Source: an uncultured virus (IMG/VR IMGVR_UViG_3300031951_000033)
Lineage: Duplodnaviria > Heunggongvirae > Uroviricota > Caudoviricetes
Strand: one strand, 5' to 3'
DNA length: 64,000 nt
Virus record (IMG/VR): IMGVR_UViG_3300031951_000033
This document shows, piece after piece, positions 1 to 64,000 of the stretch. Positions within the stretch are counted from its first letter, which is position 1. Every line of letters begins with the position of its first letter. The notes under the pieces were generated by a model. The model was not told where the DNA came from. It worked only from the letters and a program-made list of their open reading frames with translations, and did no database searches. The position numbers and the translations under genes are program-made.

Positions 1-136
1 CAGTATCTTCCAAAGTTTATTCAGTTTTGTCTTGAAACTTACGACGATACCTACAGCCTATAACAAATGAAAACAAAGCCCTTCGTCATCACACCCCGTA
101 TTGCTGAGACCCTGAGCAAGCTCGTGAACAGCTTTG

Positions 137-517
137 TTACTCTTCTATGATGCCTTCTAGCATAGCTAGCTCATGCTGTGCGACAAATATGTCTTTTATG
201 TCTGCGATGTCCTTCATGCTCAGTTTGGGTACAAGCACATCTTGCTCTAGCAGCTTGTTTATCTCATTTTGCAGCATATCCAAGTTATTCTTAGAGAGCT
301 TGTACGTCTCATTCTCTATGATTGGATTTCCCTCTTCGTCCTTTTCTGCAAGACTTTTAAGGCGGCCGATACGAATCTCATGAAAGTCTTTGTTTTTTGA
401 ATACACCACTCTATTTATCTCTCTCAGTTTAAGTGCTGCTGCTAATGGTAGCTTGCCTTCGGATAGTCTAGACAAGGCCTGTTGAAACATATCTGATGTA
501 ATAACTGCTAACTTCAT
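137..517 (-). CDS. hypothetical phage protein (possible tail-fibre-associated/DUF1617-like)
   Basis: 126-aa ORF with GGAG SD and an upstream TATAAT; 'AEKDEEGNPII' pattern is typical of this small phage family. Confidence 0.5.
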   Translation of the reverse strand: MKLAVITSDMFQQALSRLSEGKLPLAAALKLREINRVVYSKNKDFHEIRIGRLKSLAEKDEEGNPIIENETYKLSKNNLDMLQNEINKLLEQDVLVPKLSMKDIADIKDIFVAQHELAMLEGIIEE

Positions 518-549
518 TTATATGGCTCCTGTTGTGAGATAATTATACT

Positions 550-876
550 ATGAACAGTTTAGATCGCTTAAGGAAACAATGGGTTAGGATGGTTAACAGT
601 CTTAACTCTAACGGAATACCACTGCCCACCGTCAGAGATCCCAAAACAGGCAGAGGATCTGTGGCCCTCACTTTAGTGGTTATAAGCTCGTTTATGGTGG
701 TGGCTGCCCTGATAGGCAAATTTTCTAATTTTTTGCAGGGCGTCGATATATCCAACGCGTTGCAGTTCTTTTATGCTTCGTCTGGTCTTTATTGGGCGCG
801 CAAGTTTAACTCGGATTCAGGTCCTGATTCGAAATCTCCAAAAGATGCTTCAGAAGCGCCTCGAGCTCAAGAATAG
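550..876 (+). CDS. holin-like membrane protein
   Basis: 108 aa, two hydrophobic segments, charged C-terminal tail. Confidence 0.5.
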   Translation: MNSLDRLRKQWVRMVNSLNSNGIPLPTVRDPKTGRGSVALTLVVISSFMVVAALIGKFSNFLQGVDISNALQFFYASSGLYWARKFNSDSGPDSKSPKDASEAPRAQE

Positions 877-1009
877 CCGCTTCGGTTTTATGTATGTTGA
901 TCTCGTTAGACTTTATTGCATTTTCTAGCATCGAACGGGCTTCTACAGCATCGCCTAGTTCTTCTCTTAATTTTGTTAGCCTATTGCCTATAATTTCAGA
1001 TACTTGCAT
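806..1009 (-). CDS. small coiled-coil hypothetical protein
   Basis: heptad-rich 67-aa ORF; TATAAT 6 nt upstream of the ATG. Confidence 0.55.
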   Translation of the reverse strand: MQVSEIIGNRLTKLREELGDAVEARSMLENAIKSNEINIHKTEAAILELEALLKHLLEISNQDLNPS

Positions 1010-1091
1010 TATGGGATTATACTACAGGCGGTATTGTTTTAGTTTGAACTGATACTTATGATACTATAATAATCACGGGGAGAACTCTGCT

Positions 1092-1382
1092 GTGACCGAA
1101 GAGATCAAAAAGCAGCTCGATAAGATAGAGGCCGTCCAGGATAAGCACCAGGAGATACTGGCCAGCATAGACAAGACTCTTGCTATACAAGCCCAGCATC
1201 TTGAGTATCATATCAAGAGAACCACAATAGCGGAAGAGAATATAGATATACTACGTAAGTCTGTAGAACCGCTTCACCGTCAGTATCATTTCTGGGGCAT
1301 GACAAAGACGGGCATACTGTTTATTGCGAGCGTTATAGCTGCAGCTTATTATTTGTTGAACTTTTTTAAGCTAATAAAATAG
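1092..1382 (+). CDS. coiled-coil protein with C-terminal TM helix (XhlA/holin-like)
   Basis: GGAG SD, N-terminal coiled coil, C-terminal hydrophobic helix. Confidence 0.55.
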   Translation: MTEEIKKQLDKIEAVQDKHQEILASIDKTLAIQAQHLEYHIKRTTIAEENIDILRKSVEPLHRQYHFWGMTKTGILFIASVIAAAYYLLNFFKLIK

Positions 1383-1440
1383 AATTCGTAGTACAATATA
1401 CTTGTTCTATTCCTTTGTTGTTTGTTGTTTGGTTGGTAGA

Positions 1441-1465
1441 CCCTGCGGGCAAGACGCTCGCAGGG
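1441..1465. terminator. likely bidirectional intrinsic terminator
   Basis: CCCTGCGGGC-aagac-GCTCGCAGGG hairpin followed by a T-run, between convergent genes. Confidence 0.7.
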
Positions 1466-1466
1466 T

Positions 1467-1859
1467 TTATTTTTTGACATACTGCTTGAATTCAGCCAGC
1501 ATGTGTGTCACGAACAGCTTGTCGTTCAGCTTCCTGTTCATGCCTGAAGGATGCTCCATAGCGTAAAACCGTAAATTAAGTGTAGTGAGCGCCCTAGTGG
1601 CCACTTTGCCTAGTGCCACTATGTGTGTGGGGTTCAGTGACTCTATCTTGCCTTTAAGTGATGGTAAGGCTGCCGTTATCTCTGTTTTGGTTAACGGCCT
1701 GTTGTTCGGCGTAGGTATATCCGAGATATTCAAGAAACGAACAGGAGCTTCTATATCGCGTATCCACGATGCGAGGATTCGTCCAGAACGCGTCGATAGA
1801 TCAAACGCATCAGTATTCACAGATCTTACGGAAGGATTAGAACCGATGAATAGGATCAC
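1467..1859 (-). CDS. uracil-DNA glycosylase superfamily protein
   Basis: ILFIGSNP, SGRIL, IVALGKVA and HPSG motifs of the UDG-like fold. Confidence 0.75.
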   Translation of the reverse strand: MILFIGSNPSVRSVNTDAFDLSTRSGRILASWIRDIEAPVRFLNISDIPTPNNRPLTKTEITAALPSLKGKIESLNPTHIVALGKVATRALTTLNLRFYAMEHPSGMNRKLNDKLFVTHMLAEFKQYVKK

Positions 1860-2596
1860 AGGTCGTCGGCCTTCAGTGGTTTTGACTTACTGAATTTAGT
1901 GCTGTTGATGAGCGCCTCTTCATCAAGTTTCTCGTCTGTAGGCCCGTAAGGCGTGTTTCTTTTTAAGGTGAGCCTTACGGGATTTTTGAGATCTATAGCT
2001 ACTACCTCGTAGGTGTTTATAACCCCTGGATTCCACTCATGGGTCATGTATATCTCATCGCCGATCTTGTAGGCGCTGAGCAAGGCGATCAACTCAGACC
2101 GATCGTGCACGCCAAACAGGCTATCTTTGTTGGATTTCATAGCCCGTCTATGCTTTGACTTGTTGTTTTTATAAGCGGCAGCGTAGTCGTATTCTATGTC
2201 TGGAGCGAGCAACGTATGCTCTGCATACTCTTCATCTACTACAAATCTGGTGTACTTGAGATTCACAGAAGACATACTGAACATGCGATCAGTGGTGCCT
2301 TTGCCGTCAGCCTTGAGTCTTTTTAGGTAACCTACGCCCTGCTCGTTCTCGTATACGTACACGTACTTGGCAGGTATCTTGCAGGACTCAGAGACATATT
2401 CGGTGATCCAGTGATCGACTTCGCTGTGTACGTTGTATGCCTTGTACTGCTTGTTGAGAATGTCGCCGACTTGAAATTTCATGCTGTCGATGCTGGCTAG
2501 ATATCTAGTAACTGGATCCAGCATATAGTCAGCTTTAATCTGCTTCTTATCTTCGAGCGAAAGATCAATCAGTTTCTTGTTCTTCTGCGACTCCAT
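1856..2596 (-). CDS. hypothetical protein
   Basis: 246-aa ORF overlapping neighbours in an operon. Confidence 0.7.
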   Translation of the reverse strand: MESQKNKKLIDLSLEDKKQIKADYMLDPVTRYLASIDSMKFQVGDILNKQYKAYNVHSEVDHWITEYVSESCKIPAKYVYVYENEQGVGYLKRLKADGKGTTDRMFSMSSVNLKYTRFVVDEEYAEHTLLAPDIEYDYAAAYKNNKSKHRRAMKSNKDSLFGVHDRSELIALLSAYKIGDEIYMTHEWNPGVINTYEVVAIDLKNPVRLTLKRNTPYGPTDEKLDEEALINSTKFSKSKPLKADDL

Positions 2597-2825
2597 AAAT
2601 TTCCAATCCGCTTTCTTTTGACTCGATTATGTCTAGTGCATTGGGTTCACCCGGCGATACGTAAGACACATTATTGTTGTCGGGCGTTTTAAGTCGTTTC
2701 ACTTTTATCTTTTGCTTAACTGGTCCTCTTTTCGGGCAGATAAACGTGATCTCTTTCTCGTACACTTCTTCGAGGTACTTGTCGCTGTTATTGCTTGTTG
2801 TTGTCGCTTTCTTGGGTCTTGCCAT
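2565..2825 (-). CDS. hypothetical protein
   Basis: 86-aa ORF in operon. Confidence 0.6.
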   Translation of the reverse strand: MARPKKATTTSNNSDKYLEEVYEKEITFICPKRGPVKQKIKVKRLKTPDNNNVSYVSPGEPNALDIIESKESGLEIYGVAEEQETD

Positions 2826-3360
2826 TTTCGTCCATCCACTCTGCTGTCATTACTTGTTGTATCGCGGATAAGTATACCCTCATGGGATAAGACGAGCTTC
2901 CCTGCTCTACAATATCTTTCCATTGCTTGAATGTGCCGGTAACCATAAATACAGTGTACACATTAACCGGAGTCAGCAGCTGAGCCAGATACTTATCACA
3001 GCCGTCTTCTTGGTACGCCTTGATATTTATGAGCAATACTGCCGTAGTTCGCTCCATGTCTTGAGCTATAAGCCTAGACGTCTCTAAGTCGTGTGCTGAT
3101 ATCTCGCCCTCGTTAGGTAGATAAGCGTCTAAGTCCTCTCTAACCGGAGCGTTGATTATCCTGAGCTCTTTGTCTGCCAACGCCTTAGATATGAAAAGTG
3201 GCGCCTTCATGGCCAAAGTTAGAGTGGCGGACTTGTACGCAGCGGTTGGTATTTCGCCGTAAAACAAGTCAGCCCTCAAGTCTCTTAACTTCATGGAGTT
3301 AAGATTACTGTCTACAAGCGCAACCCAACCTTTGTCTAGGCATGGCAGCTTGTTAAGCAT
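2788..3360 (-). CDS. degenerate ThyX-like (flavin-dependent thymidylate synthase fold) protein
   Basis: LDKGWVALVD, KAPLFI and AQLLTPVNVYT match the ThyX scaffold; RHRxxxxxxxS signature absent; start moved to ATG 3360. Confidence 0.65.
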   Translation of the reverse strand: MLNKLPCLDKGWVALVDSNLNSMKLRDLRADLFYGEIPTAAYKSATLTLAMKAPLFISKALADKELRIINAPVREDLDAYLPNEGEISAHDLETSRLIAQDMERTTAVLLINIKAYQEDGCDKYLAQLLTPVNVYTVFMVTGTFKQWKDIVEQGSSSYPMRVYLSAIQQVMTAEWMDENGKTQESDNNKQ

Positions 3361-3775
3361 TGTCACTATTCTCCGGATCGTTAGCGTCTTGCTCGATGAT
3401 GTTTGCCTTGCATGTGTACTCCGGCTTTTCGAAGATGCCTTCAAGCATAGACTCGGTGACAATGTCGAGATAGTGGCACTCGATATAGTCTGTAGTGTTG
3501 GCGTCGAGCGTCTTCACCTTGCTGTCTCTGTTCTTGTCAAGAACTACGATTTTTGCATGATGCTGGTGCTCTTGCCACATGAAGCCTACTTCTTGACACA
3601 TCTCGGTGAAGTCGTAAGGACCGTGTACGGTAGAGGTAAGAAACTTGCCTTTGTTGGGGTCGCCTGTATTCACCGCCACCAAGAACTGCTTGTCCTTTAG
3701 TGCGCTTAGATCCATCTTCTCAAATTCTGCTACGAAGTCCTCGCTCGTATTTACTGGTAACTGTGATTCTTGCAT
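3353..3775 (-). CDS. hypothetical protein
   Basis: 140 aa, SD AAAGGG, preceded by the CCGAT motif at 3798-3810. Confidence 0.7.
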   Translation of the reverse strand: MQESQLPVNTSEDFVAEFEKMDLSALKDKQFLVAVNTGDPNKGKFLTSTVHGPYDFTEMCQEVGFMWQEHQHHAKIVVLDKNRDSKVKTLDANTTDYIECHYLDIVTESMLEGIFEKPEYTCKANIIEQDANDPENSDNA

Positions 3776-3815
3776 GTTGTGCCCTTTCGTGTTATTTTAT
3801 ACGATCGGATACAGA

Positions 3816-4607
3816 TCAGGTCTCACCCAGCATCTTAAGCACGGTGGCAGAATCTTTCTCGTAAATGTGCATGTTGTGGACTACGTGAGTGTAGTGGCCT
3901 TTAGTGAGCTCTGGGTAAGTAGTCTTAAGGTCCTCAAGCATCTTATCCATGAGCGACACAAACCACGGCAGATCGTAAGCTAACCCAAGAACTAGATCGT
4001 TGGACCGCATGACCACGCTGAAGTTTAACTTGTCGTCTCTTATCGAGAAATTGCCGTGCAGCGTGCACACCATGTCCTTGTTGCCGATCCAGAAATGTTC
4101 GGGCAGCGAGAAACGCAGTATCGCCTGTCTGGTGTCTTTGTCAGCTTTTAATGCATGAACACACCAATCCCACGGGGTACGCCTGTATTCGTCTAGCTTG
4201 TCGACCAGACCGTTATCTAGGTACTCGCCGTTATTGTTCAGGGTGTCTTCGTAATAAGCATGGCCATGCGACTTCTTTTTCCAGATCAGAAATCCGTAGG
4301 CGGAGTTGATTGTGCCGTCGGGGTTTGCGATCTTCTCCCAGAACTTAGATGCTCTTGCGAAGTCTTCCACCTTATTAGTGCAGCTGTCGTACAGGTCTGT
4401 CTCTTTCTGCGTGTAGCTTGCTATTTTGGCGTTACGCTCAGCGTCAGCCGTGACAATAGCCTCTGCAACAGGGTTCATGACCCTAAAAACATAGTCTGTC
4501 TTCTCCCTGATAGGTAAACCTCTAGGCGAAGCCTTGCTGTCGTAGTTGAAGTAAACGTCGTTGAGGACGCCTTTATACGCCTTGTGTATATCTTGATATA
4601 CTTTCAT
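3816..4607 (-). CDS. thymidylate synthase-family enzyme, T4 gp42-like dCMP hydroxymethylase
   Basis: INSAYG, D-T-RQA, DMVCT (catalytic Cys) and MRSNDLVLGLAYDLPW, with Asp at the ThyA Asn177 position. Confidence 0.8.
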   Translation of the reverse strand: MKVYQDIHKAYKGVLNDVYFNYDSKASPRGLPIREKTDYVFRVMNPVAEAIVTADAERNAKIASYTQKETDLYDSCTNKVEDFARASKFWEKIANPDGTINSAYGFLIWKKKSHGHAYYEDTLNNNGEYLDNGLVDKLDEYRRTPWDWCVHALKADKDTRQAILRFSLPEHFWIGNKDMVCTLHGNFSIRDDKLNFSVVMRSNDLVLGLAYDLPWFVSLMDKMLEDLKTTYPELTKGHYTHVVHNMHIYEKDSATVLKMLGET

Positions 4608-4612
4608 CGCTG

Positions 4613-5011
4613 TTACTCTTCTGTGTCTATCTCTCTGAATGTCTCTTCGAGATTTGAATGCCTGATACCGTACCCGTACTTGGCCTTAGTAAAGCGCTTC
4701 ATGAGTTGGCCCACACGATTGAACAGGTGCGTGTGCACGAAAGTCGACTCCTTGACAGATCTACCTTCTTTGGTGCGGTAATCAGGGTTGTAGTTGTGGA
4801 GAGCTATGCAGACCTCGACCTTGAGGTGCTGCCTGATATCGTTGATAGTGAGACCAGTGTTACCCAACGTGACCTCACCAAGATGCTTTGCTGTAGACGC
4901 TTCGTGCCAATTTTTTACCACGCTGTCGCGCAGCACCATCTCGACCATCGCGTCATACTTTTTAATGTCTTCGTTCGTCAAAATCCTCGTGTATCTTTTC
5001 CCCTCACTCAT
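4613..5011 (-). CDS. sigma70 region-2-like protein (no region 4)
   Basis: GLTINDIRQ...IALHNYNP...KESTFVHTHLFNRV resembles sigma regions 2.2-2.4; only 132 aa. Confidence 0.55.
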   Translation of the reverse strand: MSEGKRYTRILTNEDIKKYDAMVEMVLRDSVVKNWHEASTAKHLGEVTLGNTGLTINDIRQHLKVEVCIALHNYNPDYRTKEGRSVKESTFVHTHLFNRVGQLMKRFTKAKYGYGIRHSNLEETFREIDTEE

Positions 5012-5468
5012 ATTTCCTTCTCATTGCCTCCATTACGTTCATTGCATTGTCAATATGTTGTTGCTGGTCGGCATTGAGTTCTAAGTATTCGTAAAGATAC
5101 AGAAAACCCTCCAACTGACCCTCATCCAACCTTCTGTAATTTGTCAGGAACTTGTGCATCTTACTTTGTTTTGGATTTTTTAGACCGCAATTTTTCTCAA
5201 AAAAACGAATCATTGCATCCATCACCTCGCCTCTTGCCCTTGAGATAATCATCTGGGTGTCAGGCTTAAACTTCATCTCCCTTTTGTCGAAGTCTTCGCT
5301 GAAATTTTCAAATAGTATTTTTTCGATAGGACTAGCTTCTGTTCCTTTCGGATTATACTTTTTGACCAGTTCGCACTTGGCTTGCTTCCTGTCTTCTGTC
5401 GCAAAAATCCTAAACACAGGGCTTGACTTGTCAAGACCCTTGATGATATTTTCGAATACCGCTCTCAT
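5004..5468 (-). CDS. hypothetical protein
   Basis: 154-aa ORF with GGAGG SD. Confidence 0.7.
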   Translation of the reverse strand: MRAVFENIIKGLDKSSPVFRIFATEDRKQAKCELVKKYNPKGTEASPIEKILFENFSEDFDKREMKFKPDTQMIISRARGEVMDAMIRFFEKNCGLKNPKQSKMHKFLTNYRRLDEGQLEGFLYLYEYLELNADQQQHIDNAMNVMEAMRRKYE

Positions 5469-6205
5469 TGCTGTTCCTCCATAGAATAGATTGCCACGCC
5501 TTTGTGTGTCATGACCTTGAGCTTACAGAAGTTCGTGTAGGCAGCAAGATTCCCGTCTGCGATATAGTCTGCTACCCAGTAGCCCACTTTATTGGCAAGT
5601 TCTGTGTCCTTGATCTTCCACTCGTTTTCTTTAAGTAGCTTTTTCAGGCGGTTATATACCGCGCTGAACTTATTTGCCGAGGATCTTGTCCTGTAGAAAC
5701 CTCCATCGACATCGCCCATGATTTCCATGATGTCTGTCGCGCGCTTGAAGTCTAAGCGAAACCGAGACACATTACTGCGCATATAGTTTAGACCTCTGCT
5801 GCCTAGCATACTTTCGATGAGCTTATCGTCGATAGCGTGCTTTACTTTGACCATGCGTACTCCGCCTGTAAGCGTCTTGTTGATGCCGTCGAGAATCGTG
5901 CCTTCGTCTACTTGAATCTCAAAGCAGTTGATGAGCGTGTCGTGCTCATCGTACGTGAGACTATCGCCGCTGCTGCTCTTCATCTTTTTGTATGCTTCGT
6001 TGGTGTGCAGGAGTTCGTGCATGATGTCTCGCACCTCAATGTTAAGATTGTAAGAGTTTCTGGTATAAAAGATGTAAGACTCGTAGTTTAGCTCAAGTGT
6101 CTCAGGTAGTTGCGCCAAGATCTCGGCGAGTGAGCTCTCCATAGGCTCGGTTGCCTGCGAAATCCAATCTAAGTTTTCATACTTCTCGTCTTTGAACAAA
6201 GACAT
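5465..6205 (-). CDS. hypothetical protein
   Basis: 246 aa, AAGGAGG SD, CCGAT motif at 6233-6245. Confidence 0.75.
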   Translation of the reverse strand: MSLFKDEKYENLDWISQATEPMESSLAEILAQLPETLELNYESYIFYTRNSYNLNIEVRDIMHELLHTNEAYKKMKSSSGDSLTYDEHDTLINCFEIQVDEGTILDGINKTLTGGVRMVKVKHAIDDKLIESMLGSRGLNYMRSNVSRFRLDFKRATDIMEIMGDVDGGFYRTRSSANKFSAVYNRLKKLLKENEWKIKDTELANKVGYWVADYIADGNLAAYTNFCKLKVMTHKGVAIYSMEEQQ

Positions 6206-6250
6206 AGTTGTTCCTCCTTTGTGTTGTCGTTCTATATGATCGGTTGAAGA

Positions 6251-6541
6251 TCACTCGCGATTAGGCAAAACGAAGCCAGCAGCTTCTGCTTCCTTCATGG
6301 AAAGATCGCCGCGCTTCTCGTGAGAGCGTCTGGTACGCACGTAACTCACCTTTTCAAAGTGAACGAACTTGCCTTCTGGTTCAACCACTTTGTACACGAT
6401 ACCTTGATCGTCTTGAAAAAATCCGTTGATGCCGATCTCGGCAGCGAGTTCCGAAGTAGCCTTATTGAGCTCTTCGAAATACTTTTTTACTTCTTCTTTT
6501 CTTCTCTCAAGTTCTACGAACTTAGCTTGTTTCTCCGTCAT
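6251..6541 (-). CDS. hypothetical protein
   Basis: ORF from MTEKQAK; biased codon usage. Confidence 0.6.
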   Translation of the reverse strand: MTEKQAKFVELERRKEEVKKYFEELNKATSELAAEIGINGFFQDDQGIVYKVVEPEGKFVHFEKVSYVRTRRSHEKRGDLSMKEAEAAGFVLPNRE

Positions 6542-6761
6542 CTTCTGTTCCTTCTGAGTGTTGTTGCCCGTCATCAAGGATGTCGGGGAGCTTCTTAGCG
6601 ATCCGGCTGAGATGTACGTCCCAGGGAAAATGTCTCAAACACCAATAGGCTTCTTTTCTTATAGATCTAGGGACCTTTGGAGTCCGCTTTGGATCTAAAA
6701 GAGCTTCAAGAAATTCTCTGGTCTTTATCAGCGCATAGTATCGCTCGCTAGGAATAGTCAT
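6522..6761 (-). CDS. BPSL0761-like small protein
   Basis: MT.P.ER..A...TR.FL..L.DP..TPKVP..IR..A..CLRHFP pattern. Confidence 0.7.
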   Translation of the reverse strand: MTIPSERYYALIKTREFLEALLDPKRTPKVPRSIRKEAYWCLRHFPWDVHLSRIAKKLPDILDDGQQHSEGTEDDGETS

Positions 6762-6813
6762 GTTCCTTCTCCATTTTTATATAAAATCGGATCGCAAACT
6801 CGACTGTGCAGCG

Positions 6814-7350
6814 TCATTCTTTTCCGCCTTCGTGCACAGTGAATTTATTGTTGCTTTTGTGTTTCGGGTCAAGCGGTTTTTGCATTTTGATCTTTTTGTC
6901 AGCTTGCTGCACCATATATCTCGACAAAGGAACTTGCTCTATCTTGCCGCTTACGGTCTTTACGGCAATATCAGGATCTTGGCCGTCGTCAAGTATCGAC
7001 TGAAGTATGTCTAGTTTTTGGTCTTCGAGCTTGCGGATCTCAGATATTGTCTGGTTCTTGTACTGCGAGTGCAGTGAGTTCTTGGATGGTTGCTTTATCG
7101 CAGCAAGCATGTCAAGCTGATCTTGAGTTATCTTGTGCGCTTTCAATAGACGCTCTGACACAGATTTGACTATCGTGCCAGGTGCTTTGATTCTCTCTAT
7201 TATAGAGTCTTCCGTATTTTTAAGTAATTTAACTATGAGGGCTAACAGTTCAGTGTTTTGCTTGCGGTGTATGCGCCTGCTTATTTCTATGCCCATAAAA
7301 GTGGTGAGCATGCCCGCAATAATCCCTAGTGTAAGTTGTTGCGGCGACAT
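6814..7350 (-). CDS. membrane-anchored hypothetical protein
   Basis: N-terminal hydrophobic helix; SD and TATAAT upstream. Confidence 0.65.
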   Translation of the reverse strand: MSPQQLTLGIIAGMLTTFMGIEISRRIHRKQNTELLALIVKLLKNTEDSIIERIKAPGTIVKSVSERLLKAHKITQDQLDMLAAIKQPSKNSLHSQYKNQTISEIRKLEDQKLDILQSILDDGQDPDIAVKTVSGKIEQVPLSRYMVQQADKKIKMQKPLDPKHKSNNKFTVHEGGKE

Positions 7351-7387
7351 AACTTCCCCCTATGTTTGTACTCTTAAATCATTATAC

Positions 7388-7852
7388 TCACATTTTCCAG
7401 GGAGGCGGTAATCGTTTTTTCCAGTAAGCAGGTCGCTTATCATTGTGCCATTTGTGGTTCATCGTGCGCTGATACGCCTCAACTACATCTAGTTCCTTGA
7501 ACAGGCTGCAGTTGGCAAATGGAGTGAGATCGCCTTGCGGCACTAGTTGCTCGCCTTTAGCGAGCAGATAAGATATGCCTTCGCACGCATGCTTTTTGCC
7601 ATAGCGGTAAGTGTACTCGTCCATGAGCGCTACGTAGTGATCGTACAGCCACTTATAGTTGGCGGAAGTAGTCCTGGCCCACACAGTGCACGGATGATTC
7701 TTGTGCGTGATCTTGTACGGACCAGGACCATTGTGAACGACCATAGCAGTGCTGAGCATCTGAGCTGACTCGAGTATCATCTTGATGACACGCTTATCGT
7801 CGAGATTCACTGCTGACTCTACGGGATCTGGCGATGTTACGAAGATATTCAT
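7388..7852 (-). CDS. pyrimidine-dimer DNA glycosylase / endonuclease V-like protein
   Basis: MNIF...DKRVIKMILESAQMLST, YK.TH.NHPC..W, EYT.RYGK.H. Confidence 0.8.
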   Translation of the reverse strand: MNIFVTSPDPVESAVNLDDKRVIKMILESAQMLSTAMVVHNGPGPYKITHKNHPCTVWARTTSANYKWLYDHYVALMDEYTYRYGKKHACEGISYLLAKGEQLVPQGDLTPFANCSLFKELDVVEAYQRTMNHKWHNDKRPAYWKKRLPPPWKM

Positions 7853-7893
7853 ATATCCCTATTATACAAAATATAACGGGGACTATGACGCAA

Positions 7894-8250
7894 CTATTTG
7901 ATTTCAATAGTCTTTTTAGCCAACATCTTCGCGCTATACGGTATACTTACGGTGAGCACGCCGTCGGTGAGCGACGCCGTGATGTCGTCTAGGTTCATGT
8001 CTCTGCCAAGTTTGAAAGATCTGTAGTATCGCTTAGCAACGGGATCTTTGCGCTCGCCTGAGATCTTGAGCACTCCTTCGACCACATCCACCTTGACGTC
8101 TTCCTTCTTGACTCCTGGCATGTCGATGTGCACCGTCTTGCCGTTGTCTGTACTCTGAATGAATCCGTCTCCGTTTACAGTTGGTTCGCCGTTAAAAAAA
8201 TGGCTCCAGATGGTTCCGTCAGTGTTAAAGGGATCAATAGTTTTAATCAT
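7894..8250 (-). CDS. small heat-shock protein (Hsp20)
   Basis: DMPGVKKEDVKV, LKISGER, ASLTDGVLTVSIP; GGAGG SD before ATG 8250. Confidence 0.9.
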   Translation of the reverse strand: MIKTIDPFNTDGTIWSHFFNGEPTVNGDGFIQSTDNGKTVHIDMPGVKKEDVKVDVVEGVLKISGERKDPVAKRYYRSFKLGRDMNLDDITASLTDGVLTVSIPYSAKMLAKKTIEIK

Positions 8251-8307
8251 AGGTATTCCTCCTGCCACTATAGATAGTGTCAGAAAGACGTTTGTAAACC
8301 CTACGAG

Positions 8308-8847
8308 TTAATCTTGCTCGTCGATGAGTATCTTGAAGCCAGCAGCGCCCATCTCTTCGAGAGCGCGCTTTGTAGCAGTGTCAGCACAGTCGAAGGACTT
8401 AGCCAGAACGAAGGTATACAGCTCGTCAGCAGACAGATCAGACTTCTTGAGGCGCTTTTTCCAAGCTGCTAGCTTCTTGCCGTCGACCTTGTGACGGCCG
8501 CGATTCAGATGCTCTGGCACCATGCGGGTGTTAGACGCTGAGTAGCCCTTGCCGTTGTTCTTGCGATCAGGAGACAGCTTGTGGCCGGTCTTCTTCTCTG
8601 CTCTCTTGACCTGCTTTACGATGGAGTCGCGTGAGCCTCTGCCGCTGGACTTGTGGTGTGCAGTGCCGTTCTTTCCGTCCTGGCGACGAAGCGCGTCGTC
8701 GGCCTTGGTCTGCGCTCTCTGCCAGTGTCCAGGCTTCTTCTTGTTGGCAGCGAGCTTGTTGAGACAAGCTCTGCAGCGGCCAGCAGGATTAGAAGAGTTT
8801 GCAGATTTCTTGCCGCAGCGAGGGCAAGATTTCATCAGTTCTTCCAT
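8308..8847 (-). CDS. basic protein with Zn ribbon and HNH-like motif; possible head cargo
   Basis: CPRC...CRAC and SPDRKNNGKGYSASNTRMV..HLN; LMKS/LKKS/LAKS sites. Confidence 0.55.
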   Translation of the reverse strand: MEELMKSCPRCGKKSANSSNPAGRCRACLNKLAANKKKPGHWQRAQTKADDALRRQDGKNGTAHHKSSGRGSRDSIVKQVKRAEKKTGHKLSPDRKNNGKGYSASNTRMVPEHLNRGRHKVDGKKLAAWKKRLKKSDLSADELYTFVLAKSFDCADTATKRALEEMGAAGFKILIDEQD

Positions 8848-8848
8848 A

Positions 8849-9892
8849 TCAGTTAGTGCATTTCCAGCGGCGCCTAGCAAGACAGGCGCGTTTCTCAGGA
8901 GTTTTCTTGCAGTTTATGCCGTGCATCTTGATCTGGCCTTTGTTGCGGGCGCAGAAGCTGCGCTTGCGAGGTCCGCCGCCTGGTTGAGGTGCCTTAAGAT
9001 TTCCGCCGGTAGCCTTATTGTAAGAGGCACGCCCTGCAGCGGTAAGTCCGCCCTTCTTAGACTTGTGGCCTTTCTTAGGGTGCCACTCTTTCTTCTCAAG
9101 CTCTTCGAAGTGCTCAGCAAAAGACTTAACGAGCGTTTGCTCGTCTTCCGCGCTTATGTCTTGTCCAAAAGTGAGATCAATGTGCCCGTCATCCCAGGTT
9201 GTCACCTCAAATTCGTCTGCAGCAATATCGGCATCAGACTTGCCGAAAACTTGCAGATAAGTCTTACGGTTATTGGAACCTTTAGGGGCAACTTCCATCT
9301 TGCCTACGTCTTCACCGATCTTTCGGTTTTCTTCAGAGCGATGTTTACGCTTGTCCTTGAGGGTTCTGAGGTGAGCAAGCATATCGTCTCTTTCTTCTGG
9401 AGACAGAGACTCGATCTCGTCCTTCAGTGAGGCGCCTTCTTCCATGACGTCGTGTGCCGAATCTTCTGGAGACTCTGGATGATGCGGAGCGTCGTCCTTC
9501 TTTATTGGGCGGCAAGATCCCTTATCGTAGGCCTTTTTTCCAGGGGTTGGCTCGTAGCCTTCCCAGCAACGCTTCTCCATGTTCCACTTCTTGAGTGACC
9601 ACTGTCCGTTGCCGTGCATCTCCATCTTCTCTTGCTTTGCCATACTGTCGTCCTTGTCTCTCTGTTTCTTGCGCCAAGCATCTATCACAGACTTAGCTTC
9701 GCGCATATCCTCGGTCTGATTCTGGTGAAACTTAGCTCTGTTGGACAGCGTATTGGCTAGTATTCTAGCCTCAGAGCGCGGCATGTTGTTGAGCTTGGAA
9801 ACAGTCTCTTTTGCGGATTCTGCGTCCTTGTACCCAACCTTGGCTGGCTTATGTTTAAGCGGTCCACGCTTGTTTTTGAGTAAGTTACCCAT
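8849..9892 (-). CDS. multi-module putative internal head protein (C-terminal DUF6321-like module)
   Basis: CWEGY...KGSC module and KKGGLTAAGR...LKAPQP..GPRKRSFCAR module; TGGTAAAAT promoter. Confidence 0.65.
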   Translation of the reverse strand: MGNLLKNKRGPLKHKPAKVGYKDAESAKETVSKLNNMPRSEARILANTLSNRAKFHQNQTEDMREAKSVIDAWRKKQRDKDDSMAKQEKMEMHGNGQWSLKKWNMEKRCWEGYEPTPGKKAYDKGSCRPIKKDDAPHHPESPEDSAHDVMEEGASLKDEIESLSPEERDDMLAHLRTLKDKRKHRSEENRKIGEDVGKMEVAPKGSNNRKTYLQVFGKSDADIAADEFEVTTWDDGHIDLTFGQDISAEDEQTLVKSFAEHFEELEKKEWHPKKGHKSKKGGLTAAGRASYNKATGGNLKAPQPGGGPRKRSFCARNKGQIKMHGINCKKTPEKRACLARRRWKCTN

Positions 9893-9923
9893 GCATAGTA
9901 TTTTACCATGCTAGGCGGTGAGA

Positions 9924-10451
9924 TCAGACCTTTTGCTGGTACTTGGCCCTTAGATTGGCAGGCAGGGCATCGTAGTCGACTTTAGGCTGCGCGAGCGGAG
10001 ACTTAGCAGCTAGATAGTCGTTAAGACCTCTAGGCACCCTAGTCTTGGGTTTAGGGAACTTTTTGAGCGCTTCTGCACCGTCTAAGTTGAGAGACTGCTC
10101 AAGGACGCTCTGTAGTGTGCTGTCTACGTCTATAACGTGGTACTCGCCTGGAAACTTGACGTCCATGTATACCGGATACTTGCCGTCAGAGGTGAGCTCG
10201 TACGGCCAAGAATTGCCCACAGAAAGCCTGTACGGTATCTTGGTATCTTTGTATTGCCACAACAGCGTTTTGCTGATCCTTGTTCCCTTGCTTTTGGGCT
10301 TGGTTTGGCCGATCGCCACGTTGATTATCTGGACCGCAATCTCGTAGAAGTAGGAGAAAACTTCTTCGGTGGAGTCGCCGGTAGTTTCTTGAATAAGGTG
10401 GACCAACGCCGTGTGCACCATCAATCTTCTGAACTTAAAGTTTTGACTCAT
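9924..10451 (-). CDS. hypothetical early protein with C-terminal VDYDALPANLRAKY motif
   Basis: AAGGAG SD; CCGAT motif at 10476-10488. Confidence 0.7.
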   Translation of the reverse strand: MSQNFKFRRLMVHTALVHLIQETTGDSTEEVFSYFYEIAVQIINVAIGQTKPKSKGTRISKTLLWQYKDTKIPYRLSVGNSWPYELTSDGKYPVYMDVKFPGEYHVIDVDSTLQSVLEQSLNLDGAEALKKFPKPKTRVPRGLNDYLAAKSPLAQPKVDYDALPANLRAKYQQKV

Positions 10452-10572
10452 CTTGTCTCCTTTGTATATGTGAAATATACAATCGGATACAAGCACTTAT
10501 ATTCTCCTCCATGGTGACAGTAGCAACACCTCTTGCCTTTAGTCTTATGGCATCTACAGTGTTCGCAGTGGC

Positions 10573-11985
10573 TCATCTTTTCCCTCCAGAGTTTGGAACC
10601 TTTACGGTGTAGCCTAACCTTGCCAGTGGATGCTCTTCGTTACCCTCTTTACTGATAATGAACAGGCACTGCGGAAACTGTTCGCCCGGTTTCATCCATG
10701 ATTCGACCTCCACGTTTTCATAGCAACCGTCGGTCAAGAACACGGCAAGATCAGGTTTGCGCTTGTAGATGTCTTGCAGAGATTGCTTGAGATCTGTGCC
10801 ACCGTTTTGGATGTCTTCGCGCTTGATGCGTTGGCCGAGCTTGTACTCTTCTGAGTAGTAGTTCACCGTATGAAACATGTTTAGTCTGCATTTGCGCGCG
10901 CCAACCTTGAGAAACTGGTCAACAATCTCGAGAAACTCGTTGGCTTCTTCGATAGAGATAGAGCCGGATGTGTCGATGTAATTGTGCAGCTTGGGAAGCT
11001 CGCCGACCTTGGTGCCTGGTGCTTTGTAGCCGAACCGCTTGGATTTGCGTGTCCACGTGTTCTTGCGATCGTGACCGCTTGCGTGCTTCTTCATGGCGGA
11101 CAAGATTAGAGCTCGGTAGTTGAGCTCGGCTCGTCTCGCTTTGATATCGTCAAGCAATTCTTTTACGTGGCCCGGCAGATCGTCGTAGGACAGGCGCGCT
11201 TTGACCATAGCCCGCTTGACTAGATCTTCGGTGGCCTCCAGCATGTCTTTCTCTTCGGCAGAACCATCCCACAGGTGCTCGTCGAGCGTTTGAGGTAGAT
11301 CGTCTGTATCGGCGCCGCCGCCAGCGTTACCACCGGGACCCGGTTTACCGTCGTTATCCTCTGGATCTTGAAACCTGCGGATCAGCTTTTCGTAGTAGAA
11401 CTCGAACGGCTTGTTCTTTTCCCATGGCTTATTAGTCTTGGATACTGGATCAGTGTCGTAATAGTCGTTGACGTCGATGCAGCGACCAGGGCACATCTCG
11501 TTCTTGCACGGCTGTTCGGTGTGCTTTGGCGGACACTGAGGACAGCCGTTAGGCAAGCCTTTGATGAACTGGTTGATGGCCATGTCGGCCGCGATATTCA
11601 TCAGCATGCGCTTGTGCGCAGAGATCTTCATAAACGGCACACGTAGCGGATGCTTGTGAGTGATGTGACTCAGCTCGTGCATGAGTACTGCTTTGCGCTG
11701 CTCATCATCCAGCTTCTTGCAGAAGAAGTACGGATTGATGTACATGTCCCAACGCTTGGCGTCGTTGTTGAACATGATGCCGGCTGTTTGTAGAGTGTGC
11801 GCGTAGCTGATATTCAGGCACTGAAGGACGCTGCCGATGAACGGGCTGGTGCGAGTGCAAGAGTAGATCGCCGTGGCCAGACAGCGGGACTTTTCGTCCA
11901 CGCTCACAAACTCTTTGTCCATGAGATCTTTTGTAACGGTTGCTCTGATTCTTGATTTTTTCTTGTCGTTGCTGTCGTCTGACAT
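10573..11985 (-). CDS. DUF2201-type metallopeptidase-like + VWA-domain protein
   Basis: HELSH (HExxH), NIAADMAIN, MIDAS DTSGS, GGTD, LTDG. Confidence 0.85.
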   Translation of the reverse strand: MSDDSNDKKKSRIRATVTKDLMDKEFVSVDEKSRCLATAIYSCTRTSPFIGSVLQCLNISYAHTLQTAGIMFNNDAKRWDMYINPYFFCKKLDDEQRKAVLMHELSHITHKHPLRVPFMKISAHKRMLMNIAADMAINQFIKGLPNGCPQCPPKHTEQPCKNEMCPGRCIDVNDYYDTDPVSKTNKPWEKNKPFEFYYEKLIRRFQDPEDNDGKPGPGGNAGGGADTDDLPQTLDEHLWDGSAEEKDMLEATEDLVKRAMVKARLSYDDLPGHVKELLDDIKARRAELNYRALILSAMKKHASGHDRKNTWTRKSKRFGYKAPGTKVGELPKLHNYIDTSGSISIEEANEFLEIVDQFLKVGARKCRLNMFHTVNYYSEEYKLGQRIKREDIQNGGTDLKQSLQDIYKRKPDLAVFLTDGCYENVEVESWMKPGEQFPQCLFIISKEGNEEHPLARLGYTVKVPNSGGKR

Positions 11986-12028
11986 CGAATCCTCCTATGT
12001 TGATGTTGTTTTATATGATCGGTTGCGG

Positions 12029-12406
12029 TCAAAATACTTCCGCCGTGACCTTAAATAAACCGTCACCTCCAGTGTTGACGGTAGTGCAGTCTTCCGGCAT
12101 ATTATTGAGGTAGTCAGTGTCTTCGAGGAACTCGTTCCACTTCTTGATAAGATAGCAAGCATCACCGACGTAGTAGGTGCCGGCCTTAGATGCTTCGACA
12201 GTAAATGATTGGCTGTCACCGTCGATGTACGTATCTGACACCACAATAGTGATGTTTTCGTCCTTCTTAAGTCTCACCCTGAAAAACATGTGGGAGTAGT
12301 CGCGTTTTTTGCTTTTGTATCTAAGCCCATACTTTTTGATGGTGTCTGGGCCGATAATGCTTATATTTCCAGCATCTACACCTAGGGTATACTGGTAATC
12401 TTTCAT
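12029..12406 (-). CDS. hypothetical protein
   Basis: GVDAG...GDACY...TGGDG pattern seen in phage proteins. Confidence 0.6.
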   Translation of the reverse strand: MKDYQYTLGVDAGNISIIGPDTIKKYGLRYKSKKRDYSHMFFRVRLKKDENITIVVSDTYIDGDSQSFTVEASKAGTYYVGDACYLIKKWNEFLEDTDYLNNMPEDCTTVNTGGDGLFKVTAEVF

Positions 12407-12885
12407 ACATATTTCCTTTCTCCGTAGAAGGTCCAACCGGTCACAGCGATGATCTCGTTGTTGAGCACATCGATGCGACCTCTGTCGTCAGCATCCTCGC
12501 CCTGCCAGTACACAGACCCGCTGAGTGTGTAGTTCCTAGGCGCGAGAACAGAGTTGACAAGATATCTCAGCCACTCTACGTAGCGGTAGAACTTCTCGCC
12601 GCCATCCCACTGCAAACCCTTCCTGTCTGATGTCGGAGCCCATTGACACCATAGGCTTGGCTGTGTTACAGGCGGACTGTTATAAGCTATGATTGTGCTG
12701 TCATCTAGATCTTGGCCAAGAAAACCTTTGCCGTAGATGTAGAACTCGCCCTCGATGCCGTACTTCTCGTCGACCTTGCGCTTCATGCGCCTTGTTGTCG
12801 CAAGTCCGTCTAACAGCTCGTATGTCTCGTCGTCCAGCTCTCTGTCTAGATCAAAGCGGCCTTGAAAGTCAGTACTGTAACCCAT
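12403..12885 (-). CDS. conserved phage hypothetical protein
   Basis: MGYSTDF.G, QPSLWCQW, WDGGEKFY, WQGED. Confidence 0.7.
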   Translation of the reverse strand: MGYSTDFQGRFDLDRELDDETYELLDGLATTRRMKRKVDEKYGIEGEFYIYGKGFLGQDLDDSTIIAYNSPPVTQPSLWCQWAPTSDRKGLQWDGGEKFYRYVEWLRYLVNSVLAPRNYTLSGSVYWQGEDADDRGRIDVLNNEIIAVTGWTFYGERKYV

Positions 12886-13009
12886 AATGTTCCTTTGCTC
12901 CTCCAAAAAAAGTTGGGACATGCAGAGGAGGGTCCGCATGTCCCGCAAGCCGCTCAGACTACGAGATAGGGGGAAAACTCGTAGCTTGAGCGACCTGAAA
13001 GTTGGTTGA

Positions 13010-14134
13010 TTACTTCGTGGAAGTTGCCCGCGTCACCTTGATGTTGTCTTTCAACACCTTGATGAGATCTGGATGACGCTTGGTAAACTCGGCGAAGAAC
13101 GTTGTGATCTGACCTTTGGATTGCTTGTAACCGCATGCTTTGATGAGGTTGACCGCATGATCGCTAGGGATGATCTTGGCAACTTCTGCCATCGTGTCTT
13201 CGTCGATCTGATCCGGCTTGCAATCTTTCTTGAGACCGCCGTAGTTCTTCTCGATGGACTCAACTGTCGCTGCGATCATATCGCCTTGATAAGAGTTAGG
13301 ATCGCTCTGCGTGATTAGGCGGCTGATCGCTGCCTCTTTGTTCTTGACGATGTCGCTGGCAGTAACCGGTGCCGAGTCGAAGCAGAACTTGTGATACTCG
13401 TTGCCGATGTCTTTGCCGAGGATTGACTGAACAATGATGCGATGCAAGCTGCGATTGCTGCTGGCACCTGCTTTCTCAGCGGAGTTAACCTTCGACCACG
13501 TGCGGGGCGAGATATACTTGCCGCCTTTGGCGATTTCCTTCGTAGTCTTGTATACCCAGATACCTGATTTCACGAACATCTGCACGTTCTGGTGCCAGTC
13601 AGCGCGCTCGACGTAGTCCATGAACGTGATCGGGTCGTACTCGACCTCGAATTCTTCGAAACGATCTTTGAGAGCTGCATCCATCGTGTTGACGTCGTAC
13701 TCCGAAGACTCGGGATTGACGCATGCTGCGATGACCCAGCCTTTTGGCAGCTCATACTCATGAACTTTGAAGTCGGTGAGAAGCTGCATGAGGCAGTTCA
13801 TTACGCCTGTCGTACCGCGATTTGGCTCTTCGAGAAGGAGAAGACCTTCGCCTTCGGTCGGCCAGAAGCCAGGCAGACAATGGATGGTACGCCATTTGCC
13901 ACCAACCTCTAATTCCTTGGGGAACCCGATGAGATCGGGTGCTTCCATGTAAGCGATGCGAAGATCGAGAAACCCGAAGTTTGGATTTTCTTCGCGCTTG
14001 CGTTTTACCCATTGCTGAACGATCTGAGATTTACCGAGACCGGCTTCGCCCGTGAACAACGGAGTGAAGTTTTGCCCCTGTTTTCTTGCCTCAACTGCTG
14101 TGTCGAGAATTGCGCTGATGTTGCTTGGTTTCAT
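13010..14134 (-). CDS. MoxR-like AAA+ ATPase
   Basis: Walker A GEAGLGKS, Walker B LLLEE.NR, D.AL.DRF; near the VWA gene. Confidence 0.85.
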   Translation of the reverse strand: MKPSNISAILDTAVEARKQGQNFTPLFTGEAGLGKSQIVQQWVKRKREENPNFGFLDLRIAYMEAPDLIGFPKELEVGGKWRTIHCLPGFWPTEGEGLLLLEEPNRGTTGVMNCLMQLLTDFKVHEYELPKGWVIAACVNPESSEYDVNTMDAALKDRFEEFEVEYDPITFMDYVERADWHQNVQMFVKSGIWVYKTTKEIAKGGKYISPRTWSKVNSAEKAGASSNRSLHRIIVQSILGKDIGNEYHKFCFDSAPVTASDIVKNKEAAISRLITQSDPNSYQGDMIAATVESIEKNYGGLKKDCKPDQIDEDTMAEVAKIIPSDHAVNLIKACGYKQSKGQITTFFAEFTKRHPDLIKVLKDNIKVTRATSTK

Positions 14135-14191
14135 TACTTATTATCCTCCTAAGTAATTGTTTCTGGTTGATGTGAATATATAAAATCGGTA

Positions 14192-14494
14192 TCAGTGTTT
14201 GAGCCGAGAGTCTGGTTCTTCCATGATCAGGTGCGAGTTGAAGTGTCGCATGAACAGATCACATAGTTGTGCCCTAGAGGCAAGCACGCCGCTGGTCGTA
14301 GAGTCGCCTAACGCAGCAGTACGCTTTGCCATCAGTTCGTAAGCCTCAACAGATGATTCAAGTAATGTCACCAGAGCTTCCAGCTCATTTAGTCCTAGCG
14401 GAACATTGACATAACCTGGTTCTGGGGCGACAACCATCAAGCTGTTGCCCTTGCTAATCTTCTTCGTCTTCTTCGCCTTCTTTGTTTTCGCCAT
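14192..14494 (-). CDS. hypothetical protein
   Basis: AAGGAGG SD, 100 aa. Confidence 0.6.
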   Translation of the reverse strand: MAKTKKAKKTKKISKGNSLMVVAPEPGYVNVPLGLNELEALVTLLESSVEAYELMAKRTAALGDSTTSGVLASRAQLCDLFMRHFNSHLIMEEPDSRLKH

Positions 14495-14768
14495 TTACCG
14501 CCTCCTTGAGGTATTTCTCCCTGATAAAGTCAGGCAAAGCTGAAAAATCTATCTTAGATTTGCTTGCCGCTTTCTTTCTCTTGCTAGGCGATTTAGGCTC
14601 ACCGTACATTAAACTGTACTCTTCAAGCGATAAAGGCGTAGGTGCTTCGACCGGTCTGGTCGAGCGCACTACATCGCTTTTGGCCTTGGTTTCTCGCGTT
14701 TCTGCTGGACATTTGGTGATACTTCCACCCCTTGCTAAGAACTCATTGATGGTTTCTACTTTGTGCAT
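14454..14768 (-). CDS. SutA-like RNA polymerase-binding protein
   Basis: INEFLARGGSITKCP matches the SutA EEFLxRGGKV motif; C-terminal IDFSALPDFIREKY plus acidic tail. Confidence 0.55.
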   Translation of the reverse strand: MHKVETINEFLARGGSITKCPAETRETKAKSDVVRSTRPVEAPTPLSLEEYSLMYGEPKSPSKRKKAASKSKIDFSALPDFIREKYLKEAVNGENKEGEEDEED

Positions 14769-14884
14769 TGTTCTTCCTCCTGATCCTTCATGAAATCGGA
14801 TCGAGGGTAAGGTGATGATGTTGATGATCTAGCCCCATGAGATTCCATCCCGGTATCTATTATACGACAAAGTATAATCGTATT

Positions 14885-15658
14885 GTGGGGACACCGACAG
14901 AATTAACAGATATATTGTTGCACGGAATAGATCTAAAGTCTAGAAGGTTGTATTTCGGTACTCCACTAGATTTGTCAAGTGATGATGAGCAGGATTTTAG
15001 ACCCGCTACTGTAGAGTTGGCCGTACGCATACTTCATCGTTTGGCAGCAGAGGCACCTAAGAAACCCATAGAGATACACATGAGCAGTTACGGAGGCGAT
15101 CCATACGCCATGCTTCGTCTACACGACGAGATACTGAGCCTTCCTTGTCAGGTTAAGTTCTTTGGCGGTGGTCCTATCATGTCGGCGGCGACCTGGATAA
15201 TGGCGGTGTGCGACGAGCGATATCTGTACCCCAATGCCACGGTGATGATCCACGATGGCAGTTTTTCCACTGAGGGTAAACACACAGATGTTCAGATCAG
15301 TGCAGCAGAGGACAAGCGATTGCAGGATATGCTGTACGAGATATACGCCAATAACTCTAGAATGCCTAAGGCGTTCTGGCAAGAAGTCTGCCAGCGAGAT
15401 CTGTACCTCACTGCCCAAGAGGCTATTACGTTGGGGCTAGCAGACAAGATAGTGGAACCTAAAAAGCGAGGCAATCTGAGGCGCATGAGACAGAGTGCGC
15501 TGAGTAAAAAGCCGCCCGCAGGCGAGCTCAAAAAGCTGGTAAACGAGCTTTATTCTAGGATTAACAAGGTGAAGATACCCAAGATCGAGCTAAATGAGCC
15601 GATTGAAGATCCCTCTGATCCAGAGATAACTATAGATCCTGAAGTACCTCCACGCTAA
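14885..15658 (+). CDS. clpP: ClpP-like protease
   Basis: SYGGD, MSAA (Ser), MIHD (His), RDLYLTAQEA (Asp), GLADKI; GTG start 6 nt after TATAAT. Confidence 0.85.
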   Translation: MGTPTELTDILLHGIDLKSRRLYFGTPLDLSSDDEQDFRPATVELAVRILHRLAAEAPKKPIEIHMSSYGGDPYAMLRLHDEILSLPCQVKFFGGGPIMSAATWIMAVCDERYLYPNATVMIHDGSFSTEGKHTDVQISAAEDKRLQDMLYEIYANNSRMPKAFWQEVCQRDLYLTAQEAITLGLADKIVEPKKRGNLRRMRQSALSKKPPAGELKKLVNELYSRINKVKIPKIELNEPIEDPSDPEITIDPEVPPR

Positions 15659-15730
15659 CTACGATGAATCAGCGTGGAGGTATTTGCTGCAACGGGGGTA
15701 GGTGTGCATTGTCACAGCAAATGCTAAAAT

Positions 15731-15806
15731 TGGTCCGCCACCGGTGAATTGAACACCGCACCCCTGGTTTATAAATCCAGCGCTCTAACCGATGAGCTAG
15801 TGGCGG
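15731..15806 (-). tRNA. tRNA-Ile (anticodon TAT)
   Basis: cloverleaf: CCGCCAC/GTGGCGG acceptor, GCTC/GAGC D arm, loop TT-TAT-AA, CGGTG-TTCAATT-CACCG T arm, A73, encoded CCA. Confidence 0.85.
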
Positions 15807-15883
15807 ACATATTCCACTGAGCGCATATTTATGGATATCACTGGGGTGATCTCTTATTTAAATTATACTATTCGATATAAAAA

Positions 15884-16615
15884 CTAGTTGTTCGATAAAA
15901 ACAAAAAATTGTCTTCAGAGTTTTTAGCGTTTTTGTTGAGCGCATGGAATTTCCATACAGGCGCTCTTACAGGCTTGTCTCTGAAGCCGATGTCGTACGT
16001 TTTTTCTAGATACTGCATGAGCTCGAAGTCCTTTATTCCGTGGCACTCGCCTTCTACCCACACCGTATTTTTTAAAATCTGCTCTGGAATAGACGTCAGT
16101 ATGTCGTATTCCGCGCCCTCGCAGTCTATCTTTATGGCGTCGATCCTTGATATGTGTTCTGACTGTATGAACTCAGACACTGATCTGATGTCGACTATAA
16201 CTTCTTCTTTTTTAGTCGTAGTTAAGTCAAACAAAGAAAATGCCGCTGGGTTGTCAGCGCAGTAAGGCAGTTTAAGTTTCATCTCGCAGGTCTTAGAAAA
16301 AAGCCCAAAATTGAACGCCTTTATGTTGTCGATTCCCTGAATGTTCTTTTTCATTATTTGGAAGTTCTGCAGTTCCGGCTCAAAGGTGTATACGACCGCG
16401 TCTGGGTATCTCATAGCCATAACTAGTGCAGTTATGCCTATATTTCCACCCACGTCAAAAACCACTTTTGCGTCTTTGATATTAGGAAAAAGGTATTCTG
16501 GTTTAGGATTGTTTGGATTTAGGTTTTCGTTTATTATAGTGGTATCGTGAGTACCATCCCTGAAATATATCTTTCTATCTTGCACAAAAATGTGTTTTAG
16601 CTGTGATTCGATCAT
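15884..16615 (-). CDS. FkbM-family SAM methyltransferase
   Basis: VFDVGGNIG, FEP, IKIDCEGAEYDIL. Confidence 0.9.
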   Translation of the reverse strand: MIESQLKHIFVQDRKIYFRDGTHDTTIINENLNPNNPKPEYLFPNIKDAKVVFDVGGNIGITALVMAMRYPDAVVYTFEPELQNFQIMKKNIQGIDNIKAFNFGLFSKTCEMKLKLPYCADNPAAFSLFDLTTTKKEEVIVDIRSVSEFIQSEHISRIDAIKIDCEGAEYDILTSIPEQILKNTVWVEGECHGIKDFELMQYLEKTYDIGFRDKPVRAPVWKFHALNKNAKNSEDNFLFLSNN

Positions 16616-16626
16616 TGGTGGTTTTG

Positions 16627-16654
16627 CCGTCTTCAGCGTTAACCGAAGACGGCA
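16627..16654 (-). terminator. hairpin / likely terminator
   Basis: GCCGTCTTC...GAAGACGGC inverted repeat downstream of 16673..17287. Confidence 0.55.
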
Positions 16655-16672
16655 TCCCTTCTTTGTATAGAG

Positions 16673-17287
16673 TTATTTAACTGTCTTTAGCTCTGGCTTA
16701 TTGAGTAGAGCCATCTTGAGATTGTACGAAGCCTGATCTGTGGCGTTACCGAACCAAGCAGAAAACACCTTCTTGACGAAGCCGTTTCTAGAGTTAATAG
16801 GCGTTATTTTTCCAGAAGAGTTCATGTACAGCAGTAACCCAGTAGACACATTTGCGATGACATTGACTGTCTGCCCAGAGTAAATCGCGGAGTCTGTTCT
16901 GATAGCATCAGCAACCTGATCAATATCTTCATGGTAATCTAGTGCCTCCTGTCTTGTCATGTTAGAGCTTACGGTGCCGGCAATAGAAGATTCGACAGAA
17001 TCTGAATCGACTCCGCGCAAGAAAGTGATCGACATCGTGATTAAACCTACGTCGCTCAAGCTGTCAAGCGCGCCGTTTTCTGTGCGTACAAACCTGTCAG
17101 GATACTGCGTAAAGAGTTGGTTCACTGCAACTTTAGTTACGGTCGGACCGGTCTTCTTGCCTCCCATGCCGAAACCCGTGATGGGTAGAGTTGTTCCGCT
17201 GTAAACAACAGAGTTGTTAAGGGTTACACCGTAAAACGTAAAGTTAGACGGATTAAATGTTAGTAGACTTACTAGTAGTTCGTACAT
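16673..17287 (-). CDS. chalcone-isomerase-like (Chalcone_3) protein
   Basis: GVTL...G.TL..TG.G..K...KV.V.QLF, FLR.V, F.KKVFSAWFG, LK.ALL. Confidence 0.6.
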   Translation of the reverse strand: MYELLVSLLTFNPSNFTFYGVTLNNSVVYSGTTLPITGFGMGGKKTGPTVTKVAVNQLFTQYPDRFVRTENGALDSLSDVGLITMSITFLRGVDSDSVESSIAGTVSSNMTRQEALDYHEDIDQVADAIRTDSAIYSGQTVNVIANVSTGLLLYMNSSGKITPINSRNGFVKKVFSAWFGNATDQASYNLKMALLNKPELKTVK

Positions 17288-18035
17288 ACTGCTCTCCTTT
17301 TTGTTTTAGCTTGTTTTCAAGCTCGTTTGCTCTTTTTTCGACAGCTATAGTTTGGTTTAAGTCTGGCGAAAAAAATCCCAATAATCTGACCTGCAATCCT
17401 TGTCCTCCAGCGAGGGCTTCCAGTATGCGGAGGCTATTGATTGACTTAAAGCCTTCAATAATTTCTGCTTCGCTCGGGTTTTCTCTGGCCAATACACCCA
17501 TCTCCAGAAGAAAAGTAGAAATAAACTGATACCTAAGAGCCATAAGGCCCACAACTGCTGTTCCATATTGTCCTCCCTTTAGTCTAAAAACTGCACTTGT
17601 TTTATCTTCGGTCATCATGCCGGCGATAGATTCTAAAACCATAAGCCTTCGCAGCTTAAATAGATCGCTGGCATTGCGATCTGCTTCGCTGCTAACATCT
17701 ACTAGTCCTTGATTCAGGTCTATGAACCACAGATACGCTAATCCCGCTATCTGCTCTTCTGTTGCTATCTCGCCGAACGTCTTGCTGCATGGTATTATGC
17801 TTGCCGGTATGACACTACCTAACTGAATAAACATGAGGTTCTCAGGCTTCATGCACTCGGCGAGCGCCATAGCTACACCTTGACTTTTTATAGCCGAACT
17901 GGTGGCGGTTAGAGTATCGGTCAAGCTAGATACCGAACTTCGCATAGTGCTCATCTCGCCCCTGATACCGTCCATAGTGTCCACTATTCCGCATCCCGTC
18001 AAAAAAAACGTTGCTAGTATACGTAATGTGCCCAT
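17253..18035 (-). CDS. putative lipoprotein
   Basis: MGTLRILATFFLTG-C lipobox-like signal; GGAGG SD. Confidence 0.6.
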   Translation of the reverse strand: MGTLRILATFFLTGCGIVDTMDGIRGEMSTMRSSVSSLTDTLTATSSAIKSQGVAMALAECMKPENLMFIQLGSVIPASIIPCSKTFGEIATEEQIAGLAYLWFIDLNQGLVDVSSEADRNASDLFKLRRLMVLESIAGMMTEDKTSAVFRLKGGQYGTAVVGLMALRYQFISTFLLEMGVLARENPSEAEIIEGFKSINSLRILEALAGGQGLQVRLLGFFSPDLNQTIAVEKRANELENKLKQKGEQYVRTTSKSTNI

Positions 18036-19308
18036 ATTTTCCTCCCCGATCATATTTACGCACTTAGTAACATCGCGTTACTTAAAAACAAATCACATAA
18101 AGGCTTCGTCTATTGCCCAGATCGCGATAAGCAGTAGACTCACAACGGCGTAAACCATTAAAAATGCCTTAACGTATCTCATATTTGCTCCTTGATCTTT
18201 GAGGATAATGATACCTCACGGGTAAAAACGCAGCGGAAGTTATTTCTTGACACGGCTGCGCTTTACATTGTTTTGAGGGTGCTGCTTTCTATTTTGTTTA
18301 TTGCTGCGTATTTCTGATGCAAACCTCAAAAGCCACTTAGAGAATCTTTCTGCGTCTTTAGCATTTAAGTTGCCGACATACGGCATAACGACGTAGTCTT
18401 TGCCGTCTCGCCAGCAGTTTTTCTCTATGTATGCTATTACTCCGTGCTTTCTAGTCTTGAAATCTATGGCCCTCATTTGTGAATACCTGCAACATAGATC
18501 CAGTGAATCACGCGATCAACTATGTACAGAGTAACTATGGCCATACCTATAAAAACTATTAGATCGCCTATGGTCACTTTAGACACCAGAAGAAGAAATG
18601 CCGCCAATACAATTGCACTACATATCGTCATATATCCCTCAATGCTATAAATTGTTAAAAACTGAACCAACTAGGATCACCAAGTCTTCTTTACCAACCA
18701 TAAGCATGTATAGACTGTATCCGGTGTGAAATATCCATATATGCCGGTCTATAAACATAACTGCCTTCTCGCCTATATCTTTTCTCATTGTGCTTTGAGC
18801 CTCGTCGATCTCTTCTTGTTAAGCCTAACGGTCACAACTCCCCACCTTTCAACGCTTCACGGGCGATGTTACCTGCGTCCCCTTTACTTGGTTCGTCTTC
18901 GTAATTACAGATTCCGCTAATTGACTCCAACGCCTCCCTGAGTCGAGCGTTCTCGGCTAAAGATTCGCTATAACGAGTCTGAAAATCAATAAGGTGTTGT
19001 TTAAGTTTTGTGTTTTCAGTTTTAAGCCGCTCAATATCTGAAATCATAGTGTTCATGTTCTCTTGCGTAAGATCATAAACTTTTCCTATAATGTGATCCT
19101 CAATTCTAAAAGCCATCACTCCTCACCTTTCACACTCTCATCTTGTTTTTCCCATTGCCTAAGATATTTAACGCCTAAATCAGCTTCATGCTCAGGATAT
19201 CCGTTGTCAATAAGCCATTGACGTATATCGGTTACACCTTCGGGAAGTTCTTTTGGAAAACCATAAAGCCATCCAGTGGGAGGATCTACCATTATCTTTG
19301 CGCTCATG

Positions 19309-20298
19309 TCAAAACCCCGTGGTCCGCTTTTTCTGGAACGCGTTGTCGAACCGCTTAGAGTGCTCAATAAGCTCTTGCACAACATCTGGAATGCTCTTGC
19401 CGTCTAGATCCGCTCTAACAACTATCTCGTTAAGATGGGCAATACTAAAGTCCTCGGCGCCCTTTCTTGCGAGCGCCATCTTCTCTTCCGCGTTGAGCTC
19501 TCTACCCTCGATAAACTCGAGAAGCGCGATGCGCTCTTCCAGATTAGGAGGAGCAAGCTCGAGCATCAAGTCGAATCTTCCCGGCCTGTCTGCGAGCGAC
19601 TCGAGCAAGTTTTCTGGGTGATTTGTAGTAGCAATGATAAAGGTCGGCAGCTTGAACGTCACTCCGACGCCGTCAAGCAGGTTGAGAAGTCCAGACTCTA
19701 CTGGAGCAGGACCTCGCTCGCCGGTGCGCTCACCTCCGCCGATGTCCTCGATAATGAGAACAAGCCTAGTGCACTCTGCTACGTACTCGCTCTGAGTACT
19801 AAGAAATGCCGTGATGGAATCAGCTTCTACGGAAGAGGTCGGCCACATGAACACCACCGTGCCGGGATCTTCCTTGACGAAGTCGGTGCAGAACTTCTTG
19901 ATGGCGCTGGATTTACCACAACCAGGCTTTGAGTACAGAAGCACGCCTCGCTTCTTGATCCTGCCTCTTCTCTCGTATGCGTCTATCCTTGAGAAGAACT
20001 TACGTGCTTCGCCGATGATCTTGCTAGTGTTATCGATACTCTCGAGCATGCGCTCGACGTAGATGTCCGTCTTCGCTGTACTGATGCCGGCACTGGTCTG
20101 CTCTAGCGTGTAGATACCGGGCTTAATCTCGTACTTGGCCGTGTCTTCTGGCTTGACGTAAGACAGCTGGACAATAGTGTTCTCGTTCTGAAAGCACAGG
20201 TCTGACTCAGGAATCTCGAGTGTTTGGCCTTCAACTAGCTCGGAAAACTTAGTTACCTTTTTTATTACGAACTTGCCTTCGATGTTTCTGTCGCTCAT
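19309..20298 (-). CDS. AAA+ ATPase (FtsH/Cdc48-like domain)
   Basis: KPGCGKS, LIIEDI, LLNLLDG, TTN, RPGRFD. Confidence 0.9.
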   Translation of the reverse strand: MSDRNIEGKFVIKKVTKFSELVEGQTLEIPESDLCFQNENTIVQLSYVKPEDTAKYEIKPGIYTLEQTSAGISTAKTDIYVERMLESIDNTSKIIGEARKFFSRIDAYERRGRIKKRGVLLYSKPGCGKSSAIKKFCTDFVKEDPGTVVFMWPTSSVEADSITAFLSTQSEYVAECTRLVLIIEDIGGGERTGERGPAPVESGLLNLLDGVGVTFKLPTFIIATTNHPENLLESLADRPGRFDLMLELAPPNLEERIALLEFIEGRELNAEEKMALARKGAEDFSIAHLNEIVVRADLDGKSIPDVVQELIEHSKRFDNAFQKKRTTGF

Positions 20299-20535
20299 TT
20301 TGTTTTCCCCACTATGTAGTCTACTGTTACCCTGTAAAGTTTCTTTAACACGTAAGATTGTTTTTTAGTTATGCCTCTTGTAACTCTTTTGCCGTTTTGT
20401 TCGCGGTCGCTCCAGGAAACTAGACTGCACATCGGAATTCTTTTAGACACAGCATGATGGTGTACAGGCAGGTTGCGCATGTTGATCTCACTGTGCGTAA
20501 CCTGTATAAGCTCTCTACGTTTTCTGTTCATAAAA

Positions 20536-20609
20536 TGGTAGCGGCGCCCAGAATCGCACTGGGGTCTCTAGGTTATGAGCCTAGTATGGTACTACTCCAC
20601 TACGCCGCG
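20536..20609 (-). tRNA. tRNA with CAT anticodon (initiator-like Met)
   Basis: CTAGG-CT-CAT-AA-CCTAG anticodon arm; CGCGGCG/CGCCGCT acceptor with unpaired C1; encoded CCA. Confidence 0.85.
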
Positions 20610-20616
20610 TTAGAAA

Positions 20617-21012
20617 TTAGAGTTTCTCTTCTACGAACTTGCGAAGATTTTCCGGCAAGATACTCTTGTTGATGCCGTTAGATTTGGCAACTTTCATTGC
20701 ACCGGTTTCTGTCTTGCTTACACGAGTTGTTGCCGGCGCATATACTTGTCCACCGTTGAGCTCTTTTGCTTTCTTGAGGTGGTTCATCACCATCGAGCGA
20801 GCATAAGCCATAACCTCGTTAGGGTTGGACTTGTCTTTGCTGTACTCTACGGTGCCGGCCAGAATAGCCTTGCCGATATTTGCCTTTATGGTTTCAAGTG
20901 CTGGCTCGGGCAAACCCGCAAGGGCATTAGTTCCGCCTTGAACGAACGGGACGCTCATCTGGCCATACATTGATACTACTTCATCGATCACTGCTTGCTT
21001 CTGCGACTTCAC
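20617..21012 (-). CDS. divergent member of the 'LRKDxRLNGG' paralog family
   Basis: KSQKQAV...AYARSMVMNHLKKAKELNGG..Y; C-terminal INKSILPENLRK. Confidence 0.7.
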   Translation of the reverse strand: MKSQKQAVIDEVVSMYGQMSVPFVQGGTNALAGLPEPALETIKANIGKAILAGTVEYSKDKSNPNEVMAYARSMVMNHLKKAKELNGGQVYAPATTRVSKTETGAMKVAKSNGINKSILPENLRKFVEEKL

Positions 21013-21026
21013 GTTATCTCCTCCTT

Positions 21027-21323
21027 CTAGTGGTTGTACGCGAATTCTTTTTTAGCCGTATCTGTAACTACGGTTATCTTTATTCTTTCTACGGGCAATA
21101 TCTGCCACTCGTATTCGAGCATCTGCACCTTGTCCTTGAGCCGCAGATCCCTCAAAATGGTCGACAATGCCTTGCATAGCGCGGCATCGTTACCCTTGAC
21201 GCGCAACATCTCTTCGCGGGTCACGAGTTTCTCGAGAGACAAGAAGACGAATATCTCTTCAACTCCGCCCATGAGCTCGGCATATCGCTCAAGACACTCG
21301 ATCTCTGTCTTTAGCTTTGCCAT
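21027..21323 (-). CDS. hypothetical protein
   Basis: 98-aa ORF coupled to the exonuclease gene. Confidence 0.6.
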   Translation of the reverse strand: MAKLKTEIECLERYAELMGGVEEIFVFLSLEKLVTREEMLRVKGNDAALCKALSTILRDLRLKDKVQMLEYEWQILPVERIKITVVTDTAKKEFAYNH

Positions 21324-21895
21324 CAGTACTTTGCCGCCTCTTCAAAACCTTTAATAATATCTATCGTCATCATGACGTCGGATCGAGCATCGTGTGCTCT
21401 GGTATCAAACTGTAGGTCAAGATGCGCAGCTAGCTTCTGCAGTCCTTCGGGCGCATTAGGGTTCAACAGTCCTATGCGCTTAGCGAACATTATAATGGAT
21501 GTAAGATCGTAGAATCTGTATGAAACGAACTGGTTCCACGTATTGGAGTTTAAAAGTTGTTCGTTGATATATCCGATGTCAAAATTGACGTTTTTGCCTA
21601 GCGGGATCAGCTTGTCTTGTCCGCCACCGGAGTGCTTGTAAAGAAAGTCTCTCAGTTTTGCTCCGCCCTCCGAATATGTCATTGCCTTCTTATCATGCTC
21701 TGTCAGGTCTATGCGGTTAACTTCCATAGCTGACATTTTTGCTCGATATATTCCATCGTTGGGCTTAAGAAGCAAATTGAGCTCGTCTAGCATAAAGTAT
21801 TTGTCGTCTAAAACCATGAATGATGCTGTAAGAAGTGACGTTGTCTTGGGGTCTGTGCCGCCCGACTCTACGTCTAAAGCAATAAACTTTGCCAT
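21323..21895 (-). CDS. DEDDh 3'-5' exonuclease (DnaQ-like)
   Basis: IALDVESGG, N..FD, HDARSD. Confidence 0.85.
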   Translation of the reverse strand: MAKFIALDVESGGTDPKTTSLLTASFMVLDDKYFMLDELNLLLKPNDGIYRAKMSAMEVNRIDLTEHDKKAMTYSEGGAKLRDFLYKHSGGGQDKLIPLGKNVNFDIGYINEQLLNSNTWNQFVSYRFYDLTSIIMFAKRIGLLNPNAPEGLQKLAAHLDLQFDTRAHDARSDVMMTIDIIKGFEEAAKY

Positions 21896-21941
21896 AGATT
21901 TTTCTTTCTGCCATTAGGCTTTATTAGATTATACTTCTTAA

Positions 21942-22811
21942 CTACAGATCACGAGGATCTCTGAAGCCGATAAAAACAGGAAATCTGGGTAAGTCTTTCA
22001 TACCGGCCTTCTGATACTTATACTTGAGTATTTTACCTTTATATTGTTCTCTGTCGCTCCACACAGATTTGCGGAACATATCGTCCATGCCGGTAGCAAC
22101 CTTGAACTGCAGACCAGTAGTGATGTCCTGCACCAAGAAAGCACCGAGAGTGTCCATGGGTACAAGATTTGCCTTATGACTGCTTCGCTTTGTGTGGCCG
22201 AGCTCGTCCTTGACGGCTTCGTTGGCATTGTGCAGGCGCTCTTCGAAGTCTAGGATGACTGCTTCAGAGTCTGTGAACCTCTTGATCTTCAGAAGGTAAG
22301 ATTCGCGAACAGTGGATCTGCCGCACTTGTACGGGCTAGAAGGTGCGCGAACCATAACGCCTTCGTAACCCTGGTTGAGACATTGAGTCTCGTAAGCGAG
22401 CAGCTCTTCCGGTGTGCCGATGATCTGCGGCAGCAGCTTGCTGCAGAAGCTGGGTAGCTCAAGTGCGGCCAATGCCTGCATCCTGGTCTCGTACGGCGTC
22501 TTGATATCAGTGACGTAGTCGAACACGACGTAGGTGAAATCTGGCTTGCCGTGCTCGCTCATCACCTGCGATTGAATCTGGTTGAACGTCGCACCGTTAA
22601 CCATGATCTCGCCGTCTAATCCTTTGTGCTGGATGCTAGAGATGGCGCTCTGAATATGAATGTTGGGGATAGCTATGAACTTACGCGACAAGGCAACTGC
22701 ATCAGGTTTAACGCACCTGATGCCGTCTAGTTTGGGACTTGCTAATACGGGATACTTGAGACCGTTGATGTCTTCGCAGGTCTCGGCGAGCATTGGTTTA
22801 CTTATCATCAT
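21942..22811 (-). CDS. ATP-dependent DNA ligase
   Basis: KPMLA, SPKLDGIR, LDGEI, VFD, EGVMVR, LLKIK, RFPVF..FR. Confidence 0.92.
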   Translation of the reverse strand: MMISKPMLAETCEDINGLKYPVLASPKLDGIRCVKPDAVALSRKFIAIPNIHIQSAISSIQHKGLDGEIMVNGATFNQIQSQVMSEHGKPDFTYVVFDYVTDIKTPYETRMQALAALELPSFCSKLLPQIIGTPEELLAYETQCLNQGYEGVMVRAPSSPYKCGRSTVRESYLLKIKRFTDSEAVILDFEERLHNANEAVKDELGHTKRSSHKANLVPMDTLGAFLVQDITTGLQFKVATGMDDMFRKSVWSDREQYKGKILKYKYQKAGMKDLPRFPVFIGFRDPRDL

Positions 22812-22839
22812 GTACGATTATACGATCGGATACAGACGA

Positions 22840-23646
22840 CTAGTAGTAGCGAAGAAATCTAGTGAGGTCCTTGTTGCTGATCACGCAGCCCCAGTGAGTT
22901 CTGTCGTCAGAAGCGAACAGCACACCCACAACGTTGCCGTACCAGTCAACAGCAGGGCTTCCGCTATTGCCGGGGTAAACTACTGCGTTAGTGATGTATA
23001 CGTCGGATATGACGGTGGTGCAGAGTCTTGCTTTTACCTTTCCGAAAGGAGTGGCAAGCATTATCTTCTGTATGCGGTTTTTGGGCTTGTCGCACTTCTC
23101 GTTCCTGGTGTTGAACATGGCGTCCAGCAGGTGGTCGTTTAGCGACATCACGTACTCGGTAAACTGTACTTCTCTTTCGCCCATAACGTCTCCGCGTGAC
23201 ACTGCTAGAGGCATAAGAAGCGGGTGGCCAACGATCGCGATCTCGTCTCCTATGTCTGGAGCTGACGTTACTTTAAGTCCGGTGACACCTGGAAGACCTT
23301 CTATGAGGCAAAGATCCGACTCGTCGGATATATCTATTACCGAGCGTTTGATCAGTGATCCCTTGTCGTCTCTGATCAGAACCTTGTTGTTAGCTGTCTC
23401 TTTTAGTACAGCTTCGCACACGTGCGCGTTGCTAACTATGTAGCTGATACCTGATGGAGCCGTGACAGCAAAGCCGGTACCGCCTCCGCTGTTAGGTGAG
23501 GACTGTATCTTGTATACCTTAGCTTGAACCTTTTTTCTGACATAGTCGCTGTGTACAACTGGCGCCTTCATGGCGAGATACACTAAACATGGGATCAGGA
23601 GCATCGACAGTATTGGTTTAGGGTCAATTTTAGGTACTTTTTTCAT
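22840..23646 (-). CDS. membrane-anchored trypsin-like serine protease
   Basis: N-terminal TM; GTGF, NAHVC, DLCLI, PGNSGSP triad motifs. Confidence 0.85.
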   Translation of the reverse strand: MKKVPKIDPKPILSMLLIPCLVYLAMKAPVVHSDYVRKKVQAKVYKIQSSPNSGGGTGFAVTAPSGISYIVSNAHVCEAVLKETANNKVLIRDDKGSLIKRSVIDISDESDLCLIEGLPGVTGLKVTSAPDIGDEIAIVGHPLLMPLAVSRGDVMGEREVQFTEYVMSLNDHLLDAMFNTRNEKCDKPKNRIQKIMLATPFGKVKARLCTTVISDVYITNAVVYPGNSGSPAVDWYGNVVGVLFASDDRTHWGCVISNKDLTRFLRYY

Positions 23647-23739
23647 TTTGAGTTAGAGGGTTTGACCACGTCCTTGTGGTCTCGCCCTTAGATCATTTTA
23701 CCTTATTACTATAGATAAAATTGTCTTATATTTTTGCAA

Positions 23740-24144
23740 TCATTCAGTTAATTTTTTCGTCTCTTCGGGAGAGTAAGTGTACGGATACATGTCTCTTAGC
23801 GAGATACTCTTCGAGGGCTTAAACAACGGCGTCTCTGAGGCATGAATAAGCCTGTTTATCTCTGCGATATCAAGCATTAAGGTTGTTCTTGTAGGCCGCA
23901 CTTCTCTCTCCATGGCTTGAACCTCTGGCGGTTCGTCTGGCACCTTCGCTGGCGCCTTGCTGTCTATTATGCCTTTCAGCAGCTTCTCTAAGTCCTTGAA
24001 ATTTAAGCCCGGTATGTCGTTACATAGTGCCTGCTTTTTCTCTACGGATTCTAATATTTCTCTGGCCCGCTCTATTTTTTGCTCGCGTTTTAAATAACTT
24101 AGGCCGCTGATGTCTTGAACTTGCTTCTTTACTCTTTTTGACAA
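23740..24144 (-). CDS. hypothetical protein
   Basis: 134-aa ORF with TATAAT upstream. Confidence 0.55.
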   Translation of the reverse strand: MSKRVKKQVQDISGLSYLKREQKIERAREILESVEKKQALCNDIPGLNFKDLEKLLKGIIDSKAPAKVPDEPPEVQAMEREVRPTRTTLMLDIAEINRLIHASETPLFKPSKSISLRDMYPYTYSPEETKKLTE

Positions 24145-24191
24145 AGTAGTCCCCGCTGTAGGTTAATTATATCAGTTAACCCAGCTGTGGA

Positions 24192-24524
24192 CTACTCATC
24201 TGAGGACAGCGTTGACTGTATCTGTTTCTCAAACGACATGTCGTACGATACCGCAGCACACTCTTTGTATATCTTAGAGAAGATCTCATCCTTGAACGCC
24301 TCGTGATTTGAGGTAGCTATGGCGGTGGTAACCTGCAATTTGAGTTCTTGGACATTTTCGTAGGTAGGCTCTTTTATGAAATTGTCGAACGCGGTCTGCA
24401 TAGCGGGCGGGATAGGTATCTTGAAGTGATGCCAGAAATCTAACGCCCCGATAGCGTCCTCAGGCGTTACGGGTATCAGCTTCTCCTTGCTGTTCTCTTG
24501 CTGCGATTCTTCAGAGTTATGCAC
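24192..24524 (-). CDS. hypothetical protein
   Basis: AGGAG SD, 110 aa. Confidence 0.6.
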   Translation of the reverse strand: MHNSEESQQENSKEKLIPVTPEDAIGALDFWHHFKIPIPPAMQTAFDNFIKEPTYENVQELKLQVTTAIATSNHEAFKDEIFSKIYKECAAVSYDMSFEKQIQSTLSSDE

Positions 24525-24608
24525 GTCGTTCTCCTATCTACGATATATTGTACTTCGGGATTGTAAAGATACGTGGGGCTAACTGCAACCTGTGATAATA
24601 TATTAAAT

Positions 24609-25187
24609 ATGAGTGATCGTATCGAGTTTCTGATAGCGCGTCTCGAAAAGGCAAAACAAGAGCTAGCTAAGAACGTTAATCAGGCTTACATCGGCTCGCC
24701 TAACACGGGAGCTCTTCAGATGAGCGAGCAAGACATGGACAAGCAGGAAGGTGTTGGCATGATGCGCGCCGCTCCTCCAGTAGAAGGTAAGATCCACCAC
24801 GTTAAGAAGAAAAAGAAACTTAAGAAGTCGCAGGAAGATTTTGTTCGCGAAGTAATCGGCGAACACATGGAAAAAGGCGCTAAAGAGTTTTGGCAAAGGC
24901 ACAAGGACAAACTCGTTGCTCCTGCTTTGGCTGCAACAACTCTCGCCGGCAACTATGCACCTACGGTTGTTATGCCTGCTGCCGCAGGATTCGGTGACGC
25001 GCTCGACCACGGCAAAGGTTTCAGGCAAGCGGTTAGTCAGGCTCGTGAAACTGTCGATGAAGTTAATCGCGCAGCACCGGGCGGAGTTGCTGGCGCAATG
25101 TATCGCGCGTACAAGGATCGTAATTCAGAGGTCGTAAAGTACGACAGCAATGGTCAGTGGAAATTAGTCGAAGCTGACAAAAAGTAA
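24609..25187 (+). CDS. putative internal head protein
   Basis: TGATAATAT promoter; LEKA/LAKN/LKKS/MEKG sites; C-terminal SNGQWKL. Confidence 0.6.
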   Translation: MSDRIEFLIARLEKAKQELAKNVNQAYIGSPNTGALQMSEQDMDKQEGVGMMRAAPPVEGKIHHVKKKKKLKKSQEDFVREVIGEHMEKGAKEFWQRHKDKLVAPALAATTLAGNYAPTVVMPAAAGFGDALDHGKGFRQAVSQARETVDEVNRAAPGGVAGAMYRAYKDRNSEVVKYDSNGQWKLVEADKK

Positions 25188-25633
25188 ATTACTCTAACAG
25201 CTGAGGCTCCATCATCAGCATTTCAGAAACAGCGTACAGTTTCCCGTCGATTATGCGGCAATGCGCAAATCCTTTAGACGCTTTAAGGATAATCGCGTCG
25301 CAGGCAGCTATTCTTCCAGAAGAATAACCTATTTTATTGCCCGCCTCAAACACAAACGCGCTTGCTACAAGTGAAAGTGCTATTGTCAGTAAAAATCTTA
25401 GCTTACCATCCATGAGTGTCAGCCTCCGTAACTTCATTATACAGAGTGAATTAAATATAAAGAAATTTTTTACAAAATTTTCTAATGCGTTTTAGACATG
25501 CTTGCTAAGCTGTGTCTCTGTTAAAATAAACATCTAACTTGCTGCGGCGGTAGAGAAATACATGAAGACTCAAAAGTATAATCATCGTCGTAAGCAGATA
25601 TCTACAAAAAACAAACATCATTAGGAGAAACGC

Positions 25634-27556
25634 ATGCAATCTAAGGGCAGCAGTGCCGTCACTATTCCGTGGGGCGAGATCGGGTATCCAACCTTCAAAA
25701 GAACGTACGCGAGAAGGTACAACGAAGACGACAAGAACTCTGAGACAGAAGAGTTTCACGAGACTGTTGATCGAGTCATAAAGGCTTGCAGAGACCAGCT
25801 GAAAGTAGGTTTCACTGTCGAAGAAGAAGAAAAGGCACGCAATTACATGCTCCAGTTGAAGGGCATCGTGGCCGGCCGTTTTCTGTGGCAGCTTGGAACC
25901 CGCACTGTAGACGGACTCGGGCTTGCCTCGCTTCAGAACTGCGCGGTAACTCTCGTCGACGACCCGATCAGGCCGTTCACGTGGGCGTTCGACATGCTTA
26001 TGCTCGGTAGCGGTGTCGGCTACAACATCCAGCGCGAGTATGTCTACAAGATGCCGCCTGTAATAGATAACACCATCAAGGTCACCCGCAAGGACTCTAA
26101 AGACGCGGACTTCATTGTTCCTGATAGCCGCGAAGGTTGGGTCAGCTTGCTCGAGAAAACCTTGCAGGCGTACTTTAAAACCGGTAAGTCTTTCAGTTAT
26201 TCGACTATCTGTATTCGCGGCAAGGGCACTCCGATCAAAGGGTTCGGTGGCACGGCATCAGGACCAGAGGATCTGTGTTGGGGTATCGAGCGCATCACTG
26301 AGCTGCTAGACAAGCGTATAGGTAAGCAGCTGCGCCCGATCGACTGCCTCGACATCATGAACATCATCGGCTACGTAGTAGTATCTGGCAATGTTCGCAG
26401 ATCTGCTCAGATCGCTATCGGCGACTTCGACGACAGACAGTTTCTCAACGCCAAGCGTTGGGATCTCGGAAACATCCCGAACTGGCGTGCAATGAGCAAT
26501 AACTCCGTGGTGTGCAACGATTATAGCTTATTGCCAGAAGAATTCTGGCAAGGCTACGAGGGTAACGGTGAACCGTACGGTCTCATCAACCTGAAGCTCG
26601 CTCGCGAGACTGGTCGACTTAAGGATGGCAAGAAATACAAGGACAAGAAGATTATCGGCTTCAATCCTTGCGCTGAGCAATCGCTGGAAGACAAAGAGAC
26701 CTGCTGTCTGGCAGAACTGTACTTGCCTAACATCTCCTCTAAGGAAGAGCTGCAGGACGTAGCTAAGGTGCTTTACCGCATCAACAAGCACAGTCTCGCT
26801 CTCGAGTGTCACCACCTCGATACACAGGCGGTGGTGCATCGCAACATGCGCATGGGTATAGGAGTTACCGGTTATCTGCAAGCCACTGAAGAGCAGCGCA
26901 GCTGGCTGTCTGACACTTACGAGACTCTGCGTGAGTTCGATGTTGAGTACTCTGCGAAGCACAACTGGCCTAAGAGCATCAAGCTCACGACAGTGAAGCC
27001 GAGCGGAACTCTCAGCTTATTGGCAGGCGTTACCAGCGGCGTTCATCCTGCGATCTTTCAGTATTTCATCCGTCGTATCCGCATGTCATCTGACTCGTCT
27101 CTCATCCAGATCGCGCGAGAGAACGGATACAAGGTTGAATACCAACGCAACTTCGACGGGACTGACGACAAGAACACCATGATCGTAGAGTTTCCGTGCT
27201 CTTATCCTGAGGGAACAGTGCTTGCCAAGGACACTAGTGCTATAGACCAGCTCAACTGGGTCAAGAAGCTGCAGACCGAGTGGTCTGATAACGCCGTGTC
27301 TTGCACTGTATACTACCGCAAGGAAGAGCTGTCTGCGATCAAACAGTGGCTCGCGGACAACTACACGACCAGTATCAAGACGTGCAGCTTCCTTCTCCAC
27401 AACGATCACGGCTTCGATCAGGCGCCGTTCGAGGAGATCACTAAGGAGCAGTATCTCGAGCTGAAGGGCAAGGTGACTCCGATCACCAACATCAACAAGC
27501 AGTTTGAGATGCTTGACAGTCTAGAGTGTACAACTGGCGCTTGTCCTGTACGTTAA
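25634..27556 (+). CDS. nrdJ: class II (adenosylcobalamin-dependent) ribonucleotide reductase
   Basis: AGRFLW, NC, G.GVG, NVRRSA, NPCAEQ, TTVKPSGT, C-terminal CTTGACPVR; no beta-subunit gene nearby. Confidence 0.92.
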   Translation: MQSKGSSAVTIPWGEIGYPTFKRTYARRYNEDDKNSETEEFHETVDRVIKACRDQLKVGFTVEEEEKARNYMLQLKGIVAGRFLWQLGTRTVDGLGLASLQNCAVTLVDDPIRPFTWAFDMLMLGSGVGYNIQREYVYKMPPVIDNTIKVTRKDSKDADFIVPDSREGWVSLLEKTLQAYFKTGKSFSYSTICIRGKGTPIKGFGGTASGPEDLCWGIERITELLDKRIGKQLRPIDCLDIMNIIGYVVVSGNVRRSAQIAIGDFDDRQFLNAKRWDLGNIPNWRAMSNNSVVCNDYSLLPEEFWQGYEGNGEPYGLINLKLARETGRLKDGKKYKDKKIIGFNPCAEQSLEDKETCCLAELYLPNISSKEELQDVAKVLYRINKHSLALECHHLDTQAVVHRNMRMGIGVTGYLQATEEQRSWLSDTYETLREFDVEYSAKHNWPKSIKLTTVKPSGTLSLLAGVTSGVHPAIFQYFIRRIRMSSDSSLIQIARENGYKVEYQRNFDGTDDKNTMIVEFPCSYPEGTVLAKDTSAIDQLNWVKKLQTEWSDNAVSCTVYYRKEELSAIKQWLADNYTTSIKTCSFLLHNDHGFDQAPFEEITKEQYLELKGKVTPITNINKQFEMLDSLECTTGACPVR

Positions 27557-27578
27557 TGTAATTTAATGTGAATCAAGT

Positions 27579-27607
27579 AAAGGCTGGGAACGATGTTCTC
27601 AGCCTTT
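27579..27607 (+). terminator. intrinsic terminator
   Basis: AAAGGCTGGGAAC-gat-GTTCTCAGCCTTT after nrdJ. Confidence 0.7.
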
Positions 27608-27921
27608 GCATTTTCTGCGGCATATTCTTTTAGACGCAAAAAGGCTGTTGCTGAAAAGTCTCAGCTCGTCGTCTTTCACTACGCCAAGCAGAAGCAAAAG
27701 TCTTATCAGTTCTGCTATTGATACTGCACCAACGCTGACTTCGTTTATATAGCCTTTGTGACGGCGATAATCATCGTCGCTGTCTAGCTCACCCCAGAGG
27801 TCGAACAGTATCGATTCATCGTATTCTTGGTCGTTTATAAGCTCTCCCCGGCATCGCTTACCTATATAGTATAGTACCACATTAACTTGGTATTGGCGAT
27901 ACGGGGTATAATGTAATCACT

Positions 27922-28203
27922 ATGGCGCTTTCATCATCTACTATGCGTTCGCTTTTTTACAACCGCATATACAACAATCTCAAGACTCAGTTTGGCCCCA
28001 GTGTACAGGCAGGAAGTGGGTACGAGCCTACTGCTGACCTTCAGTGGCAGAAGATGGCTAACGCTATAGCCGATATAGCTATAGATATAGTGAGCGAGAT
28101 AAAGTCAAGCGCAGAGGTAAAGGTCGGCATAGATGTACAGGGAACTAGCGCTACAGGCGGCCCTGTTACTGCCAGAACCGTATCTCCGGGCAAGATTCTT
28201 TGA
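27922..28203 (+). CDS. small putative virion (baseplate/spike-tip-like) protein
   Basis: own GGTATAAT promoter; MALS...MANAIA..I...A.V...G.I pattern. Confidence 0.45.
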   Translation: MALSSSTMRSLFYNRIYNNLKTQFGPSVQAGSGYEPTADLQWQKMANAIADIAIDIVSEIKSSAEVKVGIDVQGTSATGGPVTARTVSPGKIL

Positions 28204-28512
28204 TCAGGACCCTCTGATCTTGATGCGAGAGGACTCCGTGCTCGTTATGATCGGCTCGTATGCCTCTTGTGCAGAAAAGACGTCCAGCCTGCATTTCGCT
28301 GTCTCTGCGCCTCTGAACCTGAAACTGGTCTCAGTGTTTATATCTGTCTCGAACGAGATGTAGGCGCACATCTGCGGCATGTTCGAGTCTTCGGACGTTA
28401 TGATTATGTCTAGAGTTTGCTCGGTATCGGGGACATTGTACGTGTTGAACGCCTTGTAGTTGAACTCTTGCAGGGCGTTGATCAGATGTTTAGCTTTTAC
28501 TGTTATCTTCAT
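28204..28512 (-). CDS. hypothetical protein
   Basis: 102-aa ORF overlapping the upstream stop. Confidence 0.6.
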   Translation of the reverse strand: MKITVKAKHLINALQEFNYKAFNTYNVPDTEQTLDIIITSEDSNMPQMCAYISFETDINTETSFRFRGAETAKCRLDVFSAQEAYEPIITSTESSRIKIRGS

Positions 28513-28712
28513 TTGCCCTTCACTTTCAGCTCTTCGCGAGCCTCTTCCGCAAACTGCTTAAACTCATCCCAGTGGCCGGTGATGGCTGCCGCTTTCTTTC
28601 TGCCTAAACTGACCATAGGGTAAGCGCCTACCTTGTTGCCAGCGGCGTCTACTTCCCATACAGCGAACAGCTCATGCCCCTTGAACTCATCTTTAAATAC
28701 CTTGGTAATCAT
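28509..28712 (-). CDS. conserved small hypothetical protein
   Basis: EFKGH...VSLGRKKAAAI; SD before ATG 28712. Confidence 0.6.
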   Translation of the reverse strand: MITKVFKDEFKGHELFAVWEVDAAGNKVGAYPMVSLGRKKAAAITGHWDEFKQFAEEAREELKVKGK

Positions 28713-29135
28713 TGCTCTTCTCCCTTGTTTTTTTGACCCATGCGATGGCACACTCGACGAACATATTTTCGTCTTTTTCACAGTTGTTTACCCAGCCTCC
28801 ACCCTGAACAAAGCGCCTGTTGATACAGGTAACCAGGTCTAGGGCGTGCTCTATCGCCATACGGTGATACTTAGTGGTATCTACAAACGTGAAACGCATT
28901 TTTGATTTTACGATCGGTTGAAGTCTGACCAGGGCAGTACTGAGTAGTCTTTGAGCCTCTAAGGTGTCCTGGGCACTAGCGCACTCGTCTAAGCACAGAA
29001 AGGCCATGTTTTGATAGGCATTTCTGGCCGGCTCAGACAGTATTCTGTTTAGTGTGTGCTTGTAGGTTGCATCTAAGACGCTTACCAGCAGTGACTGCAC
29101 ACTAGTAAACCTATTTGGTGTGCTATAATCAGTAT

Positions 29136-29333
29136 ATGGTGGTGTGCTCTCACTGTAACGCTGGATGCTATGAGCCTCACTCAGAGCTTGAGTTTTGGGT
29201 GAAATGTCCTGTATGTGGATACTGTGTCCTTGAGATGTCTCTGCTAAGCAAAGCTCGGCAGCAGCTTGCCATGAAAGACCCGATGACAAAGAGAGCTCAT
29301 CTTCACGAGAAGTTTCTGTATAAGAAGCCATAG
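29136..29333 (+). CDS. small zinc-ribbon protein
   Basis: CSHC...CPVC; TGCTATAAT 6 nt before ATG. Confidence 0.55.
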   Translation: MVVCSHCNAGCYEPHSELEFWVKCPVCGYCVLEMSLLSKARQQLAMKDPMTKRAHLHEKFLYKKP

Positions 29334-29343
29334 ATTCTCCTAA

Positions 29344-29538
29344 TTACCTGTTATTCCACTTTACGTTTTTTATGAGTTCCCTTATGTTTTTGGGCAACTT
29401 GCTGATCTGCTCGGGCTTTAGGGCCACCTGTTTAAAGGATCTGTTTACCGTATGGCCTACCTTCTTAACTTTTCCGCCATTATTGACGAACTCCATTGTC
29501 TGGAACGCTATCAACTGTCTTGTTTGTGTTTTTGTCAT
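29344..29538 (-). CDS. second SutA-like small protein
   Basis: MEFVNNGGKVKKV; C-terminal ISKLPKNIRE; AGGAGG SD; motif variant at 29557-29569. Confidence 0.5.
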   Translation of the reverse strand: MTKTQTRQLIAFQTMEFVNNGGKVKKVGHTVNRSFKQVALKPEQISKLPKNIRELIKNVKWNNR

Positions 29539-29816
29539 GTGTCCTCCTGTTTTTAATATCATTTCGGATACAGGACACAGTTTTTGGATCTACAGATTTT
29601 AGCTTCTTTAGTTGCGCTTTTAGCCAGCGCTTAGCGTACACTAGATCGCCTGTCTCGATATAGCATATAGGTTCGCAGGCATGCCCCGCCTTACGCATCT
29701 TTATTACGGACGCTACGTGCAGCCCGTTATAGCTGGTCAAATTTCCCTCGTATAGGATATCGCTCATTATTCCTCCCGCTACTTTTTACCTCGTAGCATG
29801 ATAAAATCTTATAGTC

Positions 29817-30134
29817 ATGTTAAAAAATGATCTTCCAGAGTTTAACTTTAAAGCTCAACCCCATGAGATGCTGGGGATAGACAAGACCGCTGATCATCGC
29901 ACCATAATGAACGCCTACTGGTCTAAGATGAGCATGTACGACCCGAATTTACATGCAGATAAGCCTAAAGAGCATGTAGATCACTGTAAAAAGATATCGA
30001 CCTATATAAACGGCGCAAAGAACAGCATGCTTAGAAACTTAAGAAAAAGCGATGGCGATGCAAGCGACTCTCTTGTCGAGGTTCTGGCTTGGGCAACCGA
30101 TGAGCTTTATAAACTAAAAAACTATAAGAAATAA
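29817..30134 (+). CDS. degenerate J-domain protein
   Basis: PHEMLGI...AY...YDPN (HPD altered)...INGAK; paralog of the next gene's C-terminus. Confidence 0.65.
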   Translation: MLKNDLPEFNFKAQPHEMLGIDKTADHRTIMNAYWSKMSMYDPNLHADKPKEHVDHCKKISTYINGAKNSMLRNLRKSDGDASDSLVEVLAWATDELYKLKNYKK

Positions 30135-30147
30135 GTGCGAGCAGATT

Positions 30148-31092
30148 ATGGCTAATGTTTACAACACTAACTGGGTAAGACAAGACGAAGAGCTCAAAAA
30201 GAGCTACGAAGACTCCATTAACATTCATCAGCAAACACATGCCGAAATCAAGAACAACGAGAACGCTAGAATTAAAGAGCACGCCGAAGCCTTAAAAGAT
30301 GCTAGTAAGCGCATGGCAGAAAGAATATCTGAGGCGCACCGTTGGCACGCCAAAACTCACGCGGATATAGATCGGCAGCACGCTAACAGCAAAAGAGAGT
30401 TCGAAGAAGGCATGAAGCGTTCGACCAACGACCATCAGAGACGATACCATCAAGATAGATACAATATGTTCCAAGATGCCTTCGCTGAAAGGCGCAAGGA
30501 AGCAGACGGTAACCTCAAGTCAGCAAAAGAGCTTCATGCAGAAGACTTCGGCAGAATAAAGGCTCATCATGACGAAAAGTTGAAAATGTTCGGAGATTAT
30601 TACAAAAACAAGCGCGCGGAGGCAGATGAGCGCCTTAAGTGGGCGAAAGGCTATTACGGCGATAAAAGCAGCTCTTCGCAGCAGAAGCAACAACAGCAGC
30701 AGCAGAGATCTTATCAAGATACCGGCAACAGGCAACAATACCAATCTCAGCAGCAAACTCCTCCGCCAAGACAGCAACCGGTTAAACCTAAAGAAAACAT
30801 GCCAGAGGGTTTTAACTTTAATTTTAACGCAGCTCCACACGAGATGCTGGGGATTAAACCAGGCGCTACAAGATCAGAAGTGATGTCTGGTTACAAGAAT
30901 GCCATGAGGCGCTATCACCCAGACGTTAATCCTGCAGAGCACAGCGCTCTATATACTAGAGCGGCGCAAGCTATCAACGGAGCAAAAGATCGAGCTTTGA
31001 GAGGATTAGCGAAAGCACTTATAGATGCTTTAGTAGAAGCGCTCAACAAGTCTAGAGCAAAGAAAACCAATAACGATCAGTGGTCTATATAA
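30148..31092 (+). CDS. coiled-coil protein with C-terminal J domain
   Basis: PHEMLGI.PGAT..EV...YK..MRRYHPDVN...INGAK; Q-rich linker; LKKS/LAKA/LNKS; ends NNDQWSI. Confidence 0.85.
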   Translation: MANVYNTNWVRQDEELKKSYEDSINIHQQTHAEIKNNENARIKEHAEALKDASKRMAERISEAHRWHAKTHADIDRQHANSKREFEEGMKRSTNDHQRRYHQDRYNMFQDAFAERRKEADGNLKSAKELHAEDFGRIKAHHDEKLKMFGDYYKNKRAEADERLKWAKGYYGDKSSSSQQKQQQQQQRSYQDTGNRQQYQSQQQTPPPRQQPVKPKENMPEGFNFNFNAAPHEMLGIKPGATRSEVMSGYKNAMRRYHPDVNPAEHSALYTRAAQAINGAKDRALRGLAKALIDALVEALNKSRAKKTNNDQWSI

Positions 31093-31150
31093 TAGAACTG
31101 GGGACAGTAACAACGTTACCATCCCCAGTCCGCTCTGATGAAGCAACTTG

Positions 31151-31648
31151 TTATGCGTTAGCGTATTTGTGACGCAGACTCTCTGGAAGAGCGTTGAAAT
31201 CCACTTGAGGTTTCTTTTCAGGAGCAATTTCTGCCATCCTGGTGTTGATAGCTTTTTGTACCTCTTCGATATCTTCGGCAGAAGTTAGAGCGCCAGACGC
31301 CATGAGCTGTCGCAACGCCTTGATCTGAGGATCGGTAGATCCACGGCGACTACCGTTGCTCTGGGCGGGTGTATATTTAACACCACCGTTGAGGCGAGTG
31401 TCTTTGCGCAACCAGTTAGAGATCAAACCGGATACGTAAGTGCGGAGCTTAGAGTCATCGCCGAACTTGGTATTGAGCTCGATCGAACCAGAATTGAAAC
31501 CTTCAACAAGGATGTTTGCCACTTGTTGACGAGCATTTGAGCTCAAGCTCTCTGCTACGGGGGAGTTATCGCTGATCGACTGACCAGACTCGGTTAACAC
31601 GGACTGAATGGCGCTATAAACCGCCTCTTTTTGCTTTTGCTTACTCAT
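31151..31648 (-). CDS. 'LRKDxRLNGG' paralog family protein
   Basis: YVSGLISNWLRKDTRLNGGVKY, DPQIKALRQL, VDFNALPESLRHKY. Confidence 0.85.
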   Translation of the reverse strand: MSKQKQKEAVYSAIQSVLTESGQSISDNSPVAESLSSNARQQVANILVEGFNSGSIELNTKFGDDSKLRTYVSGLISNWLRKDTRLNGGVKYTPAQSNGSRRGSTDPQIKALRQLMASGALTSAEDIEEVQKAINTRMAEIAPEKKPQVDFNALPESLRHKYANA

Positions 31649-32621
31649 AAAATTCCTTTCAGGAATGAGTTAGAACGCAGGTACTTCGCACTTTGCGGCC
31701 ACGGTCTGCGTTCTCACCGTGACTGACGAACAAAATCTCCGTCTTACGTATATGATTATACGATCGGTTTCGGATGTTCAGGTTACGCAGCGTATTTGTC
31801 GTCTTTGACGTAGAGATTCCAGTTCTTGTAGTCTCTAGCTTTTACGCCGATCACTTCTGAGCTAATCTCGTGAAGCATGCCCATACTTGTAGGCAGCATC
31901 CACTTTACGTACATGGTTGTGCCTTCCTCGTTTACGTCGTGAACAGAGACCACCAGTATCATGAGATCAAGAGCATTGCTATGCTTGTACACCTTATGTT
32001 CTATAAACATGCCGTTTTCCTCCGCTGTATTCGTAATATCGGATACGGTCACTTGAAGAGATGTCTCCACCATGATTTGCGCGGTGGTTTCATGTCGTCT
32101 TTTTCGCACCTCAGTTCGATATTCTCTCTCAGAAGTTCTTCGCATGCGTCTCTGTATTTTCTAAGCGCTTTGATGAGTAGTCTTAGATGCGCGCGCCTAG
32201 ACTTGTATCTTCTTTCTTTAGCCAATTTGTTGTTGTGTATGTGCTCTTGTTTAGGTGCACTGTTTACCGCAATGTAAGTAATACCGTTTATAATCAGTTT
32301 ATCCATCACATCTCTCCAGATCCGCCGTATACAAGTCTACCGCAGGCGCAAGAAGGGTTGGTGTATTTTGTGCATCTTGCCGCGGCAACATTTGCAGTTA
32401 TGCAGTAGATCTTGTCTCTGTCTTCTTTTTTTAAGCCGAACGTGTTGAGCGGCAAATTATCTCCGTTATCGTAGCGCTTATGACCCCTGATAACGTCGCA
32501 CGCTTCGCATATACCTTTTGTCTGTGTGTATCTTGTGCCCTTTTTGCCAGTCCATTGACAAGCAGTACTGTGATTTATCTTTTTGCCGTTATGTTCTACG
32601 AGCGGTTTTGCCGCCAGTTGA

Positions 32622-32912
32622 TTAGACATCCTGCTCAGTCTCCTGCTCTTCTGTTTGCTTTTGTTTTTTCTCGTTTTTACCTACTTGAACTCCTGCTATA
32701 AAAGAGGCTGCACTTCCAACAAGTGCACTGCCTAACGATGTTAGCAGCTGAGTCGCTGAATCACTTATAGCGTGATCTTCTTTAGTGACCACCGCTAGAT
32801 AAAACGCTCTACCAAACGCGCCTAGGCATATAACCAACGGAAGTAAAGTGGCCCCAGACACTAAGATTAACAGTGACCAGTCGTGAGACGACCACTTCTG
32901 CCTTCTCTTCAC
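32622..32912 (-). CDS. two-TM membrane protein
   Basis: two hydrophobic helices. Confidence 0.55.
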   Translation of the reverse strand: MKRRQKWSSHDWSLLILVSGATLLPLVICLGAFGRAFYLAVVTKEDHAISDSATQLLTSLGSALVGSAASFIAGVQVGKNEKKQKQTEEQETEQDV

Positions 32913-32934
32913 GCTGACTGTCCCCCTCTAAATT

Positions 32935-33126
32935 TTAATTTTTGTTCTGTTGCTGCTGTAGCGACTCTTTGAACTTTACGTATGCGTTCACGGCCTCTTG
33001 CTCCGTCTTGTAGCACCCAAGGTAATGAGTCTTTGTCTTGATCGTCGTTCTAGCAACGTACCTGTATGGCTTGCCGTCTTTGTTTATCTTAAACACACAA
33101 GTCTTACTGTCTTTTCTGGAGTTCAT
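32935..33126 (-). CDS. AP2-domain protein
   Basis: Y.AR......HYLGCYKTEQEAVNAY. Confidence 0.7.
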   Translation of the reverse strand: MNSRKDSKTCVFKINKDGKPYRYVARTTIKTKTHYLGCYKTEQEAVNAYVKFKESLQQQQNKN

Positions 33127-33865
33127 TTGCTACCTTTCTTGAAGATTACGTGAGATATGTCAACTCCTTTATACTTTTTGTGTACAGGAATTTTCTTGCA
33201 GTTTGCATCATACAGAAACTGCTCCAAATTCTGGGTCAACTGTATCTGATCTTGTATTTGCTTTTCGTGATCTGTTTCCCTAAACAGAATACCAGTCACA
33301 AAGCCCATAGCAACCAACGAAAAATAAAACGGTATTTGTGCCATAAATCCTCCCTATTTCGAAGTTGTTCCTTCGTCCTTTTTAATAAGAAAAGCGCAGA
33401 ATCCCTCTGCGTCTTGCTCAAAATAAGAAACGCTAAGCCACTCTCTTTTGTTTATCTTTAAGTTAGAGAGTGAGCGCTCGCACTCTTTGCGAAGAGTACA
33501 GTCGTCATTTGAGCAAAAAGTTTGATCAAAGTTAGTCACTTTAACAGCTCTTCTTTACGCGATTCAACCCATTCTGCCCAACTGAACGGAGTCATGTCGC
33601 TGTCTACCTCTTCGTTGAAAAGGTACGCCTCTTTAGCTTTTAGCGCTTCTACGGCGGCATAGAACCCGATCTCTTTGGCATTTTTAACCATAGAGTCAAG
33701 CGTCAGCTTAGGTATCCTCAGAACACTGTCAGGATCAGTTAGAAACTTGCTCATAAGCTCGATTCTCCTTTCTTTCCCGCTGGGAATGAGGGGATTATAC
33801 TAAAAGATGCTACATCTTGAGCCAAACTTAGTAAAGCCTGACTCAAGATGTCAGCAATTTATGCA

Positions 33866-34378
33866 TCACTGCGCACTCACTGCGACCTGCGCTGCAAATT
33901 TTTCGCGCAGAGACTCTGGGAGTGCATCGAAGTTAACGGAGATGCTGGGGCGCTTCGCCTTGACGATCTCTGCTTGACGATTGGCAATGAAGGTATTGAT
34001 CTCTTCGATACCGGCAGGATCTGTGACCTGGCCAGATGCGAGAAGCGCTTTCATCGCCTTGATCTGTGGATCAGTAGAGCGGGTAGAACCGGTCTTGCTT
34101 GGGGTGTATGCTGCGCCGCCGTTAAGACGCTTGTCTTTACGGAGCCAGTTGGACACAAGACCGCTTGCGTAAGCGGAAATCTTGCTGTCGTCGAATATCT
34201 TGTTGAGCTCGATGGTGCCAGCCTTGAAGCCGTCAACAAGAGTCTTAACAACTGCTTCGCGTTGGGTTTTAGTGATCATCTCTGCTGCGTTAGAGCCTTC
34301 TGTGAAGGTTCCACCGTTTGTTTCGATGACTGTCTTTACGGCATTGAATACCGCTTCTTTTTGGTTTTGTTTAGACAT
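33866..34378 (-). CDS. 'LRKDxRLNGG' paralog family protein
   Basis: YASGLVSNWLRKDKRLNGG, DPQIKAMKAL, VNFDALPESLREKF. Confidence 0.85.
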   Translation of the reverse strand: MSKQNQKEAVFNAVKTVIETNGGTFTEGSNAAEMITKTQREAVVKTLVDGFKAGTIELNKIFDDSKISAYASGLVSNWLRKDKRLNGGAAYTPSKTGSTRSTDPQIKAMKALLASGQVTDPAGIEEINTFIANRQAEIVKAKRPSISVNFDALPESLREKFAAQVAVSAQ

Positions 34379-34450
34379 AATGCCTCCTTATAGGTTTGTC
34401 TAACTGATTGATGGGCACATATAATATCGGCTCGAGTTTCGCTCAGCCGA

Positions 34451-34765
34451 TCAGGTCGCTCTGCCCTTCGCGTTGGCCTTTGCACCTGCGGTGAATAGGC
34501 ACCTACCTGAACCTTTAGTAACGTAAGAAACTCCTAAGTTGTTGCCCAGATTGCTAGATCTGTTGCGTAGCTTTGTTGAGTTGATGATGTAAGCGGTAAG
34601 CATTGGATCGGAGTTGATCTGAATGCTGCAACCTGTCTTGTGGTCGTAGATCTGGTTGCCGGTGTACCGGACAGCGTAATCTTCGCTGCAGTCAGGGCAC
34701 TCGTTAGCCCTGCCTGGCTTACCTGGATATAAAGTGAACTCGTCTTCGCACTTAACACATACCAT
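34451..34765 (-). CDS. zinc-ribbon hypothetical protein
   Basis: CVKC...CPDC; AAGGAG SD; CCGAT motif at 34801. Confidence 0.6.
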   Translation of the reverse strand: MVCVKCEDEFTLYPGKPGRANECPDCSEDYAVRYTGNQIYDHKTGCSIQINSDPMLTAYIINSTKLRNRSSNLGNNLGVSYVTKGSGRCLFTAGAKANAKGRAT

Positions 34766-35393
34766 ACAGTTCTCCTTTCAAAAATGAAATGGCCCGCACC
34801 GATACGATCGGTACGAGCCATGGTGTGGTTGGGGGACAAAGTTTTATCAGTGGATGTTGCCGTCTGGCGTAGGATTGTATGAGATCCAGCTGTCGTCAAG
34901 CTCTTCCACTAATCTTTGAGTGTCGATAAGGTGCTTGAAGTTTTCCTCGCCTTTGTACAGCTCGTAGTTGCTCTCTGCTTCACGGTATTCGTGCTCTACG
35001 ATGCAGTCGTTGCAGATTACGCTGTTGCAATAATTGCAGCGCACTGTGTCCATGAATTCTTTGATTCTCTTACACTCGTCGCATGTTTCTGGTGGAAAGT
35101 TCATGATCATAGCGTACCTTGCCTTTCGTTGTTTATGTTACATTATAAAATCGGATCAGGTCTGCAGCACTCTGTGCATGCTTTCGTTCAGCAACCAGAG
35201 TTCATACGCTTTTTGAACAGGTTTTGCGGCAACCTCGTAATACTTAATGTCGCGGTCACTGCCGTACTGAACACATAGCACGTTGTCCAACATTATTAGT
35301 TTGTGAACGACATAGTTATGAGGACTTTGTGCCAGCATGCTGTCAAACCAGTACCTTCGATCGTTGTCCTCGAAGTGCTCTTGCCTTACGATC

Positions 35394-36049
35394 TTAGACA
35401 TCGCTTTCACCTGTAAGAGCGCGTTCAGTGATGACGTCAATCGCGTGTTTCGCTATTTTTGCTGTAGAAAGTATATCGTTTGATCTTGTGTTGTCGTCCA
35501 TGAGGCATATTTGCACAATATTTCCGCTATTATCTCGCAGTGTCCTCGCGTTGAGACGCTTTTTGATGTAAATAAAGCGCTCTTTATGTTTTTGGATATG
35601 ACGCTTGATACTAGCCATGGCTGAATACTTGTCGGCAACGGCTTCTTGATACTGAACTCTAAATTCGCTCGCGCTCATCTTGAAGTACTTGGTCTTCTTG
35701 TTTCCCGCTTCCAGGATTCTAAGCATGCGTCGATTCTCTTCCGCTCTTCTCTGAAACCGGCCGACGCATCTTTTATGTATTTCGCATATCTTGTTGTAGT
35801 CTTGTATGTCCATGTGATCTTGAAGCATACTTGCACTTCTCATCATGCTTGCTAGACGACCTGTTTCTGTTGAATAGTCGCGTTTTAGCTCTTGGATGTT
35901 GCTGTTGCGTAGAGTTTTGCGATAATCTATGACATGTTGCATAAGCGACAGCTTACGCAGGGCACGTCTGCGCTTAAGATTGAGCTGATTGCGCTCGTTG
36001 CAAAGCAACACTAACTCGTCAAAAAGTTGTTGATCTTCCATAAGTGGCA
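35394..36049 (-). CDS. basic helical hypothetical protein
   Basis: long ORF directly after the CCGAT motif at 36050-36062; start uncertain. Confidence 0.6.
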
Positions 36050-36246
36050 TATAATATCGGATACGGTTAACGGCCCTTGTGGCCAACAAACAGAAGGGCT
36101 TGCAAAAACATCAATAATTTCAGATGCCTAAGCGTCATGGGAGGAGCTTGATTTGATAGGATCTTGCCCAGATCTGCGCTCATGCGTATATTCTATCAGC
36201 GTTTGCAGCGTAGCGGTGTCAGCCGCCGCGAAGCAGCTGACACTCG

Positions 36247-36432
36247 TTAGTTAGAGCTATCTTTGTACGGACAGTGACGGCAGTTTTGCCGGCAGCAGAA
36301 CCCGCGCCGAACAAGGTACAGCGAAGTCATAACTGTATATCTTGTCTTGGGGTCTTCGTAGAAATCTAGCCCTAATTCACACGCTTTTTTGTGGGCCTCT
36401 TTTATAGAAGCCTCTTCTTGTGTGTCATCCAT
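36247..36432 (-). CDS. DUF5522-like Cys-rich protein
   Basis: Y.DP.T.Y.V.T...L..RGFCC..NCRHCPY. Confidence 0.75.
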   Translation of the reverse strand: MDDTQEEASIKEAHKKACELGLDFYEDPKTRYTVMTSLYLVRRGFCCRQNCRHCPYKDSSN

Positions 36433-37239
36433 CTGGTTTAATTAAGACCAGATAGCCGCGAAAATCTTGTAGATAAGCATTCCGACGGTGGCCGCAAAAA
36501 ACAGGAAAATAGCTGCTCCTCCTAGGCCTAGAAACGCCTCTAATGCGGAAGAGTCGTCCTTGTTATTTTTAGGTTGCTCTGTTGTACTCATAATTCTCCT
36601 TATTGTTAAGTTATCTCTTCGCCCCTAGACTCAATGGCTCTGATGCACCGGGGGCAGACAAGGCCTAGAGCTGTTCGCTTACAGTCGTCGCGCTTGTTCA
36701 TGCACCAGGTGCAGGTTTCCAGGTCTTGCTCTTCTTGCTCTTCCACTCGCTTCTCCTTAGTTTGTTTATGACCAGATCCAACCGATCACTTTAAACACAA
36801 ACATGAACGCGGTAAGGATCAAAAAGATCATGGCAGCAAACAATAAAAGCCACCCAATTCCTTCGAAGAATCCAGTTTCGTTGTTTTGCATAAGTTTACC
36901 TTTCATTTGTTAAAAACTTGAAATGCACAGTGGACCTGTATGTACCCACTGCACATTTCAAGTGTTGGCGGAGCCTTGCATATAAGCATGCTATCTGCGA
37001 GCATTGCTCATAGCATGCTCGAGTGCTGGTATCTGCGCCATAATTTTGAAGCCATATACCGTCGACATCAAAGTAATGACGAACAGGCATGTAACCATGA
37101 TAGTTTCGAACCTTAATTTCATACAGATGCTCCGTCTAAGTTGTTACCGTTGTGCAGTAAGACGAGAACCAGCACATACAGACAAACAATGTGCTCGCTC
37201 TCGCCTCTACTACCTACTTTGAATCAGCGCCAGGAGTGA

Positions 37240-37626
37240 TTAGGCCCTGGTTTGCAAAGTAGCTTTGATCAGCGCCAGCTTCTTAGCGTCAGAGAGCTTG
37301 GCGTCGAGGATGAGATAGACCAGTGTGGTCGAATCATCTTCGCGCTGCTGAGTTGCCGTGTTGGTTGTTGTGGTAGCTGTGTGCGACTTTGTCTTGCGTG
37401 GGTTGCGTCTCACCATCTTGCCGCCGGTAGCGAGATTCGAACGCCCGATCTCTTTGGCATGCCTCGTATAGAAGCCTTGAACGTCGGTGTGCGAAAACTT
37501 ACCGCCGTTCGTTTTGGTGAAACCAGCCGCATTGATGAGCTGGGCAATCTCGTAGTTAGTTTTGTTGATGTTCTTAGCGATAACATCGCAGACTTTAGTG
37601 ACCGTATTTTTATCATACCTTTTCAT
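37240..37626 (-). CDS. putative DNA-binding protein with recombinase-domain-like motif
   Basis: EIAQLINAAGFTKTNGGKFSHTDV. Confidence 0.5.
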   Translation of the reverse strand: MKRYDKNTVTKVCDVIAKNINKTNYEIAQLINAAGFTKTNGGKFSHTDVQGFYTRHAKEIGRSNLATGGKMVRRNPRKTKSHTATTTTNTATQQREDDSTTLVYLILDAKLSDAKKLALIKATLQTRA

Positions 37627-38827
37627 GGTTACTCCTTATTTCGTTTATGCTCGACGCCGCACTATTGCGTTGCCGAACGTTGTTGATTCATATCATCGGT
37701 TACAGCAACCGGTGACACAAGATTTGTGTGCGACAGTCTTGTCCGGCATGGGACCATCGCAATGCTTCTTCGAGTCTTTCGACCAAACAGCCGGAAGCAG
37801 TTTACTTATGCTCTTGCGAGCAACTTAGCAATATGTTTTTTGGGATGAAACTGTACTAGCCAAGTTTCACCTGGCGTTGCCATGTTGATCATGACATTTT
37901 TAGGGTCAAGACCAAAAAGGCTGCCATCGCTCAGTGCAGCAAGATACCTATGAGTTCCAGGCAGGTTGTATATCTTGCACGCCGCCACCTGAAGTTCCTC
38001 GTCATTCCTCGATCTGGTCGTCATTAAAACCTCCGTATAGCCTGTCAGGGTTCATGTATTGTACTTCGTACACGTTCCACATGCCTCTGTTGCGGTCATA
38101 AAAAGCACCTCTTTCAAGCCTGAAGAACGCCTTCTCAACCGCATCTTCGCGGTCTTTTGCTTCTACTCTGATGAATCCGTCGTACTGCTCGTACGGACCC
38201 GGCTTTGATCTGAGCCAAACTTTGTAAATCGCCATGTCATGTCTCCCTGTAGTTAGCCTCGCGGCACTTCGGGCACTCGCCGAAGTTGCAAGGTGAGTTG
38301 TCGCGCCAGAACTCGTTGCCGTAATACTCGACGACATCCAGCTCTGTGAGCGTGTTGTTGATCAGCAACTTGTCGATCTCGCACACCGTGAGAATATCCA
38401 AGATGTTGTAGTTCAAAGGATATGCCTCACTCTTCGCCTTGCTGCAGCTTCTTCAGCATCTCGCAGAACTGCTCGTACACGCGGATCTTGTTGCCGGTAA
38501 GACCGAACTCGGACTTGATGATCGAGTACGCTGACGGACCTCTGCCCTTCATGCCGGCAACCTCTAATCGAAGTCTGGCCTTTAGGGCGCACAACCTGTA
38601 CATAGCAATGGCATGATCGCCTTCAATCACAATAGTGTTTCTACTCATAATGTCTCCTTCGTAGATACGTATCGAATCGGTTTGGGTCGCTTTCTATGTT
38701 AGGATTAGCTTAAAGGCAGTCTTATGGTTAGGCGGTCTCACCTTGCCCTACGTCCTCTAAGGCGGGGTTAAACATGAGGATGGTTCCCGGAGCAATCCGC
38801 GGTTCCTAATTTTCTAAGGAGAAAATT

Positions 38828-39382
38828 ATGGCTCTATCCCTTAAAGCACGTAATCGCTTCATTGCAGCGATGGCTCGTCGCGCAGAAGCAGTAGAAATAC
38901 TGGATGCAATCGAAGGACCTCAGCTTGATACCCTCGACGGGTATGTTGCAGGTACTCAAGGATCGGTTTCTGCTGTGGCGGCTACCGACTCTATCATTCA
39001 AGGCCTTCAGAAGTTGGACGGCAACAAGCCGAACTATGTTGAAGCTACCTTCTCTGCTACCTTCAGCAACAGCATCGGTGCTCTCACCGTAGTTGTTCGC
39101 AAGATGGGTAAGATGGTGATGCTCGAGATCCCAGTCGGCTCTGCTACTCTCGCTGCTGCAACCATCGCTTCTGGCGCCACTGACGTGCCAGCAGCTTATC
39201 GTCCTGCTGTAGCTACCACGATCCCTATCGTTATCACCAACAACGGTGTTCGCGCTATGGGCCAAGCAGTGATCTCTGCCGCTGGACAGATCACCATCTC
39301 TGTATTGGGTGCTAACTTCAGCATTGGGACCGGCGGATTCGACCGCTGCTCTCTCAGCTATTCTGCTTCTACTCTCGCTTAA
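38828..39382 (+). CDS. virion fibre/decoration-like protein
   Basis: VRKMGKMVMLEI...PAAYRPA...G.A.I.AAG.I beta-sandwich pattern; strong SD; own terminator. Confidence 0.6.
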   Translation: MALSLKARNRFIAAMARRAEAVEILDAIEGPQLDTLDGYVAGTQGSVSAVAATDSIIQGLQKLDGNKPNYVEATFSATFSNSIGALTVVVRKMGKMVMLEIPVGSATLAAATIASGATDVPAAYRPAVATTIPIVITNNGVRAMGQAVISAAGQITISVLGANFSIGTGGFDRCSLSYSASTLA

Positions 39383-39407
39383 TCTGATTAGCTTAGTAGG
39401 CTAAATG

Positions 39408-39443
39408 ATAAGGGCGCCTGGATGTTGTCCAGAGCGCCCTTAT
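39408..39443. terminator. bidirectional terminator
   Basis: ATAAGGGCGC...GCGCCCTTAT between convergent genes. Confidence 0.75.
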
Positions 39444-39461
39444 TGTTTCTAGGATTGATTC

Positions 39462-39821
39462 CTACGCGTTTCTGCGAGGCGTGAAGTACGAGATGCGTTC
39501 TGCACCCTCGCTCATCTCTCTGAGCGCGTGGTACATCACAGAGACATCATCAGGCTTGCCGGAGATGGTGTACATGTCCGTCTTGCCGTCAGGCCTCTTG
39601 ACACACTGTACTCGCACACTTCTGCCAGCGTCGTCCTCTTCCATCTCCACGTGCTCGTAGGGCGCTAACCGCTTGAGGTGGGCAAATATCTCGCCCGCGC
39701 TCGCCCGCTTGACCCCTGCCACCTTGTTCATGTGGCACACATCCGCGTAGTTGGTGAAGTCGATGACTTCTTTGAAAATGCTCATCTGCTTGTTATCGTT
39801 AGTGTTTTCTGTGTCGCTCAC
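39462..39821 (-). CDS. hypothetical protein
   Basis: 119-aa ORF following 39825..40277. Confidence 0.6.
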   Translation of the reverse strand: MSDTENTNDNKQMSIFKEVIDFTNYADVCHMNKVAGVKRASAGEIFAHLKRLAPYEHVEMEEDDAGRSVRVQCVKRPDGKTDMYTISGKPDDVSVMYHALREMSEGAERISYFTPRRNA

Positions 39822-39824
39822 TTA

Positions 39825-40277
39825 TTAGCCTTGCTTCTTTCTGTAGAGGTTCACTCCGTAGAACACACCGTCATGGCTGTGGTCGTTGTGGTTGATCTTC
39901 TCGTAACCCTTTCCGGCCATGTGCTCGTCCATGAGATCTTGGTGCAACTTCATGTACTTACCGAACTCCTGCGGGTTTTTCTTGAAAGCGTGGTCGGGGT
40001 GGTAGGAGTCGCCGTGATCCCAGTAGATGGCGAGATCGTTAGGCTGGGCATGAGCGCCCGCACTCTTAGGGTCGTCCATCAGGAAGTGGCTAGAGTGTCT
40101 AGGCCCATACTTCGCGTTGGTGAACTCGTTTAGCGCATCCAGGTGGTTCATCGTGTCCTGGTGAGGGTGTTCGGCGAGTTCTCGCCCCATTTTCACCTTG
40201 TCACTCTTGCTGAGCGATTCCATCTCTGCTGCCTTGTTCTTCTCTAAAATCCACTGGTCCCAGTTGTTCTCTGCCAT
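39825..40277 (-). CDS. His-rich putative internal head protein
   Basis: TGGTAAAAT promoter, SD; NNWDQWILEKN and LSKS motifs. Confidence 0.6.
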   Translation of the reverse strand: MAENNWDQWILEKNKAAEMESLSKSDKVKMGRELAEHPHQDTMNHLDALNEFTNAKYGPRHSSHFLMDDPKSAGAHAQPNDLAIYWDHGDSYHPDHAFKKNPQEFGKYMKLHQDLMDEHMAGKGYEKINHNDHSHDGVFYGVNLYRKKQG

Positions 40278-40294
40278 ATTGCTTTCTCCTCTTG

Positions 40295-40504
40295 TTACTC
40301 TTGTGATTTTACCATCTCTGTGTGCTTGCAATAGCCTCTGCAGATGCCAGAGGGACATGTGCACTTCATCTTACCCCGCTTGTCTTTCTCCACCTTGTAA
40401 ACCTCCCTAGGAACAAGCGCATCTTCCTTCCACTTGCTCACCGTCCACGCTTGCCCTATGTCTTGCCTGACCATATAGGTATACAACTCGTCTCCTCGCC
40501 TCAC
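40295..40504 (-). CDS. SWIM zinc-finger protein
   Basis: CTCP......CKH. Confidence 0.7.
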   Translation of the reverse strand: MRRGDELYTYMVRQDIGQAWTVSKWKEDALVPREVYKVEKDKRGKMKCTCPSGICRGYCKHTEMVKSQE

Positions 40505-40926
40505 TCGTAGTCCTCCTTACTAGGAACACTCAGGACAACCACATCCACGTCACCGTTCTTCCACGCTTCCTTGTAGGCTTCTGCAACCGCTTTACCTAAA
40601 GCGTCATCCTCGCTCTCTGCCGTAACATCTATGTCCCACACTTCCGCGTAGTCGCTTCCCGCATCAAAGCCTCTATGTCCCCAGAACTCGTAAGCTCCGA
40701 TGCCGTCGTTACCGACCCGCCAATCCTTGACCTTTACGGTCAACTCTACTTCTCTCCCACACCCAAGGACCTCGACATAGCCCTCGTCCCACACGCTCTC
40801 CAGCTCCAACTCATTTCTGAATACGGGTCCACCTTCCACAAACACGTACTTCTTTTTCTCAATCTCAAAACCGTCCACTACAATCATCTTTTCACTCTCA
40901 ACATTACTAACATCACTACTACTCAT
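40501..40926 (-). CDS. acidic hypothetical protein
   Basis: GIGAYEFWG motif; AGGAG SD. Confidence 0.6.
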   Translation of the reverse strand: MSSSDVSNVESEKMIVVDGFEIEKKKYVFVEGGPVFRNELELESVWDEGYVEVLGCGREVELTVKVKDWRVGNDGIGAYEFWGHRGFDAGSDYAEVWDIDVTAESEDDALGKAVAEAYKEAWKNGDVDVVVLSVPSKEDYE

Positions 40927-41624
40927 AGGACTAGTTCTCCTCTCTAACATATATAAAAGGCCCTACTTTAACATCTAACACCTATACTTACCTAGACCTA
41001 GAGAAGATACTAGATACCCTAGGAGAAGATGTACTGCTAGAGCTTGATATACTCACCCTCAAACCCTCTATAAAGGGTCTAAAAGAGAGTCTAGCAAGCC
41101 CTAGAATCACACCCAGACATATAATATCGGATACAGGGCAGCGAGTGTAAGTGCTTGATATTGCAGGGACAAGTAGAGCAAAACCCAGAGGGTGGCCACG
41201 CACACTAACCTGACTAAGTCGGCTATTCCGCTTATTCCCGCTCAAAATCGGCTAAGCTCACTTAACATTTAAGCGGCGCCCAGAGTCGGTTCCTTTCCCT
41301 TCCCCTAGGGGGAAATCGGGTGTGTCTCTTCCCCTAGGGAGCTTGGAGATAGTCTGTTGCCCTAGGGCCTTACTGCAAATGAAAGATGGGGGATATCGGA
41401 GGGATTCGCTGCAGGTTTTCCCCTAGGGGACAGCAGGATGTCGGTATGCTGGATCTCTCCCGGCGTAGCGGTGTCGGAAGACGCGCAGGAGTCGGTAACG
41501 CTCTAGGGATGTCGAAATGCCGGTGTTGTTTTTGTCGGACGATGTCGTCGATAATGTCGGATGCGCTGGCGGTCGGGCGTAGCAGTGTCGGCAGGCAGCG
41601 CCTACCGACAGGCCTTGAGGGAAA

Positions 41625-41870
41625 TCAGTACTCGGCCACGTTGTCGTAGTCCTCGTAGTCAGGCTCGGGATAGTCTTCCTCGTACTCCTCGCCGTAGTCG
41701 TCCTCCTGCTCCTGGTGCCAAGCGTCCTCTGCCTGGCAGCGGTAGCAGTACATGCCGGTCTGGGGATCCGGGTGATACTCTTTGCCGCACTGCTGGCACT
41801 CAACAGTGGTATTGAAGTCGATGCAGCCTTCGGGGCCGCAGCCGCAGCATGGGTAGTCTTCGTGTCTCAT
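41625..41870 (-). CDS. Cys-rich acidic early protein
   Basis: EDYPCCGCG, CQQC, CYRC; AAGGAG SD. Confidence 0.7.
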   Translation of the reverse strand: MRHEDYPCCGCGPEGCIDFNTTVECQQCGKEYHPDPQTGMYCYRCQAEDAWHQEQEDDYGEEYEEDYPEPDYEDYDNVAEY

Positions 41871-41955
41871 AGGCTATTGTCTCCTTGTTGGGGTTGTACG
41901 GAAGCGGGTTTTAAGGCTGGCCAGGCGAGCAGTACCCGCCTGGCCGAGACGCTTG

Positions 41956-42423
41956 TCAGTGATTGAAGAACTTGGAGCGCAGAGCTTCGGGCAGCGCGCT
42001 CACATCGATGGCGGGCTTTTCTACCGGCTTGAGCTCGGCTTGGCGCCTGTCGATGGCGGACTGCACCTCAGCGATGTCCTCGGGGCTAGTCAGCATGCCT
42101 GAGGCCATGAGCTGGCGGAGCGCCTTGATGGTGGGGTCGCCGCTGCCGGCTCTGCTGCCTGGGTTCTTGGGCTCGTACTTGACGCCGCCGTTGAGGCGGG
42201 TGTCTTTGCGGAGCCAGTTGTTGAGGAGGCCGGAGCAGTAGTTGCGCAGCTCCTTGTCGGCCGGGATCGCTCCGTCGTAGCTGATCTTGCCGGCCTTGAA
42301 ACCCTCGGTGAGGATCTCGATGACCTCGTGCTTCTGGCCGCGATCGAGCTCGACCGCTCCTTCGCCCGAGAGCTCGAAAATGTTGGTGATTGCTTGGTAT
42401 ACGGCCTCTTTTTGCTTCATCAT
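41956..42423 (-). CDS. 'LRKDxRLNGG' paralog family protein
   Basis: YCSGLLNNWLRKDTRLNGGVKY; IDVSALPEALRSKF. Confidence 0.85.
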   Translation of the reverse strand: MMKQKEAVYQAITNIFELSGEGAVELDRGQKHEVIEILTEGFKAGKISYDGAIPADKELRNYCSGLLNNWLRKDTRLNGGVKYEPKNPGSRAGSGDPTIKALRQLMASGMLTSPEDIAEVQSAIDRRQAELKPVEKPAIDVSALPEALRSKFFNH

Positions 42424-42655
42424 AGTGTTTGCTTTCTAGCCAAGTTGTTAGAGCAGGCTCTATTGCTTGCTTGGTTGCTTGGCTTTTGTTATATAAACAC
42501 ATAATGTCGGTTTGAGTCGCTGCCGAAAGGCAAACCAGAGTAGTAAAGTCGGTGGAGCCCGCAGCGGGTGCAGTCGGCTGGGCGTAGCAGTGTCGGTAGC
42601 ACCCGACCAAAGGCGACCCAGGACCGAAGTCCCGGATCGCCCACCCGAGGAGAAC

Positions 42656-42892
42656 TCAGAACAGAGATCGGATCTTGTTGTAGGCGCGCTTGAACGCGTT
42701 CTTGATCATTACCTCGAGCCAGCCGTCTTTCTGCGGGCCGTAGCTGCGTTCGCTGTACGCTATCATCATGGCGTCGCGCCACATCTGGTCCTTGTGTAGC
42801 CGATCACCGATAGCCTTCGCGTGGATGTCGGCTTTGATACGCTCGGCGTACTGGTCTACCGGCGTGTAGTAGTCGTAATCGTCGTGTCTCAC
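42656..42892 (-). CDS. hypothetical early protein
   Basis: AAGGAG SD; MRHDDY start resembles 41625..41870. Confidence 0.6.
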   Translation of the reverse strand: MRHDDYDYYTPVDQYAERIKADIHAKAIGDRLHKDQMWRDAMMIAYSERSYGPQKDGWLEVMIKNAFKRAYNKIRSLF

Positions 42893-42923
42893 GTGCTTCT
42901 CCTTTGTCTATATTATACGGATC

Positions 42924-43082
42924 TCATTTCAGCTGCTGGCGAACACCGTCGTCTACCAGCTTGTACCAGCTGTTGTAGAAGTCCCGCTCGTGGTCGAGCA
43001 GTTCCAGGTCCAGGATGGACTCGATGTAGGTGAGCAGCTTGTCTACTTGTTCTTCGGTCATGGTGATGCTGAATGTTGTCAT
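42924..43082 (-). CDS. 52-aa acidic protein (paralog A), absent from the ORF track
   Basis: AAAGGAG SD; MTTFSITMTEEQVDKLLTYIES...QQLK*. Confidence 0.75.
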   Translation of the reverse strand: MTTFSITMTEEQVDKLLTYIESILDLELLDHERDFYNSWYKLVDDGVRQQLK

Positions 43083-43133
43083 GGTTGTTCTCCTTTGGTT
43101 TGGTTATAGCGCCGACTGCTTCCTCTGCGCAGT

Positions 43134-43295
43134 CTATTGCTTCATTTGCTGGTGAATCTGATTGCTAAGCTCGTCGTACAGCTCTTGATAAAATCCCTGC
43201 TCTTCGGGTGTGTCGCAAAGCTCTATCATCGACTCGACGTGAGTGAAGATCTTGTCTATCTGATCTGCGGTCATGGTGATGCTGAATGTCGTCAT
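43134..43295 (-). CDS. 53-aa acidic protein (paralog B), absent from the ORF track
   Basis: AAAGGAG SD; MTTFSITMTADQIDKIFTHVES...QQMKQ*. Confidence 0.75.
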   Translation of the reverse strand: MTTFSITMTADQIDKIFTHVESMIELCDTPEEQGFYQELYDELSNQIHQQMKQ

Positions 43296-43719
43296 CGTTT
43301 TCTCCTTTGTTGAGTTTATGTGTTGTCGGTTGTGGCTGGCCGCAGAGATAGCATCCCCGCGGCCAGCATGAAAGTTAGTTCCAGAGTCGAGACTTTAAAT
43401 TCCATGAATCGGCGACAAGCAAGGAGCTAAGGTCGTCCTCGCGGTCTAACTTGAGCAACAGCTCACTGAGCTCGATATCGAGCTCTTTATAGCCTTCTAG
43501 CTTCGGGTTGTTGTAGAACTCCAAACGCTGGTCTTCCAGCATCTCAAAGAGGTCTTTCATGCGTTCTCCTGTTGGTTGGCGTTCAGCTGTGTGTTAGATC
43601 ACAGCTGTATGATTAAAAATATTAAGATAACTTAACTTTTCAATCATATTATCAAATAATGTCGGTTGCAGTCGCTAGGCGTAGCAGTGTCAGCCGACTT
43701 GCGCCAGCTGACACTCGGT

Positions 43720-43980
43720 CTAATTGGCCAGCTTGGCCTTAGCGCCAAACAGCTCGTTCAGCTTGTCGACCAGCGGCTGCTCTGCTTCCATGAACAGGTA
43801 GTCGTAGTCGTCGGTGCTGAAGAACATGCGGTAGCATGGCTCTTCGAACTGTCCGTGGCAGAGCTCGAAGATGACTCCGTCGAAGTTTTTGCAGTTGTGT
43901 GGCTCCAACAGCTCGCTGTGCATCAGGATCTGCATGGCGGGCTCAGTGACTTGGTCTCTACGTGGTATCAGTGTTGTCAT
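43720..43980 (-). CDS. hypothetical early protein
   Basis: AAAAGGAG SD. Confidence 0.65.
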   Translation of the reverse strand: MTTLIPRRDQVTEPAMQILMHSELLEPHNCKNFDGVIFELCHGQFEEPCYRMFFSTDDYDYLFMEAEQPLVDKLNELFGAKAKLAN

Positions 43981-44427
43981 GGTTTCTCCTTTTTCTCGAC
44001 CTGCTCAGGAGACAACCAGAGATACGGTGGTCTCTACGCCGTATTCAGCAAGGAACTCGCTGAGCAGATTGTTCTGAACTGTCGGGTCGTTTATAGCGGA
44101 ATAGATGTGGTTGTATATCACTGAGCCAGCCACGGTGCTGATCAGTCTGTGCGCTAGTTGGTCAGGGGTTTGTCCAGTAATGTCCATCAGGATCTCTAAG
44201 TTATCCATTGCTTCTCCTCGTTGGTAAATCATTGTTGCAAGTTGCGGGGTTATGAAAGTTGCCCGCCGCAGTCTTGCAAAACCGCAGCGGGCGAACCACC
44301 AACAACGTTGACCACCTAACAACATGGTCAACGACCAACAACTTGTTGACAATCACGTCGTGATCATCATGTTGTTTGATCGAATCGGATTTGGCCGGAG
44401 CACCGAAGTGCCCCGGCCACACCGCTG

Positions 44428-44889
44428 TTAGCGGCTGTACTTGGCGCGCAGCGCTTCAGGCAGAGCGCTGTAGTCAACCGTTACCTGAGGCTTGAGCTCA
44501 TCTTGCCGCTTGGAGATGGCCGCTTCGATCTCGGCGATGTCCTCGGGGCTGGTCACTGCGCCAGAGGCGAGGAGCGATCTCAGCGCCTTGAGCTGGGCAT
44601 CACCTGCACCCTGGCGAGAGCCAGGATTCTTGGCGATGTACTCAGTGCCGCCGTTGAGGCGCTTGTCCTTGCGGACGTGGTTGTTCACCAGTCCGGGGAC
44701 ATACTTGCGGAGCCACTCGGGGTTGCGCTTGTTCTCGTCAGAGAGCTGGATGTTCCCGCTCATGAAACCCTCGGTGAGGATTGCCATGATCTCGTTGAGG
44801 TGGGGCTTCACCTCGCTCCAGTCATAGGACTCTTGTTGACCCATTACGGTTGTTACTGCGGCCACTACTGCATCACTTTGCTTCATCAT
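44428..44889 (-). CDS. 'LRKDxRLNGG' paralog family protein
   Basis: YVPGLVNNHVRKDKRLNGG; VDYSALPEALRAKY. Confidence 0.85.
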   Translation of the reverse strand: MMKQSDAVVAAVTTVMGQQESYDWSEVKPHLNEIMAILTEGFMSGNIQLSDENKRNPEWLRKYVPGLVNNHVRKDKRLNGGTEYIAKNPGSRQGAGDAQLKALRSLLASGAVTSPEDIAEIEAAISKRQDELKPQVTVDYSALPEALRAKYSR

Positions 44890-45245
44890 AACTACTCCTT
44901 TGTAGTTGGTTTGTTCATGACTACACATGTAGTCGGTCTAACGATCAAAAAATTAAAGTTATTTAACTTTTTAATCATGTTGTTAGATAAAGTCGGTTCT
45001 AGCCGACCGGGCGTAGCAGTGTCAGGCAGCTGATGCCACCTGACAAGTAATGCTATCTTATGCTGCTGAGCATCACCACTATCTGGGTGAAGACGTAAGC
45101 CGCGCCGCAGACGATGATCAAGCAGTAGCCGTAGTAGATGTTCGTAGTCATTGTGTTTCTCCTTGTTGTTGTACTGCGTTGTAATACAATGTGTTGCCGG
45201 ATGAAGCGGCCGGAGCACAGCGTACCCCGGCCGACACCGCTACAG

Positions 45246-45707
45246 TTACTTGCCGAACTTAGCTCTCAGTGCCGCTGGCAGAGAGTCGTAGTCGACCTCG
45301 ACCTTGGGCTGCAGCTCAGCTTGGCGCTGAGCGATCGCAGCCTCGACCTCGGCGAGGTCGCTAGGCGAGGTGACCGCACCGCTCGCGATCAGAGCTCGCA
45401 GAGCCTTGAGCTGCGCATCGCCTGCTCCTTGGCGAGAGCCAGGATTCTTGGCGACATACTCGGTGCCACCGTTCAGCCGCTTGTCCTTTCGGACATGGTT
45501 GTTAATCAGACCTGGAACGTAGGACTTGATGTACTCTGGATTCCGCTTGCTCTCGTCGGAGAGTTGGACTTCTCCAGAGAGGAATCCTTCGGTCACTACC
45601 GCGATGATCTCGGAGAGGTGGGGTTTCACCTCGCTCCAGGCATAAGACTCACGGTTTCCCATCACTGCGGTTACTGCGGCTACAACACAATCAGACTGCT
45701 TCATCAT
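45246..45707 (-). CDS. 'LRKDxRLNGG' paralog family protein
   Basis: YVPGLINNHVRKDKRLNGG; VDYDSLPAALRAKF; close duplicate of 44428..44889. Confidence 0.85.
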   Translation of the reverse strand: MMKQSDCVVAAVTAVMGNRESYAWSEVKPHLSEIIAVVTEGFLSGEVQLSDESKRNPEYIKSYVPGLINNHVRKDKRLNGGTEYVAKNPGSRQGAGDAQLKALRALIASGAVTSPSDLAEVEAAIAQRQAELQPKVEVDYDSLPAALRAKFGK

Positions 45708-47639
45708 ACGTATCTCCTTTGATAACGGTTGTTGGTTAGACACGAGACAAGTCTCGCGTCGGTTGGCTTGATCAAGCAATAATTAAATTATTTTAATTAT
45801 CTTGATTATATCTATAGATAAAGTCGGTACCCGGTAACCTTGGCTACAAAAGGGAACCCCTAAACTCGGTGGGTACTCGCGGCCAAATCTTTCCGTACGA
45901 GAGCTTTTTCAAAGGTTTTGACCCGCACCACATCTACATCCTGCACAAACTCCACACCCAGGCCCGCACACTTGGTGCGGTGGCCCTAAATGTTAACTAC
46001 ACGGCCCGCTGGCCTTTCCCCCAATAGATCACACAGGTACCGGTACCTTGCTCCTATTAGGATATAGGTATAATAGGGACGTGAGCACATCTGCCCCAAC
46101 ACCGACCAACGTTCCTGGCCAGGTCCAGCGGCAGGCGCGCTACTACTTCGCAGACGAGCGTCTGCGGTGCCGAGCGCCCTTCGAGGACCTTATCCTGAAC
46201 GAGGGACACTGCGCTTGCTACAGCAGCATCATACGGGCCCGCATGGCTTTCTACGCTGTAGACAGCCTCAAGTCGCATGACAAGCTGGTCGTCCTGCTTC
46301 ACTCGCTGATGCACATGCCTTGGCACCTGATGTGCCCGGGCGACGATGTATAATTAGGGTGGATATGGAAACGGGGAAATCTGAGCTGGTCTACGACTAC
46401 GCGTATGACAGCCTTGCTGGTGCGTTGGACGCGTATGCTAAGAACAGCGTGTACAGGAACGACTGCGGGTGTGCTGGCGTTATGGCTGGCATGCCGGACG
46501 AGCAATGGCATGATCTGCTGTGGCTGCTGCACTGTTTGCTGTGCGTACGAGTGGAAAGGTGAGTGATATGGGGTGTAGTGCGGGCGGAACTAGGATGGTG
46601 AGCTTTGCGGGCTGCGATTGCTGTCCGAGCCCGGTGGAGGTGATGAGCTTCAGGGTTTACAGGTTTCTGGAGTTCTATCATGGACTGATGCACTCGACGT
46701 ATGAGGAGAGGGAGGCGAAGCGGGCATTGCGCTGGCTCGCCACCGCGAACCTGGGATCAGGCCGCTTAGGCAAGGATCCGGGGAGAAAGCGGTGAGTACT
46801 GGCGCGCAGGGAGATATGGTGCTGATGTACGCTTGCGGGTGCCCGGATATGCCGGCAGGCGCGCACCCGGTTTATAGGCGGCTGGTGATGCTGCTGCACC
46901 CGCTGCTGGAGCACGAGAGGGGTGTAACACCCTATGTGAGAATATGGGCACCGATGCACCCGATGTGGAGAGATATGGCGGAGAGAGATGAGAGAGTTAA
47001 GAGCGATGGAGATAGAGAAGAGCAAGAAGATTAGAAATAGAGACCCGAGGTGGAGCCACCTCGTGGCGTTCTTGGTGGACGTAAGAGCAATATCGTTCGA
47101 CAGCTACATAGACTACTGGATGAAGGCTTACGACTACGACAAGAGCAAGTGCCCGGACCTGAAGGCACACATGAAAGGATTAAACTAAATGAGTAGGGAG
47201 GAAGGGCCGCTCTTACAGCGCATGAGGGAAGTTAAGGAAAGAGAGCTGGTTATGGGTTACGGCAGAGATAGCAGAAGCGTAAGGATGCGCTCGCGCTGGA
47301 AAGCGGCGGACGTCACCGAAGATCTGGTGTTCTTTCTGTGGATGCTCGGCTGTGCGCCAGACGATGCTTGGGACGAATTTGCCGAAGAGTACCGGTAGTA
47401 GCGGCAGCAGAGTATGGGGCCGATAAGTCGCAAAAAAGTAAGAATAGATAAACAGAACTACCGCGTAGATCGAAAAAGCTGGCGTGCGAACGCAGATGCG
47501 GAGTTTGCGGGCGTGATGATGGTCACAGAGATAGGAAGAAGATCTACTGACTCGATGGGGTTCAAAACCCTGGACAGTACTAACTCCAAAAACTCGCGCG
47601 AGATGAAGTTCACCAAGACTGGCAGCTACATTAACATGA

Positions 47640-47894
47640 TCAGGTCGCTGAAGTACTACTGAGCTGCTCGCCGAATATGGCTCTGTCTGCCAGCGTATCG
47701 ATAGCACGGTTCAAGCGCTGGTTCTCAGAGGGTGTTGACTCTGGGTACAGAAACATAGGGAGACATTGCTTCTTGAACGGGCAGACGCCGCACAGAGAAG
47801 CCTTGAGGCACTTACCTTCGAGCGAGACTATCTCGTTCATCACCTCTACGGCAGTCATCTCTCTGAACCGGTTTTTTCTAGATGTCTTCTTCAT
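47640..47894 (-). CDS. Cys-rich protein (paralog of next)
   Basis: NEIVSLEGKC....CGVCPF...C. Confidence 0.6.
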   Translation of the reverse strand: MKKTSRKNRFREMTAVEVMNEIVSLEGKCLKASLCGVCPFKKQCLPMFLYPESTPSENQRLNRAIDTLADRAIFGEQLSSTSAT

Positions 47895-48150
47895 CGTTGC
47901 CTTTGTTTCTTTCTAGGATAGAGTCGACTTGCTCGTCCATCAGCAGTGCTATAGCTACTTCTTTGTAGCGCTTATCGGCTTCTTCCTCGCTCATCTCGTG
48001 CGCGCCGACCGCTTCTATGCAGCTCATGTACGTACCGTTGTCGTGTTTTTTCAGACGACTCATGGGACACAGAGAGCAGACATGCTTGCTGCTCCAAGTG
48101 CAACTGCCACCCTCATTTATTATCCTCTCGAGAATCACTTTGTTGTCCAT
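47878..48150 (-). CDS. Cys-rich protein
   Basis: ERIINEGGSC.....CSLCPM; CCGAT motif immediately upstream. Confidence 0.65.
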   Translation of the reverse strand: MDNKVILERIINEGGSCTWSSKHVCSLCPMSRLKKHDNGTYMSCIEAVGAHEMSEEEADKRYKEVAIALLMDEQVDSILERNKGNDEEDI

Positions 48151-48246
48151 ATAATATAAAATCGGATAATACGACCCTCGATAATTATACTAGGGGTGTT
48201 TTCCCAAGGCTGGATGGTACAATATAGGTTAAAGGAGCCTCAAGCT

Positions 48247-49059
48247 ATGAGCATGGACCGTCCAGACGCAAAGTACCCGAACAGACCGCTGAGCGTACCC
48301 TCGGCGATGCCGGCGTACAACCCGGATCCCAGCATAAGAGGCGTAAATTTTGACCAACTCCTGTCGGCGAGAGGTATCAGGGTCATCCACGAGAAGGCGA
48401 TACCCTGCCCGAATGTTCTTTCTATAGATGCCGCTACTCATCAGCCGGACTGTAACTTCTGCGATAACAGCGGCATATTCTATTACACCGAGAAAGAGAT
48501 AATAGGCCTTTTTACAGGTAACTCTATAGAGAAGACCTTCGAGGCGCACGGTGTGTGGGAGATCGGCACTGCGGTGATGACCTTTCCGTCCACCTATCCC
48601 GACGGCACTCAAGCTGACTTCAACACTTACGACTACCTGACGGTGCCTGACTTTGAGGTTCGCATGTGGGAGCAGAAGCCTTACCAGGAGAGACCTGAGG
48701 GGCTTCAGACGCTTAGATACCCGGTTATCAAGGTCGAATACGCTGTGAGCATAGTGAACGGAGTGAAGCGCGTGTACATGCAGGATGCGGACTTCACTAT
48801 TACACCTAAGGGCGACATAAAGTGGGCACACGGCAGAGAGCCAGGCTTTAACCCGTCTACCGGCGAAGGTGTCGTTGTTACCTGGTCCTATTTTGCCAAT
48901 CCTAGGTATATTGTTGTCCAGTCTCTAAGGGAACTAAGAATAACCCAGGAGATGATCGACGGGCAGAAGACAGCTAGACGCCTGCCGCAACAGGTACTGA
49001 TAAAGCGTGACTTCCTTGTCGGTAATGGCGAAAAACTCCTCAAGGGAGAAGTGGATTAA
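48247..49059 (+). CDS. neck / head-tail connector protein
   Basis: first gene of the structural module; CPN...C..C motif; TGGTACAAT promoter and AAAGGAG SD. Confidence 0.6.
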   Translation: MSMDRPDAKYPNRPLSVPSAMPAYNPDPSIRGVNFDQLLSARGIRVIHEKAIPCPNVLSIDAATHQPDCNFCDNSGIFYYTEKEIIGLFTGNSIEKTFEAHGVWEIGTAVMTFPSTYPDGTQADFNTYDYLTVPDFEVRMWEQKPYQERPEGLQTLRYPVIKVEYAVSIVNGVKRVYMQDADFTITPKGDIKWAHGREPGFNPSTGEGVVVTWSYFANPRYIVVQSLRELRITQEMIDGQKTARRLPQQVLIKRDFLVGNGEKLLKGEVD

Positions 49060-49139
49060 GTTAAGTACGCTATTGAGATATAATTTTCTGAGTGATAACA
49101 AGCAATATGATTAACTGCATTATGCCAGAGGGTATTTGA

Positions 49140-50663
49140 GTGCCAACCGCCGTAAGTAAAAGACAGTACCGAATGATGATGGCGATACTCCACGGTAAGA
49201 ACGTCGACCAAGGACCTCGCGGTCGTCCTCCTGCCTCTGTTGCCGCTAAATACACTGACCCAGGTAAAGATGCGCCCGAGCAGTCCGGACAAAACCGCGG
49301 CGGCAAATGGACAGAAGCCCACCACGCTAAGGCAAAGAAAAAATCCAAAGAAGAGCGCACTGAGAAGAAGAAACATAAGGCTCATCTCAAGAAGGCGTTT
49401 GAAGAGTTCTACAAGGGACAGGGTGTCGGCGTTATCGTGCTCGATCCGCAGAACCGTATCTTGATGGGCAAGATGGTCGGCTCTAACAAGCTCGGCACTC
49501 CCGGCGGACACGTTGACGAGAACGAGACACACGCTCTTGCTGCGCTTAGAGAGTTGCAAGAAGAGACCGGTCTCATCGGCTCTAATCCCATAGAGGTTCA
49601 TGCCGGCCACAGCAACGGCAACGCCACTAAGACTTTTATCGTAGAGAACTATCGCGGCAAACCTAAGAACACCGAAGAGATGAAAGACTTCAGGTGGGTC
49701 AGCGCTAACGAGATAGAGTGGGATAAGATAAGAGATTGTTGCGTTGAACCGTTGAAGGCGTTCATCGAGAACAAGCTGGGTAAATCCCTCGCTGGCATGA
49801 TTGCCCTAGAGAATCTCCAGAAGAACATCATTCGCCAGCGCGGAGACGCCGTGCTTGAAGTTACTCACGGTGACGCTCTAAAGCTGGTTGGCAACGGCAT
49901 GTTCCGCAAACTGCGTGAAGCGGTAAAGGACATGAAGGATGAGGGTTTTAAAGACTTTCACATAGACACCTATACAGTTAGCATCCGCAAGCACATGAAC
50001 GACATCTACTCTGGTCGCGTCTCTGACGGACATAAGATAGTTTATCAGTTCACAAATAAGTCTCTTCCTGAACTCACTGTTGCGCTGATGAGTGTTTTCG
50101 AGTGGTACATGCCAGAAGACGAGAAGGAACTAGAGCTTCTTGACGAAGGTAAACTTTCTGATGATGCGATCAGCGGTGGACTTAACGAGATCATGGCGAA
50201 CTACAAGCGCCACAATATCGGAAATATCTACGAGGAGATGGAGAACATTCGCGAGCAGATTCGCAACGGTAATGCTGTAGATCTCCAGCAGGTAGAAGCA
50301 AGAATAACTAAACTTTTTGACAAGCTCGAAGAAGCCGTACATGAAGTTGTCGGTAAGCATAATTCATTCACAAAAGAAGTTGATAAAGAGCTGTCTGAGC
50401 TTGAGGCAAAACTTAGAGAGTTGCAGGTAAAGATAGACGAGCTAGAGAAAAAGCCTCAGACAGTGGAAGCATATTCTTCTGAACCCGCCAATAAAGAAGA
50501 AGTGTTGGAGAATTATTCGTATCTTTCTAGGCCGCAAGTACAGATCATGCCTAGCGGCAAGATAATAATATCTTTTGGCGGCGACTGGCAGCACTTGGAG
50601 AAAGAAAACTTCCTCACAGACATGAAAGCCAAGGTGATCAAGAAGTCGAAAAACAAGGGGTAA
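49140..50663 (+). CDS. Nudix hydrolase-domain virion protein with coiled coil
   Basis: Nudix box GGHVDENETHALAALRELQEETGL. Confidence 0.8.
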   Translation: MPTAVSKRQYRMMMAILHGKNVDQGPRGRPPASVAAKYTDPGKDAPEQSGQNRGGKWTEAHHAKAKKKSKEERTEKKKHKAHLKKAFEEFYKGQGVGVIVLDPQNRILMGKMVGSNKLGTPGGHVDENETHALAALRELQEETGLIGSNPIEVHAGHSNGNATKTFIVENYRGKPKNTEEMKDFRWVSANEIEWDKIRDCCVEPLKAFIENKLGKSLAGMIALENLQKNIIRQRGDAVLEVTHGDALKLVGNGMFRKLREAVKDMKDEGFKDFHIDTYTVSIRKHMNDIYSGRVSDGHKIVYQFTNKSLPELTVALMSVFEWYMPEDEKELELLDEGKLSDDAISGGLNEIMANYKRHNIGNIYEEMENIREQIRNGNAVDLQQVEARITKLFDKLEEAVHEVVGKHNSFTKEVDKELSELEAKLRELQVKIDELEKKPQTVEAYSSEPANKEEVLENYSYLSRPQVQIMPSGKIIISFGGDWQHLEKENFLTDMKAKVIKKSKNKG

Positions 50664-50665
50664 AC

Positions 50666-51319
50666 GTGATAAACCCCAAGTTTGAGCTTGATAGACTGCT
50701 TGAGACCTTAAGAGCCAGAGGAGTTTCTCATATCACTGCGGCTAGAGCAGTCGCCGAAGCAGAGCGCGAGATAAACGAAATATTGCAAGAGCGAGCTGAC
50801 GAGATAATGCAGCAAGCTATAAAATACGGCGTAGAAAAAGAGTCGCCAGAGTTTATCAATGAGCTGGTTCTTAGGCCTAACGACGGCATGTTCACGCTTG
50901 AGACAGACAGCTCAAGAACTGACTTCAGCGAACCTCCATTTCCTATGCTTCCTAGGCTGCTTGCAAATGCTAAGCCCATGAAAGATGGCAGCGGCGTTTA
51001 CAAGATTGTGCCTGTAGGCAAAAAGGGTCTTAAAAAGCCTATAACTAGCATAGTTGACGCCCATAAGGCGGTTGCTGCTCAAAGAAAGGCTGACGCTGCC
51101 GAAAGATACGCCAACGTGACAAAGAAAGTTAGCGAAAACGGCGGTAAAGTTAGCTTCAGGACTGCTACGTCTAAACAGGACGCTAGTACGCAGTGGGTGT
51201 TGCCCGCTACGGACAAGGATTTTACCGAAGAATTACAATCACTTAATGAAGAATTTAAGACTAGCGCCGAAGAGTCTATTCTTGGTATAATTCGAGAGTA
51301 CGAGGATAGGTATAGCTGA
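50666..51319 (+). CDS. neck / tail completion protein
   Basis: position in module; FRTATSKQ...WVLP. Confidence 0.5.
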   Translation: MINPKFELDRLLETLRARGVSHITAARAVAEAEREINEILQERADEIMQQAIKYGVEKESPEFINELVLRPNDGMFTLETDSSRTDFSEPPFPMLPRLLANAKPMKDGSGVYKIVPVGKKGLKKPITSIVDAHKAVAAQRKADAAERYANVTKKVSENGGKVSFRTATSKQDASTQWVLPATDKDFTEELQSLNEEFKTSAEESILGIIREYEDRYS

Positions 51320-52113
51320 TGTTTATAATGCCAGAGCTTGTAGTAAGAAAAGTTGTCGAGCACGGCATAGTTGAGCTCAGAAAAGATAAGCCAGCTTTCT
51401 ATAATCTGTTTAGGCAGTATGAGTTTGACGCCCTAAAAGAAGTATACGGACCAGACTACCTTGACGAGCTCTGGAAGTGGTTTTCTACTACCAAGATACC
51501 GGTTGTTCAAGCATGGTCGCTAAATCCTCAGCGTATACCGTGCGTGTCTGTCCACCTTGCTAACGAGACGGAAGACGAATCTAAGGCCGCTTTTAATGAC
51601 TTTTTTGGTGAAGATGAGCAAACGGTGATAAAAACTGGCGTATTTACTGCTATGGTAGACATAGGCGTCCATGCTAGCAGAGCCGGTGACCATGTCTTGT
51701 GGCTGTACTACATAGTTGCCTATATCCTCTTTAAGCACAAAGAGATGGCGGAGAGACTAGGATTAAGGTTGCACACGTTTAGCGCCTCTGACTACAATAA
51801 AGAGGCTCAAAAAATGGGAGAAAACATCTGGACTAGATGGATAAGGTTCAGATGCACTACTGAAAACTTCTTGGCCGCTGAGCCTCTGTTTACCCCAGAG
51901 GCGATCAACACCCGTCCTACGATGGGCATGGACCCAAGTCAAACTTGGAGCGTGTCCGCCACTAACGACGTAGACATATCCACTATAGATCTGAGCTCCA
52001 ATAAAGGGGTAGTCGCAGGCCGAGCTGGAGATGTCGACGGCTCAGATGATTTGCCGATACCCGGAGTAGGATCTATGCCGGGTGAGGTGGTACCGGTAAT
52101 AGAAGACGAATGA
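51319..52113 (+). CDS. tail terminator-like protein
   Basis: position upstream of sheath; P.VSVHL..E.E pattern. Confidence 0.5.
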   Translation: MFIMPELVVRKVVEHGIVELRKDKPAFYNLFRQYEFDALKEVYGPDYLDELWKWFSTTKIPVVQAWSLNPQRIPCVSVHLANETEDESKAAFNDFFGEDEQTVIKTGVFTAMVDIGVHASRAGDHVLWLYYIVAYILFKHKEMAERLGLRLHTFSASDYNKEAQKMGENIWTRWIRFRCTTENFLAAEPLFTPEAINTRPTMGMDPSQTWSVSATNDVDISTIDLSSNKGVVAGRAGDVDGSDDLPIPGVGSMPGEVVPVIEDE

Positions 52114-52159
52114 AGTTATTTAACCGCTTAAACAAGTTATTATCTAGTAAGGAGCTTAT

Positions 52160-52393
52160 ATGGCAGGCAAAGAAATGATGAAGCAGGTTGCTTCTAAGGT
52201 GGTAGAAGAAGTTGTTCAGCAACCGCAAAAAGTTGATTTTATTGTTTGGTGGGCGCTAAATGAGAAAAAGATACCGTCACATCATCACAAGGAAATCATA
52301 AAGGCTGATTTTAAGGCGCGAGGCTTATCCGACATGGAGTCCATGGAAGACTTCAGCGAAGCGTTAAAGAAGTACGGTCTGGATATCATCTAA
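52160..52393 (+). CDS. small pre-sheath protein
   Basis: AAGGAG SD, 77 aa. Confidence 0.6.
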   Translation: MAGKEMMKQVASKVVEEVVQQPQKVDFIVWWALNEKKIPSHHHKEIIKADFKARGLSDMESMEDFSEALKKYGLDII

Positions 52394-52450
52394 CAAAACC
52401 ACTGTGATACAATTAGTGTTGTAAATTTAATGAATTTTTAGGAGAAAGAC

Positions 52451-54646
52451 ATGGCAATCAACATCTCATTCAACGGCGCCACGATATACAAGCCCGGCGC
52501 GTACTCTAAGGTAAATATCGATCTTAGCGGCGGATTTCCTCTTAGTCCTACAGGACTAGTTGCTATATTCGGCGAATCCTCTGCCGGTGCTCCTGGCTCA
52601 GCTGTTCCAGATATCAGCAACAACGTCTTCTCGCCGGATCAACTTCCGGACATCATCTCGACGTATGGACAAGGTCCTATCGTTGACGCTGCGTTGTTCT
52701 TGTTCTCGCCTGGTGCTGACGGCGCGATTCCGAGCGGTGCTCAATCTCTGTATATCTACAAGACTAACGCATCTGTTCGCGCATCTCTCGCGCTCGCAAA
52801 CAGCTACGGAACTCTTACCTCCCTGGTGTACGGCGTATCTGGAAATCAGATCACTTACGCAAACACCCTTGTTCCTGCAACTCCTGCAAGCACTGTATCG
52901 TCTGCCACGTTCGACACTACCAACGCTTCAATACATAACACAACTCTTATTCTTAGAGTTCAAGGCGGTGCAAGCAATACGTTCACCACTCCAGTGTCTG
53001 TTACGACGCGAGCAACTCTCACTGCCGCACTTGCAGCAGGCGGCAACTGGTCCGGTGGCGTTCCGTCTGGCGTAACATTCACTGTCGGCGGTGCTACTGA
53101 CGCTGCCGCGACGCTCACGATCGCTCGTGATCTCGGTACCAACCCGCAAAGAAACGGGTACAGCAACAACTTCCAGCTTGTTTCTGGAACTTTGTTGACG
53201 TACGCGAATCTGACCGCAGCGCTGTACTCTTCTAGCACTGAAGATGCTGCTGCAATAGCTATTGTCAACAATAACTCTCTCATCACAGAGAGCGCAACGA
53301 TAGGCGGCAACATCGTTATGTCTTTCGGACGCAACGGTGGCACTAACCCGCAAGTCACGATCAACTCCTCTAACATCCTGTTGATCAATAACGCTGCAAC
53401 CGAGTACACGATCAGCTTGTCTAACTTTCCGACATTGTCTGCACTTGCTGCGTTTATCAACACGACTACTGGCGGCAACTGGGCGGTATCCGTAGGATCT
53501 GCTCTGTACGGGCAACTTGCTCCAAGCATACTTGATCAAGTTGCTAACTTGGGTGCAAACGGAAGTTTGACCATCCTTCCTGCTCAGATCAAGAAAGATA
53601 AGTACGACATCGTTGAGTTCTTCGCGAACTCTGCTAACGTGTCGTTGGCGGTATCTGCTACTGCTGGGCTTCCAGATGCTGCTACCACTGCTTATCTCTC
53701 TGGTGGAGCGCTTGGCGGCACCAGCTCAGCGTCGATCACTAACGCGCTTACTGCATTCCAGGGAGTCAGGGTTAACTCTATCGTGCCTCTGTTCTCTAGA
53801 AACGCTACTGCGGACATCACCGATGGACTAACTGATCCTAGCTCTACGTACACGATCAGCGCGATTCATCAAGCTGTTAAGACTCATCTCAGCTTGATGG
53901 CAACTGTCAAGAACAAGTCTGAGCGTCAGGGATATCTCTCACTGAAAGACACTTACGCTAACTGCAAGCTCCAGTCGCAGAATCTGGCTTCTGCTAGAAT
54001 TCAGCTGTGTATTCAGGACATCAAGCAGGCAAGCGCACAAGGCGTCATCAAGTGGTATCAGCCTTGGGTTGGATCTGCGCTTCTTGCCGGTGCTCGCGGC
54101 GGTTCTCCTGTAGGTCTTCCGATGACGTTCAAGTACTTTAACATGAACGGTATTCGTCAGACTGCACAAGCAATGACTACTGCTGACGCTAATATCGTAA
54201 ACGGCTTCAATCCTGCAACTCAGTACGATGACGCAATTGCTAACGGGATCACCTTCTGGGAAAATCCTCAGACCGGTGGATTCCGCCTTGTCGTGGACAA
54301 CACCACTTACGGCGTTGATCCTAACTGGGTGTACAACCGCGCTAACGTTCAGTATGCGGCAGACGTACTCGCTTACGACTTCCGCAACCAGCTTGAGAAT
54401 ATCTACGTTGGTCAGAAGAACAATATATCTGCGGCATCCGTTCAGGCGACATGTCAGTCTATACTCAACACGTATCTCGCGCAGGGAATCACTGTGAGCA
54501 CTGCTGACGCCCCTAACGGATACAAGCAGCTTGTAGTGCAGATCAACGGTAACGTTATCAACATCTCTGTTGTAGTGAAACTCGTTGAAGGTATCGACTT
54601 CGTACTCGCGAACATCACGCTCCAGCGTGCAACTTCGCAGGCATAA
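52451..54646 (+). CDS. tail sheath protein
   Basis: F.G..IY.PGAY N-terminus, G.S..G.P, DNTTY, L...YVG, IDFV; 731 aa. Confidence 0.9.
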   Translation: MAINISFNGATIYKPGAYSKVNIDLSGGFPLSPTGLVAIFGESSAGAPGSAVPDISNNVFSPDQLPDIISTYGQGPIVDAALFLFSPGADGAIPSGAQSLYIYKTNASVRASLALANSYGTLTSLVYGVSGNQITYANTLVPATPASTVSSATFDTTNASIHNTTLILRVQGGASNTFTTPVSVTTRATLTAALAAGGNWSGGVPSGVTFTVGGATDAAATLTIARDLGTNPQRNGYSNNFQLVSGTLLTYANLTAALYSSSTEDAAAIAIVNNNSLITESATIGGNIVMSFGRNGGTNPQVTINSSNILLINNAATEYTISLSNFPTLSALAAFINTTTGGNWAVSVGSALYGQLAPSILDQVANLGANGSLTILPAQIKKDKYDIVEFFANSANVSLAVSATAGLPDAATTAYLSGGALGGTSSASITNALTAFQGVRVNSIVPLFSRNATADITDGLTDPSSTYTISAIHQAVKTHLSLMATVKNKSERQGYLSLKDTYANCKLQSQNLASARIQLCIQDIKQASAQGVIKWYQPWVGSALLAGARGGSPVGLPMTFKYFNMNGIRQTAQAMTTADANIVNGFNPATQYDDAIANGITFWENPQTGGFRLVVDNTTYGVDPNWVYNRANVQYAADVLAYDFRNQLENIYVGQKNNISAASVQATCQSILNTYLAQGITVSTADAPNGYKQLVVQINGNVINISVVVKLVEGIDFVLANITLQRATSQA

Positions 54647-54653
54647 AAAGATT

Positions 54654-54686
54654 GAAGGCCTCACGTCGTTGGCGTGGGGCCTTCAT
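54654..54686 (+). terminator. hairpin / terminator after sheath
   Basis: TGAAGGCCTCACG-tcgttgg-CGTGGGGCCTTCA. Confidence 0.65.
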
Positions 54687-54787
54687 GTCTACAGAATTAA
54701 CCTTTTTCATGGTATTCTTAGATTAAGCCAATAACGGCCTAAAAAAAATGAAAGGTAACGGGCAACCGCAAGCCCAAAGGAAAGTAT

Positions 54788-55363
54788 ATGGCAACTCCAG
54801 GAATGATTCCTACATTCGTCACAGGTGCAAACGCACGAATCAAGGTTGACGGAATAACTTTTGCATACGCGCAAGACGTTTCTTACAGCATCGCTGTCGA
54901 CGTTATTCCCATCGAGACAATGGGACGATACGAAGCAGCTGCACAAGAGCCGGTTAACTACGCTGTCGGTGGCGATCTTGCTATCGTGCGTTACACCAAG
55001 GCAGCTATAACAAACGCTAACAACAACGGCACCGCTCCTAAGGGAACTAACGCAAACGGTAACGGTATCGGAAATGTTCAGGGCGGTCTTACTGGCCAGA
55101 ATATGTCTGGACACCTTAATCCTGGACAGATATTGCTGTCTAAAACATGGGACCTTGATGTGTTTCAGAAAAAACAAGATTCTAGCGGAAATATAAGCGT
55201 AGACGAGTCTATTATCAAAGTTAGGGACTGTCGCTTTACCCGCATGTCTGGCGGACTCAGCAAGCGCGGTATTCTGGTAGACAGGTTCAGTTTTGTTGGG
55301 ATTCTCGGTGGAGATGATAGCTTTGATGCTAGCAACTCTGGCGACGATGATCTCAGCATCTAA
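54788..55363 (+). CDS. tail tube protein
   Basis: follows sheath; FVTGANARIK...AYA..VSY......IETMG.YE...EPV.Y. Confidence 0.8.
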   Translation: MATPGMIPTFVTGANARIKVDGITFAYAQDVSYSIAVDVIPIETMGRYEAAAQEPVNYAVGGDLAIVRYTKAAITNANNNGTAPKGTNANGNGIGNVQGGLTGQNMSGHLNPGQILLSKTWDLDVFQKKQDSSGNISVDESIIKVRDCRFTRMSGGLSKRGILVDRFSFVGILGGDDSFDASNSGDDDLSI

Positions 55364-55454
55364 TTCAACTCGCACGCACATAAATGCAAAGGGCGGCAAA
55401 ATGTCGCCCTTTGCTATTTTAAATGTGCGGCTTATTTTGTGGTATTATTAGGCT

Positions 55455-56042
55455 ATGGCAGGACTAAGGCCCTTCTTTTTAACTGGAGCCAACGCTAAGA
55501 TCGTCATCAACGGAAAAACGCTGGCGTACTGTTCTGATTTTAGCTGTCAAGTGCAGGTCATGCATCAAACGCCAAAAGTGCTAGGTATGTACGAAGGTGT
55601 TAGCGTTGAGCCGCTCTCTTACAATGTTGCTGGCGGTTTTAATGTCATAAAGTACGTTAAAGGTGCGATCGACGCGACAGGTTCTTCTCCAAACGGCGTA
55701 GATGCTAACGGCGATGGAGTGGGTAACTGGGGAAACAGATGGGGCAACGGAGTATTAAGAAACCTTGGCGTGCCGTTTGCCGGCAATGACGGGCGCGCAG
55801 ACGAAGCCCTCGATCCTAGCAAATACTCGCAAGGAACATCGTTCGATATCGTTGTGTACCAGAAAACACCGTCTGGCGATATCGGCGTTTACAACATACG
55901 CAGTGCGAGAATAACAGCCATGTCGTTCAATGTCAGCAAGACATCGCCCGGCGTTGATACGTATCAGTTTGTTGCACTGTACGTTGATGGTGACAATTTT
56001 GTAGCTGATCCTTCAGGACAGGGACAAAACACATCCGTTTAA
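55455..56042 (+). CDS. tail tube paralog 2
   Basis: FLTGANAKI...AY........VLGMYE..SVEPL.Y. Confidence 0.7.
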   Translation: MAGLRPFFLTGANAKIVINGKTLAYCSDFSCQVQVMHQTPKVLGMYEGVSVEPLSYNVAGGFNVIKYVKGAIDATGSSPNGVDANGDGVGNWGNRWGNGVLRNLGVPFAGNDGRADEALDPSKYSQGTSFDIVVYQKTPSGDIGVYNIRSARITAMSFNVSKTSPGVDTYQFVALYVDGDNFVADPSGQGQNTSV

Positions 56043-56051
56043 GGAGATTAG

Positions 56052-56666
56052 ATGGCCACACCGGGCTTTAACAACAGAATAAATATCGCAAATAATCTTG
56101 TCACTCCGTTCAGCGGACTAACATCTTCTAGACCTAACGCTAAATTCATGAGCGGCGCTAGATGTGTGCTCAAGTTTAACGGCCAACTTGTGGGATTTGC
56201 ATTTGCTATATCTTGGTCGGTAAACACCTCATTTTCTGAGATAAACACTATAGATGATTATCTGCCGTCTGAGCTAGCTCCGCAGAGGATCTCAGTCGAA
56301 GGGACTCTGTCCGCGCTGCACGTTCCCGGCGTGAGCGCCACAACGCAGAACTGGCAAGCTGATATAAATAACTTTCTTTTTGCACCCTACATATCTATAG
56401 AGGCTAGAGATCAAACCACCAATCAGATCATCTTTGCGACGGACAAAGCCGTTGTCCTTAACAGAACAGAGAATGTAACGGTGGATCAGCTTTCCAGCAT
56501 GACTCTTAGGTGGCGTGCTATAGGATTCTTGGATGAAAAAGTTCCGTCTAGTCAGCCCGCTAATAATTTCGACAAGGCCAGTTTCGAAGCTAAGTTTCCG
56601 GCTTCAAGTCCGCAACCCGCAGCGGCGTCGCTTAATCCTAGCAATATTACAAACAATATAGCCTGA
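56052..56666 (+). CDS. tail tube paralog 3
   Basis: FMSGAR..LK.NG..VGFA..ISW......INTID...P.EL.P. Confidence 0.65.
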   Translation: MATPGFNNRINIANNLVTPFSGLTSSRPNAKFMSGARCVLKFNGQLVGFAFAISWSVNTSFSEINTIDDYLPSELAPQRISVEGTLSALHVPGVSATTQNWQADINNFLFAPYISIEARDQTTNQIIFATDKAVVLNRTENVTVDQLSSMTLRWRAIGFLDEKVPSSQPANNFDKASFEAKFPASSPQPAAASLNPSNITNNIA

Positions 56667-56724
56667 TCTGACTAATTCCAGCGCTTAATAAGCACCGAAG
56701 TATAATCCTGTAAAAGGAAAATAT

Positions 56725-57120
56725 ATGGAATTACCTAAAAATGAAGCGACTTTCAGCGTAGATGTTATCGGTGAAATTACCGGCAAACGGTACGACGGCG
56801 CATTTACAGTAAGATGCGTGCTCAACATGGGACAAAAACATGCGCTAGAGTTAGAGAAATCTAGGCTTGTTGGCAATAGCTCTATGCCAAGCGATACGCT
56901 TATAGGCATAGCAGTAATACTTTCTGGTTTAAGGTCTAAGGTCATCGATGGGCCTGAGTGGTGGAGACAGAGCGCGGGCGGCAGCAACATAATCGACGAC
57001 AATGTTCTACTTGAGGTTTTTGAAAAAACCGTTAACGCGGAGGCTGAATGGAAGAAGGCGGTGAAGGAAAAAGCGGACTCGCAGACGTCTACCAACAAGA
57101 CCTCTCAATCTTCGACCTAA
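56725..57120 (+). CDS. tail assembly chaperone (gpG-like)
   Basis: position between tube and tape measure; P.WW motif. Confidence 0.65.
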   Translation: MELPKNEATFSVDVIGEITGKRYDGAFTVRCVLNMGQKHALELEKSRLVGNSSMPSDTLIGIAVILSGLRSKVIDGPEWWRQSAGGSNIIDDNVLLEVFEKTVNAEAEWKKAVKEKADSQTSTNKTSQSST

Positions 57121-57575
57121 TAGACAGCATACGCAAAATAGCGGCCTCTAACGCCAGATCGGATCTTAATTCTGAGACTGATATCGCTCTTTTCTTGAAA
57201 AGCTGGTGGTCCGACTACTACAATAGACCGATGAAAGACCCTATCTTGCAGCAGTACACCCTAGAAGAGCTCCTATACGAGTTCTATGACAAAATAGAGC
57301 GCAAACAGGCAAGAGAGGAGCAAAAACTTAAAGAAGAAGAGCAGGTTGAGGTCAAAAAGGAAAGAGAAGCGCTTGACTGGGCTGAAAAAATGGAGAAAGA
57401 AGAGTTAGAAGCATCTAAGGCAGGCGACTCAACTTCTATAAAGAAGGACGCAGACAACGCTCAAAAAGATCCTACGAAAGACCCAGATAATATAAAGTGG
57501 ATGCAAGAGCAGATAGAACAGGCTAAGGCTGTATACGGTAATTCGTTCGGCGAAGACATAGATGTCAACTTCTGA
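57048..57575 (+). CDS. tail assembly chaperone second part (gpT-like)
   Basis: -1 frame overlap with the previous ORF; WW..YY..P..DP....YT.EEL. Confidence 0.6.
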   Translation: MEEGGEGKSGLADVYQQDLSIFDLIDSIRKIAASNARSDLNSETDIALFLKSWWSDYYNRPMKDPILQQYTLEELLYEFYDKIERKQAREEQKLKEEEQVEVKKEREALDWAEKMEKEELEASKAGDSTSIKKDADNAQKDPTKDPDNIKWMQEQIEQAKAVYGNSFGEDIDVNF

Positions 57576-57605
57576 CTATAAGACTTTATAGGATATAATG
57601 GTGTC

Positions 57606-60518
57606 ATGGCCGGCGAAAACGATAAGTTAACAGCAGAACAGATAGCAAGACTAGCAGCAGAAGTTGGTTTAGGTCAAGCCGCGTCTCGTGCACTTCAAGG
57701 TGTAGTAAATAAAACTCAAGCATACGAGATGAATCAGCAGCGCATGCAGAGCATTGCTGCTGATCCTACATACGCCGCATTTACAACAGGGATAGGAGGT
57801 AGACCGCCGCTAAGTGTATCCGATCCTAATAATTCTCAGCTCGTAGATAGATATCATAGGCTCGAAGAGATGATGACTCGCGCAGCTAACGTAAACTCTA
57901 CGATAGACGAAAAAGCTAGACAGCGAGCAATGGAAGCGGTCGGCCACGATATCAAGTCGAGAATGTCTGAGTCTGCTGTAAATGGCGAGACACTCAGGAT
58001 GATGGAAAGTCCTAGTATTCAGCAAGCCGGATACAGGATGGCGTCTCAAATGGCGCCGCATCTTATACAACGATCTATAAGCTCTTTGTCTGGAAACATC
58101 AACGCCATAAGAGAAGGCGCGTTTGGCGAAATACCAAGTCTTTTTGATCCTACCGGTCAAATAAATGTTGAGACTATGGCCAGTATAGGCGGTGCGTTCC
58201 ACAGTGTAAGAACAAACACTGCAGAGTTGGCCAAATATAAGGCGGCATACAGACACATAAGATCGCAAGGCCTTGACCCTGAAAGCCAGTTTCAGGAAGC
58301 GGCTTCGGAAGCCGGTAGAGCAGAAGGAATTTTGCTCAGAAATAAGGTTTCTAAAAATATAGAGCAAAACGCTTATGGAAGCGCTGAAGATTTAACTAAA
58401 CGTGAAATACAGATTGCAGAGAGACTTCTTAAGATAAAGAAGGAACTTGTTGAAGTAACGGAGGAAGAGTCTGAGAAGGCAGAAAAATTATTCGCCGAAA
58501 GAAGAAAATTATCAGAAGAGCTCACTGAAGTAGGTGAAGCAAGAAGACAGCAAGGCGGTGGTGGAGGACAAGGTAGATTTGGCGCGCTTAGAAAATATGG
58601 TCCGCTCATCGATGCCGCAGAGCTAATTCCTCAAGGCATAAGAACTGCGAATAACGTAGCGCTGACCGATGTTAATCTGCAGCGTAGCGCTGCGGATTGG
58701 GAAAACACCAAATACGGTCTTTACACTAGAGCTGCTAAAGGAGACATGGCCGCACTGTCTGCCATGGAATCGTTTAGCACCGCTGAGCAATTTGGAAATC
58801 TTTTGGGGGCCGGAGAACGTGCATCGTCTGTTTTTGATGTTCTGCTGTCTGCCGGAAGAGGCGCACTTTACGGTGCAGGCACAGGCGCTGTAGCAGGAGC
58901 TCTTGGCGGTCCAATAGGCGCTGGCGGCGGCGCGATAATAGGTGGAATAGGCGGCGCACTATCTGGGATCGGAAACGCCGTATTCGGTCAATCTGCCGCT
59001 GGAATAAATCTTCAAGGAAGGCATGCGGTACTTGATGCTCAAATGGCCCTTGCATCTATATCTTCTCAGCAAAGACAGGGCTTTTATAATTTTTCTACAG
59101 GTCTAGCTGTAGCCGGCAGAAACATGGGAGGTTCTGCGCGAGAAGCTATGATTCAAGGGCTTACTAGCACGCAAGGGCTTGACATGATGAGCAATCTTGG
59201 CATAACGCCAGACCAGATGATTGCTTATCAGTCGTTCGGCGCGCAAACTATAGGCAACACATTTAGCACAAATCAGGTCGCACTATCACGCCGGCTTGAG
59301 AGAGCTGGACTTGGTGATGTACAGCAGAACTTAATGCGTATTGGCGGCTTCGCTGAAGCCGGCGCAAACAATCCGCAGAAGGCGCTTGAGACAACTATGT
59401 CTTATGCGCTATCTAGTGCGATAGAAAACTCTAAGGTTCTTAATGCAGTCGCGCAAAACACAGCGGGTTTGTCGTATGCCGGTGCTGCTTTAGGTATAGA
59501 TACTACTGCTGCTGCGGCTAGAGGAATCACGCTGGGCGTAAGACAAGATCAAAATCAAGGCTTCATGGTAAGCCAAAACGCCATGATGCAGCAAACACTT
59601 GCTTCTAGGATGACCGACATCAACGTCGGTCTTACCCCTGGTATCGGTCTTGCTGCCACTACCCGAGCATTAGGAAGAGCGGGCATAGGCAGCATAAATG
59701 CTCCGCTTGTTCAGATGCTGGATCCAGCAACTCTTCAGACACTGATGCAGACAGCTGAAACAGGTGATGCGTATACACTTAGCACTCAACTAGCGCAAGG
59801 TCACCTAGGTTTTATGTCTAACAGGGCGTTCACCCCTGAGGGCAGAAAACAGATAAAAGATATATTGGGCGCTCAAGCTAATTATCGTGTAGGCAATCTT
59901 ATAGGCGGCGAAACAAACATGGCTCTTGGCGTTTCTGGCATGAAAGGCTATGACACGCTTATAAAGAATATAACTGCCGGCAAATACAGCGTTGAGCAAC
60001 TAGAGACAGCAGCGTTTGGAAATGTTACACCAGAAGGAATGTCTGCAGAAGAAGCCGCGGTATTCGCAAGAAGTTTTCAGGGTGCGGCAATGAGAGGAAT
60101 GAAAGTCTCTCCTAGAGTATTTGCGGCCGGAGCAGTAAGCCTTGGAAGAGGCGGAAAAGTTCCTCCAGAGGCACAAGCCTTAATGAAGCAGCTTGAGACT
60201 CAACAAAAGACTGGTCAGCAATTAGAGGGCGTTTTATCCACCGATGCTAAGCAGCAAGTTGAGGCCATGAAGGTTGCAATAGATGGTATGGGAGGTTCTG
60301 CCGGAAACGCAGTAGAGGCAATAAATAAACTTTCTGTGGCATTTGATGCTATAGCTAGAAATGCGCCTGCGGTAGAAAGAGCAGCAAAAGATGCGGCAAA
60401 AAGAGCTAGCGAGGACCTTAGGCAGGTTGTAGACTATTCTAAGATGACTCCCTACGAATCATTTATGGTGGGCGGTATTCCAGGGATGATGCAGAGTTTT
60501 CAATCGTCTAAAAAATAA
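57606..60518 (+). CDS. tape measure protein
   Basis: 970 aa, Ala/Gly/Gln-rich helical with a glycine-zipper segment; canonical position. Confidence 0.8.
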   Translation: MAGENDKLTAEQIARLAAEVGLGQAASRALQGVVNKTQAYEMNQQRMQSIAADPTYAAFTTGIGGRPPLSVSDPNNSQLVDRYHRLEEMMTRAANVNSTIDEKARQRAMEAVGHDIKSRMSESAVNGETLRMMESPSIQQAGYRMASQMAPHLIQRSISSLSGNINAIREGAFGEIPSLFDPTGQINVETMASIGGAFHSVRTNTAELAKYKAAYRHIRSQGLDPESQFQEAASEAGRAEGILLRNKVSKNIEQNAYGSAEDLTKREIQIAERLLKIKKELVEVTEEESEKAEKLFAERRKLSEELTEVGEARRQQGGGGGQGRFGALRKYGPLIDAAELIPQGIRTANNVALTDVNLQRSAADWENTKYGLYTRAAKGDMAALSAMESFSTAEQFGNLLGAGERASSVFDVLLSAGRGALYGAGTGAVAGALGGPIGAGGGAIIGGIGGALSGIGNAVFGQSAAGINLQGRHAVLDAQMALASISSQQRQGFYNFSTGLAVAGRNMGGSAREAMIQGLTSTQGLDMMSNLGITPDQMIAYQSFGAQTIGNTFSTNQVALSRRLERAGLGDVQQNLMRIGGFAEAGANNPQKALETTMSYALSSAIENSKVLNAVAQNTAGLSYAGAALGIDTTAAAARGITLGVRQDQNQGFMVSQNAMMQQTLASRMTDINVGLTPGIGLAATTRALGRAGIGSINAPLVQMLDPATLQTLMQTAETGDAYTLSTQLAQGHLGFMSNRAFTPEGRKQIKDILGAQANYRVGNLIGGETNMALGVSGMKGYDTLIKNITAGKYSVEQLETAAFGNVTPEGMSAEEAAVFARSFQGAAMRGMKVSPRVFAAGAVSLGRGGKVPPEAQALMKQLETQQKTGQQLEGVLSTDAKQQVEAMKVAIDGMGGSAGNAVEAINKLSVAFDAIARNAPAVERAAKDAAKRASEDLRQVVDYSKMTPYESFMVGGIPGMMQSFQSSKK

Positions 60519-60521
60519 AAC

Positions 60522-62339
60522 ATGAGCGCGAACACAAAAAGCAACTTCAGAATAGAGACGCCGCATGCAGCAATAAAGATATGGAACTATGTTGACAGAG
60601 GCGGCGCAGAGGGAATGAGTGCCGTCAACAGCGTTTCTGAAACCATAATAAGCACTGTTTCGTGTGTTTCTATAACCACAAACAAGACCAAATCAAGCCC
60701 TATCGGTACGTTTTCTGTGGTGTTGGCCCCGTCTAGAAACTGGGTATCTCACATAGTGGCAGGAAGTTGGTGCGTCATAATGATGTCCAACGAGAAGATA
60801 ACTCAAGATGTGCTCGATAGGGCTAATAGAAAACACGTAAAAATGTTCGGCAAGATAGAGTCCGTGAGGGCATCGGTAGAAGTAGATGACACTGGCGCTC
60901 GCAGAACGTACTACATAGTAGAGGGCGTTGACTGGGGATATATCTTCGACAACAAGATATACATGGATCCCTATATAGCGAGCACTAATGAGCCTCAAAC
61001 CTGGGGAAACACGTTTGCTGCTTTTTTAGTAAGTTTAGTTGACGCTAAAAACGGAGCACCGTATCAGATAGAGACCAACGATCTTCTGATGTTTTTTATC
61101 AAGATTTTTGCTTCAAACAGCGCAACAATACAGACCGAAGAAGGAAAAATAGGCAGGCTGGGTAAGGCTGTTTACAGATTCTTGATTCCTGATGAAGTCT
61201 CAAGATTTTTTGGGTTCGCGATCCCAAACAACACTTCATCTAGCGGAAACAACGAATCTGAAATCGAAAAAGAGCAAAAGATAGGTGCCGACACTAGAGA
61301 CATTGCGAATCTTATACATCTTATAAGCGGAAAATTGGTGGGATATGATTCATATCAAGGTACATACGAGTCATACACATTTTTGAATCCTTATACTCTA
61401 CAGGGTGTAAACACTTTGTGGCAGGTAATGATGGACGCTATAAACAGATGTATAAGCGAGCTCGTGACAGACATGGAGTGGACTCCTAGTGGAAGACCTA
61501 AATTGTCGCTGTACAACAGGATATACCCGTTTTCTTATCGCAGCGGACTGACGACAGACGCTCAGGGTCAACCTATTGGCAGCGGTGTTTTTGCGCTGCG
61601 CTCAATGTTCTACAACCTTAAGAGATACAACGTAGACAATGTGACCGTACTGTCGGTAAATATCGGTACTAACTGGGCAGACAAATATAATTTTGTTGAG
61701 GTCAGGCCAGATTTTCCAGAGTTTAGATCGATAGACGGCTTGATAGCACAAAAAAGCCAAGCATGGGATCCTGTGGCATTTAGCAGAGAAGGGTTTAGAC
61801 CGCTCATAAAAGAGACACGGCACTTTCCAAGAGTGTCGCAAGATGATCCAGCGTTTGCGCCAGAAAAAGTAAAACATTGGGTTCAGTTGAACATGGAGTG
61901 GCATTTCGACACGCACAGACTTCTAAGTGGCGCTATAAGAATGACCGGTACAAGCGATTACATAAGCGTTGGTAGCAACATAAGGTTTGAGTACGGCCTA
62001 GTAAATCCGCAGAACAACTATTCAGCGCAGACTAACAAAAATAAAAGCAAGATCTACTATGTTTTGGCGCATGTAGAGTCTGTGCAGCATACTTTTACCG
62101 TAGAAGAAGACGGAGCAAGAAGTTTCGTGACTTCAGTGCAGTTTGTAAGAGGGATAGTGGTTGACGGCAATAATATCCCAGCGAACATAGGCTCTCTTGA
62201 TAAAAACGTAAATCAAATAGGATCGGGCGCCGAGTACGACAATCACAAGAATGTCACAACCTCATCCGAGTCTATGGATCCAGACCACGTCCCAGATCCT
62301 ATACACAGAGTTATAGTTCCTCCAGGAGGCTTTAAGTAA
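60522..62339 (+). CDS. baseplate hub-like protein
   Basis: position after tape measure; GTFSVVL, V.G.DWG, VESVQH.F. Confidence 0.6.
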   Translation: MSANTKSNFRIETPHAAIKIWNYVDRGGAEGMSAVNSVSETIISTVSCVSITTNKTKSSPIGTFSVVLAPSRNWVSHIVAGSWCVIMMSNEKITQDVLDRANRKHVKMFGKIESVRASVEVDDTGARRTYYIVEGVDWGYIFDNKIYMDPYIASTNEPQTWGNTFAAFLVSLVDAKNGAPYQIETNDLLMFFIKIFASNSATIQTEEGKIGRLGKAVYRFLIPDEVSRFFGFAIPNNTSSSGNNESEIEKEQKIGADTRDIANLIHLISGKLVGYDSYQGTYESYTFLNPYTLQGVNTLWQVMMDAINRCISELVTDMEWTPSGRPKLSLYNRIYPFSYRSGLTTDAQGQPIGSGVFALRSMFYNLKRYNVDNVTVLSVNIGTNWADKYNFVEVRPDFPEFRSIDGLIAQKSQAWDPVAFSREGFRPLIKETRHFPRVSQDDPAFAPEKVKHWVQLNMEWHFDTHRLLSGAIRMTGTSDYISVGSNIRFEYGLVNPQNNYSAQTNKNKSKIYYVLAHVESVQHTFTVEEDGARSFVTSVQFVRGIVVDGNNIPANIGSLDKNVNQIGSGAEYDNHKNVTTSSESMDPDHVPDPIHRVIVPPGGFK

Positions 62340-62341
62340 TC

Positions 62342-63346
62342 ATGGATTTTGGCAGGATAAGAGACAGTAGTATCTGGGAAAACGACAAGTCTAATGTTGT
62401 CGCTAGAGAGACTGATTCTGTGCTTAAGATAGGCACAGTCAAAGACGTTATAAACGATATCAACGGCGAACTAAGATACACAGTTGAAGTCCTAAACAAG
62501 GGCGTTATAGCTAGGATAAGCTGTAAATTGCTGAGGCGATTTGGCGGCGTTTACAACTACGAGGACTACGTTTACCAAGGATACAACGTTGCGCCGACAT
62601 CTACTCAGATAGGATATACGGCTAAGGCCGGTGATTCTGTGATAGTTGGACAGATAAACGGTAGAGGTTCAGAGGGCATAATTCTTGGCGGCGTCACACA
62701 CATAGCAAGAAATAGCAGCACTGCTCTTAAGGCGGCCGGTGGACCTCAGTACAACATGATGTTCAACGGGATAAATAATAGCATCAACAGTTCAGGCGAA
62801 TGGACGCTGACGTTCATGGGGTTGCCGACCAACATCAAGGTGCTTAACGATACCGCAAAAGGCCCTATTCCTGCGCCTAAATACGACACCAAGATCGGAT
62901 CTACTTTCATCAAGATAGACAAAACAGGCGGATATACAGTTAGCGACAACGCGAACGAGACTCCTCAAACGATAAAGATAGACAAAGCTGCTGGAACCGT
63001 ATCTATCATCTCGGGCAAGATAGTTCTTACTCTCACAAAGAAAAGCGAGGCTGTCTCTTTAACCAGTAAGAGTCTTGCTGTGAATGCCTCAGAGTCTATA
63101 TCTAAATCAACTAAAAAATACACCTTAAGCGCAACGACCTCAGCGAGCATAAAAAGCCCTAAAGTTGCGATAGGTACAAGTTCCATAGAGCTGCTGGATC
63201 AAATCATTAAGGCAATAGAAAAACTAGGCCTAGTTACCCCTATATCTCCAGTTGGGCCTTGTACGCCGCTGCAGGCAACGCCACAGTGGGCTCAGGTCCT
63301 ACAGATTCAGAATCAAATAAAGTCAATAAAGGGAAGCATATCTTAA
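62342..63346 (+). CDS. baseplate central spike (gpV/gp5-like)
   Basis: OB-fold-like GD.V.V..ING...GIILG followed by beta-helix-like Ser/Thr/Lys repeats. Confidence 0.7.
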   Translation: MDFGRIRDSSIWENDKSNVVARETDSVLKIGTVKDVINDINGELRYTVEVLNKGVIARISCKLLRRFGGVYNYEDYVYQGYNVAPTSTQIGYTAKAGDSVIVGQINGRGSEGIILGGVTHIARNSSTALKAAGGPQYNMMFNGINNSINSSGEWTLTFMGLPTNIKVLNDTAKGPIPAPKYDTKIGSTFIKIDKTGGYTVSDNANETPQTIKIDKAAGTVSIISGKIVLTLTKKSEAVSLTSKSLAVNASESISKSTKKYTLSATTSASIKSPKVAIGTSSIELLDQIIKAIEKLGLVTPISPVGPCTPLQATPQWAQVLQIQNQIKSIKGSIS

Positions 63347-63370
63347 CTTTATAAGGGTTATTATATCTAT

Positions 63371-64000
63371 ATGAGTTTTTTCAACGACATAGCAAATCTT
63401 GCCTCTCCGGGTCCCAGCCAATCAAATAATCGTTCGGCTGACACTCAGTTTAAAAATCCGCTGCCGTTGAACGAAAATTTTTATCCGCTGCAGTTAGAGA
63501 ACTGGTATACCGCCAAACCTTATGGCTTTAAAATGAAATCGAGGGATGGAAGCGAATACGTAATGTTTTTGCCCATCAGCCCAGCGAACCTAACTATCTC
63601 TACGCCGTTTGCTACAAACATGATCACGACTCTTTACGGTACAGTTGAAGAGCACACAAACAACAGATATTTCGACATCTCTATAGAAGGCACAACAGGT
63701 ATTTCTCCAAAGTTCGTCGAGCCTGCTCAGGTAACTAGCGGCGGAATACAGTCTGCGTTTCAAACGCTTAAAGAACCGGGAAGAGCGAGCTATCCGTTGA
63801 CTCAACCCATATTGGGCGGGTTTTTTCAGAACACCGTTAGTCAGGCTATAAACGTGTTAAATCAAGCAAAAAAGGTTGTAGACGCGTTTTCTCCTAAAAA
63901 AACCTTAGAAACTGCTTTGTATACAGATCAAACTGGATACGCGGCCTTTCACAACCTTTACAGGTTTTTGATGCAGTATAAGTATGATGTAGCTGGAGTC
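63371..64000 (+). CDS. baseplate/tube-initiator-like protein (partial, runs off window)
   Basis: frame from ATG 63371 reads MSFFNDIA...LPISPANL...ISIEGTTG; absent from the track, consistent with no stop in window. Confidence 0.6.
   Translation, partial: MSFFNDIANLASPGPSQSNNRSADTQFKNPLPLNENFYPLQLENWYTAKPYGFKMKSRDGSEYVMFLPISPANLTISTPFATNMITTLYGTVEEHTNNRYFDISIEGTTGISPKFVEPAQVTSGGIQSAFQTLKEPGRASYPLTQPILGGFFQNTVSQAINVLNQAKKVVDAFSPKKTLETALYTDQTGYAAFHNLYRFLMQYKYDVAGV

Follow-up and report, generated by a model that had tools for sequence, protein, structure and literature searches.

In the 64,000-nt stretch of an uncultured Caudoviricetes virus analysed here (the window), proteins with three different bodies share a short peptide near the C-terminus, hydrophobic-(D/N)-x-x-x-L-P-x-x-L-x-x-(K/L)-(Y/F/V), which we named the LP tail and which is well supported as a portable candidate docking motif. 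Its carriers are the phage-only A1 family (six paralogs in the window, 591 metagenomic homologs), the S family (301 clusters of small proteins combining an N-terminal FLARGGxI motif with the LP tail) and a lineage-specific protein of 175 aa encoded at 9924. As a tentative reading that we favour, the tail would tag interchangeable modules for one common receptor, most likely situated on host RNA polymerase (RNAP) or assembled with it. The features are compiled in Table 1.

Table 1. Tail carriers and promoter-like sites in the window.
Coordinates	Strand	Feature	Tail or motif	Remarks
31151..31648	-	A1 paralog, 165 aa	LP tail VDFNALPESLRHKY, 31166-31204	strict pattern in six-frame scan; paralogy
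33866..34378	-	A1 paralog, 170 aa	LP tail VNFDALPESLREKF, 33899-33937	strict pattern in six-frame scan
41956..42423	-	A1 paralog, 155 aa	LP tail IDVSALPEALRSKF, 41971-42009	strict pattern in six-frame scan
44428..44889	-	A1 paralog	LP tail VDYSALPEALRAKY, 44440-44478	strict pattern in six-frame scan; ORF extends to 44928, likely start MMKQSD at 44889
45246..45707	-	A1 paralog	LP tail VDYDSLPAALRAKF, 45258-45296	strict pattern in six-frame scan; ORF extends to 45779, likely start MMKQSD at 45707
20617..21012	-	Diverged member of A1, 131 aa, lacking the M2 hairpin	weaker tail INKSILPENLRKF, about 20635-20673	A1 HMM E 8e-29; ortholog of 124691-125062 in related genome G001
9924..10451	-	Lineage-specific protein, 175 aa	LP tail VDYDALPANLRAKY, 9942-9980	strict pattern in six-frame scan; tail HMM 17.1 bits; start MSQNFKF, ORF extends to 10496
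14454..14768	-	S1, 104 aa	SutA-RBD-like motif INEFLARGGSITKCP, about 14706-14750	
within 14454..14768	-	S1 tails	LP tail IDFSALPDFIREKY, 14514-14552; acidic C-terminal tail, about 14457-14495	LP tail: strict pattern in six-frame scan
29344..29562	-	Small protein, 72 aa	SutA-like/PFL_1563-like motif MEFVNNGGKVKKV	Pfam SutA-RBD E 0.0013; NF058628 E 2.9e-4
29380-29397	-	Marginal LP-like element	ISKLPKNIRE	within the 29344 gene
10476..10486	-	Promoter-like site	CCGAYNNTATA	one of 13
3798, 6233, 6780, 12012, 14179, 22819, 31757, 34420, 35144, 36050, 41120, 48155	-	Other promoter-like sites	CCGAYNNTATA	

The LP-tail motif is real. Counted with the strict pattern [VIL][DNS]xx[AS]LPxx[LI]RxK, the six-frame translation contains seven matches, all in minus-strand ORFs and 3-19 residues before the stop. 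Enrichment over shuffled controls, which had been set as a check beforehand, was clear, as the predicted proteome (103 proteins, 17,720 aa) has these seven matches, whereas each of 1000 shuffles within the proteins has none. With a looser pattern, nine matches were counted in the same proteins against a shuffle mean of 0.28 (maximum 3); eight of them end 6-22 residues from the C-terminus, and the remaining one (60522-62339), which lies 49 aa before the end, appears to be a chance match. An HMM of the motif, based on 106 tails of the family, returned 15 matches of at least 7.3 bits in the window and three related loci, with noise at 4.5 bits or less. The preliminary description had counted nine carriers, and all nine are indeed minus-strand ORFs at the positions given. 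The HMM separated most of their tails from noise, but the 20617 copy is weak (7.3 bits) and the 29344 copy lies within the noise, aligning with the LP tail only at the invariant L-P. Because six of the nine are paralogs, they represent about three independent occurrences of the tail.

Among the matches listed, the tail is kept in 106 of 120 A1 homologs, and 139 of 145 S relatives of up to 200 aa carry both the SutA-like motif and the tail; it is also present in 67 of 81 A1 ORFs from 41 sequences. Of the consensus first proposed, (V/I)DxxALPxxLRxK, the L-P proved invariant and the (I/V)-(D/N) conserved, but the Arg and Lys are not kept across the wider family, the Arg position being occupied by A (32), R (30), Q (27) or K (13) in the 106 family tails. 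The first five positions of these tails read (D/N)-hydrophobic-(S/A/N/D)-x-L. At the DNA level, identity amounts to 44-74 % in the motif versus 16-47 % in its flanks for all carrier pairs except the closest paralogs, 44428 and 45246, which share 69 % upstream.

The three carrier families had been described as unrelated, and profile-profile and HMM comparisons agree: the bodies are not alignable and the tail is their sole shared part. Whole-profile alignment of the small proteins with A1 is limited to the 17-residue tail, tail-only hhalign of S2 with A1 reaches 96.1 % (E 3.5e-9, 16 columns), and the 9924 protein, which has no Pfam or PHROG match and is missing at the syntenic position in G001, matches the A1 family HMM through its tail only (E 0.22). 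In A1 proteins, a helical N-domain with a weak likeness to winged helices (Z about 5) is combined with the conserved segment WLRKDxRLNGG and with a helical hairpin. S proteins are mostly unstructured and have the SutA-RBD core FLARGGxIxKV at the N-terminus; in S1 there is an acidic tail as well, and the S2 tails end in alternating basic and hydrophobic residues, LKIKYGI(K/R). Natural variants include A1 without tail (G001 111087-111506), the hairpin alone (L002 14580-14786), the SutA-like motif with hairpin (L036 14397-14633) and the SutA-like motif with tail, as in S1 and S2, which have no hairpin; in these arrangements, the modules recombine naturally. Like short linear motifs in general, the LP tail is short, lies in disordered context, occurs on unrelated scaffolds and is conserved above its flanks. 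With three non-alignable scaffolds and flanking DNA at background, the earlier proposal of a portable linear motif is well supported.

The sequence EFLxRGGKV had been recognised as the RNAP-binding motif of SutA, which agrees both with PMC9300723 and with the hhalign scores that the small proteins reach against SutA from bacteria (27 sequences; 95.8 % and 94.8 %, about 23 columns). Among the interface residues compared (L67, M71, F74, L75, G78, G79, V81, I84), those reported in that paper include F74, L75, G78, G79, V81 and I84, which match the S-protein pattern F-(L/M)-x-x-G-G-x-(I/V)-x-x-V. The SutA RBD is composed of a helix, GG and a short strand; S proteins match this core (AMEEFLSRGGKVQEI in PDB 7f0r_G) in its C-terminal half only, without the N-terminal helix half. 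Pfam SutA-RBD (PF20661) matches seven of seven small proteins at 16-18.5 bits, all under the curated cut-off of 29.3, and the ORFs with SutA-RBD matches found in five of five related phage genomes also score below it, the overall range for phage small proteins being 16-25 bits. With the full-length SutA equivalog NF041490 (cut-off 145 bits) the best score is 16 bits (E 0.017). Seven of 15 small proteins match NF058628, the PFL_1563 family, at about positions 5-37 of 51 in the same FLxxGGxI region, all under its 60-bit cut-off; we found no mention of this family in the literature searched. The short FLARGG word is also found by chance in unrelated PDB proteins.

S1 further resembles SutA in being small, largely disordered and acidic-tailed, as 10.1101/423384 describes the latter, although the acidic tail is C-terminal in S1 and N-terminal in SutA. 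The 27 SutA sequences carry a conserved C-tail, ADPPKKPxSxYGSRPI, whose position is taken by the LP tail in the phage small proteins; that the LP tail is itself a SutA C-tail was ruled out by hhalign (0.8 % for S2, 0.1 % for A1). Two of the three scaffolds are without an RNAP link of their own, since the A1 body shows no likeness to SutA (hhalign 0.6 %) and a SutA-like motif is missing from the 9924 protein. The SutA-like motif on the remaining scaffold is the sole, indirect link of the tail system to RNAP, and a takeover role of the tailed proteins is plausible but unproven.

We nevertheless place the putative receptor on or with host RNAP because the commonest partner motif of the tail is SutA-like. 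In the mechanism we envisage, the LP tail would consist of an extended part and, after it, an amphipathic helix capped by Pro; in a clade of large myophages with a DnaE-type polymerase, it would tag A1, S and 9924 proteins for a single shared receptor. S proteins may then grip RNAP at two places or connect it with the receptor, and the A1 paralogs and the 9924 protein may be alternatives that exclude one another from a single receptor site.

All sampled genomes with an LP tail belong to one phage clade, which also has A1, so that a phage-encoded receptor fits this distribution as well as a host one. Such a receptor, which we regard as rather doubtful, would be the A1 body, for example its helical hairpin, with A1 chained head-to-tail in trans and S and 9924 proteins plugging in, or else another core protein of the clade, for instance the pair formed by the MoxR-like ATPase and the DUF2201/VWA-peptidase, which adjoins S1. 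Both receptor-only forms (tail-less A1, hairpin-only) and ligand-only forms (S1, S2) exist, tailed S and A1 occur together in four of four genomes of 90 % completeness or more (G001, G002, G004, G013), and none of three complete genomes in which the SutA-motif protein has no tail contains A1. This co-occurrence, however, reflects clade membership, as the large, complete, A1-less genome G012 shares just 19 of 240 G001 proteins, and all six A1 paralogs of the window keep their own tails, leaving no free receptor form there. The clade-core variant draws on S1, which is syntenic with the MoxR-like ATPase in five of five genomes, the order S1 - ATPase - DUF2201 being conserved throughout. An AlphaFold2 model of the 31151 paralog (pLDDT 90.5) shows the tail as a helix (156-162) with a pLDDT of 89, which could indicate packing in cis and would suit an A1 receptor; yet such a value is not specific, since about 80 is reached even by the free tail of S2. 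The same confident placement would also fit a tail that docked on no protein at all and was a structural cap folding back, or a basic amphipathic helix binding membrane or nucleic acid, as the basic/hydrophobic alternation at the end of S2 tails and the R/K in many tails might suggest. We consider this improbable: the tail also sits on proteins without a fold to cap (the S2 model, 69 aa, has a pTM of 0.28 and two short helices, no strands, and is otherwise unfolded, with the tail as a short helix), A1 proteins lacking it exist in nature, basic residues are not kept in the wider family, and the invariant L-P and conserved (I/V)-(D/N) argue for specific recognition.

Docking on a host hub other than RNAP, with the beta sliding clamp as leading candidate or the partners of FtsZ through mimicry of its tail, seems unlikely to us. 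The clade has its own DnaE-type Pol III alpha and DnaQ-like exonuclease, but the DNA_pol3_beta N-domain was detected in none of five genomes; the clade probably borrows the host clamp. In T4, gp43, gp33 and gp55 share C-terminal sliding-clamp-binding tails, one of the three being a small acidic RNAP-binding protein, and gp33 couples RNAP to DNA-loaded clamps; by analogy, S proteins might do the same. The LP tail resembles these tails as a short C-terminal peptide common to unrelated phage proteins, those of T4 docking on one hub, but differs in sequence, and unlike in T4 no clamp gene was detected in the clade and no replication protein of G001 or the window has an LP tail. In G001, a score of 10 bits or more with the tail HMM is reached by three proteins only: S1, S2 and one member of A1. 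There is a loose resemblance between the clamp-binding pentapeptide consensus QL[SD]LF and tail positions one to five, yet the latter depart from the consensus at the hallmark Gln of position 1, at tail position -4 (D 83, N 23 of 106 tails), and at the hydrophobic position 4 (A 58, D 16, V 14, S 12). The tail conserved at the C-terminus of E. coli FtsZ, DYLDIPAFLRKQAD, described as hub-binding in PMC4117426, resembles the LP tail by eye as D-aromatic-x-x-hydrophobic-P-x-x-L-R-basic in the same register. The position matching FtsZ F377, however, is E/S/A in the LP tail, the Arg is not kept across the family, and none of the FtsZ tails of 29 gammaproteobacterial genomes reached 7 bits with the LP HMM, all scoring 0 or less; an FtsZ-tail mimic was accordingly rejected.

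Returning to a receptor on host RNAP, the ALPxxxR of the tail had been likened to the start of sigma region 4.1. The region 4 start of ECF sigma factors carries LPxxxR and shares with the LP tail the L-P, an R four residues later and a hydrophobic or aromatic residue at +7, but the tail is a single helix and not a full domain like sigma domain 4. The likeness did not hold up: no Pfam Sigma70_r4 model matched any of the nine carriers at E <= 0.1, and the Arg occurs in 30 of 106 family tails. Sigma70_r2 was found in one of five related genomes, and Pfam searches with 147 of the 150 proteins of 110 aa or more in G001 detected no RNAP subunit family. From a clade without its own RNA polymerase, as far as these Pfam searches show, one might extend the favoured reading to a two-motif plug system that reprograms host RNAP, with A1 steering it to CCGAT-N2-TATA promoters, although we hold this extension to be unlikely. 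If true, the SutA-like motif would anchor on the beta protrusion and the LP tail on a second site, where the six A1 paralogs would be plugged as subunits for specificity or appropriation that can be exchanged; such a takeover would be unrelated to that by AsiA/MotA of T4. A CCGAY motif or variant had been reported upstream of eight of the nine carrier genes; within 150 nt we found exact CCGAY upstream of seven. The longer CCGAYNNTATA has 13 matches in the window, all on the minus strand, where 0.59 are expected, and these lie upstream of many unrelated genes; CCGAY is part of this general promoter-like motif of the phage.

All nine ORFs for which the preliminary description had claimed a common near-C-terminal peptide, here called the LP tail, are present in the window, and the peptide is enriched over shuffled controls. 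Six-frame translation yielded seven matches to the strict pattern [VIL][DNS]xx[AS]LPxx[LI]RxK, all in minus-strand ORFs and 3-19 residues ahead of the stop; the 103 predicted proteins likewise hold seven, against none in 1000 shuffles. With a looser pattern, nine matches were obtained in these 103 proteins against 0.28 expected, eight of them ending 6-22 residues from the C-terminus and the ninth, probably by chance, lying within a 605-aa structural protein. Scanning with a motif HMM, built from the tails of 106 homologs of the phage-only family A1, resulted in a clean split between 15 matches of at least 7.3 bits and noise of at most 4.5 bits. The count of nine copies stands only in part: besides the seven strict copies, the one in the diverged A1 paralog 20617 is weak (7.3 bits), while that in 29344, a 72-aa protein with a SutA-like motif, does not rise above noise. 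As six of the nine carriers, assigned to three families, are paralogs, the tail occurs about three times independently in the window. Over the 106 tails the consensus reads (I/V)-(D/N)-x-x-x-L-P-x-x-L-x-x-(K/L)-(F/Y/V) with near-invariant L and P, and the 'R' position is occupied by A in 32, R in 30, Q in 27 and K in 13 tails.

A1 comprises 591 homologs at E <= 0.01, every one of them unnamed and derived from phage-like contigs. Its strongly conserved core (YxSGLxSNWLRKDxRLNGGxKYxAKNPGSRxG) is followed by a helical hairpin, a variable linker and the tail. Among the matches listed, 106 of 120 A1 homologs feature [LIV]PxxL within the last 22 residues; 12 others end in LSAEQIxLLxxAGLxx, one is truncated and one carries LSPEL. 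Across 41 sequences (726 kb, with overlapping loci and counts that are not de-duplicated), the LP tail was detected on 67 of 81 A1 ORFs. The A1 model, obtained from a 50-sequence alignment, shows six helices (pLDDT 90.5, pTM 0.62), with the tail forming helix 156-162 (block pLDDT 89). No convincing fold match emerged for A1: Foldseek returned nothing from the PDB at E <= 0.001, and a wide VIA search yielded winged-helix-like domains over residues 1-91 at a best Z of ~5, which the tool itself counts as within chance. The sole BFVD match was a member of the family, and the ESM Atlas gave hypothetical, phage-only clusters. The alternative ending is itself conserved and continues with a hydrophobic residue, and may represent a second docking motif.

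The small-protein family S, whose members combine an N-terminal SutA-like motif with the LP tail, is likewise large. With a profile of 15 small proteins, a search of 1.84 billion representatives gave 301 clusters (50% identity) at E <= 0.001. Besides the window's own, 149 matches were listed, 145 of them no longer than 200 aa, and 139 of these 145 bear an N-terminal FLxxGGx(I/V) (median start, residue 12) as well as an [LIVM]Pxx[LIVM] element further downstream, which ends 0-50 residues from the C-terminus. Class S1, to which 14454 belongs, measures about 100-120 aa and features a conserved LSLEEADLFYGE stretch, the LP tail and an acidic end; class S2 (about 62-70 aa) terminates in LPxALKIKYGI(K/R). 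Judged by its model (25 sequences, pTM 0.28), which contains only two short helices, one per motif, and no strands, S2 looks like a disordered protein bearing two linear motifs, and a pairing of SutA-like motif and tail as one mini-domain is not supported. Since the motif blocks reach pLDDT 80-88 despite this pTM, such high local confidence is no proof of docking in cis. S1 was found next to genes for a MoxR-like ATPase and a DUF2201/VWA-peptidase, with a divergent ClpP-like gene, in all five genomes. In the window, the tail-bearing 9924 gene is inserted directly after DUF2201. Its product, a lineage-specific 175-aa protein, has only three close homologs, all three with the tail, none in IMG/VR or the Atlas, and no counterpart at the syntenic site of G001, a complete relative of the phage.

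The claim that the carriers are unrelated is supported for the small proteins and A1: hhalign of their whole profiles pairs only the 17 tail residues (83%), and profiles restricted to the tails of S2 and A1 match over 16 columns (96.1%, E 3.5e-9). Within the motif, DNA identity amounts to 44-74%, against 20-47% in the 45 nt on each side for cross-family pairs (9924 and 14454 versus A1 paralogs or each other). The closest A1 pair, 44428/45246, retains 69% identity upstream, as the only A1 pair so conserved. Spread of the tail by recent recombination was therefore rejected, the flanks being at background DNA identity, and selection rather than recent exchange maintains the motif. Nature also supplies the modules in other forms, namely A1 without tail, the hairpin alone, the SutA-like motif joined to the hairpin and, in S1 and S2, the SutA-like motif joined to the tail. 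Of the HMM matches of at least 7 bits in the 41 sequences, 11 lay outside A1; seven were small S proteins, 9924 or 14454 and four were low-scoring frames. In the complete G001 genome, exactly three matches reach 10 bits, namely those in S1, S2 and a single A1 member. The shared C-terminal peptide is thus real, under selection and portable; tail-only alignment, background DNA flanks and module recombination all bear out the proposed portable linear motif.

Docking peptides common to several proteins have precedent, as in the clamp-binding tails of T4, and a docking motif for one common receptor is the best reading of the LP tail. RNA polymerase (RNAP), the target put forward in the preliminary description, would be the leading candidate, and only on the strength of the SutA-like RNAP anchor that one of the carrier families possesses. 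In the SutA study (PMC9300723), binding to the beta protrusion maps to residues 57-90, with L67, M71, F74, L75, G78, G79, V81 and I84 as interface residues, the last six positions of which are shared by the phage motif T-E-T/S-V-A-E-F-L/M-A-R-G-G-x-I-x-K-V. Seven of seven small proteins match Pfam SutA-RBD, each under the cut-off. SutA-RBD-like ORFs occur one to three times per genome in all five related phage genomes (best 25.4 bits versus a cut-off of 29.3), and the same search gave matches at E <= 1, none above the cut-off, in 7 of 14 bacterial control genomes. Alignment with 27 bacterial SutA sequences (of 30 loci fetched) reached 95.8% for S2 and 94.8% for all small proteins over 23 columns. 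The FLARGG word also occurs by chance in unrelated PDB chains. On the other side, hhalign found no similarity between A1 and SutA, the A1 RLNGG segment scoring 0.6%, and the LP tail is not the SutA C-tail: tail against tail, only KYGxR aligns (0.8%).

A receptor encoded by the phage itself is nearly as likely as RNAP. In 4/4 genomes at least 90% complete, A1 is accompanied by tail-bearing S proteins, and it is found in none of three complete genomes whose SutA-motif protein has no tail. G012, a large tail-less genome, shares only 19 of 240 proteins, so this co-occurrence is a clade effect and does not separate a phage-encoded from a host receptor; a phylogenetic-profile hunt for the receptor against G012 returned the entire clade core as difference set. 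Despite the supposed resemblance to the start of sigma region 4.1, no Pfam sigma region 4 match was obtained. Clamp-binding motifs have a Gln hallmark, which the LP tail lacks. It resembles the FtsZ tail (PMC4117426) by eye but not by profile, and FtsZ mimicry was rejected at profile level with none of 29 FtsZ tails above noise. A degenerate LPxALKIKYG pattern hit three loci in bacterial genomes, all chance frames without a host clue.

Literature searches pairing SutA with bacteriophage, or directed at PFL_1563 or at short linear motifs of phage early proteins, turned up nothing of relevance, and phage go unmentioned in the 2026 preprint on SutA. Within the literature searched, no description appears to exist of the LP motif, of either carrier family or of a phage counterpart to SutA's RNAP-binding core. 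A1 and S are both large families of uncultured large phages, and a 15-residue peptide with invariant L-P makes an easy pull-down handle. Once identified, the receptor would give hundreds of 'hypothetical' phage genes a function in one step and could also expose a new mode of host transcription takeover.

The SutA-like motif is also portable by itself. On other phage contigs, (K)ETVEEFLARGGxIKK stands at the front of small proteins whose tails are unrelated and basic, and of HNH-endonuclease fusions of 191-224 aa; it is C-terminal in locus L086 and present twice in a 764-aa protein.

CCGAY or a variant had been reported upstream of eight of the nine genes; the exact motif lies within 150 nt upstream in seven. 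It is part of CCGAYNNTATA, which occurs 13 times in the window, always on the minus strand, versus 0.59 expected; these sites precede many unrelated genes by 8-120 nt. The looser CCGAYNNNAT, mostly intergenic upstream of many unrelated genes, counts 30 minus-sense and 5 plus-sense matches. CCGAT lies immediately next to a -10-like TATA(A/T)T, pointing to a promoter class specific to the phage. The element is a general promoter-like element of this phage and not a specific mark of tail-bearing genes.

Locations of sequence elements, module forms and accompanying genes (G, phage genomes; L, phage loci or contigs; P, homologous proteins)
Feature	Location	Strand or scope
CCGAYNNTATA sites	window 3798, 6233, 6780, 10476, 12012, 14179, 22819, 31757, 34420, 35144, 36050, 41120, 48155	minus
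A1 without tail	G001 111087-111506	
Hairpin alone	L002 14580-14786	
SutA-like motif + hairpin	L036 14397-14633	
A1 with LSAEQIxLLxxAGLxx tail	G001 99030-99530; L039; P0011, P0015, P0026 and others	12/120 listed
Portable SutA-like motif	L077, L083, L085, L086, L079 and others; P0265	
DUF2201/VWA-metallopeptidase - MoxR-like ATPase - S1 order	window 10573-15658; G001 137929-142730	5/5 genomes
Proteostasis genes	window 7894-8268, 14837-15658, 22840-23646, 29817-31092; G001 L053:1362-3089	
DnaE Pol III alpha	G001 L052:12250-15825	
DnaQ-like exonuclease	window 21323-21895	
Sigma70_r2 match	G004:C1:149177-149287	
NUDIX/TelA-like protein	window 49140-50663	

The window is a 64-kb portion of a large uncultured myophage, for which no close relative was found in INPHARED. 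Related IMG/VR contigs of 85-177 kb have 91-164 of the 240 predicted G001 proteins in common; G001 itself (176,504 bp, terminal repeats) has 44 of its 240 matched in the window. Its gene set includes a DnaE-type Pol III alpha, a DnaB-like helicase, primase, RecA and GroEL, and none of the 147 proteins scanned, out of 150 with 110 aa or more (two A1 genes and S1 being the others), matched an RNAP subunit family. In six-frame searches of the five related genomes, Sigma70_r2 was matched in one (29.1 bits, within a 652-aa open frame) and the beta-clamp N-domain in none, so this clade may rely on the host clamp. Its Pol III alpha is of bacterial type (1191 aa), and a DnaQ-like exonuclease is encoded separately. 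The minus-strand block of the window (1-48150) carries nucleotide-metabolism, repair, ligase, exonuclease, chaperone-like and many small unknown genes. Proteostasis genes comprise Hsp20, a ClpP-like protease, a trypsin-like protease and two J-domain proteins, to which G001 adds, with its GroEL, peptide deformylase, PTH2, an RF-1 domain protein and RtcB. The plus-strand structural block, tail sheath included, extends from 48196 on; at its start lies a 507-aa protein with a NUDIX domain and a weak TelA-like region, which is kept in G001.

What the first reader, a model, noticed from the sequence alone, without database searches (positions are those of the whole stretch)
20617..45707. Six-copy dispersed paralog family (GLxxNxxRKDxRLNGG), possibly degenerate sigma-like factors
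Seen: six 130-170-aa paralogs spanning a range of divergence (44428 and 45246 are recent duplicates; 20617 is remote). Most have their own promoter motif and a downstream hairpin, and show strongly biased codons. The core DSKLRTYVSGLISNWLRK loosely parallels ECF sigma region 2.3-2.4 (DSxFxTWLxxIxxNxxxDxxRK). Inference: an amplified early family acting as sigma mimics, anti-sigmas or anti-defence proteins, retained for dosage or host range. The sigma resemblance is by eye only.
Basis: partly seen in the sequence, partly recalled or inferred. Interest (0 to 1): 0.8.

Follow-up and report, generated by a model that had tools for sequence, protein, structure and literature searches.

The report
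Abundant multi-copy phage protein with shared tail
Six copies of an unnamed phage gene family are real, are tuned for very high expression and are not sigma factors, and they end in a short tail that several unrelated proteins of the same phages also carry, which suggests that all of these proteins dock on one common partner.

Summary
Six minus-strand paralogs share 19 invariant columns. Five of the six have an upstream CCGAY-NN-TAT element and a strong hairpin after the stop. All six rank among the 9 least rare-codon-using of 89 window ORFs.

The sigma resemblance fails. The Pfam Sigma70_r2 model misses the six paralogs, is not among the 25 of 26 weak families shown for 53 members, and misses every copy in five related genomes, although it finds real sigma genes elsewhere in two.

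The family is large and unnamed (894 clusters at 50% identity) and virus-only in the nearest Atlas clusters. It has 4-5 matches in each related 147-177 kb myovirus. One old syntenic copy lies beside DNA ligase.

Two confident models show a three-helix domain with only weak winged-helix-like neighbours (Z up to 5.8), a linker and a short tail helix.

New here: the tail, φDxSALPxxLRxKF, is portable. It also occurs on small acidic proteins with a SutA-like RNA-polymerase-binding core, on a conserved late-block protein and on others.

Best guess: an abundant, probably nucleic-acid-associated host-takeover protein that docks by a shared tail. The partner is unknown.

The parts
20617..21012 (-). Remote 'core' paralog (131 aa): N-domain, disordered linker and tail helix, with no helical hairpin. 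It is followed directly by tRNA-Met.
   Evidence: E 1.5e-43. It groups with L059 and L061 (support 99). It lies in the conserved order ligase - exonuclease - orf98 - this gene - AAA ATPase. Model.
31151..31648 (-). Paralog, 165 aa
   Evidence: E 3.8e-77. Sister of the 33866 copy (support 94).
33866..34378 (-). Paralog, 170 aa
41956..42423 (-). Paralog, 155 aa. This is the modelled copy: N-domain 1-83, loop 84-96, helices 97-107 and 114-131, tail helix 146-152.
   Evidence: AF2 mean pLDDT 88.3. Groups with three copies of L016 (support 99).
44428..44928 (-). Paralog. The longest ORF is 166 aa; the likely start is the MMKQ codon at 44889 (153 aa).
   Evidence: 77% identical to the 45246 copy.
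45246..45779 (-). Paralog. The longest ORF is 177 aa; the likely start is the MMKQ codon at 45707 (153 aa).
31758..31767 (-). Promoter-like element CCGATCGTAT, upstream of the 31151 copy
34421..34430 (-). Promoter-like element CCGATATTAT, upstream of the 33866 copy
42501..42510 (-). Promoter-like element CCGACATTAT, upstream of the 41956 copy
44987..44996 (-). Promoter-like element CCGACTTTAT, upstream of the 44428 copy
45818..45827 (-). Promoter-like element CCGACTTTAT, upstream of the 45246 copy
31095..31131 (-). 17-pair hairpin after the stop of the 31151 copy
33798..33865 (-). Hairpin after the stop of the 33866 copy (core 33812-33851, 18 pairs)
   Evidence: dG -31.2 against a shuffle mean of -10.7.
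41902..41954 (-). GC-rich hairpin after the stop of the 41956 copy
   Evidence: dG -26.6 against a shuffle mean of -14.8.
44386..44424 (-). GC-rich hairpin after the stop of the 44428 copy
   Evidence: dG -27.2 against a shuffle mean of -14.3.
45192..45244 (-). GC-rich hairpin after the stop of the 45246 copy
   Evidence: dG -28.1 against a shuffle mean of -19.3.
14454..14768 (-). Unrelated 104-aa protein that carries the same tail (coded at 14499-14570), followed by an acidic end. Its N-terminus (coded at 14682-14783) holds a SutA-RBD-like core, EFLARGGSI.
9924..10496 (-). Unrelated protein (190-aa ORF; likely start near 10451) whose C-terminus carries the same tail (coded at 9927-9998). Its homologs in G001 and G002 lack the tail.
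   Evidence: hhalign E 1.8e-5, tail only. (26.0 bits)..
21027..21323 (-). orf98, the conserved upstream neighbour of the core copy
   Evidence: Upstream of a family member in 10 loci. tblastn finds it in 9 related loci.

Best explanation
The six genes encode an abundant phage protein of the non-structural promoter class, amplified for dosage.

Each protein has three parts. The first is a compact three-helix N-terminal domain whose invariant polar residues (N, K, N-G-G, Y) cluster at the end of helix 3 and the turn after it. The second is an optional helical hairpin. The third is a flexible linker ending in a short helix, φ(D/N)x(S/N/D)ALPxxL(R/K)xK(F/Y).

I infer that the N-domain binds nucleic acid or a nucleoprotein target, and that the tail is a portable docking peptide. 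The same peptide sits on a few unrelated proteins of these phages, including a small acidic protein with a SutA-like core for binding RNA polymerase. All of them would therefore be brought to one common partner. My first choice for that partner is the host transcription machinery on DNA, as part of host takeover by phages in which I found no RNA polymerase gene.

Shown: the family, its copy number, its expression signals, its codon tuning, the domain layout and the portability of the tail. Inferred: nucleic-acid binding, docking, and the identity of the partner.
For: Family and size:
- 19 invariant columns across the six paralogs.
- 862 homologs with E<=0.001 among 921 candidates.
- 894 clusters at 50% identity with E<=0.001.
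- The three nearest Atlas clusters are 92-100% viral.

Dosage:
- 4-5 matches in 5 of 5 related genomes.
- Copies cluster by genome in the tree, for example L016 x3, L029 x3, L011 x3 and the two window pairs.
- Rare-codon ranks are 1, 2, 4, 5, 6 and 9 of 89 in the window. In G002 three copies rank 4, 6 and 15 of 146, beside the major head protein (rank 3) and the sheath (rank 7).

Expression class:
- CCGAY-NN-TAT has 23 sites, 21 on the minus strand, and precedes 5 of 6 copies as well as enzyme genes.
- In G002, CTGAAAC(T/C)A has 13 sites against 3.0 expected, 12 on the minus strand. It precedes two family genes and the SutA-like gene, and no plus-strand structural gene.

Structure:
- Two independent AF2 models give the same N-domain, with block pLDDT of 89-97 over its three long helices.
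- In the second model the linker is disordered (residues 97-113, pLDDT below 50) and the tail is a separate helix.
- The best neighbours are winged-helix or three-helix nucleic-acid binders: E2F-DP Z 5.8, rmsd 3.8 over 67 residues; L11 Z 4.9. At least 12 entries recur in both lists.

Tail portability:
- The strict motif occurs 7 times in window ORFs against 0.015 in shuffles. Two of the seven are in unrelated proteins.
- A tail-only profile scores the non-family carriers in the window, G001, G002 and G004 at 8.4-27.1 bits, against a best shuffled score of 5.5.
- 13 of 15 loci encoding SutA-RBD-like proteins keep the tail.
- Orthologs of the 190-aa carrier lack it.

RNAP link:
- PF20661 is hit in 5 of 10 proteins scanned (8 tail carriers and 2 other window proteins) and in 13 of 16 further proteins.
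- The aligned core EEFLARGGkI matches SutA's EEFLSRGGKV. Its F-L-x-x-G-G-x-V spacing is that of the interface residues F74, L75, G78, G79 and V81 named in passages of PMC9300723.
- Pfam finds no RNAP, sigma or clamp among the 150 largest ORFs of G002.
Against: - No family, fold or motif match reaches significance for the N-domain. All Z values are below 6, and the tool warns that values under about 8 can be a common arrangement.
- The proteins are not strongly basic: pI is 6.7-9.5.
- The SutA-RBD matches are all below Pfam's cut-off: 0 of 16, at 14.4-24.8 bits against 29.3. They cover only the second half of the model.
- The match to the solved SutA chain has E 0.6 and ranks 3 of 4.
- The same Pfam model also gives weak hits in 7 of 14 control genomes.
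- Nothing shows that the tail binds RNAP. A tail profile finds no comparable peptide in solved chains, SutA included.
- One tail carrier is a conserved gene of the late head/tail block, which fits a virion role better.
- MCP-like abundance is more than a typical RNAP-binding factor needs.
- Two relatives (G003 and G005) do encode sigma-like proteins, so host RNAP may be redirected in other ways.
Confidence: 0.35

Rival explanations
1. Packaged internal (ejected) proteins. The tail would be a capsid-targeting peptide that loads the abundant family, the SutA-like RNAP binder and a late-block protein into the prohead for injection with the DNA. This parallels T4's internal proteins and Alt, which share one capsid targeting sequence.
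For: - One short motif sits on otherwise unrelated proteins.
- Codon tuning is MCP-like and there are several gene copies, as expected for hundreds of molecules per capsid.
- One carrier is a conserved gene inside the head/tail block of G001, G002 and G004.
- Passages of PMC3012670, section 6, describe T-even internal proteins as diverse proteins that share only a capsid targeting sequence, with about 1000 molecules per head.
- Recurrent turnover of copies fits a family that meets host defences.
Against: - The family genes and the SutA-like gene use the promoter-like class of the small-ORF block, not anything shared with the head or sheath genes.
- The portal, prohead protease, putative scaffold and major head protein of G002 carry no such tail: all score below 0 bits (valid L064 rows only).
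- The T4 signal is N-terminal (recalled), whereas this one is C-terminal.
- The old core copy sits among ligase, exonuclease and AAA genes.
Confidence: 0.2
2. Self-assembling scaffold. The family's own N-domain would be the receptor of the tail. The proteins would then polymerise head-to-tail, perhaps on DNA, and recruit the few other tail carriers, among them the RNAP-binding protein.
For: - LPxxL of the tail is at least 90% conserved in 53 family members.
- The family is by far the commonest carrier.
- The most conserved surface of the N-domain is a polar patch with no assigned ligand.
- The linker is disordered, as tethered binding motifs usually are.
- 8 of 15 loci encoding the SutA-like carrier lie in contigs known to hold the family.
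Against: - There is no direct evidence.
- A clade of short forms keeps the N-domain alone and stops at ...RFN, with no tail.
- Two G001 copies match the profile only up to position 136-137 of 153, so they seem to lack the tail.
- The co-occurrence test is uninformative because the other 7 contigs are fragments.
Confidence: 0.15
3. Anti-defence or other host-takeover binders. The N-domain would neutralise an abundant host protein or sequester a small molecule, and copy turnover would reflect an arms race.
For: - The genes lie in a block of small unknown ORFs, each with its own promoter-like element.
- Duplicates are repeatedly lineage-specific.
- Expression signals are very strong.
Against: - No PADLOC hit at E<=1.
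- The family is present with 4-5 matches in all 5 relatives checked, and has an invariant motif across deep divergence. That looks like purifying selection on a constant target, not diversification.
- One copy is a syntenic core gene.
Confidence: 0.15
4. One reading: degenerate sigma-like factors, homologous to ECF sigma region 2.3-2.4, that direct core RNAP to the CCGAY promoters.
For:
- The promoter-like element is compact and looks -10-only.
- T4 gp55 is a small, very divergent sigma with a C-terminal docking tail (recalled, not tested here).
Against: - Sigma70_r2 gives no match at E<=1 in the six paralogs and is not among the 25 of 26 weak families shown for 53 members.
- It matches none of the family copies in five genomes, where it does find true sigma-like genes (83.9 and 29.1 bits) elsewhere.
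- A profile of the family finds no solved chain at E<=10.
- The family genes themselves sit behind the element, so the first round of transcription cannot depend on their products unless these are injected.
- Codon tuning and copy number point to stoichiometric amounts.
Confidence: 0.03

Closest known systems
T4 internal proteins IPI-III and Alt with their capsid targeting sequence (PMC3012670, section 6, passages read)
   Same: Small, abundant proteins in several paralogous or unrelated forms that share only one short terminal address peptide. One T4 carrier of that address (Alt) acts on host RNA polymerase (recalled). The genes lie outside the head gene cluster (recalled).
   Different: The address here is C-terminal and helical; in T4 it is N-terminal and cleaved (recalled). 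There is no sequence or fold relation. The promoter-like class is that of the non-structural block. Presence in virions is untested.
T4 gp33, gp55 and gp43 C-terminal sliding-clamp-binding tails (recalled from the T4 literature; no paper read here)
   Same: One short C-terminal tail is shared by RNAP-associated small proteins and by other proteins, and docks them all on a common hub.
   Different: Pfam found no clamp gene among the 150 largest ORFs of G002. The phage Pol III alpha does not carry the tail. The motif does not resemble the clamp-binding consensus as I recall it.
Pseudomonas aeruginosa SutA (PMC9300723; PDB 7f0r, 7xl3, 7xl4)
   Same: This applies to the tail-carrying 104-aa protein, not to the six-copy family. 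It is a small protein with the core EFLxRGGx(I/V), which matches the spacing of SutA's interface residues F74, L75, G78, G79 and V81 on the RNAP beta protrusion. It also has a long D/E-rich disordered end.
   Different: All matches are below the Pfam cut-off and cover only half of the domain. The acidic region is C-terminal; in SutA it is N-terminal. SutA's own sequence does not match the tail profile.
Winged-helix and three-helix nucleic-acid-binding domains (E2F-DP 1cf7_B, L11 1aci_A, PKMT WH 5doo_A, DpnI 4esj_A, MCM WH 2ma3, histone H5 1hst_A)
   Same: Three helices packed with a small sheet. These are the top structural neighbours of both models.
   Different: Z is only 3.7-5.8 and identity 3-16%. 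The loop between helices 2 and 3 is 12 residues long, so this is not a classical helix-turn-helix. DNA binding is untested.
ECF sigma factor region 2 (Pfam PF04542)
   Different: No profile match. No region 4 hit in the six paralogs at E<=1. No sigma factor chain in the listed rows of the fold searches.

Membership tests
Sigma-70 / ECF sigma factors | Sequence match to the region 2 model (PF04542) at or above its cut-off of 24 bits | tested here: not met
   No hit at E<=1 in the six paralogs. PF04542 is not among the 25 of 26 families shown for 53 members. A six-frame scan of five relatives finds 83.9-bit and 29.1-bit matches at other loci and nothing at any family copy.
Sigma-70 / ECF sigma factors | A region 4 (-35 recognition) domain | tested here: not met
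   No Sigma70_r4 hit at E<=1 in the six paralogs. It is not among the families shown for 53 members. The C-terminal half is a two-helix hairpin plus a tail helix.
Sigma-70 / ECF sigma factors | The sigma-2 fold | tested here: inconclusive
   No sigma factor chain appears among the rows listed for two models by Foldseek and VIA-align. A family that is not listed is not thereby excluded.
Sigma-70 / ECF sigma factors | Binds core RNAP and confers promoter specificity | not testable with these tools
Winged-helix DNA-binding domains | H1-S1-H2-H3-S2-S3 topology with structural similarity well above background | tested here: inconclusive
   The top neighbours of both models are winged-helix-like, but Z is at most 5.8. 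The loop between H2 and H3 is 12 residues long.
SutA-RBD (PF20661), for the tail-carrying 104-aa protein and its relatives | Score at or above the Pfam cut-off of 29.3 bits | tested here: not met
   0 of 16 proteins reach it (14.4-24.8 bits). The best of the earlier set is 25.9 bits. 0 of 5 genomes have a match over the cut-off.
SutA-RBD (PF20661), for the tail-carrying 104-aa protein and its relatives | The interface residue pattern F74, L75, G78, G79, V81, I84 of SutA | tested here: met
   EEFLARGGkI aligns with SutA's EEFLSRGGKV. The residues are named in passages of PMC9300723. The consensus of 10 phage proteins is.
SutA-RBD (PF20661), for the tail-carrying 104-aa protein and its relatives | Binding to the RNAP beta protrusion | not testable with these tools
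T4-type internal proteins with a capsid targeting sequence | One short address peptide shared by otherwise unrelated proteins | tested here: met
   7 strict motif hits against 0.015 expected. Non-family carriers score 8.4-27.1 bits against a shuffled maximum of 5.5.
T4-type internal proteins with a capsid targeting sequence | Address at the N-terminus, removed by the prohead protease | tested here: not met
   The motif lies at or near the C-terminus in every carrier. Cleavage cannot be tested.
T4-type internal proteins with a capsid targeting sequence | Present inside virions | not testable with these tools
   No cultured relative was found, so no proteome is available.
Clamp-docking tails of the T4 late transcription type | A phage sliding clamp, and a replicative polymerase that carries the same tail | tested here: not met
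   No clamp family among the 150 largest ORFs of G002 at E<=1e-5. Neither the regex scan nor the tail profile hits the Pol III alpha ORF.

The most novel reading that the evidence does not exclude
The C-terminal peptide φDxSALPxxLRxKF is an addressing system specific to this clade of large freshwater myoviruses. It would deliver a set of unrelated phage proteins to one receptor: the MCP-level abundant three-helix family, a SutA-like wedge for the RNAP beta protrusion, and a late-block protein. If the receptor is host RNA polymerase, or the family's own N-domain assembled on DNA, this would be a new modular way of taking over host transcription. An abundant phage-built platform would recruit RNAP through a borrowed SutA-type anchor, in phages in which I found no polymerase gene of their own.
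Probability: 0.2. Interest if true: 0.85.

Novelty: new variant of a known kind. Interest (0 to 1): 0.6.

Why it matters
This is one of the larger unnamed virus-only protein families: 894 clusters at 50% identity. It is tuned like a major capsid protein and kept at 4-6 copies per genome in a clade of 147-177 kb uncultured myoviruses. Even so, no library names it and no solved fold resembles it convincingly.

The portable tail turns an opaque 'hypothetical protein' into a testable problem, because one peptide can be used as bait to find the common partner. The partner would show whether these phages run a shared address system for capsid loading, as T4 does, or for docking on the host transcription machinery. 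The latter is hinted at by the tail's presence on proteins with a SutA-like RNA-polymerase-binding core.

It also shows that the sigma-like reading, attractive by eye, does not survive a profile test.

Tried and rejected
**No hits for the family**
- Pfam, PHROGs, NCBIfam and PADLOC on the six paralogs: nothing significant.
- Pfam over 53 members at E<=1: the commonest families are EACC1 (8 of 53, best E 0.009) and CcFV1_CP (7 of 53). Both are sub-threshold and I did not pursue them.
- Family profile against PDB sequences: 0 hits at E<=10.
- Foldseek against PDB for both models: no hit at E<=0.001.
- Foldseek against BFVD: only one uncharacterised family member, A0A6J5KXM4.
- No sigma factor chain appears in the listed rows of any fold search.
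- GenBank phages: no DNA match and no tblastn match with three different members.
- The closest cultured phage by tail sheath is Myxococcus phage Mx1, at 32% identity. It has no family member.

**Fusions**
- The 'longer' search gave only P0271. Only its first ~100 residues match, and the rest looks like out-of-frame read-through.
- P0153 and P0188 carry Gly-rich N-terminal extensions; P0153 has a KGG repeat (PF10685, 31.4 bits). I judged these uninformative.

**Jobs that gave no answer**
- Self-association job with two copies: no verdict, score 0.00. It counts neither way.
- RNA runs: no RNA holder listed.
- Homolog search for the 104-aa carrier: only 3 hits.

**Other dead ends**
- Tail profile against PDB: no meaningful hit.
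- Single SutA-like proteins and the full-length profile A3 do not reach the SutA chain.
- Co-occurrence of SutA-like carriers with the family: uninformative, because 7 of 15 contigs are fragments.
- The window's CCGAY element is not enriched in G002: 8 sites against about 9 expected.
- No shared upstream element of the plus-strand genes was seen by eye.
- A recalled scaffolding-protein C-terminal motif could not be verified. One search gave a single hit, which was OCR noise, so I dropped it.
- A literature search for RLNGG gave 9 papers, none of whose listed titles or abstracts concerns a phage protein.
- The search of earlier findings returned one unrelated note and nothing for this genome.

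**My errors**
- In some searches I used locus offsets that were wrong by 1 kb for the rows taken from L065, L067, L068 and L069. These are the sheath, ligase and 377-aa rows, and the 526-aa and two ClpP rows. I ignore those rows. One search repeats the ranking with correct coordinates.
- In one search the count of 'family ORFs' (227) was inflated by overlapping frames, and I do not use it.
- In one search the fourth G002 copy was represented by an antisense ORF from my crude gene caller, so only three G002 ranks are quoted.

Full report
**1.

They align with 19 invariant columns and a mean column identity of 51%. A profile of the six, run over all 754 six-frame ORFs of the window, scores them at E 4e-77 to 1.5e-43, and the next hit is at 5e-4.

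The 44428 and 45246 copies are 77% identical and are sisters in the tree (support 100). The 31151 and 33866 copies are also sisters (support 94). The 20617 copy is only 22% identical to the 31151 copy. For the last two genes the likely starts are the MMKQ codons at 44889 and 45707.

**2. Expression signals**

Five of the six genes have CCGAY-N-(T/G)TAT upstream.
- CCGAYNTTAT occurs 12 times against 0.69 expected, all on the minus strand.
- ACCGAYNNTAT occurs 11 times against 0.48 expected.
- The relaxed form has 23 sites, 21 on the minus strand. Most lie a few tens of bases upstream of minus-strand genes, including the ligase, an ATPase and a metallopeptidase.

The element is therefore the general promoter-like signal of the non-structural block. 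It is not a mark of the family.

Five of the six genes are followed at once by a long GC-rich hairpin. Four have dG of -26.6 to -31.2 against shuffle means of -10.7 to -19.3. The fifth is a 17-pair stem from the terminator scan. Only two have a partial T-run. The remote copy has neither signal and is followed by tRNA-Met.

Codon bias is strong. By the share of ATA, AGA, AGG, TTT, TTA and CTA among Ile, Arg, Phe and Leu codons, the six genes rank 1, 2, 4, 5, 6 and 9 of 89 window ORFs (0.03-0.09 against a non-family median of 0.38). The tail sheath ranks 11. Even their small-ORF neighbours differ from them: ATA 0.27 against 0.04, AGA 0.40 against 0.07.

In the relative G002, three family genes rank 4, 6 and 15 of 146 ORFs, beside the major head protein (3) and the sheath (7). 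The fourth copy was not ranked, because my gene caller took its antisense ORF. The family is therefore tuned like the most abundant phage proteins.

**3. What kind of genome this is**

The window carries:
- a tail sheath, ribonucleotide reductase, ATP-dependent DNA ligase, thymidylate synthase and a ClpP-like protease;
- Hsp20 and two J-domain proteins;
- two tRNAs.

No whole genome is held for it. It has no DNA match in GenBank phages. By sheath protein the nearest cultured phage is Myxococcus phage Mx1, at 32% identity, and Mx1 has no family member.

Related uncultured contigs of 147-177 kb exist. Annotation of the 150 largest ORFs of one of them (G002) shows a PolC/DnaE-type Pol III alpha with a fused exonuclease, RecA, an SbcC-like protein, a chaperonin, Clp proteases, a FlgM-like protein and nucleotide enzymes. 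Pfam at E<=1e-5 finds no RNA polymerase, sigma factor or sliding clamp there.

**4. The family at large**

- One paralog finds 862 proteins with E<=0.001 among 921 candidates. Every name given by a source is 'hypothetical protein', and none has a Pfam domain on record.
- An exhaustive profile search finds 894 clusters at 50% identity with E<=0.001, 614 at 1e-10 and 211 at 1e-30. In the 150 listed it is nearly always a stand-alone protein of about 150-170 residues.
- The three nearest Atlas clusters are unnamed and 92-100% viral.
- Pfam, PHROGs, NCBIfam and PADLOC give nothing significant.

**5. Copy number and history**

All 5 related large genomes searched have 4-5 matches, all on one strand. 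Many of the 61 loci hold 2-5 copies a few kb apart.

In a tree of 87 distinct sequences, copies from one contig are usually each other's nearest relatives. Examples are L016 x3, L029 x3, L011 x3, L001 x2, L042 x2, L026 x2, L037 x2 and both window pairs. This means repeated duplication within genomes, or gene conversion.

The remote 20617 copy is the exception. It groups with L059 and L061 (support 99) inside a clade of 14 rows. Members of that clade sit in a conserved order: (trypsin-like protease) - DNA ligase - (exonuclease) - orf98 - family member - AAA ATPase. Nine related loci show at least part of this order, with ligase identities of 25-49%. So there is an old core copy beside DNA-metabolism genes, plus younger expansions in the small-ORF block. 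The long copies have no constant neighbour.

**6. Structure**

AlphaFold2 with a 53-row alignment gives mean pLDDT 88.3 and pTM 0.59 for the 41956 protein. Its parts are:
- helices 4-15, 28-43 and 56-73 with small bridges at residues 2, 23, 47 and 78 (N-domain, block pLDDT 88-98);
- a loop at 84-96 that holds KNPGSRxG;
- helices 97-107 and 114-131;
- a tail helix at 146-152.

A second, independent model of the remote copy, made with its own subfamily alignment, gives the same N-domain (helices 4-16, 36-52 and 64-81; block pLDDT 89-97 over the three long helices). It then has a disordered linker (97-113, pLDDT below 50) and a separate tail helix at 121-130.

Foldseek finds no solved relative at E<=0.001 for either model. 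In the viral library it finds only one uncharacterised family member.

VIA-align over 48,161 chains gives weak hits to the N-domain:
- E2F-DP 1cf7_B: Z 5.8, rmsd 3.8 over 67 residues for the second model; Z 4.7 for the first.
- L11 RNA-binding domain: Z 4.9 and 4.0.
- PKMT winged helix: Z 4.8 and 4.9.
- Others include BEN domains, DpnI, MCM-WH, forkhead, a kleisin WH and histone H5.

At least 12 entries recur in both lists. All are below the Z of about 8 that the tool treats as meaningful. 'Winged-helix-like' is therefore a lead, not a classification.

The invariant residues across 26 deeply divergent rows are Q4, V8, Y70, N77, K81, N86, G87 and G88 in 20617 numbering. They cluster at the end of helix 3 and the turn after it. 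The proteins' pI values are 6.7-9.5.

**7. The sigma idea fails**

- Sigma70_r2 gives no match at E<=1 in the six paralogs, and it is not among the 25 of 26 weak families shown for 53 members.
- Run in six frames over five related genomes, the same model finds genuine matches in G005 (83.9 bits, in a 231-aa frame) and G003 (29.1 bits). Both lie far from the family copies, and no family copy matches.
- The family profile hits no solved chain by sequence.
- MCP-like codon tuning and 4-6 copies also argue against a regulatory factor.

**8. A portable tail (new observation)**

The two weak extra hits turned out to share only the family's C-terminal tail. The window protein at 9924-10496 ends in ...VDYDALPANLRAKYQQKV (hhalign E 1.8e-5, tail columns only). 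The protein at 14454-14768 holds ...IDFSALPDFIREKY... ahead of an acidic end.

The evidence that the tail is a separate, portable motif is as follows.
- The strict motif LP..[LIVM]R.K[FY] occurs 7 times in the window's ORFs against 0.015 in residue shuffles. It is always at or near a C-terminus and always has the same φDφxALP lead-in.
- A tail-only profile run over the window and three whole relatives scores the non-family carriers at 8.4-27.1 bits, against a best shuffled score of 5.5. Those carriers are two small proteins in G001, one in G002, the two window proteins, and a conserved late-block protein.
- The late-block protein has two tail copies in G002 (380 aa), one in G004 (450 aa) and a degenerate one in G001 (389 aa). 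It lies among the head and tail genes.
- Homologs of the 190-aa window protein in G001 and G002 lack the tail, so it is gained and lost like a short linear motif.
- Within the family, L, P and L of LPxxL are at least 90% conserved in 53 rows. The remote copy keeps the tail although it has lost the helical hairpin.
- A clade of short forms stops at ...RFN, keeping the N-domain alone.
- An alignment of 28 tails gives the consensus φ(D/N)x(S/N/D)ALPxxL(R/K)xK(F/Y).
- No solved chain has a comparable peptide.

**9. What the other carriers are**

The small carriers form a second conserved family. Its layout is KxETIxEFLARGGxIxxxP, then ...EADL(F/Y)YGE, a basic stretch, the tail, and usually a D/E-rich end. 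The tail is present in 13 of 15 loci, which is 10 of 12 distinct sequences.

Its N-terminal segment matches Pfam SutA-RBD (PF20661):
- in 5 of 10 proteins scanned (8 tail carriers and 2 other window proteins), best 25.9 bits;
- in 13 of 16 further proteins;
- in 5 of 5 genomes.

Every match is below the 29.3-bit cut-off and covers only profile positions 14-33 of 35. The model also gives weak hits in 7 of 14 control genomes.

A profile of this segment reaches the solved SutA chain at E 0.6, rank 3 of 4. It aligns EEFLARGGkI with EEFLSRGGKV. By spacing these match F74, L75, G78, G79 and V81. Passages of PMC9300723 name those residues as SutA's contacts with the RNAP beta protrusion, and substituting them impaired a two-hybrid interaction. 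The Atlas lists a virus-only cluster named for this domain near the window protein, at a score of 0.81, which is a lead only.

I rate RNAP binding by these small proteins as plausible but unproven. Formal membership in PF20661 is not met.

**10. Regulation in a relative**

G002 lacks the window's element (8 sites against about 9 expected). It has CTGAAAC(T/C)A instead: 13 sites against 3.0 expected, 12 on the minus strand, all between 86 and 123 kb. These sites precede two family genes, the SutA-like gene and other small genes, and none precedes a plus-strand structural gene.

The family and the SutA-like carrier are thus one promoter-like class, apart from the head genes. I could not establish timing directly, because no RNA run holds the stretch.

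**11. Reading**

What is shown: an abundant, amplified, virus-only protein with a novel-looking three-helix domain and a tethered, portable C-terminal helix.

What is inferred: the tail docks its carriers on one partner.

I place host transcription complexes first (0.35). The reasons are that one carrier family has a SutA-like RNAP anchor, that these genes share a non-structural promoter-like class, and that I found no polymerase gene in G002.

The rivals are these:
- **Packaged internal proteins, as in T4 (0.2).** This is supported by abundance, by copy turnover, by the late-block carrier and by the T4 precedent. It is weakened by the promoter class and by the lack of the tail on the portal, protease, putative scaffold and major head protein (valid rows).
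- **Self-assembly, with the N-domain as the tail's receptor (0.15).**
- **Anti-defence or other host-takeover binding (0.15).**
- **Sigma homology (0.03).**

The remainder is left for readings I have not thought of.

**12. Limits**

- The host is unknown and no cultured relative exists.
- All fold matches are weak.
- The SutA link is sub-threshold.
- The one complex job gave no verdict.
- Statements about T4 gp33, gp55 and gp43 tails, about Alt, and about the position of the T4 targeting sequence are recalled, not read here.
- No supplementary files were consulted.

Noticed in passing
window 41576-41589, 42581-42594, 43678-43691, 45010-45023 (exact); 41462-41475 and 36207-36220 (1-2 mismatches); all on the minus strand: The repeat GACACTGCTACGCC occurs 6 times (up to 2 mismatches) against 0.35 expected. 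Three exact copies lie 13-16 nt upstream of CCGAC promoter-like elements, and two exact copies lie upstream of family genes. It may be an upstream promoter element or an operator.
   Followed up: partly
window 14454-14768 (-); relatives L103-L116: A conserved family of small phage proteins with a SutA-like RNAP-binding core (EFLARGGxI), a basic stretch, the shared tail and an acidic end. All Pfam scores are below the cut-off.
   Followed up: yes
window 15731-15806 (-) tRNA-Ile(TAT); 20536-20609 (-) tRNA-Met: The phage carries a tRNA that reads ATA. ATA makes up 55% of Ile codons in the plus-strand structural genes but only 4% in the family. The structural genes may lean on the phage tRNA, while the family is tuned to the host pool.
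   Followed up: partly
window 38828-39382 (+): A 184-aa plus-strand gene inside the minus-strand block ranks 3 of 89 ORFs for avoiding rare codons, so it is probably very highly expressed too. It has no Pfam or PHROG hit.
   Followed up: no
window 7894-8268 (-), 14837-15658 (+), 22840-23646 (-), 29817-30134 (+), 30148-31092 (+), 10573-11985 (-): An unusually rich set of proteostasis genes: Hsp20, a ClpP-like protease, a trypsin-like protease, two J-domain proteins (one below the Pfam cut-off), and a DUF2201 metallopeptidase/VWA protein. G002 adds a chaperonin and a subtilase.
   Followed up: no
L068:4654-5451 (+) in G002; window 8849-9892 (-): G002 encodes a 265-aa protein with a FlgM anti-sigma-28 domain (36.5 bits, over the cut-off of 25) fused to DUF6321. 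The window's 347-aa DUF6321 protein showed no FlgM hit at E<=0.001.
   Followed up: no
L100 (G005:34860-35069, +) and L101 (G003:149177-149287, +): Two relatives encode proteins that match Sigma70_r2 over the cut-off (83.9 and 29.1 bits), so some phages of this clade have a sigma-like gene of their own, unrelated to the family.
   Followed up: no
L051-L058, e.g. L051:3387-3695 (+): A clade of short family members (about 85-100 aa) stops at ...NNWLKKDPRFN, at the first residue of the NGG motif. They have a conserved downstream neighbour of unknown function in 9 loci.
   Followed up: partly
P0153, P0188 (database proteins): Two family members carry a long Gly-rich, disordered N-terminal extension. 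P0153 has a KGG stress-protein repeat (PF10685, 31.4 bits).
   Followed up: partly
window 57606, 63371 and 27922 (+ gene starts): Several plus-strand genes have a TATAAT-like hexamer only 5-10 nt before the ATG, and two have ACTTTATA(A/G)G about 20 nt upstream. This may indicate leaderless or very short-leader late transcripts. Seen by eye only.
   Followed up: no
window 41625-41870 (-): Just downstream of the 41956 copy lies an 81-aa Cys-rich ORF (CxxC pairs) with a very acidic, Tyr-rich C-terminal half. No Pfam hit.
   Followed up: no
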